DNA of 64,000 nt from a virus (taxonomy: Duplodnaviria; Caudoviricetes). The stretch is taken from positions 20,498-84,497 of the IMG/VR virus record IMGVR_UViG_3300032319_001071. The stretch is one strand, 5' to 3'. A program made the position numbers and the translations under genes. Under the pieces are notes generated by a model, which saw only the letters and a list, made by a program, of their open reading frames with translations, was not told the DNA's origin and did not search any database. Shown piece after piece: positions 1-64,000 of this stretch (within the stretch, counting starts at the first letter, position 1; each line of letters begins with the position of its first letter).

Positions 1-264
1 GGCACGCTGGCTCTGAAGCCAACGGTTCAATTTTTCCTGTTGAATGAACTTTGTATTCCGAGCGTGAGTAGCCTTGTGTCGCCAGCGCCCATATTCTTCT
101 TCGCTCCAGTTCATCTTCTTCTGGCGTTCGAAATCATTGAGTTGCTGACGAATCTTGTGCAAGTCCTGACGAAGTTCGAAAAGTCGATCCTGACACTCGG
201 CAATTGTCTGCGGCTCACGAAACTCTTCGGAAAATGCTTGCGGAAGTTGCTGTTGCTGGTTCAC
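1..264 (-). CDS. Hypothetical helical protein, runs off the left edge (partial)
   Basis: Not in the ORF track. GTG at 264 preceded by GAGGA; translates MNQQQQLPQAFSEEFREPQTIAECQDRLFELRQDL... and stays open to position 1. Confidence 0.7.
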   Translation of the reverse strand, partial: MNQQQQLPQAFSEEFREPQTIAECQDRLFELRQDLHKIRQQLNDFERQKKMNWSEEEYGRWRHKATHARNTKFIQQEKLNRWLQSQRA

Positions 265-268
265 TGGA

Positions 269-934
269 CTATCCTCGAGAGCGATTTTTAGTTTGTGGTC
301 GGCCCTGCCCAACATCCTGAACGTATTCACGACGCAATAACTCCTGTTTTTGCATCCGACAAAGCACCTCTCCCATCGCTATGGCGTCACAAACGTTTCC
401 ATTGATAAGTTCAGGTTTGTCTTGATATTTTGGTAAATCGTACCCTAGTCCTGAAAGAACTAGTTGCACCATTTCTTTTGTTGCTGACGGCCCCCCACAC
501 ATGATGGTTTTCACATGATTAGTGGAAAATTCTGCATAAGGGACGCCCATGGTTCCACATATGGCCATTGTGACATATCGCACGCCAATGAGAACTTCGA
601 GAGTGGCAATACTGGTCTTGAGGTTGCCTCGCATGAACGGATGACTTTCGAGAACAACCAAGTGAGGGCTGTGCGTGTTGATCATGTTTCGGACCCAACG
701 ATCATACGCAACAATTTTCGAGATTTGTGAAGCAGACTTGGATAACGTAAGGGACAATCCAATATCTATTTCGTTTTTCATGAAGGGAACATATTTCCCT
801 TCAATGAATAACGCAGCGCCGCTGTCGTTCAGAGCCTCGTCTACGCAGAGTATTTTTTGCAGGTCTTTCCAATCTCGATTGGGGACGGAAGGCAAAGAAA
901 TATCTGGCGTTGATGAACGACGAGACCTGCTCAT
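269..934 (-). CDS. ruvC: RuvC-like Holliday junction resolvase
   Basis: RNase H-fold RuvC motifs: ILCVDEAL..SG (catalytic D), LVVLES (E), NHVKTIMCGGPSATKEMV, NVCDAIA (D). Confidence 0.85.
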   Translation of the reverse strand: MSRSRRSSTPDISLPSVPNRDWKDLQKILCVDEALNDSGAALFIEGKYVPFMKNEIDIGLSLTLSKSASQISKIVAYDRWVRNMINTHSPHLVVLESHPFMRGNLKTSIATLEVLIGVRYVTMAICGTMGVPYAEFSTNHVKTIMCGGPSATKEMVQLVLSGLGYDLPKYQDKPELINGNVCDAIAMGEVLCRMQKQELLRREYVQDVGQGRPQTKNRSRG

Positions 935-1297
935 CTATTCGGATACTTTGGAGAGAATAATCCGTGAGCAGACTGATGGATGCATGGCGGATGATAGCGC
1001 AAAGTTTTTTACCTCTTCGACAGAGTAATGTTCGAGCAAATCCTTCCAGTCTTCTTCAAAAAATTTCTTTGAAAAATGACTGCCGGACTTTTCTGTAGCA
1101 TACACAATTTGCGCTGCTTTTGTTGCTCGTTGAAAGAGTTTCTGCGCTTCCTCGACGCTCAAGCCAGCAACGCCATTTCGTTTGTTTATCGATGAAGAAA
1201 TCGTTGATGATACAAGACAATCCATCTGTCGAATGGCGTCATCAACACTCATGGATGCTTCTTGAGGAGTATTTCGCATTGCGGCAAACATGTTCAT
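935..1297 (-). CDS. Hypothetical protein
   Basis: 120-aa ORF tightly packed between primase-helicase (1-nt overlap) and RuvC (abutting). Confidence 0.7.
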   Translation of the reverse strand: MNMFAAMRNTPQEASMSVDDAIRQMDCLVSSTISSSINKRNGVAGLSVEEAQKLFQRATKAAQIVYATEKSGSHFSKKFFEEDWKDLLEHYSVEEVKNFALSSAMHPSVCSRIILSKVSE

Positions 1298-3429
1298 TAC
1301 ATATCAGACCTATTTGACCGTAGTCCCCACATCTCAACTGACTCCCCCTCAACAGTACGAACCATGCGAGCAAGCGTGTACTGCTCCATTGAGCGCAATG
1401 TGTTCAGCAGTCCGGGTCCGGGTGAAACGTTGATTGCTTCCGCGATCTGTTCAATCGAAAGCGGACGGTTCTTTACCACATACTTGATGCGATCCTTCAG
1501 ACCGACCCCTCCTTCGCGAAGGGACTCTGCAGGGAGATCACCGGGATTCATCAGTTGCATTTGGAGCAAACTTGTCTCATCGCCCTCGTAAGGGAAATTG
1601 AAACGAATTGCAATAGGAGCATTCATGTTTCCTGCGTTGATTTTCTGATGAGTCATCAACACTTCTGCAGTACTGCTTCCCTCTTGCTGAATTTTTTTCA
1701 AGTGCCATGTAGAGCGCGACTGATTTTCCCACTGAACACCACCAAATGCGGTAGAAACCTCATCCTGAGCGCTGTTGCGATCATTCTTGGTGATATGAGC
1801 AAGAATTAGCGACCCCACACCCAACTGACTGATCCCTTGGAAAAACGCAACGATCTCATCGTTATCACTCGCGCGTCCACATGCAGGTGATGCCGAGTCG
1901 ATGATAATGTAGGTTATGCCTTCCTTGGCAATCAGGCGCTTGAGTTCATCAAGTTGCTTGCGAAGTGGGCGTCCGCCACAGTTGCGATACACGATATTGA
2001 CGCCACACCGCTCCTGATCCTGTGGGGAAATCAGCGTGTCAAGTCGCCGTGCGTGTTGTCCAACATCCCATTCCCAGTCAAGATACGCCACGTGATGTCG
2101 CGCAAGAGATGGGCCGAGACCAAGATCAAGACCTGTCTCCATTTGTACGGCAAGTGCAAGCGCAATATAGGATTTCATACCGCCGCCAGCAGAGAACCAA
2201 AGCGTTGGTTCCTTGGACAGCAACAGGGGTTTGTGGGCATATCCCATCTGCTGTGCCCGTGGCGCGTCACGCAAAAGAACCCAAGGGCTTCCTTGCGAGA
2301 ATTGACCAACGGTCAGACGTGCCATGTCTCCAACCATCTGCTTCCACGGAGGACCAAACATGCGCTTCTCCAATTCGGAGACAAGCGTCGAGATCATCCT
2401 GCTGTCCTTGAGTGCCACGTCAATCGGGCCATACAAGTACTTGGGAAGAGAAATGATGCCGTTGGTATGAACCTCAAGTTCCCCGACAACACCGTGCCGC
2501 TCGGAGTCCATGAGTTTCGAAAGCAGCATGTCGATGTTGAGGGAAGGCCACGTATATTTGTAGCCAATGCCGCTGGATGTCATCACAGGCGGATCAAGAA
2601 CACCGTGGTTTTTTGCCAGTTGCTGATAGGAACAGATGGAACGAACAACCGTCTTCAGTTCACGCATGCTGAACGGAGGCTGGCACCGTTCAGCCCAAGG
2701 CGTGATGATCTGCTCGATAATGTCCTTGCCGATGTTCCGGCCCCAGAAGTACCCCACAAGACGCGCTGCGTCCTCATTGCGTCGCCCTGAAGGCGATCCT
2801 GTGCTAATGAGTTCACTGACCCACTGGGGACGCTTTGTGTTGTCCGAGGGTGCTGCTTCATCTTCCTCTCGGACGCCCTCACCTCGCACCACCCAGCCCG
2901 GACAAGTGGCAAGTTCGACTTCGTGAAAGATGACGTAGGGAAGTTCGTCAATCTTGGACGGGCTGATGACGACATACCCGCCATCCGCCTTCACGTCAAC
3001 CTTGTGAAGGATTGGAAAACTCTTTACTTCAACGCCCTCTCCGGGGTGCTTGAAGAAAAGATGATGACCTCGAGGGGTCTTTTGCAAGAAGGTCTGGACA
3101 TTTGCCATTTCGGGATGATGCTTCTCGAGACTTTGCAATCCCTCCTCGCCATCAACATCTACGACAATGACTCCACTGATGCGGCCGCATACAACCGCCC
3201 AATTGCAGTCAGGATATTCCTTCAGCCACCTCGATACCTGATCGCGGGCGACGCGATTGTACTGATAGGTGTTCCATTTCAGGCGGACATCAAATGCAAC
3301 GCCGTCTGCCCCGGTACCTTGCGACACAACGACGGGGCGCTTGCCGTTTGGTTCGACCGGGAAGATGTTCCATCCCCGATCCAGATAAGACATCAGTGTG
3401 TCTTCTTTAGATAGCCCCACAAAAGTCAT
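1297..3429 (-). CDS. Bifunctional primase/polymerase (Prim-Pol) + PriCT-1 + RecA-fold (AAA_25-like) helicase
   Basis: GWNIFPV..NGKRP, NWAVVCG..SGVIVVDVD, KTPRGHHLFF, DVKADGGYVV (Prim-Pol); RRNEDAARLVG...CQPPFSMREL (PriCT-1); SAGGGMKS, YLDWE, IIIDS, LILAH (helicase). Start set at ATG 3429 after GGGAG. Confidence 0.9.
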   Translation of the reverse strand: MTFVGLSKEDTLMSYLDRGWNIFPVEPNGKRPVVVSQGTGADGVAFDVRLKWNTYQYNRVARDQVSRWLKEYPDCNWAVVCGRISGVIVVDVDGEEGLQSLEKHHPEMANVQTFLQKTPRGHHLFFKHPGEGVEVKSFPILHKVDVKADGGYVVISPSKIDELPYVIFHEVELATCPGWVVRGEGVREEDEAAPSDNTKRPQWVSELISTGSPSGRRNEDAARLVGYFWGRNIGKDIIEQIITPWAERCQPPFSMRELKTVVRSICSYQQLAKNHGVLDPPVMTSSGIGYKYTWPSLNIDMLLSKLMDSERHGVVGELEVHTNGIISLPKYLYGPIDVALKDSRMISTLVSELEKRMFGPPWKQMVGDMARLTVGQFSQGSPWVLLRDAPRAQQMGYAHKPLLLSKEPTLWFSAGGGMKSYIALALAVQMETGLDLGLGPSLARHHVAYLDWEWDVGQHARRLDTLISPQDQERCGVNIVYRNCGGRPLRKQLDELKRLIAKEGITYIIIDSASPACGRASDNDEIVAFFQGISQLGVGSLILAHITKNDRNSAQDEVSTAFGGVQWENQSRSTWHLKKIQQEGSSTAEVLMTHQKINAGNMNAPIAIRFNFPYEGDETSLLQMQLMNPGDLPAESLREGGVGLKDRIKYVVKNRPLSIEQIAEAINVSPGPGLLNTLRSMEQYTLARMVRTVEGESVEMWGLRSNRSDM

Positions 3430-3449
3430 AAGAATTCTCCCTAAAGGAA

Positions 3450-3472
3450 AGGGCACCGACCAGCGGTGCCCT
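3450..3472 (-). terminator. Probable intrinsic terminator between the DUF3150-like gene and primase
   Basis: 9-bp inverted repeat AGGGCACCG-N5-CGGTGCCCT; on the minus strand followed by TTCCTTT. Confidence 0.6.
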
Positions 3473-3497
3473 GCATTGAGGCGTAAAGCGGAGAAGG

Positions 3498-5084
3498 TTA
3501 GCGCGACCGGCGGACAACCGCCATGTCGTCTTCCTCGTCCTCAAACGGCACGGGAAGAGCATACGTGAGGAGAACTTGGCTGTCAAGTGCTTCAGCCTCG
3601 TCATCATCCGATTTGGTGACCCGAGAGACACGCTCCTGACCGCCAGAACGAACGGCAACGATGTCCTGCAAAATCTCCGCTGTATCCTGATCGGAATAGT
3701 GGGTGCGACGTGCCTCATGCCCGATAAGAGATTCGGCCTGCGTGCGGATGATGTTTACCGCACTGGCAATAATATTCGGCAATTCTGGCATGGATTCAGA
3801 AATCACCTTCTTCTTGCTTTTCTGTCCTGCAGACAGCGCAGAAAAGTGTTCGTTGATGTAGTTCTCAACTCGTTCTGCTTGCATCCGGATGGTCTCGAGG
3901 TCTTTCACCCCGGAACTCAAGGTCTTGATCATTTCTGACACCTTGAGCATGGAGTTGAGTTGCATTGCGCTGAGACTATTCTCATCGTCACGCATCAGGC
4001 CGAGACAATTGATGAATACCGACTCGCTGCGCTCAACGATGGCTTTGACGTAAGCCACGGTGAGTTCGTGAGACTGAGATTGACGAGTCTGCTCGACACG
4101 CTTAGCAATGCTTCGCAGCGCGAAACGCTCTTGAACCATTTCGCCAAATTCGTCCACATCATCTTCGAGTTCCATGATGCGGTTGCGCAACTCATCGCGT
4201 TCAGCCATGATCTTCCACGCATCTTCGTCTTCGTGCCACATCTTTCGCATTGTCTCGTCCGCCTTTACCCGTTCAGGCTTCGGTGCCCAATAGAACTTGG
4301 CTTCAACCGTATATTTACGGATGATGTCGTCCTTTGATGGCCATGCACGCATGACAACCTTCTGCCACCGACGCACCCATTCCAACGGAGGAATGATTTG
4401 TTCTGAATACTCACCATTGTCGCCAAGAACCTGACGGCTAATCTGCTCTGGCGCAGTCTTCTTCAGGCGATTGTAGACATCAAGCGCAATTTGAGAATAA
4501 TGCGCGATAGAGGAAGATTTGAGTCGATCATAATTTTCGACAATGATTTGTGCAGCGCCCAAATGAGTAAGGCGTGCCTTCTCGTACTCTTCGTTCCACT
4601 TTTCCCATGTCGAGAACGGAATAAACGTCGCACCGTTGAGCGGGATGCTCAGCCATGAAGAAAAAGAAGGATTGGCAATGCTCTTGTTTCCGCCTTCGTC
4701 GTACCGAGTAGGGAAAAGCATTCGAACTTTACGTTCTGTTACTTCAGGCATGGGAATGGTATAGCGGACACCGTCTTTCTCGTGCCACATTTCGTCCTTG
4801 GGCAAGAGCGATCCGCGCGATGATGAACGAAGGACGGCATCAATGGCCGTCATTACTTTGTCCTTGCGCTTGCTATCGGTTGCTACGAGGCCAAGGTCTG
4901 ACAACTTCAGGGCAAGGGCAAATCGCTCTGCGGTGACACGAACATTTGTCATGACCCCCGTTTCAAAAATCTTTGCCATATCAGACTGGACAATGGCCTT
5001 GGGGGTAGTGTCCAATCCAAGTTGAACACGAATTTCTTCGCCACGTTCCTGCACAAAGGAATCGGGGGTAATCGCGCTGGTCAT
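3498..5084 (-). CDS. DUF3150-like protein with helical/coiled-coil C-terminus
   Basis: Spacing of motifs VMTNVRV...LKLSDLGL, SRGSLLP, TFIPF...EYEKARL...IVENYD, AWPSKDDIIRKYTV resembles my recollection of DUF3150; no search run. Confidence 0.45.
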   Translation of the reverse strand: MTSAITPDSFVQERGEEIRVQLGLDTTPKAIVQSDMAKIFETGVMTNVRVTAERFALALKLSDLGLVATDSKRKDKVMTAIDAVLRSSSRGSLLPKDEMWHEKDGVRYTIPMPEVTERKVRMLFPTRYDEGGNKSIANPSFSSWLSIPLNGATFIPFSTWEKWNEEYEKARLTHLGAAQIIVENYDRLKSSSIAHYSQIALDVYNRLKKTAPEQISRQVLGDNGEYSEQIIPPLEWVRRWQKVVMRAWPSKDDIIRKYTVEAKFYWAPKPERVKADETMRKMWHEDEDAWKIMAERDELRNRIMELEDDVDEFGEMVQERFALRSIAKRVEQTRQSQSHELTVAYVKAIVERSESVFINCLGLMRDDENSLSAMQLNSMLKVSEMIKTLSSGVKDLETIRMQAERVENYINEHFSALSAGQKSKKKVISESMPELPNIIASAVNIIRTQAESLIGHEARRTHYSDQDTAEILQDIVAVRSGGQERVSRVTKSDDDEAEALDSQVLLTYALPVPFEDEEDDMAVVRRSR

Positions 5085-5124
5085 TTTTCGGGTCTCCGTT
5101 CTTCAATAAGTTTGGCGCAGGGGA

Positions 5125-5153
5125 ATGGTAGCGCATGACGGGCGGGTTGTCAA
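5125..5153 (-). promoter_or_regulatory. Sigma70-type promoter for the 5084 gene
   Basis: Minus strand TTGACA-17 nt-TACCAT with an upstream T-tract (UP-element-like), about 40 nt before the ATG at 5084. Confidence 0.8.
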
Positions 5154-5171
5154 GGATCGAAAAAAAATATC

Positions 5172-5300
5172 CTACGATGCCGGATTTAACTGGAGCAAAA
5201 AAACCCAAAGCGCATTCCACGCATACGCAACAATCAAGGCAGTGGTAACGAGCATAAGCAATTCGTATTTGTCTGGACCTGCGGGGTGATTTCCAAACAT
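5172..5300 (-). CDS. Small membrane peptide (42 aa)
   Basis: MFGNHPAGPDKYELLMLVTTALIVAYAWNALWVFLLQLNPAS*; one hydrophobic helix; starts 2 nt after the stop of the preceding small ORF. Below the ORF-track cutoff. Confidence 0.5.
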   Translation of the reverse strand: MFGNHPAGPDKYELLMLVTTALIVAYAWNALWVFLLQLNPAS

Positions 5301-5302
5301 TT

Positions 5303-5395
5303 TTATTGACCGGTAAATGTAGAATAAATCATGTAAAAAGCGAATAGCAATCCAAGAATATTGCCAAGGACCACAAGCAGTTCGGCGTCGCTCAT
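5303..5395 (-). CDS. Small membrane peptide (30 aa)
   Basis: MSDAELLVVLGNILGLLFAFYMIYSTFTGQ*; one hydrophobic helix; starts 5 nt after the stop of the 5401 gene. Confidence 0.5.
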   Translation of the reverse strand: MSDAELLVVLGNILGLLFAFYMIYSTFTGQ

Positions 5396-5400
5396 CTGCT

Positions 5401-5796
5401 TCATTCTTCCCCGTCCCATGGAATATAGCCAGATTGTTTTACTAATTCATTTTCCATTTCATAGACATTCTTCAGCATTTCATAGTACTTTCCATTGATA
5501 TAATCGATCATTTCACTACAACCTGCATAAAATATTTCCTTTGTTACCCCTTCGATAGGTCGTACATACTCATGAACTTGTGGAATGCGGTTCATTTCGT
5601 ACCAATCCCAATCCATTCCAAAAGCATTTGGCTTTTCGTCGAGCAAGTTTATCATGTACTTACCGATCTCGGTCGCCCACGCTTTGCGTAACTTTCCGTT
5701 GAGATACACACGAATGGGGTCGCCTTCTTTCTCGATTGAGACAGAAACGCCATATCCTGACATCCAATTCATTTTGTATGTTTTTTTTGGCATCAT
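5401..5796 (-). CDS. Hypothetical protein
   Basis: Likely start MMPKKT at 5796 after CAGGA; fits operon packing. Confidence 0.65.
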   Translation of the reverse strand: MMPKKTYKMNWMSGYGVSVSIEKEGDPIRVYLNGKLRKAWATEIGKYMINLLDEKPNAFGMDWDWYEMNRIPQVHEYVRPIEGVTKEIFYAGCSEMIDYINGKYYEMLKNVYEMENELVKQSGYIPWDGEE

Positions 5797-5816
5797 GGCG
5801 TTTGTTCCTGTGTGTA

Positions 5817-6137
5817 TTATTCTGCGAGATTTCGGTCTTGAACTCGCCACGGCACGGGGCGTCTCTGTTCGAGTTTGGACATTGGCAGGCTGATATAATC
5901 GATGATGTCCTGTCGTCTCAAATACATGATTTGACGGGATTGGCCGCCAACGCGCAAAGCCTGCAATCGTCCTTCAATAACTGCCTGTCGGAATGTGGTG
6001 CGGTTCACTCCGTACCTGTTCATTGCATCATACAAGGAAAGGAAGTCGTCAAGCGTCTCTCCGTCGAGCAGGGCGATACGTTTCCGTACATCTTCCGGAG
6101 ACCGTACAGGATTTTTTGTTGCATGTATACTTTTCAT
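5817..6137 (-). CDS. Excisionase-like helix-turn-helix DNA-binding protein (HTH_17/MerR-like)
   Basis: FLSLYDAMNRYGVNRTTFRQAVIEGRLQALRVGG...YLRRQDIIDYI matches the excisionase-type wHTH pattern. Confidence 0.75.
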   Translation of the reverse strand: MKSIHATKNPVRSPEDVRKRIALLDGETLDDFLSLYDAMNRYGVNRTTFRQAVIEGRLQALRVGGQSRQIMYLRRQDIIDYISLPMSKLEQRRPVPWRVQDRNLAE

Positions 6138-6160
6138 TGCAGCCTTATAAGGAGTTAGTT

Positions 6161-6586
6161 ATGAACAAACAGCAAAACCAAGTAGCGCAATTCATGAAAG
6201 CATTTGGACAAACTGTTCCGGGTGCATTTTCCCCGGAACAGTTTCCTGCAGAACTTCGCATTTCACTGATCAATGAAGAAGCAAGGGAGTTCTCAGAAGC
6301 AGTGAAGAATCAAGATTGGGTCGAAACAATTGATGCCATTTGCGATTTGCTGTACGTCACATATGGCGCTGCCGTTGCGCTGGGAATTGACATCGAACCC
6401 TTTTTTGATGAGGTGCATCGATCCAACATGTCCAAATTGGACGTGAATGGTCGGCCTATTCATCGGGCTGATGGCAAGGTCATCAAGTCGGATCGTTGGT
6501 CTCCACCAGCGATTGATCGGGTTCTGGAGATAGTTCCGATTGTGCCCCAGTATCGTTTTGAGAAAGCGACTGAAGCGTCTTCATAA
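6161..6586 (+). CDS. MazG-like all-alpha NTP pyrophosphohydrolase (PRA-PH / DR2231-like)
   Basis: LRISLINEEAREF...ETIDAICDLLYVTYG...FFDEVHRSNMSK motif; TAAGGAG RBS before ATG 6161. Only credible plus-strand gene. Confidence 0.9.
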   Translation: MNKQQNQVAQFMKAFGQTVPGAFSPEQFPAELRISLINEEAREFSEAVKNQDWVETIDAICDLLYVTYGAAVALGIDIEPFFDEVHRSNMSKLDVNGRPIHRADGKVIKSDRWSPPAIDRVLEIVPIVPQYRFEKATEASS

Positions 6587-7475
6587 AGAGACGGACTTGG
6601 GGGCTTGCTGTTTCCAGAGTTTCAGGCTGATGCTCCATCGCCCAGTAAATATAGCGACGGGCAATGTCCCGACGAACGCCTATTGATCCTGATTCTGCAA
6701 CTTCGTTGTCTCTCAAGGTCTCTTTGCGCCTCTTGATCACTGTTGCAGCGTCCTTGATGGACAGTTTGAACATCTTTCGAATTGCCCGAATGTCCTCTGG
6801 AGTCGGCCAATCTGCCGAAAGGGATTCTCCTTCAGGTTGAGGAAGAAAACCATTTGATACCAAGTGCTGTTGAAGTTCCAAAGAAATAGTGGCCATTCTG
6901 TCTGGGTGATTGGTTGCAACCCATTCACCCAGTTTGAAGATCATCTTTTGCAAAATTTCCGTATTCATTCCGACTGGAGTAATTTCATATTTTGCAAAAG
7001 TAGATTTTGCGACTGAGCATATTGCTGCACAGTCCTTAATGCTGACCATGCTCATAAAACGCAATTGCCGCAACTCCACTCCGGTTCCCCACTTACCATC
7101 AGCAAGGCGCTTGGTGGCGTTATTTCCATGCACAGTCTTGAGTGATGGCATGGATTCTTCGGTCATTCCTGACCCTAAATGAACCAACGCGCCAACGGTC
7201 GTTCCAAGATTTCCGCCAAAGTGAAGGGCGGAAATTGATTCTATTGTTTTGAAAAATGTTTCTGATATGCGAATTGTCACGGAAACAGTGTCAAGCATTG
7301 AATACGAATACGCATCTGCCTGTTGACGAATGCCTTTTTGCATCAATCCAAGAATAACGGGATTGATAGGCATTTTTGATTCCAAGATTTTTTTAACTAA
7401 AGATTTCTTCAGAAAGACACGAACTAATTTTGATTCACTTTGTATGTCGGAAACAGGGACAATTATTGTCTGCAT
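6483..7475 (-). CDS. Multidomain DNA-binding regulator (RHH-like N-terminus, two XRE-type HTH)
   Basis: TVSVTIRISETFFKTIE (RHH-like); ELRQLRFMSMVSIKDCAAICSVAKSTFAKYE and DIRAIRKMFKLSIKDAATVI (XRE HTH). Start set at ATG 7475, 1 nt after the upstream stop. Confidence 0.6.
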   Translation of the reverse strand: MQTIIVPVSDIQSESKLVRVFLKKSLVKKILESKMPINPVILGLMQKGIRQQADAYSYSMLDTVSVTIRISETFFKTIESISALHFGGNLGTTVGALVHLGSGMTEESMPSLKTVHGNNATKRLADGKWGTGVELRQLRFMSMVSIKDCAAICSVAKSTFAKYEITPVGMNTEILQKMIFKLGEWVATNHPDRMATISLELQQHLVSNGFLPQPEGESLSADWPTPEDIRAIRKMFKLSIKDAATVIKRRKETLRDNEVAESGSIGVRRDIARRYIYWAMEHQPETLETASPQVRLFMKTLQSLSQNDTGAQSELSPEPDQSLVETNDPT

Positions 7476-7476
7476 G

Positions 7477-7725
7477 TTATTTGTGGGAAGGGTGATGTTC
7501 TCGTATGAATACATCTGCGGAAATGGTGTATATTTTGTCGCCGTGCTGTTTGACAGTTTTGTTGACATTTTTCACATGTACCGATTTTTTATTGCTACTG
7601 ATTCCGACAATTCGCCGCTTGTGATTGAGATGTGTTTTCCGCGTTGTCATCCAGATTGATCCCACATAAAGATTGGGATACTCAATTGGATACTCCATGA
7701 CCTTGATCATTTTCTTGGACATCAA
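7477..7725 (-). CDS. Small basic hypothetical protein
   Basis: AAAGGA RBS before MSKKMIK; stop is 1 nt before the next start. Confidence 0.65.
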   Translation of the reverse strand: MMSKKMIKVMEYPIEYPNLYVGSIWMTTRKTHLNHKRRIVGISSNKKSVHVKNVNKTVKQHGDKIYTISADVFIREHHPSHK

Positions 7726-7753
7726 GATTTTCCTTTGAGAGGTGTGGGAGGTG

Positions 7754-9685
7754 CTAACGCACCCCCCTCTCGCTTGGCCCCATCTCGTCGTCTTCGATTT
7801 CCCGAAGCAACTTCTTCACTTCCCGATCTTGCTTGCGAGCAAAGCCGGGAGGAAGCATGTCGTCATCGGTGCATTGCGCAGCCGCAAGGTACGACAGCGT
7901 CTCGGTACGGGCAGTATCAACACGATACAACTCGGTAGCGCGACGCAGGAACCCAGCAACATCGGATGTGAACTCTCGCTTTTGACGGCGAGCAAGGCTC
8001 ACGGCCTTTTCCACCAAGATGGAAAGGTTGGCTTGGGTGTACCAGCGCGTAGCATCTCCGATCACCTCGTCAGGAACCTCGCACTCTTCAGGACGAAGCC
8101 CCTGCTCGCGTTGCAGGATGTTCATGACAACCTGCAGCCGATCCTCTGGCATCATCGGCGGAAGCACCGGGATGATTGTCTGAAGGCGACGCTTCATGGC
8201 AGAGTCGATGTTGTCAGGACGATTGGTCGCGCCAACAAACAACAGACGCCCCTTGATATCGTCACGCTCCAGCCATGGCATCAGAATTGACAGCATCTTG
8301 CTGCCAACGCCAGACGTGTCAACGGAACCTCCGTCTCGGCTCGTCAGGGCCACGTCGATCTCATCGACAAACAGCATGCAAGGAAGATTGGCCTCAACCC
8401 AGTTGAGTACCTTCTGCAGTTGCTGCTCCGATTCGCCAACCCACTTGGATTGCGTGAGAGCGGGAGACCAATGCACACACTTGTATCCGAGTTCGTACGC
8501 AATCGCATACGCAAGGACGCTCTTGCCTGTGCCGGGAGGCCCAGCCTTCAAGATGTTGGCATTGCGACGACGCCCTTCGCGAAATTCCCCCAAGAACCAC
8601 TCGAGGTATTCCACCAAATATGGCGGGAAACCATAATCCCTTAGCCCCTTGGTCGGATTGATGACCGTGAGGTATTCGGAACCACCTTGACCCGCAAAGG
8701 TCTCGGAAATGGTCTCGTTGATGATGCGCTGGACCATGTCGCGGCTAAGGTTGCCATGACGCTCACCAGTGAGGCGCATGTCCTCAATGGCGCGAATGGT
8801 AAGCCCGCCAGTTGCTCCGGCTAGCCACGAGATTTGGCGCGTATCGGGCACATTGTCTCCGAAGTCGATACTTACGCGCTCCAAATATGAAGGAGTAAGA
8901 ACGCGCTCGGAAATGTACCACTCCCGTTCGTTGTACACCGGAAACCCAACATTGACAGGAATCCAGCCTGACGAGACACGCCCACGAGAGAGCGCATTGT
9001 TGACCTCTGGCTTCTCTTCGGTGATGCCGAAAAGAATGTGGCCAGTCCCTGCGGACTTCCACTTCTTGCCATGACCCCCAACGTTCTCGAAGTCCAGCCC
9101 CCACGAGCGAGCAAAAAGGACAGATTGAGTGAACATTTCACCCATGGTGTCCCATTCGCCACGAGGACAAATGGACTGAAACTCCTCGAGGATGACGCAC
9201 AGGCGGACATCTGTCTGCTGAAGTGCTTCATTCAAGAGAGGAATGGCAAGCGCGGGATTCTTGGATCGTTCCAAGATATCGCTCTTTTGGCCGCCGGAAA
9301 TTCCTCCTGCTGCATCAGAAGCACCGGAAAATCTTCCGCCACGGATTGCACCAACACCAGCCGCAGCATTGCCTGCCTGCGTCTTCTCAAGCAAAGCCTT
9401 GAACTTCTCGGCATCTGCAGCGCGTTTCTCGACCCCGCCAAGGAAACGGAATCCGTGAGCGCGATGATAGACCACGACAATGTCGAAATCCAATTGCGGA
9501 TGCTTGTTGGGGACAGTCTTGTTGCCGAAGATGTGGTAGATGTTGGCCTGCAGCGTGTAACTGCTCGCGTCAACATCATGGATGCCGGTACCGGACAAGA
9601 GGAAGGCATGGCCCTCTCCTGTCTGGTACTTGCGGACCACAGTGCGGAGCCATTCTGGACGGGGGGTCTCTTTGCCGTCTGCCAT
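7754..9685 (-). CDS. Classical-clade AAA+ ATPase with degenerate N-terminal AAA domain (Ycf46/SpoVK-like architecture)
   Basis: Walker A GPPGTGKS, pore loop SKWVGESE, Walker B LFVDEID, SRH GATNRPDNIDSAMKRR; N-terminal HAFLLSG...HD and CVILEEF relic motifs. Confidence 0.9.
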   Translation of the reverse strand: MADGKETPRPEWLRTVVRKYQTGEGHAFLLSGTGIHDVDASSYTLQANIYHIFGNKTVPNKHPQLDFDIVVVYHRAHGFRFLGGVEKRAADAEKFKALLEKTQAGNAAAGVGAIRGGRFSGASDAAGGISGGQKSDILERSKNPALAIPLLNEALQQTDVRLCVILEEFQSICPRGEWDTMGEMFTQSVLFARSWGLDFENVGGHGKKWKSAGTGHILFGITEEKPEVNNALSRGRVSSGWIPVNVGFPVYNEREWYISERVLTPSYLERVSIDFGDNVPDTRQISWLAGATGGLTIRAIEDMRLTGERHGNLSRDMVQRIINETISETFAGQGGSEYLTVINPTKGLRDYGFPPYLVEYLEWFLGEFREGRRRNANILKAGPPGTGKSVLAYAIAYELGYKCVHWSPALTQSKWVGESEQQLQKVLNWVEANLPCMLFVDEIDVALTSRDGGSVDTSGVGSKMLSILMPWLERDDIKGRLLFVGATNRPDNIDSAMKRRLQTIIPVLPPMMPEDRLQVVMNILQREQGLRPEECEVPDEVIGDATRWYTQANLSILVEKAVSLARRQKREFTSDVAGFLRRATELYRVDTARTETLSYLAAAQCTDDDMLPPGFARKQDREVKKLLREIEDDEMGPSERGVR

Positions 9686-9706
9686 AAGAGTAATCCTTTC
9701 GGAAAA

Positions 9707-10258
9707 TTAAGCCAGCAGTCCGCTGGCACGGGAGACTTGGCGCTTTGCCTCGTCATCAATGTCAAGTTTGACGACTTCGGCGGAAAGGCCCATCTGGCGG
9801 ATGCGTTCAATCACCCGTCCAAACTCGCCACCGGCTAACCATACACTATCATCGTGCAAGGCGTCAAGGAAGTCGATTTCAAATTCCAGCGTCTTGTACA
9901 CGACGACGCCAATGGTCGCGTTACGGGTCACGTCACGTGCATGGATAACCCACGTGCCCTCGTGATCAGGCTCGACCCACGCGTTCATTTCGTATCCCTC
10001 TGCCATGAGGGAATCAAAAATCTGACGGGCAACATACGTTTGCTGGTAACGCGTCTTTGCCTCATCCATTTTGCTTGGCTCGTCATTATAGGACGAAAGC
10101 ATCAGACCGCCAGAGCGACCAGCGCGAATGGAAAAGCCAAGAGGAAGAGACAGCCCAAGTCTCTCAATCATGTGTTCCCACATCTGGGCTGTCTGGGCAA
10201 CTTGTTCGGAAGTTGCATCCTTGATTGCCGTTTCGACGAGAATGTCATGGCAAGGCAT
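9707..10258 (-). CDS. Small AAA-ATPase partner, possible DUF1257-DUF2997-like fusion
   Basis: Start MPCHDILVETAIKD after AAAGGA; RYQQTYVARQIFDSLMAEGYEM..EGTWVIH then a beta-beta-alpha tail. Family call from memory of pattern and context only. Confidence 0.4.
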   Translation of the reverse strand: MPCHDILVETAIKDATSEQVAQTAQMWEHMIERLGLSLPLGFSIRAGRSGGLMLSSYNDEPSKMDEAKTRYQQTYVARQIFDSLMAEGYEMNAWVEPDHEGTWVIHARDVTRNATIGVVVYKTLEFEIDFLDALHDDSVWLAGGEFGRVIERIRQMGLSAEVVKLDIDDEAKRQVSRASGLLA

Positions 10259-10323
10259 AAGCGTAGTTCCTTTCATCAGCCAGCGTTGTGCTGACACAGG
10301 TATATCATGCCCTGTTTCGTCTG

Positions 10324-10890
10324 TCAAGTGGTTTCGGAAGAATTCCTCAAAACTGTCCGGATATCCTGTCCGTCAATTTCATTGCCTATCGTCAACCAGC
10401 CGGGTCGGGGCTTTCGTGCAAACAGTTCTGCCCGAGAAACATCACCAAAAAGACGTTCGGCGCGAAGGAAAAATTCCTCTGGCTTTTCCGAATGTCGTCC
10501 CACAGGAGCATTGATCCAGCGACGCACATCGGCATGCGCTCGAGAAAGACCTGTCCCCTTGGAAAGGAGCCAGCATTGCTCAGGATTCGCGCGAGTATAA
10601 TACCCGCCTCCCATGTGCAATGCTCCGGAGGGCTTTGTTTTTGTCCAATAGAACGCCACGGTTTTGAATTTCAATCCCCATGCATCAACCACGCTCATGC
10701 ACTGATCGAGCATTGGGTCAATCACCCAAAGAAGCACCACGGCGTTGGTGTCGAGAAAGTCGCGGATTGGCAATGTCCGCAATTCCTCAATGGTCATGCG
10801 GTCGTATTTGGGCGACCGATCTTCGCCTTTCGGAGAACGTGCGGACCAGAGCCAAGGCGGATCTATTGCAACCAGTTGTGGTTTTGTCAT
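10324..10890 (-). CDS. MT-A70 family N6-adenine methyltransferase
   Basis: AIDPPW, YDRMTIEELRTLP, VLLWV, WGLKFKT..FYWTK, HSEKPEEF, ELFARK..GW..GNE; ATGA-coupled to the upstream SLT gene. Confidence 0.9.
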   Translation of the reverse strand: MTKPQLVAIDPPWLWSARSPKGEDRSPKYDRMTIEELRTLPIRDFLDTNAVVLLWVIDPMLDQCMSVVDAWGLKFKTVAFYWTKTKPSGALHMGGGYYTRANPEQCWLLSKGTGLSRAHADVRRWINAPVGRHSEKPEEFFLRAERLFGDVSRAELFARKPRPGWLTIGNEIDGQDIRTVLRNSSETT

Positions 10891-11456
10891 CTCCGCAAAA
10901 GTGCCCACACCAAGGGGATGACGAAGAATGTCAGGCAAATCGCTGGGGGAGTTGGTGTCGGGGACACCTGATACGGAGAGACAGGCGTGGGGGTCGCCAT
11001 GATCGCTGTTTGTGTGGCCGGAACCTCTGTCGTCTTGACTGACACGGGAATGGCTTGCTGCTGACGGTCAGCGCGAAGTTGATCGGCATTGGCAAGGATC
11101 GGCCCAACATACCGACGCATTTCGTACTCCGGTACCCTGCCACCAAAGCCCATGACCGTTGGCGATCCCATGTGATATGCAGCCAAGGCCAATTTGTAAC
11201 TGTCGTCAAAAAGGTCAAGGTAGGATCGCATTAACTTGGCAGAATACTGGAGCGACGCAATCGGATCGCGAGGATTCACGCCCGGATGAAAGTTCGGCAT
11301 GATCTGGGCTATGCCAACTGCCCCGGCCCCACTGACCGCCATTGGGTTCCAATGACTCTCGGTGGTGATCATTGCGATAAAAATGTCGCCATCGATGTTG
11401 TTATTCTGCGCTGCGGTGCGAGCCACCTGCTGATAGAAGAGTGTCCATTTGTCCAT
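10887..11456 (-). CDS. Lytic transglycosylase (SLT) with Pro/Thr linker and C-terminal membrane anchor
   Basis: IAMITTESHWNPMAVSGAGAVGIAQIMP (catalytic E), ALAAYHMG; tail PTPTPPAICLTFFVIPLVWALLRR; GGGAGG RBS. Confidence 0.9.
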   Translation of the reverse strand: MDKWTLFYQQVARTAAQNNNIDGDIFIAMITTESHWNPMAVSGAGAVGIAQIMPNFHPGVNPRDPIASLQYSAKLMRSYLDLFDDSYKLALAAYHMGSPTVMGFGGRVPEYEMRRYVGPILANADQLRADRQQQAIPVSVKTTEVPATQTAIMATPTPVSPYQVSPTPTPPAICLTFFVIPLVWALLRR

Positions 11457-11486
11457 TGTTTGCCTCCCAAAAAATATGCATGTTGC

Positions 11487-12014
11487 TCATATTCCGTGAA
11501 CAACATGCTGCATGTCTCGATTTCCGAGATGCTTGATCCCGTTGATCGATTCCTGCAAATCGCGCTGAATCAACTTCAGTTTTTCCACCGTAGCGGAAAG
11601 TCGATTCAGTTTTCGTCGTGGCTCATCGCCGGGAGAGACGCTCAAGGACCGTACCACAGCCGGATACAGTTTGGCAAGAGCATCAAGGTTGCTCGTCGCC
11701 AACTCTCCGGCCGCTTTGGCGGCTTCGCCAGTCAACTTGTACTCGCTTCTAGAACCAAGCATCAGCATGATTTGCGAGGACAGTTCGTCACTTTGTGTCT
11801 GGAACTCGCTACGAAGTTCCAATGCATCAGCATACAACATGCCGATTCTGTGATTCAATGTCACCAATTTCCAAATGAAATCATGAGATTGAATAACATC
11901 CCGAAGATCAAGCCTGCTAAATTCGTAAAGCAAGGTACTTGCTTCCGAAATTGCCGGACTAATTTCTTTCTGAAACCACTGAACTACCGGATCAGTTTCA
12001 GAATCCTGAGTCAT
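11487..12014 (-). CDS. Hypothetical all-helical protein (weak UvsY-like resemblance)
   Basis: TAAGGA RBS; amphipathic helices; KLTGEAAKAA and terminal GIKH loosely recall UvsY. Function not supported. Confidence 0.6.
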   Translation of the reverse strand: MTQDSETDPVVQWFQKEISPAISEASTLLYEFSRLDLRDVIQSHDFIWKLVTLNHRIGMLYADALELRSEFQTQSDELSSQIMLMLGSRSEYKLTGEAAKAAGELATSNLDALAKLYPAVVRSLSVSPGDEPRRKLNRLSATVEKLKLIQRDLQESINGIKHLGNRDMQHVVHGI

Positions 12015-12076
12015 ACTAGTAATCCTTACGGTTTATATGAGAAACAAATCCGGTAAAGAATCTCTACCTGATTTAT

Positions 12077-12655
12077 TTATTTACGTAGATTACGGTTTAT
12101 ATATTCCGAATCTACCGGTAAGAGTACAACGGAAGGAGAAAATACGCCTTTCTTTTTGGCGTAATCCAAAGCAAACTCCACGTTTGAGCGGAGCAAGACC
12201 GAAGCAATGCTGTCGGTCATCGCCAACTCTACCAGACGCTGACCGGCATTGTCAACAGTGGTTGGCTCTGCACATGAGTGTTCGGCATTCCAGTCTCCGA
12301 AAATGCCCAAGGAAATCCAGTCTTTTTTTCCGGGGGTTTCTTCTCCATGCAATGCTTTATGATGATTTTTTTGAAAAAAATCGCCGCAAAGATATATATG
12401 GTTGGTGTACTCATCAATCAACCCGACAGATTGAGAGCGAGGTACAATATGATGAAGATCGAGGGGTCGATCATGACTGCCAATGGCAACACAATGCGGA
12501 TGAGCGCATTTGCGGTATCGACCTTGCTCACTTTCTTCGCGAGTAGATGAAACAGCAATCTTGAGAAGTTTCCGAAGCCGTTCCGGGTCACGATGGACCC
12601 GGAACTGTCGGGAAATCTGTTCTGCCTTGCTGTATTGACGGAGTGTTTCACCCAT
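12077..12655 (-). CDS. HNH endonuclease
   Basis: CAHPHC...DLHHIVPRS...NHIYLC...NHHKALH; overlaps the endolysin stop by 8 nt. Confidence 0.85.
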   Translation of the reverse strand: MGETLRQYSKAEQISRQFRVHRDPERLRKLLKIAVSSTREESEQGRYRKCAHPHCVAIGSHDRPLDLHHIVPRSQSVGLIDEYTNHIYLCGDFFQKNHHKALHGEETPGKKDWISLGIFGDWNAEHSCAEPTTVDNAGQRLVELAMTDSIASVLLRSNVEFALDYAKKKGVFSPSVVLLPVDSEYINRNLRK

Positions 12656-13385
12656 TAGCCAATTCGGATTTCAACGCACCGATCTGATTGATCCATCCTT
12701 CAACAGATGTCTCATTGGCGTTGAGACCTGCAATGATCCGCACCACCGCCTCTGCGTGATCAATGTAATTGATCTCACGAACAGCATCAAGTAACGCTTG
12801 ATATTTTGGCGCATCGTCGGTTGAAATGCCAAATTCTGCAAAAGGATCGATGGAGCCAAGGCACTTGCACTGCTCACACGAACCGCAATGTTCGTCATAA
12901 TCGGCACAAAATTGAATAGGATTCATATAGACGTTGTCAACTTGCTCCTTGGTTTTCAATTCACCCCCCCAATATCCCCATTCCATTGGATGTCCAAGTT
13001 TGACTTCAAAATGAAGGTGAGCAAATTGTTGGCCTCCGGATTTGCCGCATTTGCCAATTTCGTCTCCGCGTTTTACAGCAACACCGATGTCGCCTTGTCC
13101 GTAGATGAAACTGTCTGCATGCGCATAATGAACCCATTTGCCTTCATGAGGACCGGCAGACACTTCCCACCACTGATGATTGCCAAAGCCTCTGCCCGAG
13201 AATACGCTTGCACGTAGCACCATTGGGCAAACTGCAATCAACGGGGAACCTAAATCGGCATCACCTCCTCCTCCGCAGTTAAAATCGACACCGGCATGTA
13301 CAGAATTGGTGTAAGTACTCCAATCTCCATACTCCCATCCCCCCATGGTTGGATTATGCTGTGTAGCGTCACGAAGCGGGAACAT
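12648..13385 (-). CDS. Endolysin, M23 family zinc peptidase with helical C-terminal domain
   Basis: HAGVD, HYAH, GDEIGKCGKSG, HLHFEV; GGAGG RBS before MFPLRD at 13385; sits downstream of the holin. Confidence 0.9.
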   Translation of the reverse strand: MFPLRDATQHNPTMGGWEYGDWSTYTNSVHAGVDFNCGGGGDADLGSPLIAVCPMVLRASVFSGRGFGNHQWWEVSAGPHEGKWVHYAHADSFIYGQGDIGVAVKRGDEIGKCGKSGGQQFAHLHFEVKLGHPMEWGYWGGELKTKEQVDNVYMNPIQFCADYDEHCGSCEQCKCLGSIDPFAEFGISTDDAPKYQALLDAVREINYIDHAEAVVRIIAGLNANETSVEGWINQIGALKSELANG

Positions 13386-13581
13386 TGGTTTCCTCCTGTG
13401 ATGACTGAGTCTTCTTGGCATCTTCCACTTGCTGTTTCAATGCTCCAATTTCATTGATCCATGCCTCGATGGATGTTTCATTGGCGTTCAATCCCGCAAT
13501 AAGACGAATGACAGACTCTGCATGATTAATAAAATTTAATTCCTTGACTGCAGAAATCAAGGATTTTTCTGCATCACTCAT
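13369..13581 (-). CDS. Stand-alone paralogue of the endolysin C-terminal domain
   Basis: TAAGGAG RBS; 30/42 aa identical to the last ~50 aa of the endolysin (manual alignment). Confidence 0.85.
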   Translation of the reverse strand: MSDAEKSLISAVKELNFINHAESVIRLIAGLNANETSIEAWINEIGALKQQVEDAKKTQSSQEETNVPAS

Positions 13582-13645
13582 TGTTTTCTCCTTAATGTAA
13601 TGACCAAGTCTACCAGTGAAATTTCTTGCAAATACCCTTTTACTA

Positions 13646-13849
13646 CTACCGTTTAATCTTGTTGTTTCTTAGCAGCCACTTTTGAAATTCAAATCGCTTT
13701 TTCATGCTCTCATCAGTGTTAAACACATTGTGTGCTTCTTCATGTATCTTGTTGTTTGTCCAGATTGACTTGAGAGTTTCAAGTCGCTCGATATCATCCT
13801 CAGTTAATTCATTGACAGATAGGTCTCGAGGGGGGCGGACTGGCTTCAT
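13646..13849 (-). CDS. Small hypothetical protein
   Basis: ATGA-coupled to the holin; ends RFEFQKWLLRNNKIKR. Confidence 0.7.
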   Translation of the reverse strand: MKPVRPPRDLSVNELTEDDIERLETLKSIWTNNKIHEEAHNVFNTDESMKKRFEFQKWLLRNNKIKR

Positions 13850-14268
13850 GCAATTTTCCTTTTTGTGGTGTGTTTAAGGTCATGGACACAAGATTCTATC
13901 AAAACCCGAGCGGCCACAGAAGTAAAAAACTTGATGCTGTTTGCTTTGGAATATTCTTCAAGTACAGAATTGGCATAATCATATTTAACAGTATTGTCGC
14001 CTTTGTTGATAGTTTGCTCTGCGGTTTCAACGGCCATCTTGGCTATAAATGATAAATTATGCCATTCTGTGGCGGCTCGTTCAGAAACAAGTTTGTTCTG
14101 ATATGCACGCAACAAAAAGGGCACAAAAAATGCCACAGAACAAATTGCAAATGTTAAGGAAATATTAAGAACATCTTCAATAATAAATGAGATTAATTGC
14201 TGCTGTTCGGGAGAAAGAATGCCGAGTGTTGAGCCGCCTTGCACAAGGAGTGTAAGTGCTTTAATCAT
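13846..14268 (-). CDS. Holin, LL-H-like
   Basis: One N-terminal TM (VLNISLTFAICSVAFFVPFLL) then AVETAEQ...KYDYA...VLIESCVHDLK pattern; GGAGG RBS; upstream of the endolysin. Confidence 0.7.
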   Translation of the reverse strand: MIKALTLLVQGGSTLGILSPEQQQLISFIIEDVLNISLTFAICSVAFFVPFLLRAYQNKLVSERAATEWHNLSFIAKMAVETAEQTINKGDNTVKYDYANSVLEEYSKANSIKFFTSVAARVLIESCVHDLKHTTKRKIA

Positions 14269-14343
14269 GAGTATGCCTCCCTTGATACTTACAGTATCTC
14301 ATTTGACTACAACAACCAAAGCGCTTGAATTTTTTACAAAAAA

Positions 14344-14365
14344 AAGCACGGGATGTCCCGTGCTT
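14344..14365 (-). terminator. Intrinsic terminator closing the tail-gene transcript
   Basis: Inverted repeat AAGCACGGGA-TG-TCCCGTGCTT followed by a run of 8 T on the minus strand. Confidence 0.8.
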
Positions 14366-14391
14366 CGTGAGCAACGTGTCGGCAAAAACGT

Positions 14392-14757
14392 TTACGGTGT
14401 ATTTGCTTCGGCCTGCTTAGCGTTGACTGCTTCGAGGGAAATGTAGTACTTGCCCCACTTCTGTGATGCGGGAAATTCTTCCTCGATTGCCTTTTGGTCA
14501 TCGACTGCCTTGCGAAGACGCTCTGTTGCCGCAGTCAATCGCTGGTCATTGTTTCTCTTGCTTGCCAGACGAACCTCGGCTTGCGCCCGAATCTTTTCCC
14601 GTTCTGCATCGGCCCACAATTCTCCACCGTATTTGCCATCGGCCAATGTGTCCACAAACTGGTCATATTCCATCGGCTCGCCTGCGCCTTCGATTGGCAT
14701 GTCAGGTTCGTTCTCGACCTTGAAATCTGCATCCACGATATTGTTGTTTGACGCCAC
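14392..14757 (-). CDS. Hypothetical acidic protein (possible fibre assembly helper)
   Basis: GTG start with AAGGAG RBS; last gene before the terminator, after fibre genes. Confidence 0.7.
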   Translation of the reverse strand: MASNNNIVDADFKVENEPDMPIEGAGEPMEYDQFVDTLADGKYGGELWADAEREKIRAQAEVRLASKRNNDQRLTAATERLRKAVDDQKAIEEEFPASQKWGKYYISLEAVNAKQAEANTP

Positions 14758-14769
14758 GCTCTTCTCCTT

Positions 14770-17700
14770 CTAAAACCAGATGATACTACCAACTATACCA
14801 GAAAAATACAGTACTGTGGAATTTTGATAAATTCCCGTAGATGGTGCGGTGTAAGTTACATCACTCCAAAACGATGCACTTCCATTTGTTCCCTGCGCTC
14901 CAGCCGCAACAAGGCTTGATGTAACAACAGGATTTTGAACAAAAAGTTCTGATCCTACAAGAAGTTTTCCACCGCCACCACCTCCGCCAAATCCATTATA
15001 ACCTCCCGGACGATAATCTCCACTATTAGTGTGAAGATTATCTCCACCTTTTCCGCCAACTGCAGAAAAAGTTGCGCTGGAATTGTAATATTTTGAGCGC
15101 AAATATATTGTGCCACCGGCACCGCCGCCGCCAGCACTTCCAGACATTTGAATGTATGATGAATGGCCATCAACGTCAGATATTTGTTGTGCATAATTTG
15201 TTCCTGCGGGATGTCCCTCTTCTCCGTTAACTGTTATCAATCCTGATCCTGCTATTGTAAGAGATGTGACAACAACGCATGCTCCACCATTTCCTCCATC
15301 AGCACCATTTACTCCTCCATATGCATTTTCTCGGGCAAGAATGACAAAGTTATTGCCCGCTCCCCCACCTCCGCCCATGGTGACTTGATTGCCAAGATTA
15401 AATTTTGCCATAGTCTGATTTGATCTTTTAATGCGAATAATGACCGTTCCATCAGCGCCATGTCCGCCATAATAATCAGAATACAGGGAATTATAACCTC
15501 CGCCTCCGCCGCCAGATCCTGTTCCTTTTGTTCCGGGATTTCCGTGATAATTAGTTGTATTCCCGCCTCCTGTGCCTCCTGTTGCACCATTGGGGTATTT
15601 CAACAAGGATTGCCCTCCGTATCCTCCGGATTTGTTTGATCTGGCCCCTCCGCCACCCCCTGCTCCGTAAATAATTGTTTGACCGGTTATTGAGGATGAA
15701 ATGCCATTTCCGCCATCTCCGCCTTTGCTTGCTGTGCCAGCCGATCCGGCGCTACTTGCGCCGCCGCCGCCGCCGCCACAATCGTTATTTCCAGCAGATC
15801 CACCAGAATAAAATCCACTTCCAGCAGGTTGCCCGGTGCCGGGGGAAGAGTTTGCTGCTGTTGATGTTCCCGTAGCTCCTATCTCGCATCCATTGCCACC
15901 ACCAGATGCACCACCTCCGCCTGAGTTCCATCCTGAGTTCTGTCCTCCGCCAGCACCACCTCCCAAAGAAGTTATTGTTCCAAAACTGCTAGGATTTCCG
16001 CCATATCCTGCTGGTGGAATACTCATTGGTGTGTAAAATCCAGATTTTTGACCACCAGAACCTACAATAATGCTATAGGTTCTATTTGCGGTCAAAGAAT
16101 AATCAAAAAATTCTCGCACTTGTCCTCCGCCTCCGCCTCCACCCATGGATGCTCCTCCCGAACCGCCACCTCCGACAATCAAGATGTCTGCCGTAAGTGC
16201 CTGAGTTGTGGTGATGTTAGTAGTTCCGGGCTTGAATATCCATACATCATAAATGTCTGATCCTGACATATAAGAATAAGACACATAAGGCGGCCAAGGA
16301 GTAACATACCCTAATCCAGTTTCGTATCCAGTTTTTGTGTAACCAGTCAAATTACTAATGACTTGTTGTCTAATAACATTTGCTTTAAAATATGTTCCAA
16401 CCGTATTTGAAGATGCTCCAACAGTGGTAAAATCACTTGTTCCTAGACTAAGAATTCTATAATAAAAACCGTGCTTTAGAACACCGCCGGTAGTATTAGA
16501 TAATCTTAACAAGGTTCGTCCAATGGAAAATGGAGCGTAGGTAAGTGCAGAGGTGCTGACCGAAGCACCTCCGGCTGACTGAAAAGCATTGGCATCAGTT
16601 CCTCCATCACCGCCGGTTCCACCGTTGCCGCCTCCACCTCCGCCATTGCCTAATGCTTCAATATTATTATGTCCTGCTATTCCTCCGTCGTATGTGTCAA
16701 TTCTTGTCCCCGAAACTCCATACCAATTGGCATCGGCATACCATTCACTTGAACCTTCTTGTCCCACTCCAAATGTATAGGTAAAATTAGCTTGTCCGGT
16801 ACGTATATATGAAACATAACCATCAATAGCTGTTTGATATAAATGACGCCATTGAAGAGGAATGTGTCCTACATTGTTTCCTTTTCCAGATTGTGTAACT
16901 TTTCCGGGAAAATTTGCTAAAACATTACTTCCTCCATGATTAGTATTGTAGTAATACCAATTAATGGCGGAATTTTTTGCGGCTGTAAGACCCATTCCAT
17001 TTCCATCAATTGTTGCGCCATTGATATTGAAAGAAGTTACTGGACAAAAATGGACAATTCCGCTTACAATTATGCGTCCATTTAAACCCAAAGTAATAAT
17101 ATTTCCAAATAATTTTAAAAATGTTCCACTTGTAGCAAGATTATTAGGACACACTTCAAAAATAGCTGGAGCAGTAATTGTGCCATTTACACTTGCATCA
17201 CCCGGATTTGCAGTACTGACAACTTGAAAATTATTCTGATATCTTGTTTGATCTCTAGAGCTTGTGCTAACTTTCCAAAAACCATTATATCCTGATGGTG
17301 TGTATCCTGATGTTTGTACATAGGAATTATGTGGATAATTTGGCTTTAGAGGACTTGCCGCTGTTCCGGGAGTAAAAGTGGTTTCTGGAGAAATTCCGCC
17401 ATTGCCATGATAAAAATACAAAGTTGATGCATTGGATGTAGTGCTTGTTCCAGAAATTGAATAAGTTCTATTTGCACCCAAAAAAGTTTGACTTGGAATT
17501 GATAATGATCCATCCCATGTGCTATTAGCAATAGAACATTGAATAACACACCAATTTCGTGCAGTAGCAAAAGACCAAGAAGTCACTTCAGTAATTACGG
17601 AAGGATTTTTTGTCAATGAGGCAGTTCTTTTTGTCCCAGCAGGAGACCATTTTGATAATTGAGATCCACCATAAACTGAATCCATTGAAATTGTTTCATT

Positions 17701-19497
17701 TGCATCAGTACTAATAAAGGAACAGATCAAATCGCCCGCGGCGCTTATGTCGGAAAAACCTTTTGTTATTGCATATTTTGCATTAAAATCAAATGATCCT
17801 GCCGTTTGAGATGAAAGACTTCTGAAAGGATACGATTGAGATACGCCATAAAATCCAATTGCACCGCATTCAAGACGACCTGCATCGGCGCAAACAACAG
17901 CAACCGAATTTGTTCCAGAATCCGGGGCAGTACAATACCATACTTCAAGTCTATTTTGTTCTGACCATGCTGCATATAATTTAGTTAATGATTTACTGTT
18001 ATAACTAACAGAGGTAACAGTATTGTATAAATCATCCATTTGAACCATTACAAGCAAAAGTCTATCGCTATTAGAGCCTATAGTATGATTAAACGAAATC
18101 TCGGAGGCCGCATCAGCAATGGTAATTGTTCCTGTAGTTGATGGAGGTGTGGTATTTTCAGCAAGAACCAGAGGCACATCTGGAACATATTGTAATCCAG
18201 AAATTTGATCGTATCCAGTAGTAGTTCCAGTAACAGAACTTGTCCCAGTTGTGGTCGTAGATCCTGTAAAACGTGTAACTCCTACATAGCGTTGAATGGT
18301 GCCTCCACCACCCTGTCCCCCCCATCCTGACGGTCCATTTCCACCCGCTCCTCCGCTGCCTCCTCGTGCTTCAATTGCACCTGAACCCGTTTCCACTTCA
18401 CAAAAAATAATGACAGTTCCAGCTCCGCCACCTCCGCCACCTCCGGGATCATTACCTCCTGTTGAAGTGCCATTTGTTCCATTTGCCGTGATAAGACCAT
18501 TATTTATAATATTTCTTGAAATGATTCTTAGCGATTTTCCGCCCAATCCCTTGGTTGTACTTGAATCTCCGGCATTTCCGCCTCGATGTCCATCATAAAG
18601 AACGCTAATATTATCATAATAATTTGTTAACGAAAGAAAAGATGGTCGAAGATTGTTGGAATTCTGATAACCTCCCCCACCTCCCGGTTGAGTACCATAA
18701 TTGTTGGCCGAATTGATGCCACCCGTACCGTTGGAATATCCAGAGCCGCCACCGCCACCTGCAGGACCGCGACCATAATCGCCGCCGTATCGATCCTGAT
18801 TTCTATAGCCATTCTGTGACGAAATAAATTCTTCTTGATGATTAAAAATGCTATTGTCCGGATTGTTGAAAGCGCCATTTCGACCGTACAATGCTCCCGG
18901 CCATTGTTGCGCATTTCCTGATTGAAAATATGAATTATTATAACTATCATATGCGGCAGAGTTTCTGATAAACTCAATTCCGCTTCCACTATTTACAAAT
19001 GGCAAATAAATATCGTCTTGATAATCGCCACGAATTATTCCGGCCGCAGTTGCTCCAGATGCTGGACTAACAGTAAGAGTGCCGCTAATTTTTACAAGTG
19101 GCATAACTCCATATGTTGTAAGGCCCGATGTTGTTACTCCACCAGCAGGAACAGTTGAAAATTGCGTTTGAGACAATACCCAGCTAAGACTACTTCCGGA
19201 AGCAATGGTTGTGCCAAGTTTGACTGGTCCGCCAACTATTTCATTGCCAACACCTATTGTGCCAGTAACTGTTCCAGAACTAACAGTTAATGTTGTAGAT
19301 GAAGGAAAAATGGTTGCAGTAAATGTTGCGGTTAGCGGTCGAGCAATAACAAGAACGCCGCCTGCTGATACCGTAACATTGGTGAAATTTTTATTTGTAG
19401 TAATAATATATGGAGAATTTGCAGCATTGACAGTTAATGCGCCATCTGCTCCTGTGCCAAAATCTATTTCAACATTATTGTATTTTAAAGAAGCCAT
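14770..19497 (-). CDS. Large glycine-rich modular virion/fibre protein
   Basis: 1575 aa; several GGGG-rich (polyglycine II-type) domains and beta modules shared with other tail genes. Confidence 0.75.
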   Translation of the reverse strand: MASLKYNNVEIDFGTGADGALTVNAANSPYIITTNKNFTNVTVSAGGVLVIARPLTATFTATIFPSSTTLTVSSGTVTGTIGVGNEIVGGPVKLGTTIASGSSLSWVLSQTQFSTVPAGGVTTSGLTTYGVMPLVKISGTLTVSPASGATAAGIIRGDYQDDIYLPFVNSGSGIEFIRNSAAYDSYNNSYFQSGNAQQWPGALYGRNGAFNNPDNSIFNHQEEFISSQNGYRNQDRYGGDYGRGPAGGGGGSGYSNGTGGINSANNYGTQPGGGGGYQNSNNLRPSFLSLTNYYDNISVLYDGHRGGNAGDSSTTKGLGGKSLRIISRNIINNGLITANGTNGTSTGGNDPGGGGGGGAGTVIIFCEVETGSGAIEARGGSGGAGGNGPSGWGGQGGGGTIQRYVGVTRFTGSTTTTGTSSVTGTTTGYDQISGLQYVPDVPLVLAENTTPPSTTGTITIADAASEISFNHTIGSNSDRLLLVMVQMDDLYNTVTSVSYNSKSLTKLYAAWSEQNRLEVWYCTAPDSGTNSVAVVCADAGRLECGAIGFYGVSQSYPFRSLSSQTAGSFDFNAKYAITKGFSDISAAGDLICSFISTDANETISMDSVYGGSQLSKWSPAGTKRTASLTKNPSVITEVTSWSFATARNWCVIQCSIANSTWDGSLSIPSQTFLGANRTYSISGTSTTSNASTLYFYHGNGGISPETTFTPGTAASPLKPNYPHNSYVQTSGYTPSGYNGFWKVSTSSRDQTRYQNNFQVVSTANPGDASVNGTITAPAIFEVCPNNLATSGTFLKLFGNIITLGLNGRIIVSGIVHFCPVTSFNINGATIDGNGMGLTAAKNSAINWYYYNTNHGGSNVLANFPGKVTQSGKGNNVGHIPLQWRHLYQTAIDGYVSYIRTGQANFTYTFGVGQEGSSEWYADANWYGVSGTRIDTYDGGIAGHNNIEALGNGGGGGGNGGTGGDGGTDANAFQSAGGASVSTSALTYAPFSIGRTLLRLSNTTGGVLKHGFYYRILSLGTSDFTTVGASSNTVGTYFKANVIRQQVISNLTGYTKTGYETGLGYVTPWPPYVSYSYMSGSDIYDVWIFKPGTTNITTTQALTADILIVGGGGSGGASMGGGGGGGQVREFFDYSLTANRTYSIIVGSGGQKSGFYTPMSIPPAGYGGNPSSFGTITSLGGGAGGGQNSGWNSGGGGASGGGNGCEIGATGTSTAANSSPGTGQPAGSGFYSGGSAGNNDCGGGGGGASSAGSAGTASKGGDGGNGISSSITGQTIIYGAGGGGGARSNKSGGYGGQSLLKYPNGATGGTGGGNTTNYHGNPGTKGTGSGGGGGGYNSLYSDYYGGHGADGTVIIRIKRSNQTMAKFNLGNQVTMGGGGGAGNNFVILARENAYGGVNGADGGNGGACVVVTSLTIAGSGLITVNGEEGHPAGTNYAQQISDVDGHSSYIQMSGSAGGGGAGGTIYLRSKYYNSSATFSAVGGKGGDNLHTNSGDYRPGGYNGFGGGGGGGKLLVGSELFVQNPVVTSSLVAAGAQGTNGSASFWSDVTYTAPSTGIYQNSTVLYFSGIVGSIIWF

Positions 19498-19506
19498 TTT
19501 TGAAAA

Positions 19507-22500
19507 CTAACTCCCAAATTCCATTGCAACCGCTTGAACATTGGCAGACGCTGTTGACGTGTCATTTGCTGATGTAGTGGCACGCTGTAGTCCAAAGTAT
19601 AACAAAGATCCAGCAGCAGGCAGAGAGGTGGACCATGTTAACGTGCTAACAATAAGTACGCCAGAAGTTGCTCCAGTAGAGACTCCTACCTCGGCAGATG
19701 AAACTTGAGTAGGAATGCTATTGACAGCCCCATTTCCCACTACAGACGCAGCATACGCTTCCCATCTTACTTGTGAATTTGTGCCACTTGAAATATACCA
19801 ATACACTTTAATTAAAATATTTCCTCCACTGTAATTGAAAGGAACACTTAATGTTGCGTAAGCAATTTTATTTGATCCATCAGAGTATTGTAATTCATAT
19901 TTATCCATTCCAGAAGTGACATAAGATAATGATGCTCCCGACGTAGATCCGGGCACAAACGCAGAAGCAGGAATTACACATCGCGGAGCAAGTCCTCCAG
20001 CAATTGTTCCCGTTACAGAAGTGTTGTTATTTAAAGTAATACCCCCGGGCGCTCCAACCCACAAGCTTTTTCCGGCAGTGCTTGTGTACAATCGTATTTG
20101 ATTTGCTCCCGTATTATCATCAATAGTGTATCCAATGGTGCCAACTGACAGCGACGTAAACGCTCCTGTAGCCGGAGTTACTGCTCCCACGCTTCCATTG
20201 AGAGGTCCGGAAAACGCCGCGGCAGTTACTGTTCCTCCTACGCCAAGTCCTCCTGTAATAACAACCGCACCTGTTGCAGTACTTGAGGATGCCGTATTCT
20301 TCGTAAAAGTTACTAAATCATCTGCGGCCAGCGTTGTAAATTTCCCCGCCGCAGCAGTCGTTGCTCCCACGGTGCCGTTATGCGCTCCGGTCAAAGGCCC
20401 GGAAAACGCCGTGGCAGTCACGGTGCCGCCTACACCAAGCCCTCCCGCAATAACAACAGCACCTGTTATTGTGCTACTGGATGCAGTTGATGATGCAAAT
20501 GTTGATATTCCTGAAGATACATAAAGTGCAGTATTTGTAGTTCCTCCAGATGGAGCATCAATATACACGCCATACGCATTTGCCGCAGAAGTGGTGCTTG
20601 AGTTTACTTTAATTCCGTATGAGTTAGTAAGTGTCAAATTTCCAATTGTACCTGATTTTGTTGGAACACCACTTATTTCAAGACTGGAAGCATTAGACAA
20701 AGTTGTTCCTGAAGAGGTTGCAGAAATTGTTATAATATCAATTTTTTCAGAAGAAATTGTTTGTGCCCACGATCCAGTTGTTGATAACGTAACATTTGTT
20801 GCGCCAAGATAAAGGTTTTCAACATATGAATTAATTACAGAATGAGTGGAATTTCCTGAAGATGAATTAAAAGTATTTAGCGCTGACCAAGAATTTGGCA
20901 GTCCTGTATTGGTTCCAGCAAGAATCCACGAGACTGAAGTTACAGTAATTCCTGATCCGGAATTTGGTGAAGCATTTGCACTTAAAATTAATGTTCCAGT
21001 CCCAACTCCAAGACTGGTGCCTAATCCGCTAATGGTTGTTCCTGCAGGAATGTTTGTGCCAGTAATGTATTGTCCAACTTGAAATGTTCCATTTGGAACA
21101 GATGTCAGGGTAATGGTTGACGATCCGTTTGTAATGGTGGCCTGAGCCGTGACGGTGGTGGCAACTCGCACAAATCCGCCAGTGTCCAATACAAAATCAC
21201 CGGCAGAATACGTTCCTCCGGTCGGAATGCTGTTGGCGACTGATCCGAGATATCGACCAGACAGCACGTTCGTGCCCCATGCAGTCGATCCGCCAGTAGC
21301 GGAAAATCCGGTGCCAGTAATTAATCCGGAAACTGTCAATGGTTTGGCCATTGTAATCAAAGACGATCCGAAGAAAGCCGCATTTCCTCCGGCAGATGAA
21401 ACGCCCAATCCGTTGCTGCCGTCATAATACAATCCATAACCAGTTGCGGATTGGAATGCATAGGAAGGAGCAGACGCGCTTCCGGAAACTTCCTGCAACG
21501 TGTTGTTGGCCAGAATTGTTCCGGATGTTCCGGCCGATAAGGAAAGATTGGCAATTGTGGTGCCGTCCGTGTTGCTTGCAGTAATGGATCCTGATCCAGA
21601 TCCACCGCTATTGGATCCGCCGCTGATGACAAGTTTTACATTGCTGCCGTTACCTGCAGTTACACTTTGGGAAAACGTACTGTCTCCAGTATTGACAGAA
21701 GAAATTTTATCTCGAATATCAAAATAACTGTTACTACTTGCAATTCCGGAATAATAAAATCCAAGAGGAATGCCATACACGCGCCCATCGACGGTGTTAA
21801 GAAGAACTGCATCGTTTGCGTCACCGTTGCCAGCAATCCACAAGCGAGTATCATTTTCCACATTAAAATCGGTTCCACTTGCCAAAGTGCTGCGATCAGC
21901 CCTAACAAATGTTTTTGAGGGAGTAAACCATCCGTAAATTGTTCCGCTATTAGTTGTTTGATTTGAACTGACTTGATAGGTGCCAACGCCTCCCGTTCCA
22001 GTATATCCACCGCCACCAATAGTGACTGTCGTTCCAACGGTCACTCCATTGCCGCTGATTGTCATTCCATTTGTAATATATCCAGATGTAACTCCAGTAA
22101 CAGTAAGTGTAACTCCGTTGATATATCCGGTAAATACGTTGCTAACTCGACCGCCTTGTGCGTAGACAAGAGTATTTGACGTATACGGACTGGCGGAAAG
22201 TTCAAATCCTTTTCCAGTGCCATGAGTGGTAATGTTGACGCCGGGGCTTTGACGAAGTCTCCATCGGACTTGAATGCGTCGAGTTGTTTCAGCGCCAAAT
22301 GTCGTGTCTTTTAATTCATTGATAAGTGGAGAAGCATTTGTTCCTCCCGGAATAATATCTTTGCCGTATTTATATACTGAAGATAATTTTAATTCATTTG
22401 TTGCAGATGTTCCGTCATAAGATTCGGCAGTTCCTGTTGGAACAACTTCCTGAAACCATAATTCAAGCCATGAAAAAACGGCAGATGTAGAACTGGTGTT

Positions 22501-22848
22501 GGTAAATCCCGCAAAAGGTATAACAATTGATTGATTGGCTCCTGTGTTTGCGGGATCGGCAACGCGAGCAACTGTTCCAAAAAAATTGACACGCGAGTCT
22601 GTAAGCGTTACATCTGTTCCTGAAAGTGTCATGGTTGACGTATTTACAAATCCGGAAGTAAATAATGTTCTTGAAAGTTGCGAAACAGACTCTTGAAGAA
22701 TTCGTTGCATTGTATTCAAGTCAAAATCTAGAATTGATTTTGATTGTTGAAAAACAACGGAGTCCCATGATTTTCCTTGAACATCAATATACGAAACACG
22801 ACTGGTCCGTAAGGACGATGCCCCAAGATATGGATTGATAGGTTTCAT
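19507..22848 (-). CDS. Proximal tail fibre with baseplate-attachment N-terminus
   Basis: N-terminal VVFQQSKSILDFDLNTMQ motif typical of myovirus fibres following wedge genes; Ser/Thr/Gly-rich shaft with repeated SSSTATGAVVIxGGLGVGGTV. Confidence 0.75.
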   Translation of the reverse strand: MKPINPYLGASSLRTSRVSYIDVQGKSWDSVVFQQSKSILDFDLNTMQRILQESVSQLSRTLFTSGFVNTSTMTLSGTDVTLTDSRVNFFGTVARVADPANTGANQSIVIPFAGFTNTSSTSAVFSWLELWFQEVVPTGTAESYDGTSATNELKLSSVYKYGKDIIPGGTNASPLINELKDTTFGAETTRRIQVRWRLRQSPGVNITTHGTGKGFELSASPYTSNTLVYAQGGRVSNVFTGYINGVTLTVTGVTSGYITNGMTISGNGVTVGTTVTIGGGGYTGTGGVGTYQVSSNQTTNSGTIYGWFTPSKTFVRADRSTLASGTDFNVENDTRLWIAGNGDANDAVLLNTVDGRVYGIPLGFYYSGIASSNSYFDIRDKISSVNTGDSTFSQSVTAGNGSNVKLVISGGSNSGGSGSGSITASNTDGTTIANLSLSAGTSGTILANNTLQEVSGSASAPSYAFQSATGYGLYYDGSNGLGVSSAGGNAAFFGSSLITMAKPLTVSGLITGTGFSATGGSTAWGTNVLSGRYLGSVANSIPTGGTYSAGDFVLDTGGFVRVATTVTAQATITNGSSTITLTSVPNGTFQVGQYITGTNIPAGTTISGLGTSLGVGTGTLILSANASPNSGSGITVTSVSWILAGTNTGLPNSWSALNTFNSSSGNSTHSVINSYVENLYLGATNVTLSTTGSWAQTISSEKIDIITISATSSGTTLSNASSLEISGVPTKSGTIGNLTLTNSYGIKVNSSTTSAANAYGVYIDAPSGGTTNTALYVSSGISTFASSTASSSTITGAVVIAGGLGVGGTVTATAFSGPLTGAHNGTVGATTAAAGKFTTLAADDLVTFTKNTASSSTATGAVVITGGLGVGGTVTAAAFSGPLNGSVGAVTPATGAFTSLSVGTIGYTIDDNTGANQIRLYTSTAGKSLWVGAPGGITLNNNTSVTGTIAGGLAPRCVIPASAFVPGSTSGASLSYVTSGMDKYELQYSDGSNKIAYATLSVPFNYSGGNILIKVYWYISSGTNSQVRWEAYAASVVGNGAVNSIPTQVSSAEVGVSTGATSGVLIVSTLTWSTSLPAAGSLLYFGLQRATTSANDTSTASANVQAVAMEFGS

Positions 22849-22852
22849 CGTC

Positions 22853-24181
22853 TTACTCCCATGTCACTTGATTAAGTATTGCAGGATCATACCAAGGCAG
22901 CCAAGTAAAATCAGTTGGCGCGATTGGTGTGATTGTGGAACTTGATGTTGCCAACAACGAAGCACCACCTGTTGATTTTATCATAAATGGAATTCCTGCT
23001 GGCTTCCATTTATTGACAAGCGTAATCAGGGATGAGTAAACTGGCTGAGGAAGAACATATTCTGTATCATAAAGTTCAACATACACAACAAACGAACCCG
23101 CACCTGTAGTAGGGCCAGTTCTGTACGATTCGTCATAAGTAGTCAATCCAATTGACCCAGTTGCCGTTGTTGCTACATTTGATGCTGCTGTGTAGCCGTT
23201 TCCGGCACTAGTGATTGTTACAGTGCCTCCGGCAACGCCATTGACCACATTCACGCTTCCTGTGGCAAGTGAGGAGCCTCCTGCAATTGTAAAAGTCAAC
23301 GTGCCCGATGCGCCGCCCTTGTATCCCATTCCCCCCGTAGCAACTGTTGCCGTAGCAATTCCGTTTGATCCGTTTATTGTCGTATTGACAGTAAATCCTG
23401 ATCCTTCTACTCTTGGAAGAATACTTCCTGAAATCGCGGTATTTACTCCGCCAATACTTGCAGAACCTGCCAGAATAATTGGCCGTCCGCCGTCAACAAC
23501 ATTTGTCGAGCGTCCTGTTGCGGAAGTAATAAAATATTCCAAAGCAACATTATTTGATTTTTGTTGAGTAATTTGCGCTTGAATTCTGTTTCTATACGTT
23601 TCATCAGAGTAAAGTTCGTTTCCTTGACGAGTAATTGCAAGCTGCCTTCCCCAATAATCAATCCATTTTTCTTGAGCCAAACGTAAATCAGTTTGCGCAA
23701 GAGCGGCTTTCATGTTTTTTTCGTTATCTATAAGTCCTAACGAAATTGCCATTAATAATGAATAATTATTGCTAGTGAATCTATCAATAATTGTTGTGGA
23801 ATTTTGAGTAATATCGTATATTCCTTCAATCAACGTTGTTGCAGAAAATTCACCTTCGTAATACATTGCTTCTGAAGAGAGAGACGCATGTATTCCATAT
23901 GGTTGATATTTATTGTTAAAATGATCTATTAAATTATTAATAGAATAATTTGATAATATTAATAATTCAGATAAAATGTATGACTCAGATGATGAAACAG
24001 ACAGTGTTCCATCTGCAATTAATAAAGTAACAAAAGACGATGTTGAATTCCAACCAATGGTAGAAAGTGTGAACGAAATAATTGATTTAGACAAAGGATC
24101 AGTAGAAAATGATCGAGGCATTTCAGCAAAAAGTCGCTGAATGGTTGTTGGTGTTGATGGAAGAAAACTTGGTTTAGCCAT
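22853..24181 (-). CDS. Baseplate wedge protein (P2 gpI/XkdU-like)
   Basis: WIDYWGRQLAITR...DETYRNRI and NKWKPAG motifs; directly after baseplate J. Confidence 0.75.
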   Translation of the reverse strand: MAKPSFLPSTPTTIQRLFAEMPRSFSTDPLSKSIISFTLSTIGWNSTSSFVTLLIADGTLSVSSSESYILSELLILSNYSINNLIDHFNNKYQPYGIHASLSSEAMYYEGEFSATTLIEGIYDITQNSTTIIDRFTSNNYSLLMAISLGLIDNEKNMKAALAQTDLRLAQEKWIDYWGRQLAITRQGNELYSDETYRNRIQAQITQQKSNNVALEYFITSATGRSTNVVDGGRPIILAGSASIGGVNTAISGSILPRVEGSGFTVNTTINGSNGIATATVATGGMGYKGGASGTLTFTIAGGSSLATGSVNVVNGVAGGTVTITSAGNGYTAASNVATTATGSIGLTTYDESYRTGPTTGAGSFVVYVELYDTEYVLPQPVYSSLITLVNKWKPAGIPFMIKSTGGASLLATSSSTITPIAPTDFTWLPWYDPAILNQVTWE

Positions 24182-24185
24182 AATT

Positions 24186-27068
24186 CTATTTAATATACAC
24201 TTGATCTAACACTAATATTGTTCCAATAGTAGGAACAATAATTTCTTGATCAATATTAGAACTGTTTGGAACAAAAAGTTTTACTGACGCCACTCCCGGA
24301 GTACGCATAATCATTTGAGTAAGTGCTGATTTTTGAAAATAATTTACAAGTGGAGAAGTAAATGTGTACGAACTAAGTATTGAAGTAGTGTCAGTATACG
24401 TTAAAGTGGTCAAAGAAGAAGCATCAACAGTTCCGGCCAACCCCCACTGCACTCCGTCCCATCTCAATATATCGTAATAATTAATAGTTGGACCTGTTGA
24501 ATCTTTTGTCCAAGTCAAAATGTTGGAAATTTGTGCATTTGAATTACTGATTGTTGCAGTTGCCGATGGAAGAGAGTAATTTCCATTTGAGTCAATTGCT
24601 ACAATTTTATACACATACGTATCAGTTCCTGTGGCTCCAGACGCCACTACGCTGGTAATGATTGGAACTTGAAATCCGTCACTGATATCAAGATCTGCAA
24701 AATATTGTTCAATATTTGTTTGAATAGTATCTTTAATAAGTAATAAAGAATATCCGGAATTAGTTACAACATTGACCGTAATAGATTGATATTGAGGAGT
24801 TGCTCCGTACACCGTGACAGGAATTCCGGCAGGTTTGTATCCCGCTACTTTTGTACCATTATCATCTGTGTACCCATTAATTACTTTTTGTGTGTGTGCA
24901 ATAAGATCACTCGTTGTTCCTGAATTTGTACTATCATAAATATATACATTAACTACTTGATTTGACGGTTCTGTCACCAAGGATTTTGTTACTTGTTGCT
25001 CAACAAATCCGTTGCTATCATATATTCTTGAAGAAAGCGCTCCAACACCGATGGATTCTTTTGTTCCTCGGGCAAGGTCTTTGAGTGTTTTGGAAAAGCG
25101 CGTCCTCCATTGTTCTTCTGTTTCAATGTCCGTTCCAGTTATAAACGCAGCAGAATTCGTGCCTGAAGCAATTCCATAAACTGGAGTAACAAATTCGGTA
25201 ATTGTGTTAGCGCCTGTATTTCCAGATAAACCATAATTTACTGATTGAACAACAGAAGTCAGCGTAGCGTCAGAAGAATTCATGGTTACGGAATTGGGGT
25301 ATACATATAATTTTGAAGAGCCGGGAACATAAACTTGAGTCCCAGCCGGAATGGAAATTGGACCTTGATACGAAAACGCTCCGGCATATAAAGGCCACGT
25401 TTTTACATTAGAAGTAATCATTGAAGATTGAATATATGAATCAGAAAAAGTTAATATTGAACCAGATGTAGTGCCAATAAAAACCGGAGTGGGATAAATA
25501 GACAAAGTTGTAATGTCGCTATTGTTATCACTATAATAATTATCAGTAATATCCACAGTTACGGGAGACGAAAAACTAGGCGTAACATCACGATAAATTC
25601 GATACCCAACTGCACCAGATGTGGCCGCCCAAGATAACAATGCAGTTCTGTATGAGGAAGTAGGAACAAAAGAAACTGAGGCACTTGGAGTGCCCTCTCC
25701 GCTGCTGGTCAAAGAACAAACACTGTAATAATACGTAAGTGATCCAGTAATATTGGTAATTTGTGATCCTGCGCTTCCAGATATCTGATTGACACTAACT
25801 GTATAATTACCTGTAGATCCAGTTCCCGATCCAAATGCTACAATGGTTGTTCCTGATTGAATTGAAGCACTGGTTAATACTTGACCTATTGCCAATGATC
25901 CGCTGCTGACAGCCGAAACGGTCAAAGTGGTTCCGGCAATATATCCGGTAAATGTACAGCCATAATTCAAGGTTCCTCCCGCGCTGCGGGATATTGTCAA
26001 TGGATTAGGGGCCGTAGTGCCAAAATCATATGGAGCGCGATAGATGTTATATCCGGTTGGTTTTGATGCTATGTCGGCTGCACTGCTTCCTAACCATGTA
26101 ATTTTGGCCACTGGCCCAGTCGGAATTGATTTGGTATACGCTCCCAAACTTTGAAGGTCTTGTCCATTGGTGAGATTTTTAGCACTTACTCCCCACGACA
26201 ATGCCAGTCCCGGCCATTTTTTTGACGTTGCAGTAAGATTGCTGTCTGTATATGTAACTGATGATTGACCGGAAATTGAATAATAAACTGAAGTTAGCAT
26301 GTAGGCGCTTGTTGATCGATAAATTCTGTATCCGGTAGCGTTTGTTACGGCCGACCAAGTCAATACAACATTTTGAGATGACGAAAATGTTACAGAAATA
26401 GGTGAAGTTGCAACACTTTCAACGGAACCATACATTGCAGAAATACTGTAATAATATGTTCCGGCAGTCAGGCTCCCACTTGCTACAGTTGAGGGTACAG
26501 CAAAATTTGTCGGAATTGCCAGTGTTCCATACAATGTAAATGTAATCAAATTTCCTACCGCCCCGACAGTTTGACTAGTATTGACGGTGTACGTTCCAAT
26601 ACCTCCGGTCCCCCCTGCAAACCCAGTGATTACTGTTCCGGCGGTAACCCCTGTTCCGTTAATTCCTTGACCTAGCAATAACGATCCAGACGACACGGAT
26701 ACCACGGTTAATGTTGTGCCAGAAATATAGCCGTTTACTAATGCATTTACAGAAGAAAAAGTCACCGATACGTTAGAGGGCGCAGGCAACTTGGCTCGAT
26801 AGGCAGTAAATAATCCGTAAGCCTTGGACGATTGCAGCAGCGGTTGATTAAACGCTTCCTTCACGGAGGCGCGTATTGCATCGGTAATTCCTTGAGCATA
26901 CGATAAATTTTGTCGATATAACTCTTGAGCAATGCCCTCAAGCAATGATCTAGTGATGCTTCCTTCACTAAAATCATTGACATATTCCGTATGACCGGCA
27001 AGATATCCTGCCAGCGACGAAAGAATATTTTCTTGTTTTTTCAATTGAAATGCTACTGTTTCAACCAT
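24186..27068 (-). CDS. Baseplate J-like protein with FN3-like and beta-module insertions
   Basis: [49 protein letters not shown]; extra [18 protein letters not shown]3-like repeats. Confidence 0.9.
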
Positions 27069-27110
27069 GATTCAATCCTACCAAATTTATATGAACAAAT
27101 ACTCTTGCTG

Positions 27111-28718
27111 CTAGATCGGCAAAGCAATTGGCAAAAATGTCAGCACAGAATACGATGAACCGTCACTGGAAATTTTTACAGACAAATTATCGATCACCAC
27201 TTTTTGCTCTTGACCATCATATCGAACCCGAATGTTATCAATAGAATACACTCGAGGGTCTTGCTGTATGGATTGAATTAATTCGCTTTTTAAACCAAGA
27301 AGAAAATTTACACTATATTTACTGCCAATCATGGCAAGAGCGCTATTTCCATATTGAGGCTGTGTTTTTAAATCTTCCACTTTTGTAAGAAGACGAGATA
27401 GTAGCGCTTGTTTTAAATTATTTAATCCCGTTATTGACGATATATCGCCCGATCCAGCAACATCAAAAACCAATTGGCCAGTATCATCAATTTCCATGTC
27501 TGTTCCAAGTGAACTGACAAATTGTGATGGATTTTTAGTGTTAATAATAAAATTTACTTGCTGAGAGGCAAGAGTTGGCAATAATAATGTTGATCCTGTC
27601 TGAACAATGCGAGTGTTAAATTGTTCAGGATTTTCGTGAATGGAAAAAATTGTTCCAGATGGATAATAATTGCTTATTCCAATATAAGCAGTATTGCTGG
27701 ACGGAACTGATGCGCCTTGAGCAGAAATGCCATTGACTGGTTCAACATAATATCCTGCATTAGACGCATTTTGCTCTGCTGTAATTGTTGCTTGATACGC
27801 AAGTGATGTGGGAGATGTTCCTATGTATAATTTCAGGCTTGTTGTATAGTCGGGCCATGTGTCGGGAGCGGTAAACACCAGCAATCTTTTTTCTCCCGCC
27901 GATGCTGATGCGCTGGAAATAATGTATGGTAATGCCGCTCCACTGGTAGTGTCAATATTGAGCGGAGAGCCAATGGTTTCTCCCGATTCGGTTGTGTAGG
28001 TGTACCGCACATAATACGTTCGACTGGTCATTGACGTTGTCAGCGGAATGTTTGCAGTCAATGTTTGATTGGCAACAGTTACTGGTGAGCTAGTGTAAGA
28101 AAGTGTATATGTACCAATAGAACCCGTGCCAGTAACAGATGAAACAATAGTTGTTCCTGCAGGAACTCCGGTTCCAGACAGTGACATACCGATGGAAATG
28201 TAGCCAGAAACAACAGAAGTCACGGTCAATGTAGTGCCGCTGACTGATCCGATAAATGAACAAAACTGTGTTGTAGAAACAAGACCGGAGGTTTCTGCGC
28301 TGACGCTGGGAGGGTTGACAAGTGAGGCGTCAAATATCAGAGTTCCTTCGGGTATTGTGCCGGAAGCAAAAGAATAATATTTTTTAATACGCAAAATATT
28401 TTCAATATTTCCACCATATTGAGTAGTTTTAGAAATATAAAATACAGAACGATCAGACAATACAAGCGAAGACAAATCACCATTTGTCACATAAGGCAAG
28501 AAATTCATAGATATTGATCCCGCAGCAAGGCTTGACGAGAGTATGCTCGAGCCTTTGGCTGGACCTAATATGTCCAAGGTGCTATTGGCAATGTATGGAT
28601 ATCGTAAGCGATTTAACGAAATAATTTCTGATGACCGTCTGCTGTCGCCCAGATATTTTTGCGCAATACTTTCAATAGTATCTCCGTATTTTACAATGTA
28701 ATTCTTATACGTTGCCAT
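27111..28718 (-). CDS. LysM + gp25-like baseplate wedge protein
   Basis: [19 protein letters not shown]...IISLNRL (LysM); [15 protein letters not shown]...QYG...QDPRV (gp25-like). Confidence 0.85.
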
Positions 28719-28729
28719 AATTTATCCTA

Positions 28730-29293
28730 TCAAAACTTAAAATTAATATTTATAATTAATTGCTGAAATTTGTGATCAACAATAAATGGTTTAGTATAAG
28801 AATTTGTAATGTAAATATTTTCAAACAAACTCCAAGAAGATATTTCAGAAAGAAGATCATATCCGGTAGGAGTTAATTCCAAAATAACGCCACCATCAAC
28901 AGTACTTGATTTTGTCGCTTCTGTTTGATGCTTAATCATCCATTCAGAAATCATATTGCATGATGCTTTTAATTGAACTAAATATATTTCATGAATAACA
29001 GACGTTTGTGTTGGCAATTCGTAATGAAGCGCGGATAAAAGTTTAGACATATTAGAAAATAATCGTGCAGCAAGCACGCGAGTTGTAGCCGGAAACAACG
29101 GAGAATATGTCCAGCATCGCTCCAGAAATTCGCCAAAAAAACGCAATGATGGATACATTTCCAATGTTTCCATAACTTCTAATGGCATTCGACTGCTATA
29201 TTCCGCGGGAGAAATAGGCAGTCTTTTTGACGTAGACAAATTTGATGTTTTATTATTGTAATTAATATCGTAAAATTTTATTGTTGCAGTCAT
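28730..29293 (-). CDS. Hypothetical protein in the baseplate cluster
   Basis: 187-aa ORF tightly packed and co-oriented. Confidence 0.65.
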   Translation of the reverse strand: MTATIKFYDINYNNKTSNLSTSKRLPISPAEYSSRMPLEVMETLEMYPSLRFFGEFLERCWTYSPLFPATTRVLAARLFSNMSKLLSALHYELPTQTSVIHEIYLVQLKASCNMISEWMIKHQTEATKSSTVDGGVILELTPTGYDLLSEISSWSLFENIYITNSYTKPFIVDHKFQQLIININFKF

Positions 29294-29306
29294 TGTTTAA
29301 TCAACT

Positions 29307-31166
29307 TTAATGCTTATATTTCTCAGGAATTCGCACTTTTTCGCCCGCCGGTAATGATGCATGCAAGTTGTATCCAGAATATTCTGGATTGCCAGCAAGA
29401 AATTCTCCAAGGGCTGTGCTGAAATCATAAGTAATTTCCTCTTTCAATGCTTTGGATTGATTGTTTTCTGATTGTATATTCCAAAATTCAGTTAGAATAT
29501 CTGCAATACTCATGGGCGGCGCTTTGTAATAATCCGATGTAGCAGCCAACCGGTTGCCGCCGCCTTCCGGAGCAGTGCGTTGAGCCGAAACGCCAAACTC
29601 CAAAAACGACCATGGCTGTGTCCGCACTCCGGCGTCATCGTAGACTGCGCCAATGTTTGAGTTTCCTGTTTCGGTTATTGTCTTGTAAAAAACTTGTTGA
29701 GATAATTTGTTGTAAACATTTGAAAGAGATAAGTTTGGTCTTATTTCATCAGAACTTGATGATCCAAGTGATTTTGTGTCACTCATTCCTCGTGCTTGGG
29801 TCACTGAATAATATCCAGCATGTGAGCCGATGAGCAAATCACCTTTTACAACCGGTAAATTAGTTAAATACGGAAGTGTCGTTGAATTGGTGCTGTAAAT
29901 TGTAGGATTTGAGGTGGTAGACGACGCGTCATTGGTAACAAAGTTGCCTACAGAAGAAACGGTCAATGATGTATCTGTTCCCGTATATAAAGGACTATTT
30001 ATATTTACTCGATAAAATGGAAGTATGGACATAGAGAGTGCAGATGGCTCAGAAAGAGTAACGGTTAAATAATCAGTGCCAGATGCGGGGGATTTACAAT
30101 ACCATATTTCTGTATTAATATGAGAACCACGGGCGACCAAACGTTGAAAACCGGCCGCTGCATATTTTAATGAAACATCGCTGACTTTTACTGTTGTCCA
30201 ATAAGTGGCAATATACTTTGGAACAGGAGTAATAATTGCAACAAGTATTCTATCTTGCTCATCTGGAATAACAATGTCTTTTTTGTGGGATGAAATAGAT
30301 TGTCCGCTTCCATATGAATATATATATTCAGTAGCAATGCGTGCAGACCCTTCGCCGATGACATACGTTGTGCCGTTGATCATCGTTGTGGCGCTGGCGG
30401 GAGGTGATGGTATTTTGTAGGTAAAATACTGCGGAGCGCTTACAAGACGCGCCACCTGCGACGCTGTCGCTTCTGCCCCTGCCTTGGTTGATACGGCTGG
30501 TGCGGCTGCTGGCGCAACGGGCGTGAACACAGTTTCCTCTGGCGGAACGCTTTCCACAACTTCGGCTTCGCCTTCTGGGCTAACCACAACAATTTCCGGC
30601 TCAACGGTTACGGGAGAATCGTGAACCTTACTGCTTGCAGCAGGCACGCGACTTACATCTTGAAGATTTGCGGTAAGGCAAACAAGATTTAAAGTATAAC
30701 GAAATAACAAAGGCATCGACACACTGCGTTGAACAACAAAATTTCTTACAGTAACATTCCATTCGCCGAAAGCAGGATCATCGGCAAAGGAAACTTGAAG
30801 TTTCAAAATGGTTTTGGAAGAAAATCCTCTTCGGCAAAAATCATTGTATTTACGCACAATATCGCGAAGCAGTGCGGCCTGCAAAGCCGCAGTGCCCAGT
30901 CGATTGAATTGCCCCATTCGAAATCCTGTATTGCCCGTCATATTGATGCTGGTGATACCCTCGCCGAGATGATCAATATATGAGCCGCCTCCAATGCTCT
31001 GGTACACAGCCACACGAGAAGGAGTCTCGACCTCAAACTGATCTGGCGTCACATAGAAGGAATACACCCATCGGTTGAGGGCGTTTTGCGGGTCAATCAG
31101 CGTGAGCGTCACAATATTTGTTGACGGAGTGTCTGTTACTACAGGAAGCGTGTACTCTTCTGGCAT
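29307..31166 (-). CDS. Tail tube initiator / distal-tail-like protein with inserted beta domain
   Basis: N-terminal tube-like fold motifs (YSFYVTPDQFEV...RVAVYQS...SINMTGNTG...FRYTLNLV); C-terminal LysM/gpX-like LPAGEKVRIP. Confidence 0.6.
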   Translation of the reverse strand: MPEEYTLPVVTDTPSTNIVTLTLIDPQNALNRWVYSFYVTPDQFEVETPSRVAVYQSIGGGSYIDHLGEGITSINMTGNTGFRMGQFNRLGTAALQAALLRDIVRKYNDFCRRGFSSKTILKLQVSFADDPAFGEWNVTVRNFVVQRSVSMPLLFRYTLNLVCLTANLQDVSRVPAASSKVHDSPVTVEPEIVVVSPEGEAEVVESVPPEETVFTPVAPAAAPAVSTKAGAEATASQVARLVSAPQYFTYKIPSPPASATTMINGTTYVIGEGSARIATEYIYSYGSGQSISSHKKDIVIPDEQDRILVAIITPVPKYIATYWTTVKVSDVSLKYAAAGFQRLVARGSHINTEIWYCKSPASGTDYLTVTLSEPSALSMSILPFYRVNINSPLYTGTDTSLTVSSVGNFVTNDASSTTSNPTIYSTNSTTLPYLTNLPVVKGDLLIGSHAGYYSVTQARGMSDTKSLGSSSSDEIRPNLSLSNVYNKLSQQVFYKTITETGNSNIGAVYDDAGVRTQPWSFLEFGVSAQRTAPEGGGNRLAATSDYYKAPPMSIADILTEFWNIQSENNQSKALKEEITYDFSTALGEFLAGNPEYSGYNLHASLPAGEKVRIPEKYKH

Positions 31167-31252
31167 TGTCAGTCCTTACGGTAGAGTATGACAAATAAAC
31201 TGAAAAAACCGGTCTATCACTATGTTGATGAAGGGAAAATAATTGCATTCAA

Positions 31253-32983
31253 TTACGATTCTACGTAAATGTTCACTAACTGAATAGCATGATTTTCGCC
31301 GTTATAGATGTAACCTACTGTAATTGTGCTTCCGGCAGACCATCCTTGATATCCGCCGTGACTGCTCCATGTCCATGTAAAGTTTCTTCGATAATCATTC
31401 AAAGTTCCGTTAAAATTATATGTGTCTCCCCAATCTGTTCGATTGCTGCCTGTGTAATGTAATGTTCCCTGTTTCCAATTTTGTGAATAATGAGTAATAT
31501 TTACCGTAGCAGGACTTCCTCCATTGTAGGGAAAATGCGCCCAACTAAAAGCATTGGTACTTAAACCCGTAATTGCCAACGAATCATTGGTTCCAGAAAA
31601 ACGGTTGACAATCAATCGTATGCCCGCCCATGTAGTGGCTGAAGCAAGATACATAATCATGCTGTCAGATAAAGTGGCAACTGAATCAACGGCAATATCA
31701 GAACTGGTGAGGTAAAACGAATTTTGTCCTGATATATTCCACCAATCGGTTCCTTGCCTTCCTTTTCCGACAAGAACGTGACCCTTACCTGCCGGAGCAT
31801 AATCAAAAACCGTGTACAACCTGCGCAACGTGGTGCCATAGATGTACCAATAATCACCATTGACCGCACCCAAGGCAGTGCGAATTGCCGAAGCATTTGC
31901 CGCTGGATTTTGAAACGTTCCTAAAGCATACGTGGGATAATAATCAAGATACGTGTAGCCGGACGTTCCCGAGGGAGTTGAAAACAAGAATGATGTTGCG
32001 TTGCTATTAGTGCGGGGAACGCGAATGACAACCACCCCATCACCTCCTCTGCCTCCGTTTTCGCAATATGTTGGACTATTACTGTCGTTCCACGCTCCTC
32101 CGCCTCCGCCTCCGCCCCTTATTCCATTGCTTCCTTGCATCGTTGCGGTAGTTAATCCGTATCCGCCAGCACCTCCAACTCCACCTCCTGCAGCGGCCGC
32201 AAAACCTCCGTTTCTTTGTCCTCCTCCGCCACCACCGCCATATGTAACATTTGTTCCGGTATATGTCCCTACCCAGCCTGATGCTCCGGCTCCCGGTCCA
32301 GACGCAGTTCCTGCTGAACCGACACCTCCGGGGCCCCCTCCTCCGCCTGCATAATTATTTCCATAACCTGCTCCGCCCGCAAAATAACTAGCAGTTCCGT
32401 TAACAATTCCTGATTGGTTTGCTCCCGAAGACCCTCCTCCGTGTGCCCCTCCCAGTGTATTTAAATAATACGTTGATTGATCGGCCAAAATGGAATTGAA
32501 AATTGTTCCGATTAAACCAAATTGCGGAGTTGAATATGCTACAGCATTATATCCGCCACCTCCGCCACCGCCCAAGGCTGTAGTAGATACATTTGTTCCA
32601 GTTATCGTTGTTGCTTCTCCGGAAATTCCTCCATTATAAGTACCAGTGTATATCCCCCCAATTCCGCCATTGCCAACACGGATTACGTATGTTCCATTTA
32701 ATGAACCATAAGTATTTACCGTAATTTGACCTCCACCTCCGCCACCACCAATAACCGAACCGCCACCTCCGCCGCCTCCAACCGTAAGTATGTCTACATT
32801 TGCTACTGATTGAGTAAATGTTATTGACGCAGGACCGGCGACAGTAAAACTATAGACATCATACGTTATGCCGGAAGCAGAATATACTGTATGAACACAA
32901 TTGGTGTATCCAGAAACATTCCATCCAAGATTATCAATAGCATTTGCTGCTCCGGTCAATTGCGGCCCAAGATAACTCATCAT
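31253..32983 (-). CDS. Glycine-rich modular virion protein
   Basis: YDVYSFT...VDILTVGGGGGGG...GGRGGDGVVVIR glycine-rich domain, then a globular C-terminal domain. Confidence 0.7.
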   Translation of the reverse strand: MMSYLGPQLTGAANAIDNLGWNVSGYTNCVHTVYSASGITYDVYSFTVAGPASITFTQSVANVDILTVGGGGGGGSVIGGGGGGGQITVNTYGSLNGTYVIRVGNGGIGGIYTGTYNGGISGEATTITGTNVSTTALGGGGGGGYNAVAYSTPQFGLIGTIFNSILADQSTYYLNTLGGAHGGGSSGANQSGIVNGTASYFAGGAGYGNNYAGGGGGPGGVGSAGTASGPGAGASGWVGTYTGTNVTYGGGGGGGQRNGGFAAAAGGGVGGAGGYGLTTATMQGSNGIRGGGGGGGAWNDSNSPTYCENGGRGGDGVVVIRVPRTNSNATSFLFSTPSGTSGYTYLDYYPTYALGTFQNPAANASAIRTALGAVNGDYWYIYGTTLRRLYTVFDYAPAGKGHVLVGKGRQGTDWWNISGQNSFYLTSSDIAVDSVATLSDSMIMYLASATTWAGIRLIVNRFSGTNDSLAITGLSTNAFSWAHFPYNGGSPATVNITHYSQNWKQGTLHYTGSNRTDWGDTYNFNGTLNDYRRNFTWTWSSHGGYQGWSAGSTITVGYIYNGENHAIQLVNIYVES

Positions 32984-32990
32984 GGTCTCC

Positions 32991-35294
32991 TTAGATAATC
33001 AACCAGTTTGATCCATCGGAAATAACGGTATACGATGCATATTGCTGAGTAAACGCAAGAGACGTTGCTCCGTCAATAGTTTGAGAAGATGTAGTATTAA
33101 TAGTTAATGTATACGCAGAAGTGCTTGTTTTCTTGATAACATACATTCTGCCTGTACCCACCGAGGACGCAGAAGGTAACGTAACCGCATATGAAGATGT
33201 TCCGCCAGATTTAATCATGTATGTATTAGAATCAATGGTAGTTGCGGAGCTAACGGACACAACTCCGGCCATTGATAAAGAATTATTCAATATAGTCGGA
33301 GCGTTCATGACAATTTGCTTAGTATATGCAAAAGAAATGACCGTTCCAGTGGTTCCTGCAGGTCCGTTTGCTACAGCATTAAACCAATCGTTGACTGCAT
33401 ACGTATTTCCGCTTGTGCCAGCCATTGCATTCCATTGAATCTGCGAAGTATTACCCAAAGAGGTAATGACGTATCGAGTGCCAGAAACAACCGAGGAAAC
33501 ATTCAGTGCTGTTTCCGTATACGTTGGAACGGAAAATTGCATGACAGCATCAAAAATAGCAAGTGAACCTGATTGATTGGAATACGGATATACCCACAAT
33601 TGATACTGTCTGGTTCCAACAATTGCGCCGTCTGCGTCGTTGTACCATGTCCAACGGATTTTCTGATTTGGAGTTGCTGCCGTTCCCAGACTTGTTGCCG
33701 ACGATTCATGAACAGTAAATCTTTTTCCTCCAGTTTGACCAGAGGATGATCCAATACCAAGATATGAACCTAAAGTGGTTGACCCAGTCACACTTAAACT
33801 GCCGCTATTAATGGAAATGGTTCCGGCATTGGAAAAAATATATTCTTTTGTGGTATCTACGCCTCCTAATCCATTTCCATATCCTATAGTCCAATTAGGA
33901 TTTGGAGTATTTGTTTTGGTCCTCAAAACAAAATTATCGCCAACGCCAGAACTAACAGAAACTTCTCCTACGTCAACAGATAAAGGACCAGATGTATACA
34001 TTCTGGAATCAGATTTGACAAGCAAATGATAATATTGTGAAGTTCCAGCATTATTGACAAATTGCAAATAATTTATGTCATTGCTTCCGGCGCTTGCACG
34101 AATGATCAATCCTCCGGTTGAGCCATAATTTGTTGCTCCAATTGTTCCGGGAGTGACAAATCTTCCCCACCCCTCTACGTCAAGAGGCACACTGGGGGTT
34201 CGTCCAATCCCAGTTTGTCCTGATGTATTAATAAACAATCGTATTGCATTTGCTGTGGAATCATAAATACTAAAGGATCCCGGAACAGTGTCATTTGCTG
34301 AACCTCTTGCAGCAAGTTGCCACGTTGTGTAATCACTTTTCAGAAGTACCGATGCTCCGCCGGTGGAAAGCGTGGATTCAAACACTGGTTGTGTCCATCC
34401 GGTGGTTGATTTAACATGAAATAATTGGTCTGGACTGGTTGTCCCGATACCGACATTGCCAGATGAATCAATCATCATCCGATACGAGGTATTGGTCAGA
34501 TCATAGATATAAAACGCATTATTTGGCGCAAGACTGGATCCTCTTGCCCCTACTTCCCAATCATTTCCATTTGTTAGCAACTTCAATGTTGACCGTGACG
34601 CGGCTGCGGTTGATTCAATCGTAATTTCGGTTTGCGTGTTTGCGGAAGATACGTGCAATAAGGTAGACGGATTGGCGGTGCCAATTCCAACTGAGTTGCC
34701 AAAATATGCAGAATAATTGTTTGTGGCGGTAGACATCGGCGCAATGTACAAGCCATACAAATTTGTTACCGATCCGCCGTCTGACAAATCAGCGCGTAAA
34801 TCTGCATAATATCCTATTGCGTTAGTAATAACTCGTGTATATGCAGGAGTAAAATAATTAGTTGCACTAATTGATGCAACATTGGTCACATTTGTTGTAG
34901 GCATAAACCATGTGTTTGAAGTTACTCCCCAAATACTAACAACTCCATACACTGAAACAGTATTTTTTTGCGCTCCCGCAATTTTAAATCCATAGCCATT
35001 TGCTGAATTGTAATTAGAATTATAATTAAATACTCCTCCATATACATTTAAATCTCCGTTAAAATTAACGGTAGAAGTATTAGTAAAAGTATTTGTACCG
35101 CTCCAATTAAATGAGTCTGCGGTATTGACCGAAAGGGTTGTTTCTGCTCCATTGGGACCGGCGCGAAAATATAGTTTATTATCTGATTTTGCATAAATCT
35201 TTATTTGACCCTCAAACGGAGGATCAAGTGTCACACCTTGATTTTGAAATATAATGTCGGAGGTTATGCTCAGACTATTTATGTTAGTTGGCAT
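32991..35294 (-). CDS. Tail fibre-like protein
   Basis: Three GIGTxxP/GIGRTP repeats and C-terminal VTLPSA...YVIKK...TIDG...VISDGSNWLII domain common in phage fibres. Confidence 0.65.
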   Translation of the reverse strand: MPTNINSLSITSDIIFQNQGVTLDPPFEGQIKIYAKSDNKLYFRAGPNGAETTLSVNTADSFNWSGTNTFTNTSTVNFNGDLNVYGGVFNYNSNYNSANGYGFKIAGAQKNTVSVYGVVSIWGVTSNTWFMPTTNVTNVASISATNYFTPAYTRVITNAIGYYADLRADLSDGGSVTNLYGLYIAPMSTATNNYSAYFGNSVGIGTANPSTLLHVSSANTQTEITIESTAAASRSTLKLLTNGNDWEVGARGSSLAPNNAFYIYDLTNTSYRMMIDSSGNVGIGTTSPDQLFHVKSTTGWTQPVFESTLSTGGASVLLKSDYTTWQLAARGSANDTVPGSFSIYDSTANAIRLFINTSGQTGIGRTPSVPLDVEGWGRFVTPGTIGATNYGSTGGLIIRASAGSNDINYLQFVNNAGTSQYYHLLVKSDSRMYTSGPLSVDVGEVSVSSGVGDNFVLRTKTNTPNPNWTIGYGNGLGGVDTTKEYIFSNAGTISINSGSLSVTGSTTLGSYLGIGSSSGQTGGKRFTVHESSATSLGTAATPNQKIRWTWYNDADGAIVGTRQYQLWVYPYSNQSGSLAIFDAVMQFSVPTYTETALNVSSVVSGTRYVITSLGNTSQIQWNAMAGTSGNTYAVNDWFNAVANGPAGTTGTVISFAYTKQIVMNAPTILNNSLSMAGVVSVSSATTIDSNTYMIKSGGTSSYAVTLPSASSVGTGRMYVIKKTSTSAYTLTINTTSSQTIDGATSLAFTQQYASYTVISDGSNWLII

Positions 35295-35311
35295 TGTATA
35301 CCTCCAGTCAA

Positions 35312-36064
35312 TTAATCAACAGAAAATGAATTTCTTGGGGTGTTAAGAGAAATTGATCCATTGGAAGTTGAAAGACTGATGGATTGTGCGGAATGAATGG
35401 AAACATTTCCGTCCTTGTCGATAGTGATGCTAGTGCCTGAAGGGTGGGACACAATGGCAACACGAGGCTCATCACTGCTGATGTTCCATTGACGTTTCCC
35501 TGCGTCTTTTGCGGGCATAGCGCTGAGGTCTTTCAGTCCGTATCCTTCCGACTCGGGCGCAATCTTGATGTAAGTGCCGTCAGGAAAGGCAAATTCATAT
35601 GTTCCGTTGGAAGTCAAACGGCTATAGACATCGCTATTGTGACGCTCGATCTTGACGCCCTCCTCGGCAAATGAGAACTCATGCGCTCCCGGCGTGATGA
35701 AACCCAAGCACACAGGTTTCTTGATATCACCGGAAACAAAATCCACAATGGCCAAGGCGTCATCTTCTCCCTCGAGGTACGCATTGGCCTGATTGTCACC
35801 TTTTGTAGGAGGAGCAATTGTGGGCATCCAATGCACACCTTCAGTCTGCGTAAAAACGGATTTAAGAACCGGTACGTTGAACCACGGCCCTGAACCCTTG
35901 TAATTATGCAACCCAATGCAATCGATGGTATGAGATGCCCAATTAACCCGCAAAACACGAGCGTAGATTGCTCCTCGCATATTGGAATAATCATTGATTT
36001 TTCCTCGACGCATGTCGGAAAGACTGGCTTGTCCATATACAGTGTGTGGTACATCAGGCATCAT
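35312..36064 (-). CDS. Baseplate central spike (gpV/gp5 OB-fold)
   Basis: ARVLRVN...WFNVPV...AIVDFVSGDIKKPVCLG OB-fold, then beta-strand repeats HPSGTSITIDKDGNV; start at ATG 36064 after TAAGGA; follows the hub. Confidence 0.75.
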   Translation of the reverse strand: MMPDVPHTVYGQASLSDMRRGKINDYSNMRGAIYARVLRVNWASHTIDCIGLHNYKGSGPWFNVPVLKSVFTQTEGVHWMPTIAPPTKGDNQANAYLEGEDDALAIVDFVSGDIKKPVCLGFITPGAHEFSFAEEGVKIERHNSDVYSRLTSNGTYEFAFPDGTYIKIAPESEGYGLKDLSAMPAKDAGKRQWNISSDEPRVAIVSHPSGTSITIDKDGNVSIHSAQSISLSTSNGSISLNTPRNSFSVD

Positions 36065-36072
36065 GAAATTCC

Positions 36073-37734
36073 TTAAATTTGTCCAGTAGATTGAGCGTAC
36101 CATGCTGATTGCTTGGGGTCATCGACAACCTTGGTTGTTTCTGCATCGCCGCCTGCTTCTGCAAGAATGCCCAAGGTGGCTCGCACTCCGGTTGCGCCAA
36201 TACGTACAAATCTGTTTTTCTCGCTGGCAGTAAATGATTTCAAGACAGTTCCTCGACTTACCCCCAAACGAGTGATGAACTGCGGCGCAGGAAACACCTG
36301 CCACGCATGCTCGACACTTTCCACGTAATATTGCTCTTGACTATCTTCAACAAATATTTCGCACCCCACAGTGACATTGCTATTTCCAACAATAACCAAT
36401 ACTCCAGTATACAGTTGATCAATATACGTCATTGTTGTAACAAGCCAAGCATTTAAATCATTAAGAATATGTTTGATATCAAGAGTATACCCCTCTGGAT
36501 GAATATCCTTGGTTGCGGCTGCTTCGGCTGCCGCACGGTTTCCAGCACCACTATCTGGATCATATGATTCTGCGTATGATGCGTTTTGCCAGACAGTATT
36601 CATCCACGGTATTTCAATGACCATCGGACGAATGCCAAACTGATCTATTCCGTTTCGATCCCAATAAGGATTGTCGCCTACCGAATTGCCACCATCGCCT
36701 TCATCAAATTGAATATTCTGACTTGATCCGTCTCCAAACGCATTCAGGCTCACAAAAAAATACGTGCATCTGTCGGTGTCTTGCCTGCGTATTTGTTTTT
36801 CCAAAATGTCAAATGTTCGTAATGTAATTTTTTTGATTGGTTGCCTTCTCCATGGTTGATTATTGCTTCGTTGCGATGGAAAAAAATAATTGTATCCTTG
36901 TCCTTGTGCCTCGCGCATGCGCAATGGCGTCCATCGCACATTAAACACTGTGGAGTCATTATTATCTTCAAAAAATGTTTCAATAAAAGGTTGAATGCAA
37001 TAATATTTTATAAATTGCCAATATGAACCAGTAATATTGTTAACGGTAAATGTGGAAACATTAAATCGCTCAACTCCATCGGCTACTTGCGGAAGATCAT
37101 CGTTAATGGAAAAAGAAAAATTTGCAAATTGTGATCCGCGAGATTGACTGAATTTTTGTGCCAATTCCGTTGAATACACTACACTGACAAAATATTTGAC
37201 CCATGAACTCAAGGGAACAACAATGTCTCCTTCTTGTTGTCCAGCCTGTGTTCCTCCCGGCAATGTATCAGCATATCTGATAATGTCGTTCTTTAAAAGA
37301 AAAAGTGTATTCATTTGCTCATCTCTTGATCGATCACTGCTGTCAGGAGGATAGAAGACTTGTCGTCGCTCAAGAACTTTGCCTAAATCGCTTCCAGAAA
37401 GGAGATATGACCTGTTGGGACTTCCATCCATTCCGCCACTTGGTTTTTCGCTCATGTCTTCCGCATCAAGTAGCCCTCGCATTACCACTTTGACTTCGCC
37501 TTCATGCGCCCGGTCAATGCGAATTTCAACCAGATCATTCAAATCAACCGGAAGGCGCAACATCAAATTGTCATCGCCAATGATTGGGCGAAGAGTTAAT
37601 GTCCATTTTCCAGTAGGCTGTTCAATGCTGCGACTGACATTTACCGAAATAACCCATTCGGTAATATCCAATCCTCCAACAATAATTTGTTGTCGAAATG
37701 AACCAATAATTTTAGAAATATCTTCATTAATCAT
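36073..37734 (-). CDS. Baseplate hub protein (gp27/gpD-like)
   Basis: WVISVNVSRSIEQPTGKWTLTL, QFGIRPM, YYVESVEHAW...TRLGVSRG; directly after the tape measure. Confidence 0.75.
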   Translation of the reverse strand: MINEDISKIIGSFRQQIIVGGLDITEWVISVNVSRSIEQPTGKWTLTLRPIIGDDNLMLRLPVDLNDLVEIRIDRAHEGEVKVVMRGLLDAEDMSEKPSGGMDGSPNRSYLLSGSDLGKVLERRQVFYPPDSSDRSRDEQMNTLFLLKNDIIRYADTLPGGTQAGQQEGDIVVPLSSWVKYFVSVVYSTELAQKFSQSRGSQFANFSFSINDDLPQVADGVERFNVSTFTVNNITGSYWQFIKYYCIQPFIETFFEDNNDSTVFNVRWTPLRMREAQGQGYNYFFPSQRSNNQPWRRQPIKKITLRTFDILEKQIRRQDTDRCTYFFVSLNAFGDGSSQNIQFDEGDGGNSVGDNPYWDRNGIDQFGIRPMVIEIPWMNTVWQNASYAESYDPDSGAGNRAAAEAAATKDIHPEGYTLDIKHILNDLNAWLVTTMTYIDQLYTGVLVIVGNSNVTVGCEIFVEDSQEQYYVESVEHAWQVFPAPQFITRLGVSRGTVLKSFTASEKNRFVRIGATGVRATLGILAEAGGDAETTKVVDDPKQSAWYAQSTGQI

Positions 37735-37745
37735 TATGTAGTATC

Positions 37746-40700
37746 TTATCTGTCAATAGGAGCAGACCACGTTTGACGATAGGGATCTTTGTTGTCAAAA
37801 TTAATAACCAATTTTTCAGGATTTTGAACTTTTCCGGTAATATTTCCGTTTTTGTCTTGAGAAAGTTTGATGGAAATTTCTACTTTTCGGGAATCTCCTC
37901 CGGCTGCAGCGCCGTCTGGATTCCCTCCGCCCACTCCTCCGCCCACCACTTGTCCGGCCCTATTGCGTCCACCTGTCAATTGCCCTGTTCTCATCCACGC
38001 GTTGGCGTCAAACAAAAGTCCATTTTTTTCAATTTCCCAATCAAGATGTCTTCCAGTTGTATTGCCAGTTGCACCCATTCTTCCAAGTCGAGTTCCTGCG
38101 TCGATTTGTTGACCCACCTTCAAGTCGGCGACATTTGCCAAATGGCTCAGGCGATGTTTGGTTCCGTCCGCTCCTTGAATGACAACGGAATTTCCCCAAC
38201 CTTGATTTACTTTCTGTTGTTGCGATTCTTGACCAGATTTCTCTCCGGTGTCTGCGGCTTTGTCAAACACTTCTATAATTTTGCCCGCAATAGGAGCAAA
38301 AATATCAACAGGCGCTTTGCCCACAGCGGCAAAATCTGCTCCTCGATTCCATGGATTGCCGGTAAGGTTGGTGTATCCAGAAGTCTGCCCAAACGTGGAA
38401 GTCGTCTGAATATTTGCCCCCTCACCAAATGGATTTCCTCCGCCCACAGGTTTTTGTCCAGCACCCTGTACCGTGTTAAAAATATCTCTTGCATACGCTT
38501 CCGCAGCCGGTCCCGAGCCGTTATATCCACGAACTTGATCGTAGAGACTTCCCTTTCCGTTTGGTCCGCCCTTTTTATTTAGCAACACCTTGCCCATCAT
38601 GAGAATGTTTTTTCGCGGATCAAGCAAATCCTCAGCGGTGATACTCTTGTCAATACCACGAGCGGTTGCCAACTGAATTTGCCCAAGGCCAAACGATTGA
38701 CCGTTGTCCCCAACTGCATTTGCCTGTCCGCCACTTTCCTTGTTGATAATGGCGCGAATGTATGCGGGGTCTATTCCGGCAGTCTTTGCCGCTTCTTGAA
38801 TTTCCGCCTCATATTGTGAAAGGTCCGCGCCTCCGGATGGCGCTCCTCCTGAACGGGATGACCCTCCTGATGAACGACCGCTTCCTGCGGGAGCAGAAGT
38901 CGATCCGGTTGCGGAAAGTGGCTTTCCTGTAGTTGCGTCAAACAATTGGTTGCGCGAGGTGGTTGCCGCGGCGCTTCCGGGATTTCCTCCACCAACAGTG
39001 GTGAGGTCTACTCCGTTTTGTTGTATTTGCTGATTTTCAACAATCATGCGAGCAACACGAAGTTCTTGAATGTTTGTTGAATCAATAATATCCTTGTTGA
39101 TTGCATCAGGGTTTCCGCCACCGACTACTGGTTGCCCTGTAGCAGGATCAGTTTTGGAACCTCCAAAAAAAGTGTCGTAGAGCATTGTACCGGCCCCGTA
39201 TCCTGCGGCACCTGCCATTCCGGCCCCAAGGAATCCAACGCCTCCAGTAGAAAGTCCTAGTCCGAGAATGCCTGCCCCTGCGCCCAACCCGCCAGCGATC
39301 ATGCGTCCCCAGTCTGTCTTTTCATTATGCCCTTCGTAAGCGTTTGTTCCTGCCGACAAAATATCGCTGCCGATCTCGTATGCTCCCATTGCCGCTGCAA
39401 TTGGAAGTGCAATTTTCCCCAATCCTTTTGCTCCGGCGCCAAGCATCCTTGCGGTTGCGCTTTGCCCAATTCTGCTTCCTGCAATTTTTCCTCCAACATT
39501 TGCAAGACCGCGCCCAATTCGGCTATTTCCTATGACAGTACGCGCTTTTCCAAAGATGCCACTTCCGCCGTTTCCTTGAAATGCATGATCTACTACAGCC
39601 TCAAGGGCATCACTCATCATTCCGCCAGATGCGTCGTCATCTTTTTTCCCGGTAACGCTTTCCACTGCACCGCCTAGTAACGTTTTTCCAAGTTGTCCTG
39701 CGGCCCATCCCCTGCCCTTGAGGGCACCCCCTATCGCAAGAGCGCCTGCCATGGGCAACAATGACAACCCCTGTGCGGCTAGTCCGGTCAAACCTTGACG
39801 AAAACCGGACGCATTGTCTTCGGTGACAGCAGTTCCATTAAGGGTTTTGACCGCATTTGCCTTGGCGCGATCCGTACCCAATGCAGCATTAATTTGATTG
39901 ACATTACTGGCTAGATCATGAAATGCCGCATTCAATTCCTGTGTCTGAACTTTTTGCGCTTCTAACGGATTTTCTGCGCCGAATAATGAAGAATTTTTAC
40001 TTGCTTCAATAGTTTTAAGTACATTGGTACGAACGGTGTCCGTGTCCATACCATTTTTTAAACTGTTTCTTTGTTCTTCTAATTTTCTGGATAATTCTTG
40101 AGCGGCTTTATCAGTAGGTTTTTTGGACAATGATTCAATTTGCTGTCCAAGTGCCTGATCGATATCGCCTTTTTCCCCTGTGGCAATTCTGGTGTAAAGT
40201 CCGACTGCCCCTGCGCTTGCTCCTTGCTGGAATGCCTGATATTGACTGCTGGCCTTTAATCCACGTAGCCGCTCCTGACCTTGCTGACTGCTTACTCCTG
40301 CGGCAAGCCTCAGGCTATCTGCTGCCTGTTCTGCGGTCATGCCGGTTTTTTGCGAAAACCGCAACAGCGCTCCGGCCGATCTTGCCGACAAATCGTCTGT
40401 TGATTTCCCTCCGGCCAATTCCTTGATGTCGCCGCCAAACATCTTGAACTGTTCAGCAAACACTGAAGATTGTTTTTCCAAATCTGAACCTTGCATGACC
40501 TTTTGCAAACTGATGATGTCCCTTGCCCCAAATCCGGGTGTGGATTTCGGGTTGACGCGCGTATATGCGGCCATTAGCATGGGATCAAGTGACTGGGCCT
40601 GTCCGGCGGTAATGCGACTTATGCCAGCCAGAAGTTCCGGAGCGCGTTCCTGCAACTTGGCGCTACCGCTATCTTTTGCGGTTTGATTTGCCGAAGCAAG

Positions 40701-41555
40701 AGCGCGGGCAATGTTTTCCGCATTTACTTCTCCACCGCGGGAGGCCATTTCCGTGGCCAATCCGCCTACTGATTGCAACACTTCGTCAAGACGGTCAAAG
40801 AGCTTTCCGGAAGCCAATGTTTCGGCAATGGTAATGGCGAATTGCCGTTGATCTTGCGCAAACCCTCCGGCTTTTCCTGCGGTTCCTACTGCGCCGACGC
40901 GACCCAATTGCGACAGTGTATTGAGATAGTTGCCGCGATCCGCTCCAAGGCTGAATGCCATCTGAGCGCCAAATTGCGTTTGATTGGCTATGTCGTAACT
41001 GCTACTTAATCCCCGCCGTGTTCCTTGTCCGAACCGACCGGCAACATTCGTGAAGGCAATTGCCTCATTCATGTCCATGCCGGTGCCAAGCTGCAAGTTG
41101 CTAATCCGCTGGCGGTATGCCGTCAAACTCATGGACTGATTGTCCAGATATCTTCTGGACATCTGTCCTATGCGATAATCATCCTCTGCCGCCTTGGGCC
41201 GGGCAGCATTGATGGACCCGGCAAACTGGGACAGCATGCTTTGCAAACCGGCAAATAATCCGCGAGTGTCAAATGCACGCGGATCAGTTGGCGGCCTGAC
41301 GCTTGGATCAATCGGCGGCCGCACATTCGGATCAGTTGGCGGACGAGTGCCCGGATCATTTCCCGGTCTCGTGGCCATGTCTCGCATGGCCCTTGTGCTT
41401 TGGTCAAATCCAGATTTAATTGCCGAGGCAGTGCTTCTTTGTGACTCAAGTAATTCCTTGAGTACGCCAATAACCTCCGACAAATCAACGGGATCGATAG
41501 CAGGGGTGTTATTTATGGGAGATGTTGTTGACCCGAGTCCGCCTGCCCTACCCAT
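37746..41555 (-). CDS. Tape measure protein with C-terminal SLT and M23-like domains
   Basis: Long Ala/Gly/Gln helical region, hydrophobic Gly-rich segments, SLT (RAIINKESGG...GLGQI) ~38480-38820, M23-like (GWGNSVVI...SHL...GATGNTTGRHL) ~38010-38360; follows the chaperones. Confidence 0.9.
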   Translation of the reverse strand: MGRAGGLGSTTSPINNTPAIDPVDLSEVIGVLKELLESQRSTASAIKSGFDQSTRAMRDMATRPGNDPGTRPPTDPNVRPPIDPSVRPPTDPRAFDTRGLFAGLQSMLSQFAGSINAARPKAAEDDYRIGQMSRRYLDNQSMSLTAYRQRISNLQLGTGMDMNEAIAFTNVAGRFGQGTRRGLSSSYDIANQTQFGAQMAFSLGADRGNYLNTLSQLGRVGAVGTAGKAGGFAQDQRQFAITIAETLASGKLFDRLDEVLQSVGGLATEMASRGGEVNAENIARALASANQTAKDSGSAKLQERAPELLAGISRITAGQAQSLDPMLMAAYTRVNPKSTPGFGARDIISLQKVMQGSDLEKQSSVFAEQFKMFGGDIKELAGGKSTDDLSARSAGALLRFSQKTGMTAEQAADSLRLAAGVSSQQGQERLRGLKASSQYQAFQQGASAGAVGLYTRIATGEKGDIDQALGQQIESLSKKPTDKAAQELSRKLEEQRNSLKNGMDTDTVRTNVLKTIEASKNSSLFGAENPLEAQKVQTQELNAAFHDLASNVNQINAALGTDRAKANAVKTLNGTAVTEDNASGFRQGLTGLAAQGLSLLPMAGALAIGGALKGRGWAAGQLGKTLLGGAVESVTGKKDDDASGGMMSDALEAVVDHAFQGNGGSGIFGKARTVIGNSRIGRGLANVGGKIAGSRIGQSATARMLGAGAKGLGKIALPIAAAMGAYEIGSDILSAGTNAYEGHNEKTDWGRMIAGGLGAGAGILGLGLSTGGVGFLGAGMAGAAGYGAGTMLYDTFFGGSKTDPATGQPVVGGGNPDAINKDIIDSTNIQELRVARMIVENQQIQQNGVDLTTVGGGNPGSAAATTSRNQLFDATTGKPLSATGSTSAPAGSGRSSGGSSRSGGAPSGGADLSQYEAEIQEAAKTAGIDPAYIRAIINKESGGQANAVGDNGQSFGLGQIQLATARGIDKSITAEDLLDPRKNILMMGKVLLNKKGGPNGKGSLYDQVRGYNGSGPAAEAYARDIFNTVQGAGQKPVGGGNPFGEGANIQTTSTFGQTSGYTNLTGNPWNRGADFAAVGKAPVDIFAPIAGKIIEVFDKAADTGEKSGQESQQQKVNQGWGNSVVIQGADGTKHRLSHLANVADLKVGQQIDAGTRLGRMGATGNTTGRHLDWEIEKNGLLFDANAWMRTGQLTGGRNRAGQVVGGGVGGGNPDGAAAGGDSRKVEISIKLSQDKNGNITGKVQNPEKLVINFDNKDPYRQTWSAPIDR

Positions 41556-42108
41556 TGGTCATTGACCCCAATTCTTCCAGTTGCTCCCAGAATGAATCGT
41601 CATTCTGCATGGACTCCATCATCTTTTCAAATTCTTGTACTGGCATTCTATATGTCGCTTCTTCAGATTCATATGGAATACCAGTTTTTGGTGTAGATGA
41701 TGTCTTTTCTAAAGTATACGTATCTGGGTCATTCGAAGTGGTTGCTTCGGCTTTTTTGTTGGAAGACCCGCCCATATTGAAGTGTTCAATCTTGGACGTG
41801 TACGTATTGTCAAAATCAAATCCATTGGGCGCAGGAAGAACGCCACCAAAGGGACGAAACAATGTAAATTGCGGCATCTTCAGTTCGGGCGATTCGTCGC
41901 CCCAATCGCGAATGCCAAATCGCAATTCGTTCCAATATTGGCGTCGATAAAAATCAACAAATGCAATATCTTCATCTACATTTTGTTCGTAAAATGTGGA
42001 AAGTGGAATATTATATTGTTGACGATACCATTCAAGTATTTCAGAAGTATATAATTCTGATAACGCTCGTTGTTTAAGGCTGTTATTCCGCTGCTGCTCG
42101 TGAGGCGC
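41548..42108 (-). CDS. C-terminal extension of tail assembly chaperone (gpT-equivalent), probably reached by +1 frameshift
   Basis: Open frame overlaps the 3' end of the 42538 gene in the +1 frame; no start codon with RBS near its beginning; overlaps the TMP start by 8 nt. Confidence 0.7.
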   Translation of the reverse strand, partial: APHEQQRNNSLKQRALSELYTSEILEWYRQQYNIPLSTFYEQNVDEDIAFVDFYRRQYWNELRFGIRDWGDESPELKMPQFTLFRPFGGVLPAPNGFDFDNTYTSKIEHFNMGGSSNKKAEATTSNDPDTYTLEKTSSTPKTGIPYESEEATYRMPVQEFEKMMESMQNDDSFWEQLEELGSMTNG

Positions 42109-42538
42109 GAAACGAGTTTCGCCAGTTCTCCCATTCGCGATAATAATATAACAAATCATCAAACTCATAAATGTTTTCAATAAATTGATCAATATTACCG
42201 TTACAATACGCAGGAAGATATCCCGGCGCTTGAGTGACGAATTGCAACATGACACTCATCCATGTCATTTCATACGTCCGCTGATCAACGTTCAGTCCTT
42301 GCAAGGCAGTGGCTACGGCCTTTCCGGCAAGGCGCTGAGTATTCATGTGTCCCCGAACAACGCCGATCTTTCCGGCTGGTCCATCAATCTCATACGGCTT
42401 TGTGTAGTCGTATGCCTTGTTATCCGCAAAAAACTTTGGCTTTTGCACAATCTTTGACTGCTCTACAGCAGAAGAAATAGATGACTTGTCTGGATGTGTT
42501 TCAGTGATGGAAGAGATGTTATCTTCAGTACCTGCCAT
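42083..42538 (-). CDS. Tail assembly chaperone (gpG-equivalent)
   Basis: GGAGG RBS before MAGTEDN; position between tube and TMP; ends ...WENWRNSFRASRAAAE. Confidence 0.8.
   Translation of the reverse strand: MAGTEDNISSITETHPDKSSISSAVEQSKIVQKPKFFADNKAYDYTKPYEIDGPAGKIGVVRGHMNTQRLAGKAVATALQGLNVDQRTYEMTWMSVMLQFVTQAPGYLPAYCNGNIDQFIENIYEFDDLLYYYREWENWRNSFRASRAAAE
42107..42115 (-). other. Candidate +1 ribosomal frameshift site UCG-UUU-CGC
   Basis: In-frame TCG TTT CGC; tRNA-Phe can re-pair UUU to UUC, entering the 41548 frame. Confidence 0.6.
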
Positions 42539-42554
42539 GGTGTTTCCTCCAAAA

Positions 42555-42589
42555 AAAAGAGCGTGTGATAAAACTATCACACGCTCTTT
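42555..42589 (-). terminator. Intrinsic terminator after the tail tube gene
   Basis: Perfect 16-bp inverted repeat AAAAGAGCGTGTGATA-AAC-TATCACACGCTCTTTT with 8 T on the minus strand. Confidence 0.8.
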
Positions 42590-42609
42590 AAAATGTCAAG
42601 AAAACAGTG

Positions 42610-43263
42610 TTATCCTGAAATATACGCTGATGCAGGAGTCTCCATTAACCAGCCGCGACGATACAAGGCAACAAACTCGCATTGATGAACCGTGATCTGA
42701 TTGGCATTGAACCGAACGCTTCCGCCGTTGAAGTAGCAGTTGTCGTAACGAACAACCGAAACAGTTGTCGCCTGAGCGCCGGATGTCCACGTGGGAGACA
42801 GGATTTCAATGCTGAATGACTTGCCGTGCAGGACGCGAAGAGCGCCCTTGTTACTGGTGTCCAATGTGCCCACGTTTGTGTCGGCGCTCATGTCGGTAAT
42901 GACCGAGTCAAACGACCCAATGGTTGCTTGCTTCAGGAAACCATAGTTACCCGCGCCAGTCGGCTCGAGATTAGCCATTGCCAAACTGGAGTCCTTCATG
43001 ACCATGACCGTGAGATTGATGGAATGACGAGCATCTGTTGGAACGTAATCAATTGGAGACAACTGTCCAAGCACGTGAATGGGCTGCAATCCGTACGCGT
43101 CAGAACATGAAGCCTCATTGGCAAATCCAATGATCTGATTGTCCATCTTGATGAGGATTTTGCCGCCGACAAGAACCTTGTTGTTTGAGAGCGTCGGTGG
43201 ACTGACTGTTCCGGTCGTATTTTTGACCGACCCTCCACCGGGATCGCCTGCAGTTAATGCCAT
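42610..43263 (-). CDS. Tail tube protein
   Basis: KILIKMDNQIIGFANEASCSDAYGLQPIHVLGQLSPIDYVP...YDNCYF tube pattern; directly after the sheath. Confidence 0.85.
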   Translation of the reverse strand: MALTAGDPGGGSVKNTTGTVSPPTLSNNKVLVGGKILIKMDNQIIGFANEASCSDAYGLQPIHVLGQLSPIDYVPTDARHSINLTVMVMKDSSLAMANLEPTGAGNYGFLKQATIGSFDSVITDMSADTNVGTLDTSNKGALRVLHGKSFSIEILSPTWTSGAQATTVSVVRYDNCYFNGGSVRFNANQITVHQCEFVALYRRGWLMETPASAYISG

Positions 43264-43288
43264 GATAGTGTCTCCTTTTTATCAATTT

Positions 43289-46048
43289 TTACGAAACATA
43301 TGCCGTAATTAAAATATAGTTGGCTGGCTTGGCGGGAGAGATATTAAAATCAATATAGTAAGCATCACCAAACACTCGAACCGACACATTCTTGTACGCA
43401 GGGTACTGAAGAGGGTTGTTGGGATCAGCAATGATCAATCCGCGTGCCGCAGCAATATTCAACATGTCAACAGTCACCGAAGTGATGGTGTCTACCAATT
43501 GCTGACTGGACTTGCTGCCAACAAAAGGAGAGACTGCATTGCGGACCAATTTCATGGTTTCATCTGCAGCGCGGACAGTACTGACTTCGCGTCGGGCTGT
43601 CTTGCCGTCGCCCGTCCATGTAGTGAGCGACTGCACAATTACAAATCCTCGACCAATATCGTTTCGCACTGTAAATACACCGTTATTGACCAGATCATCA
43701 ATGGCCGCTGGTGAGGAGGTGGTCTCCAATCCATACAGACGGATGGTCTTGTTTGTCAACGGCATTGAAGGGTCATCCTGAGCCGCCATGGTTCCGGCAA
43801 TCTGGGCCGCAAGATAATAAGGAGGAAGAGCGGACAGAAGTCCATTGTTATCATAGTCTACAATACCCGGCCACACTAGCACGGCACGTTTGTCGTTTAG
43901 CGCAGCAGCCCGAACCTTGGCGTCAAGATACGTCTCGGCAGAAGCCCCACCGCAAACGGCAATTCTTTCGCTCTTTCCACTTGGCAATGACATTGCCTGA
44001 GCATGGGAAAGGGCAGCAGCGTGATAGGCGGCTGAAGAAGTCATGGGGACCACGAAATAGGCGGGCACAGACTGAGCGGCCACAAAAGCATTTGTCCAGT
44101 CCGAACTCACTGCATCCGGGTCAAAATCTGTAACGCTGCCGGTTACTACTGATCCGGTGATCGCAATCGGGCTTCCCGATGAACCAACGTTCTGTGATGC
44201 GCTGACCGTATACGTGCCTGTTCCACCCGAACCTGTGCCAAGTGCCGTAATGGTGGTGCCCGCGGACACGTTTGCACCGGCAATTATCTGCGAAAGTACA
44301 ATCGTTCCTGTCGGTGAGGCCGCAGCCGTAACTGACACGGGACTTCCCGATGAAGCAACTTGCTGGCTAATGCTTACAGTGTATGTTCCCGTTCCACCCG
44401 TGCCGGTTCCTCCAGCCTGCGCTGTAGCGATGACGCCGGTAATTGCGGGAGTGGTTGCAACGCCTGTAGTGCCAGTTGTTGCCGTGTATCCAACTCCACC
44501 CGTGATCGGCGTAGCAGCCCCGAGTGCCGGGACACCGCTGGTGACTGAACAGGAGAAGAATGCGGGCGAAGTGCTTGTTCCTCCTACGGAAAAATACAAT
44601 GTTCCGCTTGCTCCGCCCAGATACCCACTACCGGCGGTAGTGATGGAGAAAGCCGAAAGAACTCCTCCCGTATGAGTGATGGTTCCCAGCAATCCGCTGC
44701 CAGTTCCTGCGGTATATCCTGTTCCTCCACTTGAAACCGAAACGGCTCCTGTGGGGGCACCGCCGGTCAGACCTACACTCAGGACGGCCTGTGTAGTGGA
44801 GTTGGCCGTCGATCCAGCAGTGAAATACAGTGTACCGCTATTGGCCCCTGCAACACTGTATCCACTACCGGCACTGGCAATTGCAGCAGCAGTGATAATT
44901 CCAGATGGGGCTGTGGCGTAAACGGTTAAGCCGCTACCTGTGACCGGTGTTACAATGGATGTTCCGCTTGTGATTCCTGTTCCAGTAAGCGCTTGAGTCG
45001 CAATAATCGATCCGCTTGTCACCGAAGTAACAGTCAACTGTGTTCCTGCACCAATTCCGTTTACACCGCTGATGTATCCGCTGAAAGATGCGGTCGAAGA
45101 AACAACCGTGAGTGTTGTTCCAGAGATATATCCACTGAATGTTGATCCTGTGGAGGTGAAGTAATTGAAGGAATACACTCCGTTGCTAACGGCTCCGCCG
45201 CTATTTGAAACAAAAGAGCCGGTAAGAAAAGGTCCAAGGATCGTGCCGTTCAGAGCATCGTTCATTGCCGCAATGTTGGAAGTCAAGACGAATGGTGTTC
45301 CGGTATACACAGGGACATTGCCACTTACTCCGGAAACCGCATCAAGCGTGGATGTGAGAGCATTCTCATCTGCACCGGTTACAACACTTGCCTTGAACGC
45401 ACCAGCCGCGTTGATGGCGGCAACCATGGCGTTCAGTCTTGGATAGTCTGAAAAATTGTATGTTACTCCGTTTCCGCCTGTCGTTGTCAATGTAATGCCT
45501 GCAGCACTGACATCAACTCGTCCGGTGACGCTAAGGGATGCGCTTAAGATATTGATTGACTGACGAGCAATGTTGTCGGCGGTGTAACTCCGTCCGTCAT
45601 GCAAGATCAACGTTGCTTTCTTGCCAACACTTGCGCCATTGACAGTGATGGTGTTTGTCGATCCCGAAACGGTCAGGGACCATGCTTTGCAAAACTTTCC
45701 ATACTCTGTCGTTGTCGCCTTGATTACTTCCGTTGTCGAATTCAGCAACGAGGCAGTGAACGCCTTGGAGCGACCGACTCGGACACCGTACACGGTTCCT
45801 GCTCCAGCAGCAAGTGCCCGGTTGATTCCGTCAACGAGAGGACGGTCCTGCCCCCCGGTTCCGTACACGGCAGTTGCAGCCGCGGCACTGGTGAATGCCA
45901 GTGCTGTATTCGGCTGGCCACGTTCTGCCACGCCAACAACAACCACGCTGTTTGGCGTTGCCGAAACGCCCGACGATGCCTGACTGTCATCAATATATGA
46001 AGCCACTCCGGGTGCCGACAGCACCACTCCGCGAAATCCTACAGGCAT
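43289..46048 (-). CDS. Contractile tail sheath protein with ~330-aa nested insertion
   Basis: APGVASYIDDS, VGVAERG, YGVRVG N-terminus; LAAQIAG...PLTNK, GVFTV, STVRAAD C-terminus; AAGGAG RBS. Confidence 0.92.
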   Translation of the reverse strand: MPVGFRGVVLSAPGVASYIDDSQASSGVSATPNSVVVVGVAERGQPNTALAFTSAAAATAVYGTGGQDRPLVDGINRALAAGAGTVYGVRVGRSKAFTASLLNSTTEVIKATTTEYGKFCKAWSLTVSGSTNTITVNGASVGKKATLILHDGRSYTADNIARQSINILSASLSVTGRVDVSAAGITLTTTGGNGVTYNFSDYPRLNAMVAAINAAGAFKASVVTGADENALTSTLDAVSGVSGNVPVYTGTPFVLTSNIAAMNDALNGTILGPFLTGSFVSNSGGAVSNGVYSFNYFTSTGSTFSGYISGTTLTVVSSTASFSGYISGVNGIGAGTQLTVTSVTSGSIIATQALTGTGITSGTSIVTPVTGSGLTVYATAPSGIITAAAIASAGSGYSVAGANSGTLYFTAGSTANSTTQAVLSVGLTGGAPTGAVSVSSGGTGYTAGTGSGLLGTITHTGGVLSAFSITTAGSGYLGGASGTLYFSVGGTSTSPAFFSCSVTSGVPALGAATPITGGVGYTATTGTTGVATTPAITGVIATAQAGGTGTGGTGTYTVSISQQVASSGSPVSVTAAASPTGTIVLSQIIAGANVSAGTTITALGTGSGGTGTYTVSASQNVGSSGSPIAITGSVVTGSVTDFDPDAVSSDWTNAFVAAQSVPAYFVVPMTSSAAYHAAALSHAQAMSLPSGKSERIAVCGGASAETYLDAKVRAAALNDKRAVLVWPGIVDYDNNGLLSALPPYYLAAQIAGTMAAQDDPSMPLTNKTIRLYGLETTSSPAAIDDLVNNGVFTVRNDIGRGFVIVQSLTTWTGDGKTARREVSTVRAADETMKLVRNAVSPFVGSKSSQQLVDTITSVTVDMLNIAAARGLIIADPNNPLQYPAYKNVSVRVFGDAYYIDFNISPAKPANYILITAYVS

Positions 46049-46102
46049 TGCTTTTTACTCCTTCGGGGGGACAAGTCGCATTGAAAAATGATCTTGTTCT
46101 TG

Positions 46103-46121
46103 TGATATTGTGACAATATCA
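46103..46121. promoter_or_regulatory. Operator-like palindrome upstream of the sheath gene
   Basis: TGATATTGT-G-ACAATATCA perfect 9-bp inverted repeat at the end of the upstream gene and intergenic gap. Confidence 0.35.
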
Positions 46122-46448
46122 GGAATTTGATTCCCACCTTGAGAATTTTTCCAGCCATCCCGAAGGGGTGTCTGCAAACCAATTCTGCTGCTTTGCGAAA
46201 TATCGAAAAGCACCTAATGCTTCGGAACTGACAATGATTCCTTGAGGAGACCAGTTATCCAAAAATTCGGGAATGCTATCCAGCGGACGAAATCCAATTG
46301 GGTATTCCACTGGCAGTGGAACAAGGTCTGAAGGTACGGGCGCAACCTCTACAGGCTCCACCACAGGCTCCACCACAGGCTCCACCACAGGCTCCACCAC
46401 AGGTTCTTCCGGAATGGCGGGATCGATTGACGCATTTGCTCTAGGCAT
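46119..46448 (-). CDS. Small acidic Pro/Glu-rich hypothetical protein
   Basis: AAGGA RBS before MPRANAS; EPVV repeats. Confidence 0.7.
   Translation of the reverse strand: MPRANASIDPAIPEEPVVEPVVEPVVEPVVEPVEVAPVPSDLVPLPVEYPIGFRPLDSIPEFLDNWSPQGIIVSSEALGAFRYFAKQQNWFADTPSGWLEKFSRWESNS
46351..46402. repeat. 12-bp tandem repeat (ACAGGCTCCACC) x ~4 encoding EPVV
   Basis: Read directly from the sequence; in-frame within the 46448 gene. Confidence 0.9.
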
Positions 46449-46459
46449 TTTTCTTTTCC

Positions 46460-49400
46460 TTACGCTTGGGCTTCGGTCCATGACAACCGAGTGATAATGG
46501 ATGGGCTGCTGATTGTGCCAATTGGAGTGGCAACCATGGTGATAACGTCCGGTCCATCAGGGTATTTCCCGGAAGCACCAGAAGGAACTGCATTGTTTGC
46601 TCCGCCACCAAGAATGGATGTCGCAAGATCGCGGACCACGCTCAAGTCTTGCTGAGTTACGCCACTGTTGTTGGTAAAAAAAGTGAAGATTTTCTCGCCT
46701 GTGCCGGGAACAAGACGATCAGTCGAAGAATGAATGTAGCGCTGAGCAAGAGAACTTCCTCCAGCGCTAGTAAAAACGGCATTGCTGTAATATAATGTAA
46801 TTCCTGTTCCGCTATATAGTGCCGGAAGAGAAATTTTTGATGTACCCCAATTGGAAACAAATGTTCCCGGCTGAATGCCATTTCCGAATACATATGCTCC
46901 TGTTATTGGAGTCGTGCCGACAAGGGTTCCTACTGTCGCAATGGTTGTGCTGCCAGCAGTGAGAGCCGCTCCGTAATACTGTCCTGTGGAAATGGCAGCA
47001 TTGAGCCACAAATCCACAGCAAATGCATTTCCGCTGGTTTGCGCATCCATTTGACGCAAGATCAACTGCATGCGATTGATGATTTCTTTTGCACCCATTG
47101 CTCCGGTATTGCCAGAATCTACGCTTGGAGCAATGCGAATGGAAATCAGTGGGTATTGTTGTCTGGCAGAAAATCCCGTCAGGGGAACATTCATGCCTGC
47201 CGCAAACACCAATGATTTGTCATCGTCATATCTGCCATCCATGATAACGGCGGAACCCCAATGGGAAAGGGTGGTGGCTAGTGATGGAGCAAATAACTCC
47301 ACTTTTATTGGCGCTGTTGCCGAATACGTAAATGATGTCGCGGAAGAACCGCCCGCCACGCCTCTGGCGCTTACAGTGAACGACGTGTCCGTGCGAGATG
47401 TGTAATCCATGTATTCAATAGTTCCCGAAGAACTGGTAACTACAATACGCCCGCTGGGAGGAAATTGCGAGGCGTCATTGACGTAAAATGTTCCAGTAGC
47501 AGTGGTAATTCCCCACGCAGTTACATATGTTGTTGGAGCAAGTGTATTTGTTTCATACCGAGCGGCCATGTTTCCGCTTCTCATGTATGCTTCTGTATTT
47601 ACATTATTGTTGATAATTCTGTGTCCATAAATGACTTCGCCACGGTTGTTCTTGAAACCAAAACGAATTGCTCCGGCTCCATACCAAGAATAATCCATAT
47701 AAAACATTTGCATTTTAGCAAGATCAACATTAAATCCACTTGATCCTGTTCCGTCACATTTGTCAATATTCCATTGTGATTGAGGAATGCGCGTATCAAC
47801 AATTTTGCTAACAATAATACCCGATTGCACAGAATATGTAAATAATGTACTTATTGGTGTTGAGCCGCGATATTCAGGATAAATAGTCATTGATGTTTGA
47901 GAGGTAATTGAATTAACTGTATATGATTGCCCTCGAATGACTATGTTGTCTCCGGGGGCAAGTTGATCGGCAAAATATGTTCCTTGTCCGGTTACTGTAG
48001 GTGAATTAGTAGTAACACTTACGGTACCACTAATTTGTCGCGTAGAGGAGCGACGAACCGCATAAAGATTTTGACCATCATATTCAAAAAAGAAACCATT
48101 TTGCTGATCAAACATTCCAACACGGTTTTTTCCTCCGTACCATCCACTTGGCGAGACGGTAAGAGCAGAACCCGGAATGGTATACGCAAAATTTGGAGTG
48201 GCATACGTTGCGGTTGTGCCCGCTGATCCAGCCGTCATCGAAGTGGTGCAAGAAATAATCAGTACTGTCGTGCTGAGAACTTGAAGAACAGTAACAACTC
48301 CCGCGCCTACATTGCTAAGACCACTAAGAACTGAACCCGGCACAATTCCTGTTGCCCATGTCGTTCCTGCGACGGTCAACGTTGCAGAATAAGGAGCCGC
48401 AAGCGTTGCAGTCGGACCTGTGCCACTGACAATGCCAATAGTGATGCCTGATGCAGTTCCTGCAAGGGCATTGGTTCCAGAAACCGATGTGGCATTGGTA
48501 GGAGTATTGCTTCCTGTTGAATACGTAAAATGATACGGACTTAATACACTTGCAACACTGAAAATTCCGTTATATGCTGTCGATTGTATGATAAATTTTT
48601 GAGACGAAACGGTTTGTGAAACAATGGCAGTTAATGATGTAGCGCTGACATACGTCACAACTCCGGCGCTTGTTCCGTCCGCAAAAATAAACGTCTGTCC
48701 GGTCATTGCAGATGAAAACTGTGTGCCAACCCCTGTGATGGTAGTCCCACTTTGCGAAGCAACACCGCCGGTATTCAACCCATTGATGTCCACTGCTCCG
48801 GTTACACGCACCGTTGGTGCTGTTGTCATTCCTCCCGGAATGACAATTCCGTGGGGATTCTTGGTTGTCACAAGAGCCGTTGTTCCGTTTGAAACAATTT
48901 GTTCCACACTAAATGAAGGTTTTAAAATTGATCCGGTAGAAAATTGAATTGATTTTCCGGATTGATACCGAAAATACCTTCTTGTTTGACGAATTTGTTG
49001 CAATCCATTAAACGGACTTTGATTGGCAAATTGCACGCCACCGTCAAAAGCCCGATGAATGACATATCCTTGTCCTCGTGGGTACAATATTCCCAATGTA
49101 CCCCCAGTAATGTTTGTGCCACCATTCCATGTCAAATTACCGGTTGTAGCGCCACCGTTTGCAATATACGTAAACGTCGTCGCCGTTGGCGTAGAAGCGA
49201 CAACAAATGTTCCAGCATAATATGTTCCACTTACATTATTAACATGAATATGTTGACCAACATTTAATCCGTGAGCAAATGAAGTTGTAACAGTAGCAAC
49301 AGTATTTGCCGCAGCAATTTGATCAATTGAAATTGAAGAGCCGGTGTACCATGATCCGGGAAAAATTTGCGTTTTTGTCGGATCATACAAATTAGGTGAA

Positions 49401-50365
49401 GTATTATTGTAAAAAAAAGTGGGAACATTTATGGTTTTGAAAGTAATCTGATCTCGAGTAGCAGTGGCTCCGCCCGATCCTGCGGTAATTCCGTCAATAA
49501 TCCACCATCCGTCCACATTTGCTTGGTCAGAACTATTTAAGATATATATTGGCTGACCAACATACAATGTTGTGCCGCCGGTGTTTATAAGCAATGTGCA
49601 TATTCGTGTGTTAGCAGACAGATCATGCGTAAGGATTGAAGGATCAGCAGTTGACCCTCCTGCAGTAGTCAAGGGAGTTCCGGCATTCTTGAATGGAAAT
49701 CCATAAATTACATACTGTTGAGCGGTGCCATATGTAAGGGAATTGGTAACGGTCAATGCTGTGGCGCTCGAAACCGCGGTAATCACTCCGGCTTCTGTGC
49801 CGTCTGAATACACAAGGCGGCTATTGATCATTCCCGGATGAAATGCAGTGTTGGTTCCTGTGACCGCTGTAGTGCTTTGCGTGATGGTACCGGCATTGCT
49901 GATAAACTGCTGACCTGCAGATTCTGGAATATAGAATGCTGTTGGTCGATTATTTACAACAGAAATGGATTCCCATTTTGTTTGTTGCGGTCCATATTCA
50001 AAGTCCGTGTCAATCAATGACTGCGGTGACGAAGTACGCATTTTCCCCACGGGGTCCATGAGGGTTTCAGAGGGATTAATAGTTTCGTATGTTTCCTCGA
50101 CAAGAATGGAAATCTTGTCGGTGCTTACATGGAGTGTCGTATCGTATGAAACAACAATGGTTGTCATTTCATTATTCATGCCATTTACTATGGGAGTTAC
50201 CGTTGTGGCGGCAAAAGTAGAATCACTAAAATTATATAACACAACATTTCTGGTGACATTGGTAATCAGCAATAATTGCTCTCGCCGAATCCATTTCCCC
50301 ATCACCACGATGGTCTTTGTGCTAGGAGTGAATGTATATCCCTCGAGAATGACACGCTTTGCCAC
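46460..50365 (-). CDS. Large virion structural protein, paralogue A2
   Basis: GTG start with GAGGAG; colinear homology to 52990..56577 (PVGKMR.S.PQSLIDTDFEYG, RQTRRYFRYQSGK, MQMFY.DYSWYGAG, RLSWTEAQA). Confidence 0.8.
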   Translation of the reverse strand: MAKRVILEGYTFTPSTKTIVVMGKWIRREQLLLITNVTRNVVLYNFSDSTFAATTVTPIVNGMNNEMTTIVVSYDTTLHVSTDKISILVEETYETINPSETLMDPVGKMRTSSPQSLIDTDFEYGPQQTKWESISVVNNRPTAFYIPESAGQQFISNAGTITQSTTAVTGTNTAFHPGMINSRLVYSDGTEAGVITAVSSATALTVTNSLTYGTAQQYVIYGFPFKNAGTPLTTAGGSTADPSILTHDLSANTRICTLLINTGGTTLYVGQPIYILNSSDQANVDGWWIIDGITAGSGGATATRDQITFKTINVPTFFYNNTSPNLYDPTKTQIFPGSWYTGSSISIDQIAAANTVATVTTSFAHGLNVGQHIHVNNVSGTYYAGTFVVASTPTATTFTYIANGGATTGNLTWNGGTNITGGTLGILYPRGQGYVIHRAFDGGVQFANQSPFNGLQQIRQTRRYFRYQSGKSIQFSTGSILKPSFSVEQIVSNGTTALVTTKNPHGIVIPGGMTTAPTVRVTGAVDINGLNTGGVASQSGTTITGVGTQFSSAMTGQTFIFADGTSAGVVTYVSATSLTAIVSQTVSSQKFIIQSTAYNGIFSVASVLSPYHFTYSTGSNTPTNATSVSGTNALAGTASGITIGIVSGTGPTATLAAPYSATLTVAGTTWATGIVPGSVLSGLSNVGAGVVTVLQVLSTTVLIISCTTSMTAGSAGTTATYATPNFAYTIPGSALTVSPSGWYGGKNRVGMFDQQNGFFFEYDGQNLYAVRRSSTRQISGTVSVTTNSPTVTGQGTYFADQLAPGDNIVIRGQSYTVNSITSQTSMTIYPEYRGSTPISTLFTYSVQSGIIVSKIVDTRIPQSQWNIDKCDGTGSSGFNVDLAKMQMFYMDYSWYGAGAIRFGFKNNRGEVIYGHRIINNNVNTEAYMRSGNMAARYETNTLAPTTYVTAWGITTATGTFYVNDASQFPPSGRIVVTSSSGTIEYMDYTSRTDTSFTVSARGVAGGSSATSFTYSATAPIKVELFAPSLATTLSHWGSAVIMDGRYDDDKSLVFAAGMNVPLTGFSARQQYPLISIRIAPSVDSGNTGAMGAKEIINRMQLILRQMDAQTSGNAFAVDLWLNAAISTGQYYGAALTAGSTTIATVGTLVGTTPITGAYVFGNGIQPGTFVSNWGTSKISLPALYSGTGITLYYSNAVFTSAGGSSLAQRYIHSSTDRLVPGTGEKIFTFFTNNSGVTQQDLSVVRDLATSILGGGANNAVPSGASGKYPDGPDVITMVATPIGTISSPSIITRLSWTEAQA

Positions 50366-50404
50366 TGATGATCTCCTCTTGCGCTCACTAGCACAGACAG
50401 TTTG

Positions 50405-51250
50405 TTATCGGGTAACGGCCCCAAAATTGATGGTGGCAATGCCGCCTGCGCCAGTGACTGCGTTGTGTACGTACAGGCGGAAATGAATCCAGACATCCGT
50501 TGTGGTGATATTGGTTACTGCGGCTCCACCGGCTGGCGACAATGAGATGTCCGATCCAATATCTTGCCAATTATTGAGACCGGTTACTGACCCTTGCAAC
50601 TTGAATCTTCCGCCTGAAATGTTGGTTTCAAAAACTTCAATGGTGAAATTGTTGCGTCCCGGCAATTGCATGGTGACACTTTCCGTACCAACAGGAGTTG
50701 CTGTTCCGGCAATGGTGGTTGATGCGACATATGCCGTCATTTCCGTTGCTGTACTGACCGTCTGGCTTGGAGTGATTACCCATGAGGTACCCGATCCTGA
50801 AGAAATGGTCGTTCCCGCAGTCACTCCAGTGCCGCTGATCTTCTGCCCAACGGCAAGTGTTCCGCTTTGCACGCTCGCGACTGTCAGCGCCGTTCCGGCA
50901 ATCGTTCCGGTAAACACTGCCGGTTGCGTACTAACGCGATAGGTTCCCGCATATCCGCCAGCGTTCAGGAATTCCTGAATGGTCGTTCCTGCAAGGATGC
51001 CCGTTCCACTAATGGTCTGTCCGACAAACAGTCGTCCGGTTGCCGCTGCGGTTACCGTCAACGTTGTTCCGCCCTGCGATGCGGTAAATGATCCGGTTCC
51101 GGAAATTGGCATGATATCGTAGAGTGCAATGGGATTGCGGGCAAGATAAAAATTCCTCTGTGCTTCCGCAATGTCGTCAATAACGTACGACGAGGGACTG
51201 TACCCATACAGTTTCTTTAATCCAACTTCACTATATTGCTTATCTGCCAT
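50405..51250 (-). CDS. Virion protein with two beta modules
   Basis: CAGGAG RBS before MADKQY; two TTLTV...GQ.ISGTG..AGTTI modules and a jelly-roll-like C-terminus. Confidence 0.75.
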
Positions 51251-51278
51251 TTTAATCTCCTGCAATTATTCTATCATT

Positions 51279-52988
51279 TTATGTTGTAGATGATGCGGTT
51301 GCATTGATTTCTGCCACGTTATTTTCAAGCGTCTTGACTTTTTCAGATAACTCTTTTACGGCATTTACCAAAGCCCACTGCAATTCATTGGTATTTAAAT
51401 TATATAGCTCTATTCGTTGTACGGTTTGATCTTCTAGTGTTTCTTCATGAATATAGGTGCCAACCATTTCTGGCCATGATTCGACAATGTCTTGCGCAAT
51501 GATTGAAACATGATTTTTGCCGTCATCTTGTGATCCGTATAATCCATTGAGCCTATATACCATTGGATTCAATGTCACAATTTCTTCAAGACCCTTGTCG
51601 TATGGATGAACAATGTTCTTAATTCGTCCATCAGAACTGATTGTCCATGTATTGCTTGTGGGCTTTGCCGCCGAATCTGCCGATAATGTCAATTTGTATC
51701 CCGGACTTGTTGTGCCAATTCCAATGCGAGCGTTGACTGTATCGAGAGTAAGCAAATTCGATGCAATATTCAATGCCGGAGTTGCAGATGACAAAGACCA
51801 TGAAGAGGCGGCGCCAAGAGAAAGGTTCAATGCAGATGCACTGGTACTCACTACCACAGGACTTGCACTAGAGGCGTTCTTAATAGTGGCACCCGTATAC
51901 GACCACGAACTGCTTGTGCCTCCGGACAAAGTTTGCGTTAATACTAAAGACCCAGATATTCCTGCTGCCCTATATCCATAGGCTTTCCATGCAGCATCCG
52001 CAGTTGCACTCCAAAAACCAGTTTGACCTGCTGAAGGCGTGTTTGATTTATTATAGGTAATTAATGACGAAATAACAATGTTATTAACGGATGTTGGCAC
52101 CGTAATGGTAATATCGCCAGAAAAGCTTGTTCCATTTGTTGTTTGATAATTAGACATTGGTGTGGTTTGATCGACATTTGTCCAAGTGGTAATTCCAAAA
52201 CCACAAAAACTTTGTGCGGACATTGTGACAAATACGTTATTTGCTCCAGAATCCGGGTTTGTTAAATACCAGAATGATTGAACGGGATAGCCAACAAGAG
52301 TTCCTAGCAACGTAAGGTTAGTGGCAACGCCTCCTCTAGGGTACGTGATGCTTCCAACCGCTCCGCTTTCATTTCCCACAAAGCTTACAACGAGTAATCT
52401 ATTTGAACCACTGCCTGTAGTATGAGAAATAGTGTACGTGGCTTGTCCTCCAGACATCCCAAAACTTGTAGCATTATCAAATGCAACAGTTTGCGCTGTA
52501 ATTGTTTTATCCAATGCAACATCGGTATTGCTAAAACTTAATGTGCCAGCACCAGTAAGGCGCATTCTTTCGACAAGCGCATTTACCGCTGATCCGCTCG
52601 ACCCTGCTGGCGCTGTCTGAAATACGATATCTCCGGGTGTTCCAGAGCCGCTACTTGCGCCTGCAGCAATGGTGAGGTTTGATCCTGCGAAGTTTGTGCT
52701 GCCATCTGTAACAGAAACGCCTTTGATCGCTGCATTGCCAGCCATTGTTAAACCACGAGTTCCGTTTATTGCAACAGAGTCGTTGAATGTTTGCGGACGC
52801 GTCCACGTAATGGGCGAAGAAGCAAGAAGGGAAGGTTGCGCCAATTCTCGCCATTCGGGCGAATTCCCATTTCCAACCAGCATCTTGTATAACTGGTTGG
52901 TTGTCGGGTTGAACCATTCGTCTCCCGCCTGACCACCCATTGGCTGAGTGGTCGAGACGGTATGTTTTGGAAATTGACGCGTACTCAT
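51279..52988 (-). CDS. Tail fibre with C-terminal intramolecular chaperone (Peptidase S74)
   Basis: SSDGRIKNI...LNPMVY...IIAQDI...WPEMV...ALVNAVKEL autocleavage chaperone signature. Confidence 0.85.
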   Translation of the reverse strand: MSTRQFPKHTVSTTQPMGGQAGDEWFNPTTNQLYKMLVGNGNSPEWRELAQPSLLASSPITWTRPQTFNDSVAINGTRGLTMAGNAAIKGVSVTDGSTNFAGSNLTIAAGASSGSGTPGDIVFQTAPAGSSGSAVNALVERMRLTGAGTLSFSNTDVALDKTITAQTVAFDNATSFGMSGGQATYTISHTTGSGSNRLLVVSFVGNESGAVGSITYPRGGVATNLTLLGTLVGYPVQSFWYLTNPDSGANNVFVTMSAQSFCGFGITTWTNVDQTTPMSNYQTTNGTSFSGDITITVPTSVNNIVISSLITYNKSNTPSAGQTGFWSATADAAWKAYGYRAAGISGSLVLTQTLSGGTSSSWSYTGATIKNASSASPVVVSTSASALNLSLGAASSWSLSSATPALNIASNLLTLDTVNARIGIGTTSPGYKLTLSADSAAKPTSNTWTISSDGRIKNIVHPYDKGLEEIVTLNPMVYRLNGLYGSQDDGKNHVSIIAQDIVESWPEMVGTYIHEETLEDQTVQRIELYNLNTNELQWALVNAVKELSEKVKTLENNVAEINATASSTT

Positions 52989-52989
52989 A

Positions 52990-55900
52990 TTACGCCTGTG
53001 CTTCAGTCCAACTCAGACGAGCAATGATCGTGGCGCTGCTTACCGCACCGATTGGCGTGGCAACCATGGTGATCACATCAGGGCCGTCAGGATATCTCCC
53101 TGCTGTGCCTGATGCGACCGCATTGTTTGCTGCACCTCCAATGATTGATGTAGCAAGATCACGAACTGCAGATAAGTCTTGCTGCGTGACGCCTGACGAG
53201 TTGGTAAAGAACGTGAAAATCTTTTCTCCTGTTCCCGGCACAAGACGGTCAGTCGTTGCATGCAAATATCGCTGGGCCAGCGATGAACCACCAACGTTCT
53301 GGTAGGTTGCCCCACTGAACCAAAGCGTGATGCCGGTTTTTGTTGCAGTTGCCGCTTGATTCATGACGGTTGTACCAGAACTAATAAATGATCCGGGCAG
53401 AATATTCGGACCATTTACCTGCTGGCCCAGTGCGGATGCTGTTCCGACTAATGTTCCAAGCGTCAATGTTGTACTGTTTGCTGTTGTGCTTGAACCATAA
53501 TAAAATCCTGTTGCTACTGCGGCATTGAGCCACAGGTCAACAGCAAAGGAATTTCCGCTTGTGAATGCGTCCATCTGACGAAGGATCAACTGCATTCGAT
53601 TAATCACTTCCCTTGCGCCCATTGGCCCCACTGTGCCGCTGTCCACACTGGGCGCGATACGAAGTGAGATCAGCGGATATTGCTGACGTGCGGTAAGCGC
53701 CGGAGTCGGCGTATTCATACCGGCACTGAAAACCAACGACTTATCATCATCATATCGACCATCCATGATGATCGAGGAACCCCAATGGGATAGCGTGGAT
53801 GCGACTGAAGGCAAGTAGAGTTCAACCTTGACAGGTGCTGCCACCGAAGGAGCAAACGATGTTGCTGACGTTCCCCCAGTCTGCGCCCTCGCACTGATCA
53901 CAAATGTTGCGTCTGTGCGAGAGGAATAGTTCATGTATTCAATAGGTCCGCTTGGAGATGTAACCACAATGGTTCCAACTGGAGGAAACTGACTTGCATC
54001 GGCTACGAAAACAGTTCCCGTGCTAGTCGTGATTGGCCAACTGGTAACCCACGTGGTTGGAGCCAACGTATTGGTTTCATATCGTGCCGTCATGTTTCCC
54101 GAACGCATGTACGCTTCTGTATTGGCGTTATTATTGACAATGCGATGACAATAAATAACTTCGCCGCGATTATTCTTGAAGCCAAATCGAATTGCCCCGG
54201 CACCATACCATGAGTAATCTATATAAAACATCTGCATTCTGGTAAGATCAGCAGTGAATAACGAGTGACCTGTGCCATCACACCGATCAATATTCCATGC
54301 GGACTGAGGAATGCGCAGGTCTACCGTCTTGCTGATGATCACTCCGGATTGCGCTTGTGATGCATACGCAGCATTTAACGGTGTTGCTCCACGATATTCC
54401 GGGTAAATGTACATTTGGGTGGCAGAAGAAATAGATCCAACCGTGTACGATCCGCCACGGATCACAATTGAGTCTCCGGGTTTCAGGTGATTGGACAAAT
54501 TCCCTACAGCAGCAGTAGCCACGACGGACTGCGATCCTTGTGTTACCGTAAACGTTCCGGGAAGTTGCTGAGTGCTGCTTCGACGCACCGCACTCAATGT
54601 TTGACCATCAAACTCAAAGAAAAATCCATTTTGTTGATCAAACATGCCAACACGGTTCTTGCCTCCGTACCATGCATTTGGCGAAACAGAAATTCCTCCC
54701 GGAAACGTTTCAATCGGAAAAGCAGTAGTTGTCGAATTTGTTGGTGTAGAAGACATGGTGTACGTTAATGTATAAAGAGACGGTACACTCGCAATAGTAA
54801 AAAGTCCATTGTACGCAGTTGATTGAACGTAATATTTTTGCGCAGCAACAGTTTGCGAAATGGTTACCGTTAATGAGGTGGCGCTTACATAGGTAATGAC
54901 ACCAGCACTTGTGCCATCAGCAAAGACAAACGTTTGACCAGTAAGCACAGACGTGAAGTTTGTATTGACGCCCGTTATTACGGTGCCTGATTGCGAAGCG
55001 GTTCCCGGAAATGCAATATTCGATACGTCAGCAGCACCAGATACCTTGATTTGTGCGTTTGTTCCCACTGAAGAAAACGTAATTCCATGTGGATATTTTG
55101 TCGTAACCGTCGCTGTTGTGCCGCTTGATGTAATTGAATCAACTGTCAAAGATGGCTTTAAAATAGATCCAGTTGAGAATTGAATTGCTTTGCCACTTTG
55201 ATAGCGAAAATATCGTCGAGTTTGACGAATCATTTGTAATCCATGATATGCCGTCTGATTGGCAAACTGCACACCACCGTCAAATGCGCGATGAATAACA
55301 TATCCTTGTGCCCGAGGAAATAGCGTGCCCTGCAATCCGCCGTTCAGCGTCAGTGTGCCCGGTGATCCGCCTGCCGGAGTGGTGATGGTAAATGTCGTAA
55401 GTGACGGCGTGGTCGTGATAGCCCATGTTCCATTGCAATTAGCCGTAGCGGTGTTATTGACATGAACCTGCTCTCCAACGCTTAATCCATGCGCAGCCGG
55501 TGTGGTAACCGTCATGATGTTTGACGCGCATGCGATTGATGTAACTGGAATGTTTGAGCCGTAATACCATGAACCGGGGAAAATTTGCGTTTTTGTCGGA
55601 TCAAAAAGATTTGTTGTTCCGGTGATAGCCAATGTCTTGAAACTTACAATGTCGTTGACCCCCGCACCTGCAGACAGTGTGGTGTTTACAGTAATTGAAT
55701 CAATAACCCACCAACCGTCAACGTTTGCCTGATCAAGCGAGTTTGAAACATAAATAGGCTGGCCAACATACAGTCCTTGCCCTCCTGCATTGAGCAGGAG
55801 CGAAATTGTGTAGCCGCTAGCGTCAAGAGCGGTATTCTTGAAAAGAATTGAGGGGTCAGCAGTAGTCGAGGGAGTAGTGCTGCCACCCTTGTATGGAATG

Positions 55901-56577
55901 CCGTAAATAGAGTATGGCTGCGCCGCAACGGTGGCAGACGTATTCACCGTGAGACTTGTCGCACTGGCAACGGCGGTAATAACACCCGCGTCTGTTCCAT
56001 CCAGAAAAACAAAACGGTTGCCGACCATGGCTTGCGACCATGTCGTTCCTGTCCCAGTAATTGTCCCTGTACTTTGCGCAGCAGTTCCAGCATTGTAAAC
56101 AAACTGCTGACCTGTTGCAGCAGGATCATAAAAACACGTGGGACGATTGTTCACAAGCGAAAGAGTTTCCCATTTGGTAGGCTGACTCCCATATTCAAAG
56201 TCAGTGTCAATTAGACTTTGAGGCGTTGAAACACGCATTTTTCCAACAGGATCCATCAGTGTTTCGGCGGGAAGAATAGATTCATAGGTCTCTTCGACAA
56301 GAATGGCTAACTTGTCGGTAGAGGAATGACTAGTCGTGTCATAAGAAACAACAACCGTGGTGATTTCATTTGTCTGTGTTGTCGGACTTTGCTGACTTAT
56401 TCCAGTCGTATATGCCGATACCCCAAGCGACGGATCGCTGAAATTGTAAATGACCGTATTTTTCGTCACATTGGTAATAAGCAACAATTGCTCACGCCGA
56501 ATCAATTTTCCATACACTACAATCGTTCGTGTAGATGGAGTGAATGAATACGATTCAAGGATTACATGCTTGGCCAT
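52990..56577 (-). CDS. Large virion structural protein, paralogue A1
   Basis: Colinear paralogue of 46460..50365. Confidence 0.8.
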   Translation of the reverse strand: MAKHVILESYSFTPSTRTIVVYGKLIRREQLLLITNVTKNTVIYNFSDPSLGVSAYTTGISQQSPTTQTNEITTVVVSYDTTSHSSTDKLAILVEETYESILPAETLMDPVGKMRVSTPQSLIDTDFEYGSQPTKWETLSLVNNRPTCFYDPAATGQQFVYNAGTAAQSTGTITGTGTTWSQAMVGNRFVFLDGTDAGVITAVASATSLTVNTSATVAAQPYSIYGIPYKGGSTTPSTTADPSILFKNTALDASGYTISLLLNAGGQGLYVGQPIYVSNSLDQANVDGWWVIDSITVNTTLSAGAGVNDIVSFKTLAITGTTNLFDPTKTQIFPGSWYYGSNIPVTSIACASNIMTVTTPAAHGLSVGEQVHVNNTATANCNGTWAITTTPSLTTFTITTPAGGSPGTLTLNGGLQGTLFPRAQGYVIHRAFDGGVQFANQTAYHGLQMIRQTRRYFRYQSGKAIQFSTGSILKPSLTVDSITSSGTTATVTTKYPHGITFSSVGTNAQIKVSGAADVSNIAFPGTASQSGTVITGVNTNFTSVLTGQTFVFADGTSAGVITYVSATSLTVTISQTVAAQKYYVQSTAYNGLFTIASVPSLYTLTYTMSSTPTNSTTTAFPIETFPGGISVSPNAWYGGKNRVGMFDQQNGFFFEFDGQTLSAVRRSSTQQLPGTFTVTQGSQSVVATAAVGNLSNHLKPGDSIVIRGGSYTVGSISSATQMYIYPEYRGATPLNAAYASQAQSGVIISKTVDLRIPQSAWNIDRCDGTGHSLFTADLTRMQMFYIDYSWYGAGAIRFGFKNNRGEVIYCHRIVNNNANTEAYMRSGNMTARYETNTLAPTTWVTSWPITTSTGTVFVADASQFPPVGTIVVTSPSGPIEYMNYSSRTDATFVISARAQTGGTSATSFAPSVAAPVKVELYLPSVASTLSHWGSSIIMDGRYDDDKSLVFSAGMNTPTPALTARQQYPLISLRIAPSVDSGTVGPMGAREVINRMQLILRQMDAFTSGNSFAVDLWLNAAVATGFYYGSSTTANSTTLTLGTLVGTASALGQQVNGPNILPGSFISSGTTVMNQAATATKTGITLWFSGATYQNVGGSSLAQRYLHATTDRLVPGTGEKIFTFFTNSSGVTQQDLSAVRDLATSIIGGAANNAVASGTAGRYPDGPDVITMVATPIGAVSSATIIARLSWTEAQA

Positions 56578-56580
56578 TTA

Positions 56581-59500
56581 TTATTCTCCTAACGCTATTG
56601 TAGCACTTGAAAATGGATACCTGCGGGTTTGAACAGACTGGCTAATGCCAGTGACTTTTACAGTTGCTTTGTCTCCAGAAACTGGTGCATTATATAGTAT
56701 CAAATTCGATCCTGACACCTTGAACCCTCCGTTGGCATCCCATTCGCTAATCCATGGGTATCGGAGTTCCGTCACATACGGATCAAGGTACTGTCCATTC
56801 AATATCACTTCAACGTCTTTTGAATCAACGATTGAGGTGAGTGATCCGGCAAGTGTTCCCGGTGTGGCGGGAGCAGAAACAAGATTGACAGGCGTCACCA
56901 CGGTGCATGTCGTAGATGTGGATGAATTCACCAGCCACGCATTGTTGTACCCTGCGGTGCTGCATCCGCTGATCGTGATGTAAGAACCCGGAACAATCGT
57001 TCCAAGCGAGTGCGTGACGACGAATTGCGCGGCGTTTGACACAATGCTAGTAATTGTTCCGCTCGACGTGACGAGCGAAGTCAGTGCCGACTGGTCCTTG
57101 CGCAACGGGAATGATGCCTTATTGCCGTCAAAATATCGCGAGATATCGTTCACGACAAACGGAAGGTTTGGCTGAGTAAGTTGCCCGGTAACAGCGGTAT
57201 TTCCAGTGATATACGGAGTGCTTATTTCATCTAAAAATTTTCCACTATTTGCGGAAAAATTATTTAATCTAAATGTCTGTATTGTATTTTGTAAATTATT
57301 TGCGCAAAAAAGAAATTTTCCAACTGGATCAATTGCAATCATGCGAGGATTAGTTCCGCAAGATATTGTTCCTGAAAAACTTAATAATCCTGAGTATTGA
57401 TCAATAGAATATACAGAAATAGTTGCATTTGCACTATTTGAAATATACACAAATTTGCCAGTAGGATCAATTGCTGGAATATATGGATTATTATTAGATT
57501 GAATATCGTTTATTTTAGTTAAATATCCATTATTTCTATCAATTGAAAATGAAGACACAGTGCCTGAAGTATAATTACAAGAAATCAAAAATCGTCCTGT
57601 AGGATCAATTGCAATTCCTGCAGGCAACGTTCCTGATGTAACTGATGTTCCATACAAATTTGCCAATAGAGGAGTGTTAATTGACAATAAAAATTGTTCA
57701 ATCTTGCCATCAGTAGAAATTGACGCATATACATGTTTTCCGTTCGGATGAACTGCAATGCCCCATGGGTTTATTCCCGAAGTATATCCTTGCCCATTAG
57801 TTGCTGTTGTGCCCAAGCTAGATAACAAACCTGTTGTTTGATCAATTGAATATGTTTGAATGGTATTACTATTTAAATTTGTCACCAAGGCAACTTGACC
57901 TGTAGGATCACAAATAACAGATAGTGGATATGTTCCCGCGCTCGTTGTTCCTACGGAAGTTAATGTTCCAGTAATTTGATTAACAGAATACGTCTGGACG
58001 GTGTTGGGAGTTGTTCCCGAAGCATTGGAATTACATACATATACAAATCTTCCTGTAGGATCAACTGTAATGCCTTGAGGAGTTGTTCCTGACGCAACAA
58101 TGCCAACCGAACTAAGAACACCAGTTGTTTGATGAATGGTGTAAGACTGAACTGTTCCAGAACCTCCATTAGTAGCAAACAAAAATTTTCCTGTAGGATC
58201 AATGGCCACTCCCCAAGGATTTGTTCCTGAAGCAACAGTGCCTACCGAAGTCAATAATCCCGTTCCATTATGAAACGTTGACCTTTGAATGATGTCGTTT
58301 GACGACAAAGATGAATACGTAATTGATGAACCCGCAATGGTGTTTCCAATAATGTATTGAGAAGATCGAGTTTGACCGCGTACATCAAGAGTTGATTGAG
58401 CAGATGATTTTCGAATGGGTCCAACAATCAAGGAATCAGAAAATGCGCCAGAACTTGCTCCAAATGTGCTTAGTTTATAACAATAAAGTGCGTTAGAATT
58501 AGCTGACGGAACATAATTAGCGGTAAATAAAAATTTTCTTCTATCATCAACGGTTACTGCGGATATATAAGGAAGTTTTACAGACCAATATTGTATTGAT
58601 ACATACGTTAAAAGTCCAGTTATTTGATTAATTTTATATGTTTCCACTCCATAACCACCAGAAATAAATAAATATCTTCCAGTTAAATCACACCATATAC
58701 CCGACGTATCAAAATTTAGACCCTGAAAAGTGTTAATGTATCCAATAAATGTTAATGTTCCAGTATTTTTATTTATTGAAAAAGTGTGAATATTTTGTAC
58801 AGTTTGTCCAGTTCCCGACCCAGTCATTATCAAAAAAAGAAACCGACCAGTTGGATCAAGAGTTGTTTGTCCCGCATTTGAACTTATTAGATTTGTGACT
58901 GGCAGTGAAACAAATTGACCAAAAGAATTGATCTCCAAAGAAGAAATTGTACTTCCATAATAATTAGTTCCATACAAAAATTTTCCAGAAGGATTTGCAA
59001 TTAACCTCAAACCAGCTGCAGTTACACTATCTACGCTTGTTAGTGTTCCGTATAGTGGCGTCCCATAAGAAGATTGCAATGTATTAATTTTGTATGAAGA
59101 TATACTATTAGTATAGTAGCTACTAGCATAGACAAATCTTCCAGTTGGTTCCGCATATATGTAGCCAGCACCCGATGGGGCAGGATGGTAAGTAAGAAGA
59201 GTTAAAGACCCAGTAGATTGATTGACAAGATAAGACCAAATGTAGGCTGTGGAGCTGGAACCGGGAAAATCGCAAGTAAGAGCATAAAAAAATCTTCCGC
59301 TTGGATCAAATGTTACGCTTTTCCAAGAACCGTATGCACCACCACCTACTATAGCCCCAATTGACCCGGTTGTGCTATCAAAAGTGTAAACATAAAAATA
59401 ATTATTAATGCTACACCGAGCAATAAATCTTCCTGTGGGATCAATAGCAATACTACTTGAAACATTGTTGACAGTTCCTGCTTCGTTATATAAGGAACTT

Positions 59501-61119
59501 GAATAAGTTAAAAAATTAGGTACATCATGAAATGTTGCAGGAGCCATCAGGCTTTCTGAAGACATTCCTTCATACGTTGTTAATGAACCTCCAACAACTG
59601 GCGGCCCAACAGCGTATTGTGATGCACGAACCATTCCCGAAACATCTAATGCTGTATTTTTAGAAACAGGTCTTTTAAATTTACCATCTTCAGTATCTCG
59701 ACCGATAGTCAATTGATCTTGAAACGTTCCACTAGTAGAGGTAAAATTATTTATTCTGTATGCCTGAACAGTATTGCTATTAAAATTTGTAATAAAAATA
59801 AATTTTCCAGCATTATCAGAAATGATACATCGAGGATTAGTTCCTGCAGTACTAGTCTCAAATACTGTAAGCACTCCAGTGTTTTGATTTATAGTATATG
59901 TTTGAACACTGGTTGCTCCGTAATTTGTAAGAAATAAAAATTTGCCATTTGGATGAATTGTTATTCCATAAGGATTTGTGCCAGTATCAACTATTGTTAC
60001 TAACGTTAGAATTCCACTAATTTGATTAATAGTGTATCCATGTATATATGCAGATCCAAAAGACGCGACATAGACAAAACGGCCAGTTGGATCAACTGCT
60101 ATCCCTTCGGGATTAGAACCTGTTGCTATTGTTCCACTAGAACTTAATGCTCCGCTTTTTTGATCAATTACATAAGATTGAACAGTATTACCATTATTAT
60201 TTGTTACAAAAACAAAACGACCTGTTGGATCAACTGCAATAAATTCAGGATTATTTCCTGTCGTAGCAGTTCCTATAGAAGTAAGCGCTCCGCTATTTTG
60301 ATTTATGTTGTATGATTGAACAGTATTACTATTATTATTTGTTACAAAAACAAAACGACCCGTTGGGTCAACTGCTATTCCAAAGGGATTGTTTCCTGTC
60401 AAAACAGTACCTATTGAAGTAAGATTGCCAGTGCTTTGATCGATAGTGTATGACTGAACTGTTGCATTTCCGTTATTTGTTACAAACACAAAACGCGCAG
60501 TTGGGTCAACTGCTACCCCATAAGGAGTAGTTCCCGTTGGAGCAGTTCCAATTGAAGTTAACTCTCCAGTATATTGATTAACATTGTATGATTGCACTGT
60601 GGTTGCGCCACTATTTGTCACAAAAACAAACTGACCTCTTGAATCAATTGCTATGCCAAAAGGACTTGATCCCGTTGTCTTTGTTCCGCTAGAAAACAAT
60701 AATCCGGTTCCTCCGTGAAAAGTTGGCGGAGGAAGAAGATTATTGGCCGTGATCGCCGCATACGTAATGGATGATCCCGAAACAGGATTGCCAATGATGT
60801 ATTGCGGAGCGCGTACCTGACCCTTTACGTCAAGGATAGATTGAACAGAAGTGCTTCTTCCAGAACCAATAATCAATGAATCTAATAGTGCTGTGGTTCC
60901 AGTCAAATTAGATGAAAATGTTTGCGCCAATGGCCATGTGTTTGCAGCATTAACGATAAGACTTGGTTGCCCAATCTCCGTCCAGCCTACACCACCATTG
61001 CTGAATACCACACGCTTGTAATATCTTCCCGTACCAATGTTCCACCACTCATCGCCGGGCTGAACTCCATTTGGCTCGGATGTATCGACAAAATGCTGGA
61101 TGCTTTCTCTTGTTGGCAT
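56581..61119 (-). CDS. Triple beta-propeller (YVTN/lactonase-like) virion protein
   Basis: About 21 blades of P.GIA(I/V)DPTG(R/K)FVYV.N in three blocks, each preceded by LDV.G..R..QY.(I/V)G linker; start MPTRES at 61119. Confidence 0.85.
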   Translation of the reverse strand: MPTRESIQHFVDTSEPNGVQPGDEWWNIGTGRYYKRVVFSNGGVGWTEIGQPSLIVNAANTWPLAQTFSSNLTGTTALLDSLIIGSGRSTSVQSILDVKGQVRAPQYIIGNPVSGSSITYAAITANNLLPPPTFHGGTGLLFSSGTKTTGSSPFGIAIDSRGQFVFVTNSGATTVQSYNVNQYTGELTSIGTAPTGTTPYGVAVDPTARFVFVTNNGNATVQSYTIDQSTGNLTSIGTVLTGNNPFGIAVDPTGRFVFVTNNNSNTVQSYNINQNSGALTSIGTATTGNNPEFIAVDPTGRFVFVTNNNGNTVQSYVIDQKSGALSSSGTIATGSNPEGIAVDPTGRFVYVASFGSAYIHGYTINQISGILTLVTIVDTGTNPYGITIHPNGKFLFLTNYGATSVQTYTINQNTGVLTVFETSTAGTNPRCIISDNAGKFIFITNFNSNTVQAYRINNFTSTSGTFQDQLTIGRDTEDGKFKRPVSKNTALDVSGMVRASQYAVGPPVVGGSLTTYEGMSSESLMAPATFHDVPNFLTYSSSLYNEAGTVNNVSSSIAIDPTGRFIARCSINNYFYVYTFDSTTGSIGAIVGGGAYGSWKSVTFDPSGRFFYALTCDFPGSSSTAYIWSYLVNQSTGSLTLLTYHPAPSGAGYIYAEPTGRFVYASSYYTNSISSYKINTLQSSYGTPLYGTLTSVDSVTAAGLRLIANPSGKFLYGTNYYGSTISSLEINSFGQFVSLPVTNLISSNAGQTTLDPTGRFLFLIMTGSGTGQTVQNIHTFSINKNTGTLTFIGYINTFQGLNFDTSGIWCDLTGRYLFISGGYGVETYKINQITGLLTYVSIQYWSVKLPYISAVTVDDRRKFLFTANYVPSANSNALYCYKLSTFGASSGAFSDSLIVGPIRKSSAQSTLDVRGQTRSSQYIIGNTIAGSSITYSSLSSNDIIQRSTFHNGTGLLTSVGTVASGTNPWGVAIDPTGKFLFATNGGSGTVQSYTIHQTTGVLSSVGIVASGTTPQGITVDPTGRFVYVCNSNASGTTPNTVQTYSVNQITGTLTSVGTTSAGTYPLSVICDPTGQVALVTNLNSNTIQTYSIDQTTGLLSSLGTTATNGQGYTSGINPWGIAVHPNGKHVYASISTDGKIEQFLLSINTPLLANLYGTSVTSGTLPAGIAIDPTGRFLISCNYTSGTVSSFSIDRNNGYLTKINDIQSNNNPYIPAIDPTGKFVYISNSANATISVYSIDQYSGLLSFSGTISCGTNPRMIAIDPVGKFLFCANNLQNTIQTFRLNNFSANSGKFLDEISTPYITGNTAVTGQLTQPNLPFVVNDISRYFDGNKASFPLRKDQSALTSLVTSSGTITSIVSNAAQFVVTHSLGTIVPGSYITISGCSTAGYNNAWLVNSSTSTTCTVVTPVNLVSAPATPGTLAGSLTSIVDSKDVEVILNGQYLDPYVTELRYPWISEWDANGGFKVSGSNLILYNAPVSGDKATVKVTGISQSVQTRRYPFSSATIALGE

Positions 61120-61120
61120 G

Positions 61121-62914
61121 TCAATCCCCAAATGCTATGGTCGAAGCAGAGAACGGATACGCTCGTTGCCCGACGGTTTTTGATGTTGATCTAATAATAA
61201 CTGATGCATCATCTCCGCGTCGAGGAGCATTGAAAACAATTAATTGTCCATCACGGATACGAAATCCCCTAAAGGAATCGTATTCAACAATCCAAGGATA
61301 TCTTTTTTCTGGAATGTATGGAGATATCCTTCTCCCGCCGATTATTACTTCTGCATCGTATGAATTGACAATGGAAGTCAATGAAATTTGATCCTTGCGA
61401 AGATTGAATACCGTTTGTGATCCGTTAAATGCTGTGGCAATATCATCAGGAACAATGGGGTCAAAAACATTATTTGGCTGATATGTCGTGTTACCGTATG
61501 GACGCAATGCAATTGCCGAGACGGCAATGCCAAATGGTGATCCAGCGCCTTTGTTTATAGACCACGTGGAAGTGACTCCGGGCGCGTAACCTGTCGAGGT
61601 ATACCACGCTGCACGCAACTCCCTGTCGCTTGTTCGTTCTGCAAACTTTGTCAACGTGACTGATGTGTTTGTCTCTGAAACATATGATCCAGTTTGAGAA
61701 ATTGCTGGCGCAGTGATTGCGTCAAAAAATTGAAATGCACGACCGACAACCGTTGTATAAATTACACTTGAACTCACCGAGTTTGTTCGTCGTGTGTATG
61801 AAACAGAAGAAATCTGGTCATTGTAATATCCGGGATCAAAAGAAAATTCGACAAAAGGATTATAAGGATCAACATTAAAAAAACTCATGCTAGAAGAAAC
61901 GGAATTGGTAAGTCCCGAATGCTGGACGACAACGTTGGTTGTTCCAACTGGCGGATCAATCATGTACCAATACTGATGGTTCATTCCCATTGGAGTAAGA
62001 GAATAATTATATGCAGGCGACAATCTTGTTCCTCCATAGGTAACATAACTGGCTCCAGAATATGAAGAAACTGAAACCAAAAGAATTCTTCTGTTTCCGG
62101 AATTAACGGTATGTGACCATGTAACTGTCTGCTTTTGTTCTGTGTCACCAAGGCCGCCGTTTATCCAGTCTCCATGAGTTGATTTCGTATCAATGGCAAC
62201 AGGGGTAATGGCGCTTGTCACTAGCGGAGAAGTAATTGCAACTCCGTTTGAAAATGTCTGTTTGTCCGTCCATGTATTGGCAGTGGAAAGGGATGCTCCT
62301 CCTCCACTTCCGGTTGATGCGGCTGTAATTCTTCCTTGAGCATCGACAGTGATGTTTGCGGATGTATACGAACCTGCGGTGACTGCAGTATTTGCCAAGT
62401 TGATGGTTACTGCCGCGGAGCCATTGAACGTCGATGCTGTTCCCGTCAGTCCTGTGCCAATGGTCAATGAATTGGTGGTGGTGCCTGAACTTCCACCTCC
62501 GCCACTGCCGGAAACTTGTGTCCATGTGCCCGGAGATCCAGCAGTGGTGCAAATCCAGATTTTCCCTGTGCGATCAACAACCACGTCACCGACGAGATAT
62601 GAACCTCCGAGTGGAGCGCCACTGGCAATACCGCCGACGAATCTGGCTCCAGCATTGACATCCGAACTGATGCCAGTAAGAGACAGATACGGAACAGTTG
62701 CGGCTCCGGACGATACGGTCAGTCCTCCAGCGGATACCGTGGCTCCACCGGCAGTCACCGTCAATCCGCCTGCGTCAACGGTCACGCCGCCAGTGGTGAC
62801 CTTGAGACCGCTGGTTACCTCGGACCCTTGTGCAATATTGCCGATAGTCAGGCCGCCCGTAACGACCTGACTGCCAACAACGTCAATCGAGTTTGTCGCC
62901 GTGAAACTCGGCAT
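61121..62914 (-). CDS. Modular fibre/decoration protein
   Basis: GGLTV..GG repeats, WSHTVNSGNRRILLV module, C-terminus homologous to that of the 61119 gene. Confidence 0.75.
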   Translation of the reverse strand: MPSFTATNSIDVVGSQVVTGGLTIGNIAQGSEVTSGLKVTTGGVTVDAGGLTVTAGGATVSAGGLTVSSGAATVPYLSLTGISSDVNAGARFVGGIASGAPLGGSYLVGDVVVDRTGKIWICTTAGSPGTWTQVSGSGGGGSSGTTTNSLTIGTGLTGTASTFNGSAAVTINLANTAVTAGSYTSANITVDAQGRITAASTGSGGGASLSTANTWTDKQTFSNGVAITSPLVTSAITPVAIDTKSTHGDWINGGLGDTEQKQTVTWSHTVNSGNRRILLVSVSSYSGASYVTYGGTRLSPAYNYSLTPMGMNHQYWYMIDPPVGTTNVVVQHSGLTNSVSSSMSFFNVDPYNPFVEFSFDPGYYNDQISSVSYTRRTNSVSSSVIYTTVVGRAFQFFDAITAPAISQTGSYVSETNTSVTLTKFAERTSDRELRAAWYTSTGYAPGVTSTWSINKGAGSPFGIAVSAIALRPYGNTTYQPNNVFDPIVPDDIATAFNGSQTVFNLRKDQISLTSIVNSYDAEVIIGGRRISPYIPEKRYPWIVEYDSFRGFRIRDGQLIVFNAPRRGDDASVIIRSTSKTVGQRAYPFSASTIAFGD

Positions 62915-62922
62915 TGCTAATC

Positions 62923-64000
62923 CTATCCGGCCTCAGTAGTTTGGACACTTACCGTCCAGTTGATCGTCTTTGACGCAAGTCCCTTAACTTGAATATCAAT
63001 AGAATCAGATATTGTCACGTTATCCGATTGAACCGTAACTTCCAATGTTGTCTGGGCAGTATCGGCAGCAGCAATAACGACCGGATCACCAAGCAACGAC
63101 AATGACCCTCCGGATGAAGTCTTGCGAAATACCGCGGAAATTTCCCATGCGGCACCAGCAGAGTCATCCGCATTCCACGCGGTAATAAAAATTTTGGTGA
63201 ACCATGTTGCTCCGATGCCGTTTGGCAAGGTAATCACATTGCTGGATGTGGGGGTAACGGCACCTCCGCTTGTAAGCCGAGTGACTGTTGCATTTGTGGT
63301 TTGTCCATAAAGCAGATAGTTGCCGAGTCTTCTGTATCCTGCCGCAACGGTAGTGCTGTTGGATCCTAGATTGAAATATGGGGCATTGCCTGTATGAAGC
63401 AACTGATATTCCGCAGTGGTGTTCTGAACAAATAATGAAGAAGATTTATTGTACAGTCGAATGTCAGTGCTGGTCGGCGCTGTAACGGATGCTTGCGACT
63501 TGAATACCTCAAAAACGTTTTGTGTTGAAGAAGTTGCAAACGTAGGAGAGGTAATTGTTGGGCTTTGATCAAGAACTGCTTTTCCAGTACCAACAATGTC
63601 GCTAATTTGGGTCGAATTAATACTAAATACATTTCCTGTACTAGCCGTATTAAACGTCTTGTTGGTGAATGTATCGCTTGTTGCCCTACCAACGAGCGTA
63701 TCTGTGCTTGTCGGAAGCGTCAATGTTCCTGTATTGACGATAGACGAGAAACTCGGCGTTGTCAGCGAAGGACTAGTTGCAAGAACTGCCGATCCTGTTC
63801 CGGTAACTGCGCTGATTGCTGTGCCATTGATTTTGAATGAGTTCCCTGTTCCAGCAGTATCATATGTCTTATTTGTAAACGTATCGCTTGTTGCCCTACC
63901 AACGAGCGTATCTGTGCTTGTCGGAAGCGTCAATGTTCCTGTATTGACGATAGACGAGAAATTCGGCGTTGTCAGGGAAGGGCTGGTCGCAAGAACTACC
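62923..64000 (-). CDS. Fibre-like protein, starts beyond the right edge (partial)
   Basis: Frame is open from 63999; 70-aa repeats TLTLPTSTDTLVGRATSDTFTNKT. Confidence 0.8.
   Translation of the reverse strand, partial: VVLATSPSLTTPNFSSIVNTGTLTLPTSTDTLVGRATSDTFTNKTYDTAGTGNSFKINGTAISAVTGTGSAVLATSPSLTTPSFSSIVNTGTLTLPTSTDTLVGRATSDTFTNKTFNTASTGNVFSINSTQISDIVGTGKAVLDQSPTITSPTFATSSTQNVFEVFKSQASVTAPTSTDIRLYNKSSSLFVQNTTAEYQLLHTGNAPYFNLGSNSTTVAAGYRRLGNYLLYGQTTNATVTRLTSGGAVTPTSSNVITLPNGIGATWFTKIFITAWNADDSAGAAWEISAVFRKTSSGGSLSLLGDPVVIAAADTAQTTLEVTVQSDNVTISDSIDIQVKGLASKTINWTVSVQTTEAG
63671..64000. repeat. 210-bp-period direct repeat inside the last gene
   Basis: 63671-63751 is identical to 63881-63961 (81 bp), with continued high similarity after. 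Confidence 0.9.

Follow-up and report, generated by a model that had tools for sequence, protein, structure and literature searches.

The window analysed here, a stretch of 64,000 nucleotides, belongs to an IMG/VR record that is a fragment of a myovirus genome, and this bears out the phage origin that an earlier note had read from the letters. A related record has a length of 184 kb and is 97% complete. Two genes on the minus strand are the subject of this report. The larger (7754..9685, stop codon included) encodes a 643-aa tandem AAA+ ATPase, recognized from Pfam, an alignment and an AF2 model; the smaller (9707..10258) sits 21 nt upstream of it and encodes a 183-aa protein, here called the partner, of an orphan family described from its conserved motifs and an AF2 model. 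The true start of the partner gene is the ATG at 10258; M1, C3, H4, D5, I6 and L7 do not vary among 23 homologues. The same ribosome-binding site, AAAGGA, precedes both genes, and no obvious strong terminator was seen when the sequence of the gap between them was read. A promoter-like site found by direct reading on the minus strand (TTGACA, a 17-nt spacer and TATACC; 10299..10327) overlaps the stop codon of an MT-A70 gene and is some 40 nt ahead of the start codon of the partner gene; its -10 hexamer lacks the final T, and so the consensus scan did not report it. It may be the promoter of the partner gene. The earlier note treated positions 7477 to 10258 as one unit, and both reading frames are where it placed them on the minus strand, but an 81-aa ORF at 7477-7722 lies outside the pair and is part of a low-GC variable island that related phages lack.

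The partner and ATPase families are equally narrow in their distribution. Among 1.84 billion representatives, the partner family consists of 30 clusters and three distant relatives (P0155, P0156 and P0158), which are on contigs of 1-2.4 kb and have no occurrence in IMG/VR. An IMG/VR search seeded with the partner found both genes, in the same order, on all six related contigs, and a search seeded with the ATPase returned the same six; several pairs of metagenome homologues of the two proteins are also on contigs of equal size. In one clade of large, uncultured myoviruses the pair belongs to the core genes: the small gene is tightly linked upstream of the ATPase gene, and the two occur together throughout the clade. 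The entire block from an M23 peptidase gene to the primase-polymerase gene is syntenic in the clade, with the pair between lysis-type genes and the primase-polymerase. Every case of co-occurrence stems from this one syntenic clade, and so adjacency cannot count as separate evidence that the two genes are functionally linked. An extra gene separates them in two of seven genomes, a metallophosphoesterase gene in one (L001) and a 108-aa ORF in the other (L002). Nucleotide searches of the region against phage and plasmid collections gave no match.

The second AAA+ module of the ATPase (D2, about residues 345-600; 7886..8653, minus strand) is recognized by Pfam, by a profile search of PDB sequences and in the alignment. 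Residues 379-506 match PF00004 with an E-value of 2.6e-28 (score, 99.5 bits; cut-off, 21.2 bits), which agrees with the earlier assignment to the classical AAA+ clade. The catalytic and pore residues of D2 are unchanged in 24 homologues of 60-83% identity. The invariant residues include the Walker A sequence G382-x-P-G-T-G-K388-S, Walker B D441-E442, the sensor-1 asparagine N488, the arginine fingers R499-R500 and the pore loop K414-W-V-G417, an aromatic-hydrophobic-Gly loop that is intact, as had been noted.

The first module (D1, about residues 6-335; 8681..9670, minus strand) was delimited from the alignment and the AF2 model. It is degenerate, as the same note had recognized: the P-loop position reads L-L-S-G-x-G-I-H-D in 24 of 24 sequences (LLSGTGIHD here), with no Gly-Lys-Ser/Thr. 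D1 keeps an acidic Walker-B-like I-L-[DE]-E-F-Q (ILEEFQ here), and its residues 105-134 form a disordered loop rich in Gly. No Pfam family matches residues 1-345, and sequence relatives of D1 are confined to the same phage clade. No Pfam family of N-terminal adaptor domains matched either, and the protein begins directly at D1; residue 6 of the model aligns with residue 202 of Rix7. At the other end, a conserved YRVDTxRTExLSY (residues 587-599) closes D2 and is followed by a C-terminal extension (7757..7885, minus strand), traced from invariant alignment columns and pLDDT values, that carries a conserved LLPPGF (residues 611-615) and an acidic disordered tail. The AF2 model has a pLDDT of 80, with low values beyond residue 632.

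The AF2 model of the ATPase matches Rix7, VAT, NVL, p97 and Pex1/6 over both modules, with Z-scores of 16.9-19.9 and 455-488 aligned residues. For example, the Z-score is 19.9 with Rix7 deltaN (464 residues; model residues 6-600), 19.8 with VAT (468 residues) and 19.6 with NVL (484 residues), and model residues 6-600/620 align with Rix7, VAT, NVL and p97 at Z-scores of 19.4-19.9. In the profile search of PDB sequences, D2 matches the D2 modules of Cdc48, p97, NVL and VAT with E-values of 1e-39 to 1e-42 (3.7e-42 for Cdc48). With TIGR01243, the model of the Cdc48/p97 family, the ATPase scores 84 bits (cut-off, 802.65), through D2 only; it has no CDC48_N-type N-domain, and the Walker A lysine needed for a nucleotide-binding D1 is missing. 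IetA, TRIP13, PAN and FtsH were rejected as identities for the ATPase; their models match through the generic AAA domain only. Judged from sequence and model together, the layout is a Cdc48/NVL/Rix7-like tandem with a dead D1 and a complete D2.

The partner is a well-folded protein according to its AF2 model (pLDDT 83, pTM 0.80), which shows one compact alpha+beta domain. Its N-terminus, MPCHDIL, is invariant in the 23 homologues at the residues named above, Pro2 not being among them. A second invariant motif, FEIDFLDxxHDDSVWLxGGEFGR, spans residues 126-148. Readings of MPCH as an N-terminal-nucleophile, tautomerase-Pro1 or ATCUN site were set aside, with Pro2 variable and the His placed differently in distant relatives. 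No PDB sequence was matched by the partner profile and no phage sequence by tblastn. Neither the partner nor a 175-aa or a 528-aa protein belongs to any family of PHROGs, NCBIfam or PADLOC, and a protein atlas gave chance-level scores of 0.79-0.81 for the whole partner and no named match for residues 1-112. Foldseek searches of the model against PDB and BFVD found nothing at E<=1e-3; AdoMetDC and the spermine-synthase N-domain appear among the weak rows. The best structural matches are the METTL16 VCR and the KA1 domains of Chk1, MARK and AMPK, with Z-scores of 9.4 (106 residues, rmsd 2.8) and 8.3 (87 residues, rmsd 2.2) for KA1-like domains. With a background that is usually 7-8, the Z-score of 9.4 is marginal and carries no functional information. 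These KA1-type domains share 7-8% sequence identity with the partner and have no common motif or context, and so the match may be just a common fold arrangement.

The earlier note saw in the two halves of the partner a fusion of DUF1257-like and DUF2997-like proteins, and it treated such proteins as partners of AAA+ ATPases. The association itself is real in other phages. In Rhizobium phage L338C (genes 050-053) and Pseudomonas phage SM1 (genes 026-030), DUF1257 (E-values of 1.2e-9 and 4.6e-6, respectively) and DUF2997 (3.5e-6 and 8.8e-9) are two to three genes after an ATPase of about 560 aa, and ten IMG/VR contigs have the order AAA+, a protein of about 205 aa, DUF1257 and DUF2997. A genome scan for DUF1257 found one locus, on a phage-like Paracoccus contig. 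Across 401 genomes of the same phylum, only 2 carried DUF1257; for DUF2997, the alignment varied too much for a scan of this kind.

If the partner were a very diverged single-chain DUF1257-DUF2997 fusion, then the pair would be a re-ordered and reduced version of this module of large phages and bacteria. The location is similar, in that the module follows lysis genes in L338C and SM1 and precedes a replication gene in L338C. The two small-protein families further share an N-terminal His that is invariant and immediately precedes strand 1 (MSHT in one, MPCH in the partner), and a relaxed hhalign run is colinear, with partner residues 2-111 against the whole of DUF1257 and 111-159 against DUF2997 1-45. 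The second segment is the best hhalign result for DUF2997, still a weak one (P 0.015, probability 2.9%, reversed control 0.36). Judged by eye, and with a structure predicted for the partner only, the order of its secondary-structure elements fits DUF1257 and then DUF2997; this compatible order and the colinear resemblance, likewise seen by eye, are what remains of the likeness.

However, the model and profile searches do not bear out the fusion. At E<=10, DUF1257 (PF06868, Ycf35; cut-off, 22.2 bits) matches neither the partner nor its 22 close and three distant relatives, and DUF2997 (PF11211; cut-off, 24.1 bits) matches neither the partner nor the same 25 relatives, while the positive controls from L338C and SM1 match both models. 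Six-frame searches with the two models, also at E<=10, found nothing in the source record or in five related records; neither family is therefore encoded in the 97%-complete one. Against ten phage DUF1257 sequences, the partner profile gave hhalign P-values of 0.12-0.19, no better than a reversed control (0.14), and probabilities below 1%, from profiles that are shallow (Neff about 2.5-3.2) and lack secondary structure. The ATPase does not join the Ycf46-like ATPases of the module either, because DUF1257 and DUF2997 do not adjoin it and the N-terminal regions have no detectable homology (hhalign E 0.31); only the AAA domain aligns confidently. D2 is also far closer to Cdc48 D2 than to the DUF1257-linked ATPases (E-values about 1e-20), although these searches are not strictly comparable. 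Further, the gene order is reversed, and no counterpart of the 205-aa protein was found by hhalign, in which the partner, the 175-aa and the 528-aa proteins did not match the other module genes (X, Y and Z). We found no solved DUF1257 structure in the PDB. The 528-aa neighbor (3498-5084), described earlier as DUF3150-like, did not hold up: it has no Pfam match at E<=0.1, DUF3150 (PF11348; cut-off, 24.9 bits) included, and six-frame searches for DUF3150 found none at E<=10 in the source record and likewise none in the L338C and SM1 records. Therefore, we consider the fusion unlikely.

Another explanation is that the two genes are mere neighbors in a conserved core block and have independent roles. 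The ATPase would act alone or with another protein, such as the 528-aa protein or the primase-polymerase, and the partner would have a role of its own, perhaps binding a metal or acting as a small enzyme through Cys3 and His4. Of the N-terminal residues, these two alone remain unchanged in the three distant relatives, which hints at a chemistry of the partner's own. The synteny of the whole block means that the linkage could simply be inherited, and the insertions show that some separation of the genes is tolerated. However, the close spacing, the like ribosome-binding sites and the lack of any obvious strong terminator argue against independence, as do the identical, very narrow distributions of the two families. 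In addition, the ATPase has no adaptor domain, and comparison with Cdc48-type enzymes would lead one to expect a cofactor that acts in trans. Independent roles thus seem improbable to us, about as much so as the fusion.

The best explanation, to which we give a probability of about one half, is that the pair consists of a D2-driven unfoldase and a lineage-specific partner that is its cofactor or its substrate. We predict that the ATPase is a hexameric unfoldase/translocase of the classical AAA+ clade with a reduced Cdc48/p97, VAT, NVL and Rix7 build. D1, which has presumably lost nucleotide binding, would probably be a structural ring and docking platform, and D2 would be the motor that pulls a polypeptide through the pore with its K-W-V-G loop. 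The partner would most likely be either a dedicated cofactor (an adaptor or regulator in trans) or a dedicated substrate. The location of the pair, with lysis-type genes on one side and the primase-polymerase on the other, makes it probable that the two proteins work within the infected cell and that their target is a protein complex of the host or of the phage. A bolder version, which we regard as quite improbable, is a self-contained phage-specific unfoldase system in which the partner is a detachable adaptor that sends the D1-dead Cdc48-like motor against a host complex, for example one of defence or proteostasis, and in which the partner might also be a single-chain, highly diverged end member of DUF1257/DUF2997.

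In cells, classical AAA+ unfoldases that have their own cofactors are machines of central importance. We found no published description of such an unfoldase machine in phages, nor one of the AAA+/DUF1257/DUF2997 module. In the clade studied here, such a machine would be reduced to a minimum of two genes, one for a motor with a dead D1 and no adaptor domain and one for a small, well-folded protein, and it would be a tractable system for learning what phages unfold in the course of an infection. If the partner should prove to be a fused DUF1257-DUF2997 after all, an orphan phage family would be tied to the ycf35-type genes, unexplained so far, of cyanobacteria and plastids, and the compact fold of the partner would show how Ycf35 and its own partner pack together and dock on the ATPase.

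Compared with the L338C/SM1 module, the present pair likewise occurs in a large phage, with an ATPase of 550-640 aa, small dedicated genes alongside and a position that resembles that of the module. In both ATPase types one AAA domain is active, and the N-terminal region, of about 300 aa, is non-catalytic. However, these N-terminal regions are not detectably related, the partner is one protein encoded upstream of its ATPase whereas the module has two encoded downstream, and the middle gene of the module is missing at this locus. The other systems that the ATPase resembles are Cdc48/p97, archaeal VAT, NVL/Rix7 and AFG2/SPATA5. The phage ATPase has the two stacked AAA+ modules of these enzymes, and the Walker A and B, aromatic pore loop, sensor 1 and arginine fingers of its D2 are those of type II classical unfoldases. 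It differs from them in lacking the N-terminal double-psi-barrel adaptor domain and in its D1, whose P-loop lysine is gone and whose sequence matches no family. It also has extra loops at residues 105-134 and about 198-215, and a C-terminal motif, YRVDT...LLPPGF, that is its own.

The most likely reading of the 183-aa partner gene (9707-10258) and the 643-aa AAA+ ATPase gene (7754-9685), both on the minus strand, is that they encode a putative unfoldase driven by its second AAA+ module (D2) and working inside the infected cell, plus either its lineage-specific cofactor or a substrate dedicated to it; we give this a probability of about one half. The gene pair described in the earlier note holds up. 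The partner's start codon is the ATG at 10258 (its MPCHDIL N-terminus is invariant in 23 homologues), an AAAGGA ribosome-binding site precedes each gene, and the two are 21 nt apart. A promoter-like TTGACA-17-TATACC (10299-10327, minus), sharing bases with the end of the methyltransferase gene, would serve the pair. The 528-aa gene also has a promoter-like sequence, TTGACA-17-TACCAT at 5125-5153 (minus), and both may be early units read by the host polymerase; no operator common to the two sites is evident within the window. At 9711-9727 (minus), immediately ahead of the partner's stop codon, is a 7-bp GC-rich hairpin, GCCAGCGGACTGCTGGC, with TTAATTTTCC after it; the stop codon sits in the TTAATTTTCC tail. 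This hairpin, a consensus-scan hit only, could be a weak attenuator setting the partner-to-ATPase ratio.

The window spans bases 20498-84497 of an 84.5-kb IMG/VR virus record that is 59% complete (CheckV). Almost every gene in the window is encoded on the minus strand; those for the tail sheath, baseplate and fibres are present here, and the terminase and portal genes are in the other 20 kb of the record. Since a related record reaches 184 kb at 97% completeness, the source is a large uncultured myovirus lineage; there was no nucleotide match to deposited phages or plasmids. The minus-strand genes around the pair are holin-like (13846-14268), M23 peptidase (12648-13421), HNH-like (12077-12655), a 175-aa protein with no assigned role (11487-12014), SLT transglycosylase (10887-11456), MT-A70 methyltransferase (10324-10938), the partner, the ATPase, a 528-aa protein with no assigned role (3498-5084) and a primase-polymerase fused to a helicase-type domain (1297-3456).

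Seeding IMG/VR scans with either the partner or the ATPase recovered one set of six contigs, each with the ATPase a short way downstream of the partner. However, synteny across these related contigs extends over the entire stretch between the M23 peptidase and primase-polymerase genes and, therefore, the adjacency is not independent evidence. This synteny fits the view that the two genes are unrelated neighbors, which we consider unlikely. In two contigs an inserted gene separates partner from ATPase; in one related contig it encodes a calcineurin-like metallophosphoesterase (L001:10571-11506). A NinI-like phosphatase is encoded elsewhere in the window's own record (L007:8256-9254).

Between the ATPase and 528-aa genes is a low-GC island (about 5200-7600; GC 41-47% versus 51-56% in both flanks) with an 81-aa ORF (7477-7722), a 361-aa HTH/MqsA-like protein (6483-7568 as listed), a MazG/PRA-PH-like gene (5993-6586, plus), a small HTH gene and a 149-aa ORF. 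By tblastn, no gene of the island was matched in any of the six related contigs, all of which lack it, and so it resembles a variable insertion hotspot of the moron type. As listed, the 361-aa and 81-aa ORFs overlap by 92 nt; the 361-aa ORF more likely starts at an in-frame ATG (MQTIIVP...) just past the 81-aa stop codon.

A word-indexed search placed the partner's relatives in 30 clusters, all metagenomic (48-76% identity). Only three more, all distant (22-27%), came from a full HMM search across 1.84 billion representatives; these keep Cys3-His4 and not the HDD motif. The partner had no match in Pfam, PHROGs, NCBIfam or PADLOC. Its AF2 model is a single compact alpha+beta domain (pLDDT 83, pTM 0.80) with no significant Foldseek match; the best matches from an exhaustive aligner, KA1-type domains (Z 9.4 and 8.3), are close to background.

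The earlier note likened the partner's halves to DUF1257 and DUF2997-type proteins and called a nearby gene, here that of the 528-aa protein, DUF3150-like. Neither proposal was borne out by the family models: the three models had no match at E<=10 in the window's record, and those for DUF1257 and DUF2997 had none at that threshold in five related records and none in any partner relative. The association of an AAA+ protein with DUF1257/DUF2997 is real in other phages. Distant AAA matches among named phages led to Rhizobium phage L338C (KF614509) and Pseudomonas phage SM1 (KU245542), where DUF1257 and DUF2997 are encoded two to three genes downstream of a ~560-aa AAA+ ATPase that comes after the lysis genes (in L338C a replicative helicase is downstream), and ten IMG/VR contigs have the order AAA+, ~205-aa protein, DUF1257, DUF2997. 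Across these genomes the module is conserved and consists of a ~550-aa AAA+ ATPase, the ~205-aa protein, DUF1257, DUF2997 and often a ~115-aa protein, all annotated merely as hypothetical. SM1_029 (DUF1257) is annotated from a GTG and loses the conserved MSHTSSIK N-terminus; an ATG is 63 nt upstream. We found no paper on this phage module; published mentions concern only the cyanobacterial duf2997-ycf35-fed7 cluster (PMC4284462).

Could the partner be a diverged DUF1257-DUF2997 fusion, and the pair a variant of this wider module? At relaxed settings the alignments are colinear (MPCH...T.IKD with MSHT...IK, then RYQQ.YV...L..EGY...EG with L.Q.Y...A...GY...dG), matching the resemblance seen by eye, and an invariant His at the extreme N-terminus is common to the partner family and DUF1257. 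This likeness is suggestive. However, it lacks statistical support in profile-profile comparisons with sequences from L338C, SM1 and the IMG/VR contigs: the partner scored P 0.12-0.19 against DUF1257, the level of the reversed control (0.14), and its residues 111-159 scored P 0.015 (probability 2.9%; reversed control 0.36) against DUF2997. The N-terminal regions of our ATPase and the DUF1257-linked ATPases compared at E 0.31, and the partner, 175-aa and 528-aa proteins matched none of the other module genes. We regard the fusion as unlikely.

The unfoldase reading draws on the ATPase itself. PF00004 matches residues 379-506, and D2 resembles the D2 of Cdc48, p97, VAT and NVL (E 1e-39 to 1e-42). 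The intact pore loop and degenerate first ring of the earlier note were both correct: 24 homologues show no variation in Walker A, Walker B, the K-W-V-G pore loop, sensor 1 or the paired arginines, and the P-loop position of the first module (D1) reads LLSGTGIHD, with no lysine and the acidic [DE]-E pair kept. The C-terminus has a conserved YRVDT...LLPPGF motif. Residues 1-345 matched no family, and D1 alone as query found only the same clade. The AF2 model (pLDDT 80) aligned over both modules with Rix7 deltaN, VAT, NVL, p97 and Pex1/6 (Z 16.9-19.9; 455-488 residues, starting at model residue 1-6). Together with the lysine-free P-loop, this alignment shows that the viral enzyme is built as a tandem AAA+ protein like Cdc48, with a dead D1 and lacking an N-terminal adaptor domain.

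Follow-up and report, generated by a model that had tools for sequence, protein, structure and literature searches.

A recurrent, predicted beta-barrel module in six tail genes of a tailed virus: probably an old decoration domain

Why should one short, Gly/Thr-rich segment return again and again in the tail proteins of a single uncultured, contractile-tailed phage? The question is raised by a 64,000-nt stretch of DNA (the window; positions 20,498 to 84,497 of IMG/VR record IMGVR_UViG_3300032319_001071, Caudoviricetes), in which a first-pass annotation had noticed at least ten occurrences of one motif and had read them as a mobile, spreading decoration system. Profile searches of the window recovered 10 module copies in six minus-strand tail genes (Table 1), at essentially the positions noticed before. 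We iterated an HMM on the six-frame translation of the window and also used a broad HMM, derived from 428 external copies. The module measures 62–75 aa; nine copies reach domain E-values of 1e-15 to 1e-23 with the iterated window HMM, and the tenth, in the 1575-aa protein, was missed by the window-only HMM and recovered by the broad one (23 bits, iE 7e-8). All HMM-found copies lie on the minus strand, in frame with long ORFs, and the HMM detected no further copies beyond the window in the whole 84.5-kb virus record. The 1113-aa fibre, the Baseplate_J protein and the 281/286-aa protein hold two copies each, the 1575-aa and LysM/gp25-like proteins one each, and the sheath two plus a split copy. 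Each fragment of the split copy is weak taken alone.

Carriers make up 6 of about 20 structural ORFs in the 14.7–56.6 kb interval, well short of the "nearly every structural protein" first proposed. The HMMs found no module in the tube, tape measure, tube initiator, S74 fibre or the two A paralogues, nor in the 442-, 187-, 576-, 767-, 263- and 553-aa proteins. Relics had been suspected in both A paralogues; the broad HMM gives a best match of 8 bits, over aa 16-66 of one, and none in the other. These paralogues are of 1195 aa (52990-56577) and 1301 aa (46460-50365).

Table 1. Module copies and the genes that carry them, in window coordinates.
Feature	Position	Strand	Residues (aa)	Evidence or remark
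1575-aa tail protein, Gly_rich_2 domain and one N-terminal module	14770..19497	-		
Module copy, 1575-aa protein; most diverged	19150..19329	-	57-116	broad HMM
1113-aa fibre-like protein, 2 modules	19507..22848	-		ORF list, HMM, PHROGs
Module copy 2, 1113-aa fibre	20959..21147	-	568-630	HMM E 3e-19 (window HMM), 6e-12 (broad HMM)
Module copy 1, 1113-aa fibre	21946..22140	-	237-301	HMM E 1e-19; = phrog_21413 positions 398-463
Baseplate_J (gp6/gp47-like) gene, 960 aa	24186..27068	-		Pfam Baseplate_J aa 565-794, E 1e-21
Module copy 2, Baseplate_J; FN3-like domain hairpin	25773..25958	-	371-432	HMM E 1e-22
Module copy 1, Baseplate_J	26559..26744	-	109-170	HMM E 4e-22
LysM + gp25-like sheath-initiator gene, 535 aa	27111..28718	-		Pfam, PHROGs
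Module copy, LysM + gp25-like protein; upstream of gp25 core	28071..28262	-	153-216	HMM E 2e-22 (window HMM, 28077-28262)
Tail sheath gene, 919 aa	43289..46048	-		Pfam Phage_sheath_1 E 2e-8; phrog_279 E 2e-42
Last sheath module copy; directly before conserved C-terminal sheath domains	44180..44362	-	~563-623	HMM E 2e-17
Split sheath copy, matching C-terminal fragment	~44351-44443	-	~536-566	HMM positions 31-62, iE 4e-3
Inner sheath module copy	44891..45091	-	320-386	HMM E 7e-15 (window HMM, 44888-45091), 3e-9 (broad HMM)
Split sheath copy, N-terminal fragment (first two strands)	45068..45145	-	302-327	HMM positions 2-18, iE 9e-4
281/286-aa protein, 2 tandem modules + ~110-aa C-terminal domain without known family	50405..51265	-		
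Module copy 2, 281/286-aa protein	50750..50920	-	116-172	HMM E 1e-18
Module copy 1, 281/286-aa protein; tandem with copy 2	50915..51094	-	58-117	HMM E 2e-23

Structure prediction, a check that had been suggested with the motif, returned a confident barrel (pLDDT 88): the AF2 model of Baseplate_J copy 2, from a 36-sequence alignment, is all-beta (pLDDT 87.9), and the module is modelled as a small beta-barrel both alone and inside Baseplate_J. Models in BFVD that are 38-53% identical to the module superpose at TM 0.84-0.88. The conserved core has 62 aa, and an extra C-terminal strand probably brings the modelled domain to about 75 aa; the barrel of Baseplate_J copy 1 reaches aa ~182 in the model, with structural matches spanning residues 106-182, and the strand at aa 437-443, past copy 2, may close the barrel. 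It is in this form, as one homologous, self-folding module reused in the sheath, the baseplate wedge, the gp25-like protein, the fibres and a small protein, that the core of the first-pass annotation stands.

The structural comparison is led by closed barrels of three types (EF-Tu domain 2, F1-ATPase N-domain and gp7). Barrels of EF-Tu-domain-2 type score Z 5-7 against the module; the Mystique tail tube (9N71) scores Z 4.8-5.9. The Ig-type matches are a few antibody chains, all with poor Foldseek scores; the predicted topology is that of a barrel, although the module may belong to an unlisted family. Among solved structures, 8ECI chain 1/2 matches best, at 34-35% identity and an rmsd of 2.2 Å over 61 residues (Z 5.4); against the Baseplate_J model it scores Z 6.5 over residues 106-180, and identities range from 29 to 35% across structural alignments. 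The match is modest, with a Foldseek probability of 0.98 but an E-value of 0.19, and 8ECI is absent from HMMER profile searches of PDB sequences, which gave nothing significant and weak L2 and MCE-barrel matches. This chain is gp7 of Arthrobacter phage Bridgette, a capsid decoration protein arranged as dimers around pentons (bioRxiv 10.1101/2022.09.09.507160; PMC13033339). A Foldseek search of the PDB with the 600-aa Baseplate_J model gave nothing significant, as expected for a multi-domain model.

The family to which the module belongs is very large, with 5851 cluster representatives at E <= 1e-3, 1656 of them at E <= 1e-10, and up to 26 copies in one protein among the matches. Matches stand, among other places, in an HK97 capsid protein, in P22 gp10-like, collar-domain, T7 tail-fibre-like, RHS and giant-virus collagen-like proteins, in lambda Stf-like fibres and in tailspikes. 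No model in Pfam or NCBIfam names the module, the carriers showing host-family matches and sub-threshold TIGR02243 only; in PHROGs it is an internal segment of phrog_21413 and phrog_38233 only. Against cultured phages, megablast with 22 kb of the tail region found no match, and neither did tblastn with one module and the 286-aa protein, for which the low-complexity filter and the short query are the probable cause. Baseplate_J as a query in viral contigs retrieved no relative; the relatives came via protein searches.

The core folds of Baseplate_J, gp25 and the sheath are uninterrupted, and the modules sit in extensions or in a variable middle region. In Baseplate_J, aa ~95-560 form an insert, made of the two modules and FN3-like beta-sandwich repeats, between an N-terminal segment and the J core. 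ORF62 of phage 812 (348 aa) matches aa 9-89 and a second stretch of this protein, and the J core alone (aa 585-810) matches two other J-family chains of 350- to 378-aa. The gp25-like protein has a Pfam LysM domain at aa 7-42, a Sheath_initiator match at aa 420-507 that falls below its cut-off and a gp25 core at aa ~368-518 (phrog_975, E 2e-32). All sheath modules lie within the variable middle region, aa ~104-623; the sheaths of relatives align at aa 1-103 and 556-919, and the phage 812 sheath (5LI2, with 9EUF one of the PDB relatives of the host proteins) at aa 640-907 only; the modules fall between the segments conserved with both. A second small module type is also present in the outer region of the window sheath.

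The modules had been placed at the same loop of FN3-like domains, intact in one Baseplate_J repeat and split in another. For Baseplate_J copy 2 this holds: an uninterrupted hairpin of G-S-L-T...Y-Y-Y-S type occupies the site both in the module-free orthologue P0166 and in an internal repeat, and the orthologous sequence supports insertion at a beta-hairpin of an FN3-like domain. As a general rule it does not: the strand that precedes copy 1 is another one, no FN3-like host surrounds the copies in the fibre, the sheath and the 281-aa protein, and P0167-P0169 have the hairpin ahead of the module. We considered the reading that the hairpin after copy 2 is intact and the original split point wrong; it was rejected because the copy 1 barrel runs through the following strand and P0166 is without the whole segment. 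The FN3-like hosts carry a Trp strand, GY-x-IYR and YYY-x-V motifs, and the all-beta model is compatible with FN3; Pfam gave no FN3 match in the hosts around the Baseplate_J and gp25-like copies, with sub-regions searched even at E <= 5. For Baseplate_J aa 254-522, the SPO1 capsid chain 9VEL_C matches best in structure (Z 9.7). The module's first strand and the strand that follows the module resemble each other, in a reading of the sequence only.

How stable are these sites? Within the one clade covered by the orthologue comparison, both Baseplate_J sites carry modules in every one of the 14 orthologues analysed (P0151-P0165), which range in identity from 96% to 39%. The gp25-like site has an orthologous, diverged copy in the relative L017, and that of the last sheath copy is orthologous in the L015 and L011 sheaths. 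Copies at the same site in different phages average 47.3% identity and copies within the same phage 41.3% (Mann-Whitney p = 3e-6), the latter being close to the background identity of 42%. The module tree groups copies partially by site, not by genome, with little statistical support over its ~60 columns. Aligned relatives indicate that local turnover does occur, as tandem duplication and as the addition of other domains at the same sites: tandem pairs stand at Baseplate_J site 1 or site 2 in P0158-P0159, P0161-P0163 and P0165, the site 1 copy has a tandem duplicate in distant orthologues, the L015 sheath holds one extra copy, and additional domains follow the module in the L017 Baseplate_J (P0161) and gp25-like proteins.

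Taken together, we think it probable that the module is an old barrel decoration domain, settled at permissive sites, inherited vertically and most likely acting as a low-affinity polymer binder. It would be an autonomous small beta-barrel of a very large, uncurated family of accessory decoration domains on the virion proteins of tailed phages. We hypothesize that it was added long ago, in the lineage of this phage, at sites that tolerate it, i.e., the outer variable sheath region, the large Baseplate_J insert, the N-terminal extension of the gp25-like protein, two fibre-type proteins and a small virion-associated protein. Vertical inheritance would have followed, the only local change being tandem duplication or loss and the arrival of other small domains at these hot spots. 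A position in loops or extensions would leave the host folds intact, and the finished tail would carry many displayed barrels. By analogy with Ig-like domains on phages, its most likely role would be weak binding to cell-surface or environmental polymers, with adsorption raised through avidity. What the analysis shows is that the copies are homologous, that they share a confidently predicted fold, how far the family reaches, that the sites are orthologous and that recent spread is absent; surface exposure and function are what we infer, the sheath part from the variable-region position and from known sheath structures: by those of T4 gp18 and phage 812, the variable middle of the window sheath presumably corresponds to the outer domains.

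With fold and history as above, the barrels could instead serve as cement or shield, stiffening or protecting sheath and baseplate through lateral contacts, as Bridgette gp7 does on the capsid. The nearest solved relative is indeed a dimer-binding capsid decoration or cement protein, and the strong conservation of sites across the clade suggests an assembly-linked role. Conserved module residues are chiefly Gly, Thr and hydrophobic, i.e., structural positions, so that no binding site can be pointed to, a pattern that suits cement. However, a contractile sheath must rearrange, which makes fixed lateral cement on outer domains awkward; cementing is also unlikely in fibres, tailspikes and RHS proteins, and copy number varies freely between relatives. 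We regard this role as unlikely, although it keeps some weight.

A broader form of decoration, in which the barrel family is a general loop-insertable plug-in that enters hairpins, grows in tandem, nests within itself and, in this lineage, builds a multivalent binding surface over the whole tail, seems to us rather doubtful. Here the first and closing strands, alike in sequence, may lie side by side. Self-nesting and tandem expansion are suggested because the sheath contains a split copy and relatives have extra domains after the module.

Far less likely is an actively mobile, domain-level element now copying itself into new structural genes of this genome. Ten copies across six genes invite such a reading, as do the copy numbers that vary among related phages (the tandem pairs and the extra L015 sheath copy), the sheath copy that encloses another, and the strand resemblance noted above, which could favour in-frame recombination. 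Yet identity among the window copies is only 32-55%, no pair inside the genome is closer than pairs between phages, and each copy has its nearest neighbour (54-73%) outside the window; the inner sheath copy, for example, is closest to L015 sheath copy 2 (60%). Copy-to-copy DNA similarity is negligible, limited to 25-37 nt at ~70%; profile scans of the 18 largest tail-region ORFs found no mobilising gene, and the DNA showed no terminal repeats. Baseplate_J sites, moreover, persist in host proteins that are only ~40% identical, and the relatives examined keep the gp25-like site and the last sheath site. Clustering of copies with orthologous positions, an outcome recognized from the start as speaking against spread, is largely what was found. 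On these alignments the copies are old and diverged rather than an actively spreading element; recent spread lacks support, and the mobile-element reading is largely refuted for recent activity.

That the resemblance is compositional, i.e., that Gly/Thr/Ser-rich beta-strand segments converged without common ancestry, has almost no probability left: the module has little charge and abounds in G, T, S and V, and filtered BLAST against cultured phages found nothing, but HMM E-values down to 1e-23, full-length alignments in register, a confident and reproducible predicted fold (alone and within Baseplate_J) and the BFVD superpositions, i.e., profile statistics and structure models, already refute it.

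The locus is a rich example of a known phage habit, the decoration of virion proteins, and reveals no new kind of mobile system. To a very large family still without a database name it contributes a case that is well documented, its boundaries being defined and a module-free orthologue being available, and it indicates that there is room for such inserts, at conserved hot spots, even in sheath, baseplate wedge and gp25-like proteins. A curated model of the family would put an annotation on thousands of phage and RHS proteins now called "hypothetical"; in practice the result is of use for annotation and for the choice of constructs for cryo-EM or binding assays.

Among known systems, Bridgette gp7 is close in fold, its N-terminal domain (residues ~7-75 of 8ECI) being the same small beta-barrel, and as an accessory protein it likewise decorates the virion from outside. 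It differs in being a separate 125-aa protein that forms capsid dimers, whereas the window module is an in-frame insert in tail proteins; because HMMER profiles do not link them, any family that unites the two would be a matter of distant kinship at best. On siphovirus tail tubes (PF08813 family, NBD2 gp39, MED16 gp13; PMC13576161), FCCH-type barrels point outward and, like the module, are small closed beta-barrels fused to a tail protein. The sequence motif of Pfam E1_FCCH (PF16190) differs from that of the module, which implies a different or very distant sequence family, and none of the 10 copies matches it at E <= 10, nor do the host proteins. The E1 FCCH region 4P22_B residues 216-297 scores Z 5.5 against the module (rmsd 2.7 Å), a score that many unrelated barrels also reach. 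In P0176 a ten-module array runs straight into an E1_FCCH-like segment, and the ESM Atlas gives clusters without names plus a viral one named E1_FCCH, at 0.85, a lead only. The link to E1_FCCH is weak, one of structural similarity only.

Ig-like accessory domains have reportedly been described on phage structural proteins (Fraser et al. 2006, J Mol Biol). Such domains (Big_2, I-set, FN3; T4 Hoc) occur on proteins of capsid, tail, sheath and fibres; the host fold does not depend on them, their number varies between relatives, and they are thought to give weak surface binding. The window module resembles them as a promiscuous small beta domain added to virion proteins; unlike them, it is predicted to be a barrel and not an Ig sandwich, and its copies are in-frame internal inserts where Ig-like domains are C-terminal additions via frameshifting. 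Contractile sheaths, for their part, bear outer insertion domains (domains I-II in T4 gp18; domains III-IV in phage 812, 5LI2). As in those sheaths, the variable middle of the window sheath bears the extra domains, the conserved inner layer being formed from the N- and C-terminal parts; unlike in those sheaths, the outer region is built from a module shared with baseplate and fibre proteins, together with the second small module type.

The module repeated through the tail proteins of this virus, a small Gly/Thr-rich domain, is one homologous, self-folding beta-barrel inserted in frame, leaving the host cores intact. An HMM seeded with the two Baseplate_J copies and iterated to convergence on the window translated in all six frames recovered nine full copies (E 1e-15 to 1e-23), and one built from 428 external copies added a diverged N-terminal copy in the 1575-aa protein and the two fragments of one split sheath copy. 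The ten copies counted by the first-pass annotation are thus borne out, with coordinates agreeing within a few codons; no further copy was found in the other 20 kb of the virus record. That description needs correction on two points: the relics proposed in both A paralogues are not significant (a best match of 8 bits in one, nothing in the other), and the module sits in only 6 of ~20 structural genes, not in nearly every structural protein.

The virus record measures 84.5 kb at an estimated completeness of ~59%, and the window covers 64 kb of it. Every large gene from 14.7 to 56.6 kb is encoded on the minus strand, and together these genes make up the tail gene cluster of a phage with a contractile tail (see table). 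Staphylococcus phage 812 is the source of the closest solved relatives of both the sheath and Baseplate_J. The tail core is phage 812-type myovirus-like, whereas the A paralogues, 60-70% identical to each other, share 40-45% identity with proteins of T4-like cyanophages (S-PM2, Syn1, S-RIM44) that are annotated as virion structural or "fiber". Within a 120-aa ORF, ~5 tandem repeats of a 12-nt unit occur (plus strand, CCACCACAGGCT).

Tail proteins and associated sequence features (window coordinates unless a locus is named)
Feature	Coordinates	Residues or size	Description
1575-aa protein		1575 aa	Gly_rich_2
1113-aa protein		1113 aa	fibre-like
442-aa protein		442 aa	baseplate
Baseplate_J	24186-27068	960 aa
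LysM + gp25-like protein		535 aa	sheath initiator
Tube initiator
Tape measure			SLT + M23 domains
Tube protein
Sheath		919 aa
A paralogue	46460-50365	1301 aa	virion protein, cyanomyovirus-like
A paralogue	52990-56577	1195 aa	virion protein, cyanomyovirus-like
281/286-aa protein		281/286 aa
S74-chaperone fibre
Split sheath copy, first two strands	45068-45145	aa 302-327
Split sheath copy, last part	~44351-44443	aa ~536-566
Second module type, sheath	44459-44659	aa 387-455
Second module type, sheath	44690-44896	aa 466-532
Second module type, 442-aa protein	23138-23359
Second module type, relative	L017:18596-18796
DNA repeat, sheath	44169-44239 vs 44340-44410	71 nt	72%
12-nt tandem repeat	46346-46405
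ORF containing it	46119-46481	120 aa	minus strand
gp25-like protein of related phage	L017:14182-16944	920 aa	extra ~370-aa insert, aa ~235-606, immediately behind the orthologous module

AlphaFold2, given 36 aligned copies, modelled Baseplate_J copy 2 as a confident all-beta domain (pLDDT 87.9). Among solved structures it comes closest to the small chain in PDB 8ECI (identity 34-35%, rmsd 2.2 A, Z 5.4; Foldseek probability 0.98 but E 0.19), followed in the ranking by EF-Tu-domain-2 type barrels and those at the N-terminus of F1-ATPase subunits. The 8ECI chain is Bridgette gp7, a protein of an Arthrobacter phage that decorates the capsid, bound as dimers round the pentons (bioRxiv 10.1101/2022.09.09.507160; PMC13033339). 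In a 600-residue Baseplate_J model, copy 1 (residues 106-182) matches the same set of barrels, with Z 6.5 for 8ECI and 5.5 for the FCCH region of ubiquitin E1 (4P22). These matches end at residue 180-182, one strand past the 62-aa profile, and most window copies carry an alternating hydrophobic strand at similar spacing after the S-Q-rich end. The whole domain thus probably spans ~75 aa. The first and last strands are alike in sequence, and in tandem arrays the opening strand of the following copy fills the closing-strand position. Residues 1-90 of Baseplate_J, strongly conserved in orthologues and matching aa 3-83 of phage 812 ORF62, were modelled as isolated helices with pLDDT < 50; they probably need the assembled wedge in order to fold.

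The first-pass annotation placed the module at the same loop of FN3-like domains; this holds for two or three copies, the rest having differing hosts or strands. ORF62 of phage 812 (348 aa) matches Baseplate_J at aa 9-89 and in a second stretch, and the J core lies at aa ~565-810 (Pfam and two other small J-family chains). From aa ~95 to ~560, between N-terminal segment and core, runs an insert built of repeated beta-sandwiches. Their motifs are FN3-like (GY-x-IYR, a strand with Trp, a hairpin with Y-Y-Y-x-V), but a Pfam search returned no fn3 match. Copy 2 with its closing strand is flanked by a strand ending G-G-T-L-N-Y-G and a Y-Y-Y-S strand. The same hairpin is unbroken in an internal repeat (aa 190-213) and in the module-free orthologue P0166, which lacks ~75 residues there; this supports the reading that copy 2 splits an FN3-like hairpin, the junction being uncertain by ~7 residues. 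The gp25-like copy is similarly placed: a T-Y-Y-V-R-Y hairpin follows it, and the gp25 core (aa 368-518), which is intact, lies well downstream. Copy 1 follows a different strand than copy 2, an FN3-like host domain is lacking for the copies in the fibre, the sheath and the 281-aa protein, and in proteins P0167-P0169 the hairpin comes first and then the module.

The same annotation read the copies as a mobile decoration system. The decoration-domain part of that reading is supported; site orthology, low mutual identity and minimal DNA similarity speak against active spread. Window copies are 32-55% identical to each other, and each has a closer counterpart (54-73%) in some unrelated protein than anywhere else in the window. 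Their DNA similarity is confined to 25-37 nt at ~70%, over the motifs that are best conserved. The position of the module is conserved across the clade: both Baseplate_J sites are occupied in 14 of 14 analysed orthologues (P0151-P0165, 96% to 39% identity), the gp25-like protein of the related locus L017 (~40-45% identical) carries a diverged module at the same place, and three phages share the last sheath module as an orthologue. Mean identity is 47.3% for the same site in different phages, 41.3% for different sites in one phage and 42.0% for background (same-site vs same-phage, Mann-Whitney p = 3e-6). In a FastTree phylogeny of 56 copies, many grouped by site (Baseplate_J sites 1 and 2, the gp25-like site, the inner sheath copies) and not by genome, with weak support from ~60 columns. 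The module is not a currently mobile element.

Local turnover of modules is nevertheless real. The distant orthologues P0161-P0163 and P0165 have two modules in tandem at site 1, and P0158-P0159 have such a pair at site 2; the sheath of locus L015 has one extra copy; P0166 has no module at all, other small barrels occupying its site 1; and L017 bears further domains directly after the module in its Baseplate_J and its gp25-like protein alike. Taken together, this is a picture of ancient accretion at permissive hot spots, with duplication, loss and further accretion coming later. In P0166 (aa ~100-480) several repeats of another barrel-like motif stand at site 1; by eye this motif resembles the phage E1_FCCH-like repeat of P0176 (aa 795-856); if so, one hot spot takes different barrel families. 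The L017 contig also encodes a 1204-aa protein matching a lactonase-type beta-propeller. The split sheath copy looks like a nested insertion, its halves separated by another module and two of a second type, and a DNA repeat joins the ends of the last two sheath copies. This second type (~65 aa, G-S-G-Y ... G-T-L-Y-F ... G-G-x-G-Y), for which no Pfam match was found, also stands directly after site 2 in the distant orthologues P0161, P0163 and P0165. Its recurrence across these tail proteins shows that their shuffling involves more than a single type of domain.

The module found no match in Pfam (even at E <= 10) or NCBIfam, and internal segments of phrog_21413 and of the tail-fibre family phrog_38233 align to it. 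A ten-copy profile run against 1.84 billion cluster representatives matched 5851 proteins at E <= 1e-3, of which 1656 also pass E <= 1e-10; up to 26 stretches are matched in a single protein. Its sequence family is thus large and has no database name, and extends to capsids, fibres and tailspikes: carriers include RHS-repeat proteins, pectate-lyase-type tailspikes, and tail-collar, T7 tail-fibre-like and P22 gp10-like proteins, and, among BFVD viral models, an HK97 major capsid protein, lambda Stf-like fibres and giant-virus collagen-like proteins, which superpose on the module at TM 0.84-0.88 and 38-53% identity. The module therefore belongs to a kind already known, that of small beta domains added to virions as accessories.

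In the sheath, the copies occupy the variable middle region; in solved sheaths (T4 gp18, phage 812) this region makes up the outer layer, so the assembled tail would display many barrels. By analogy with Ig-like phage domains, their most likely role is weak multivalent binding to surface polymers. The main alternative, drawn from the likeness to Bridgette gp7, is that they would act as cement or shield. On the tail tube proteins of siphoviruses, FCCH-type barrels that face outward are already documented as additions (PMC13576161).
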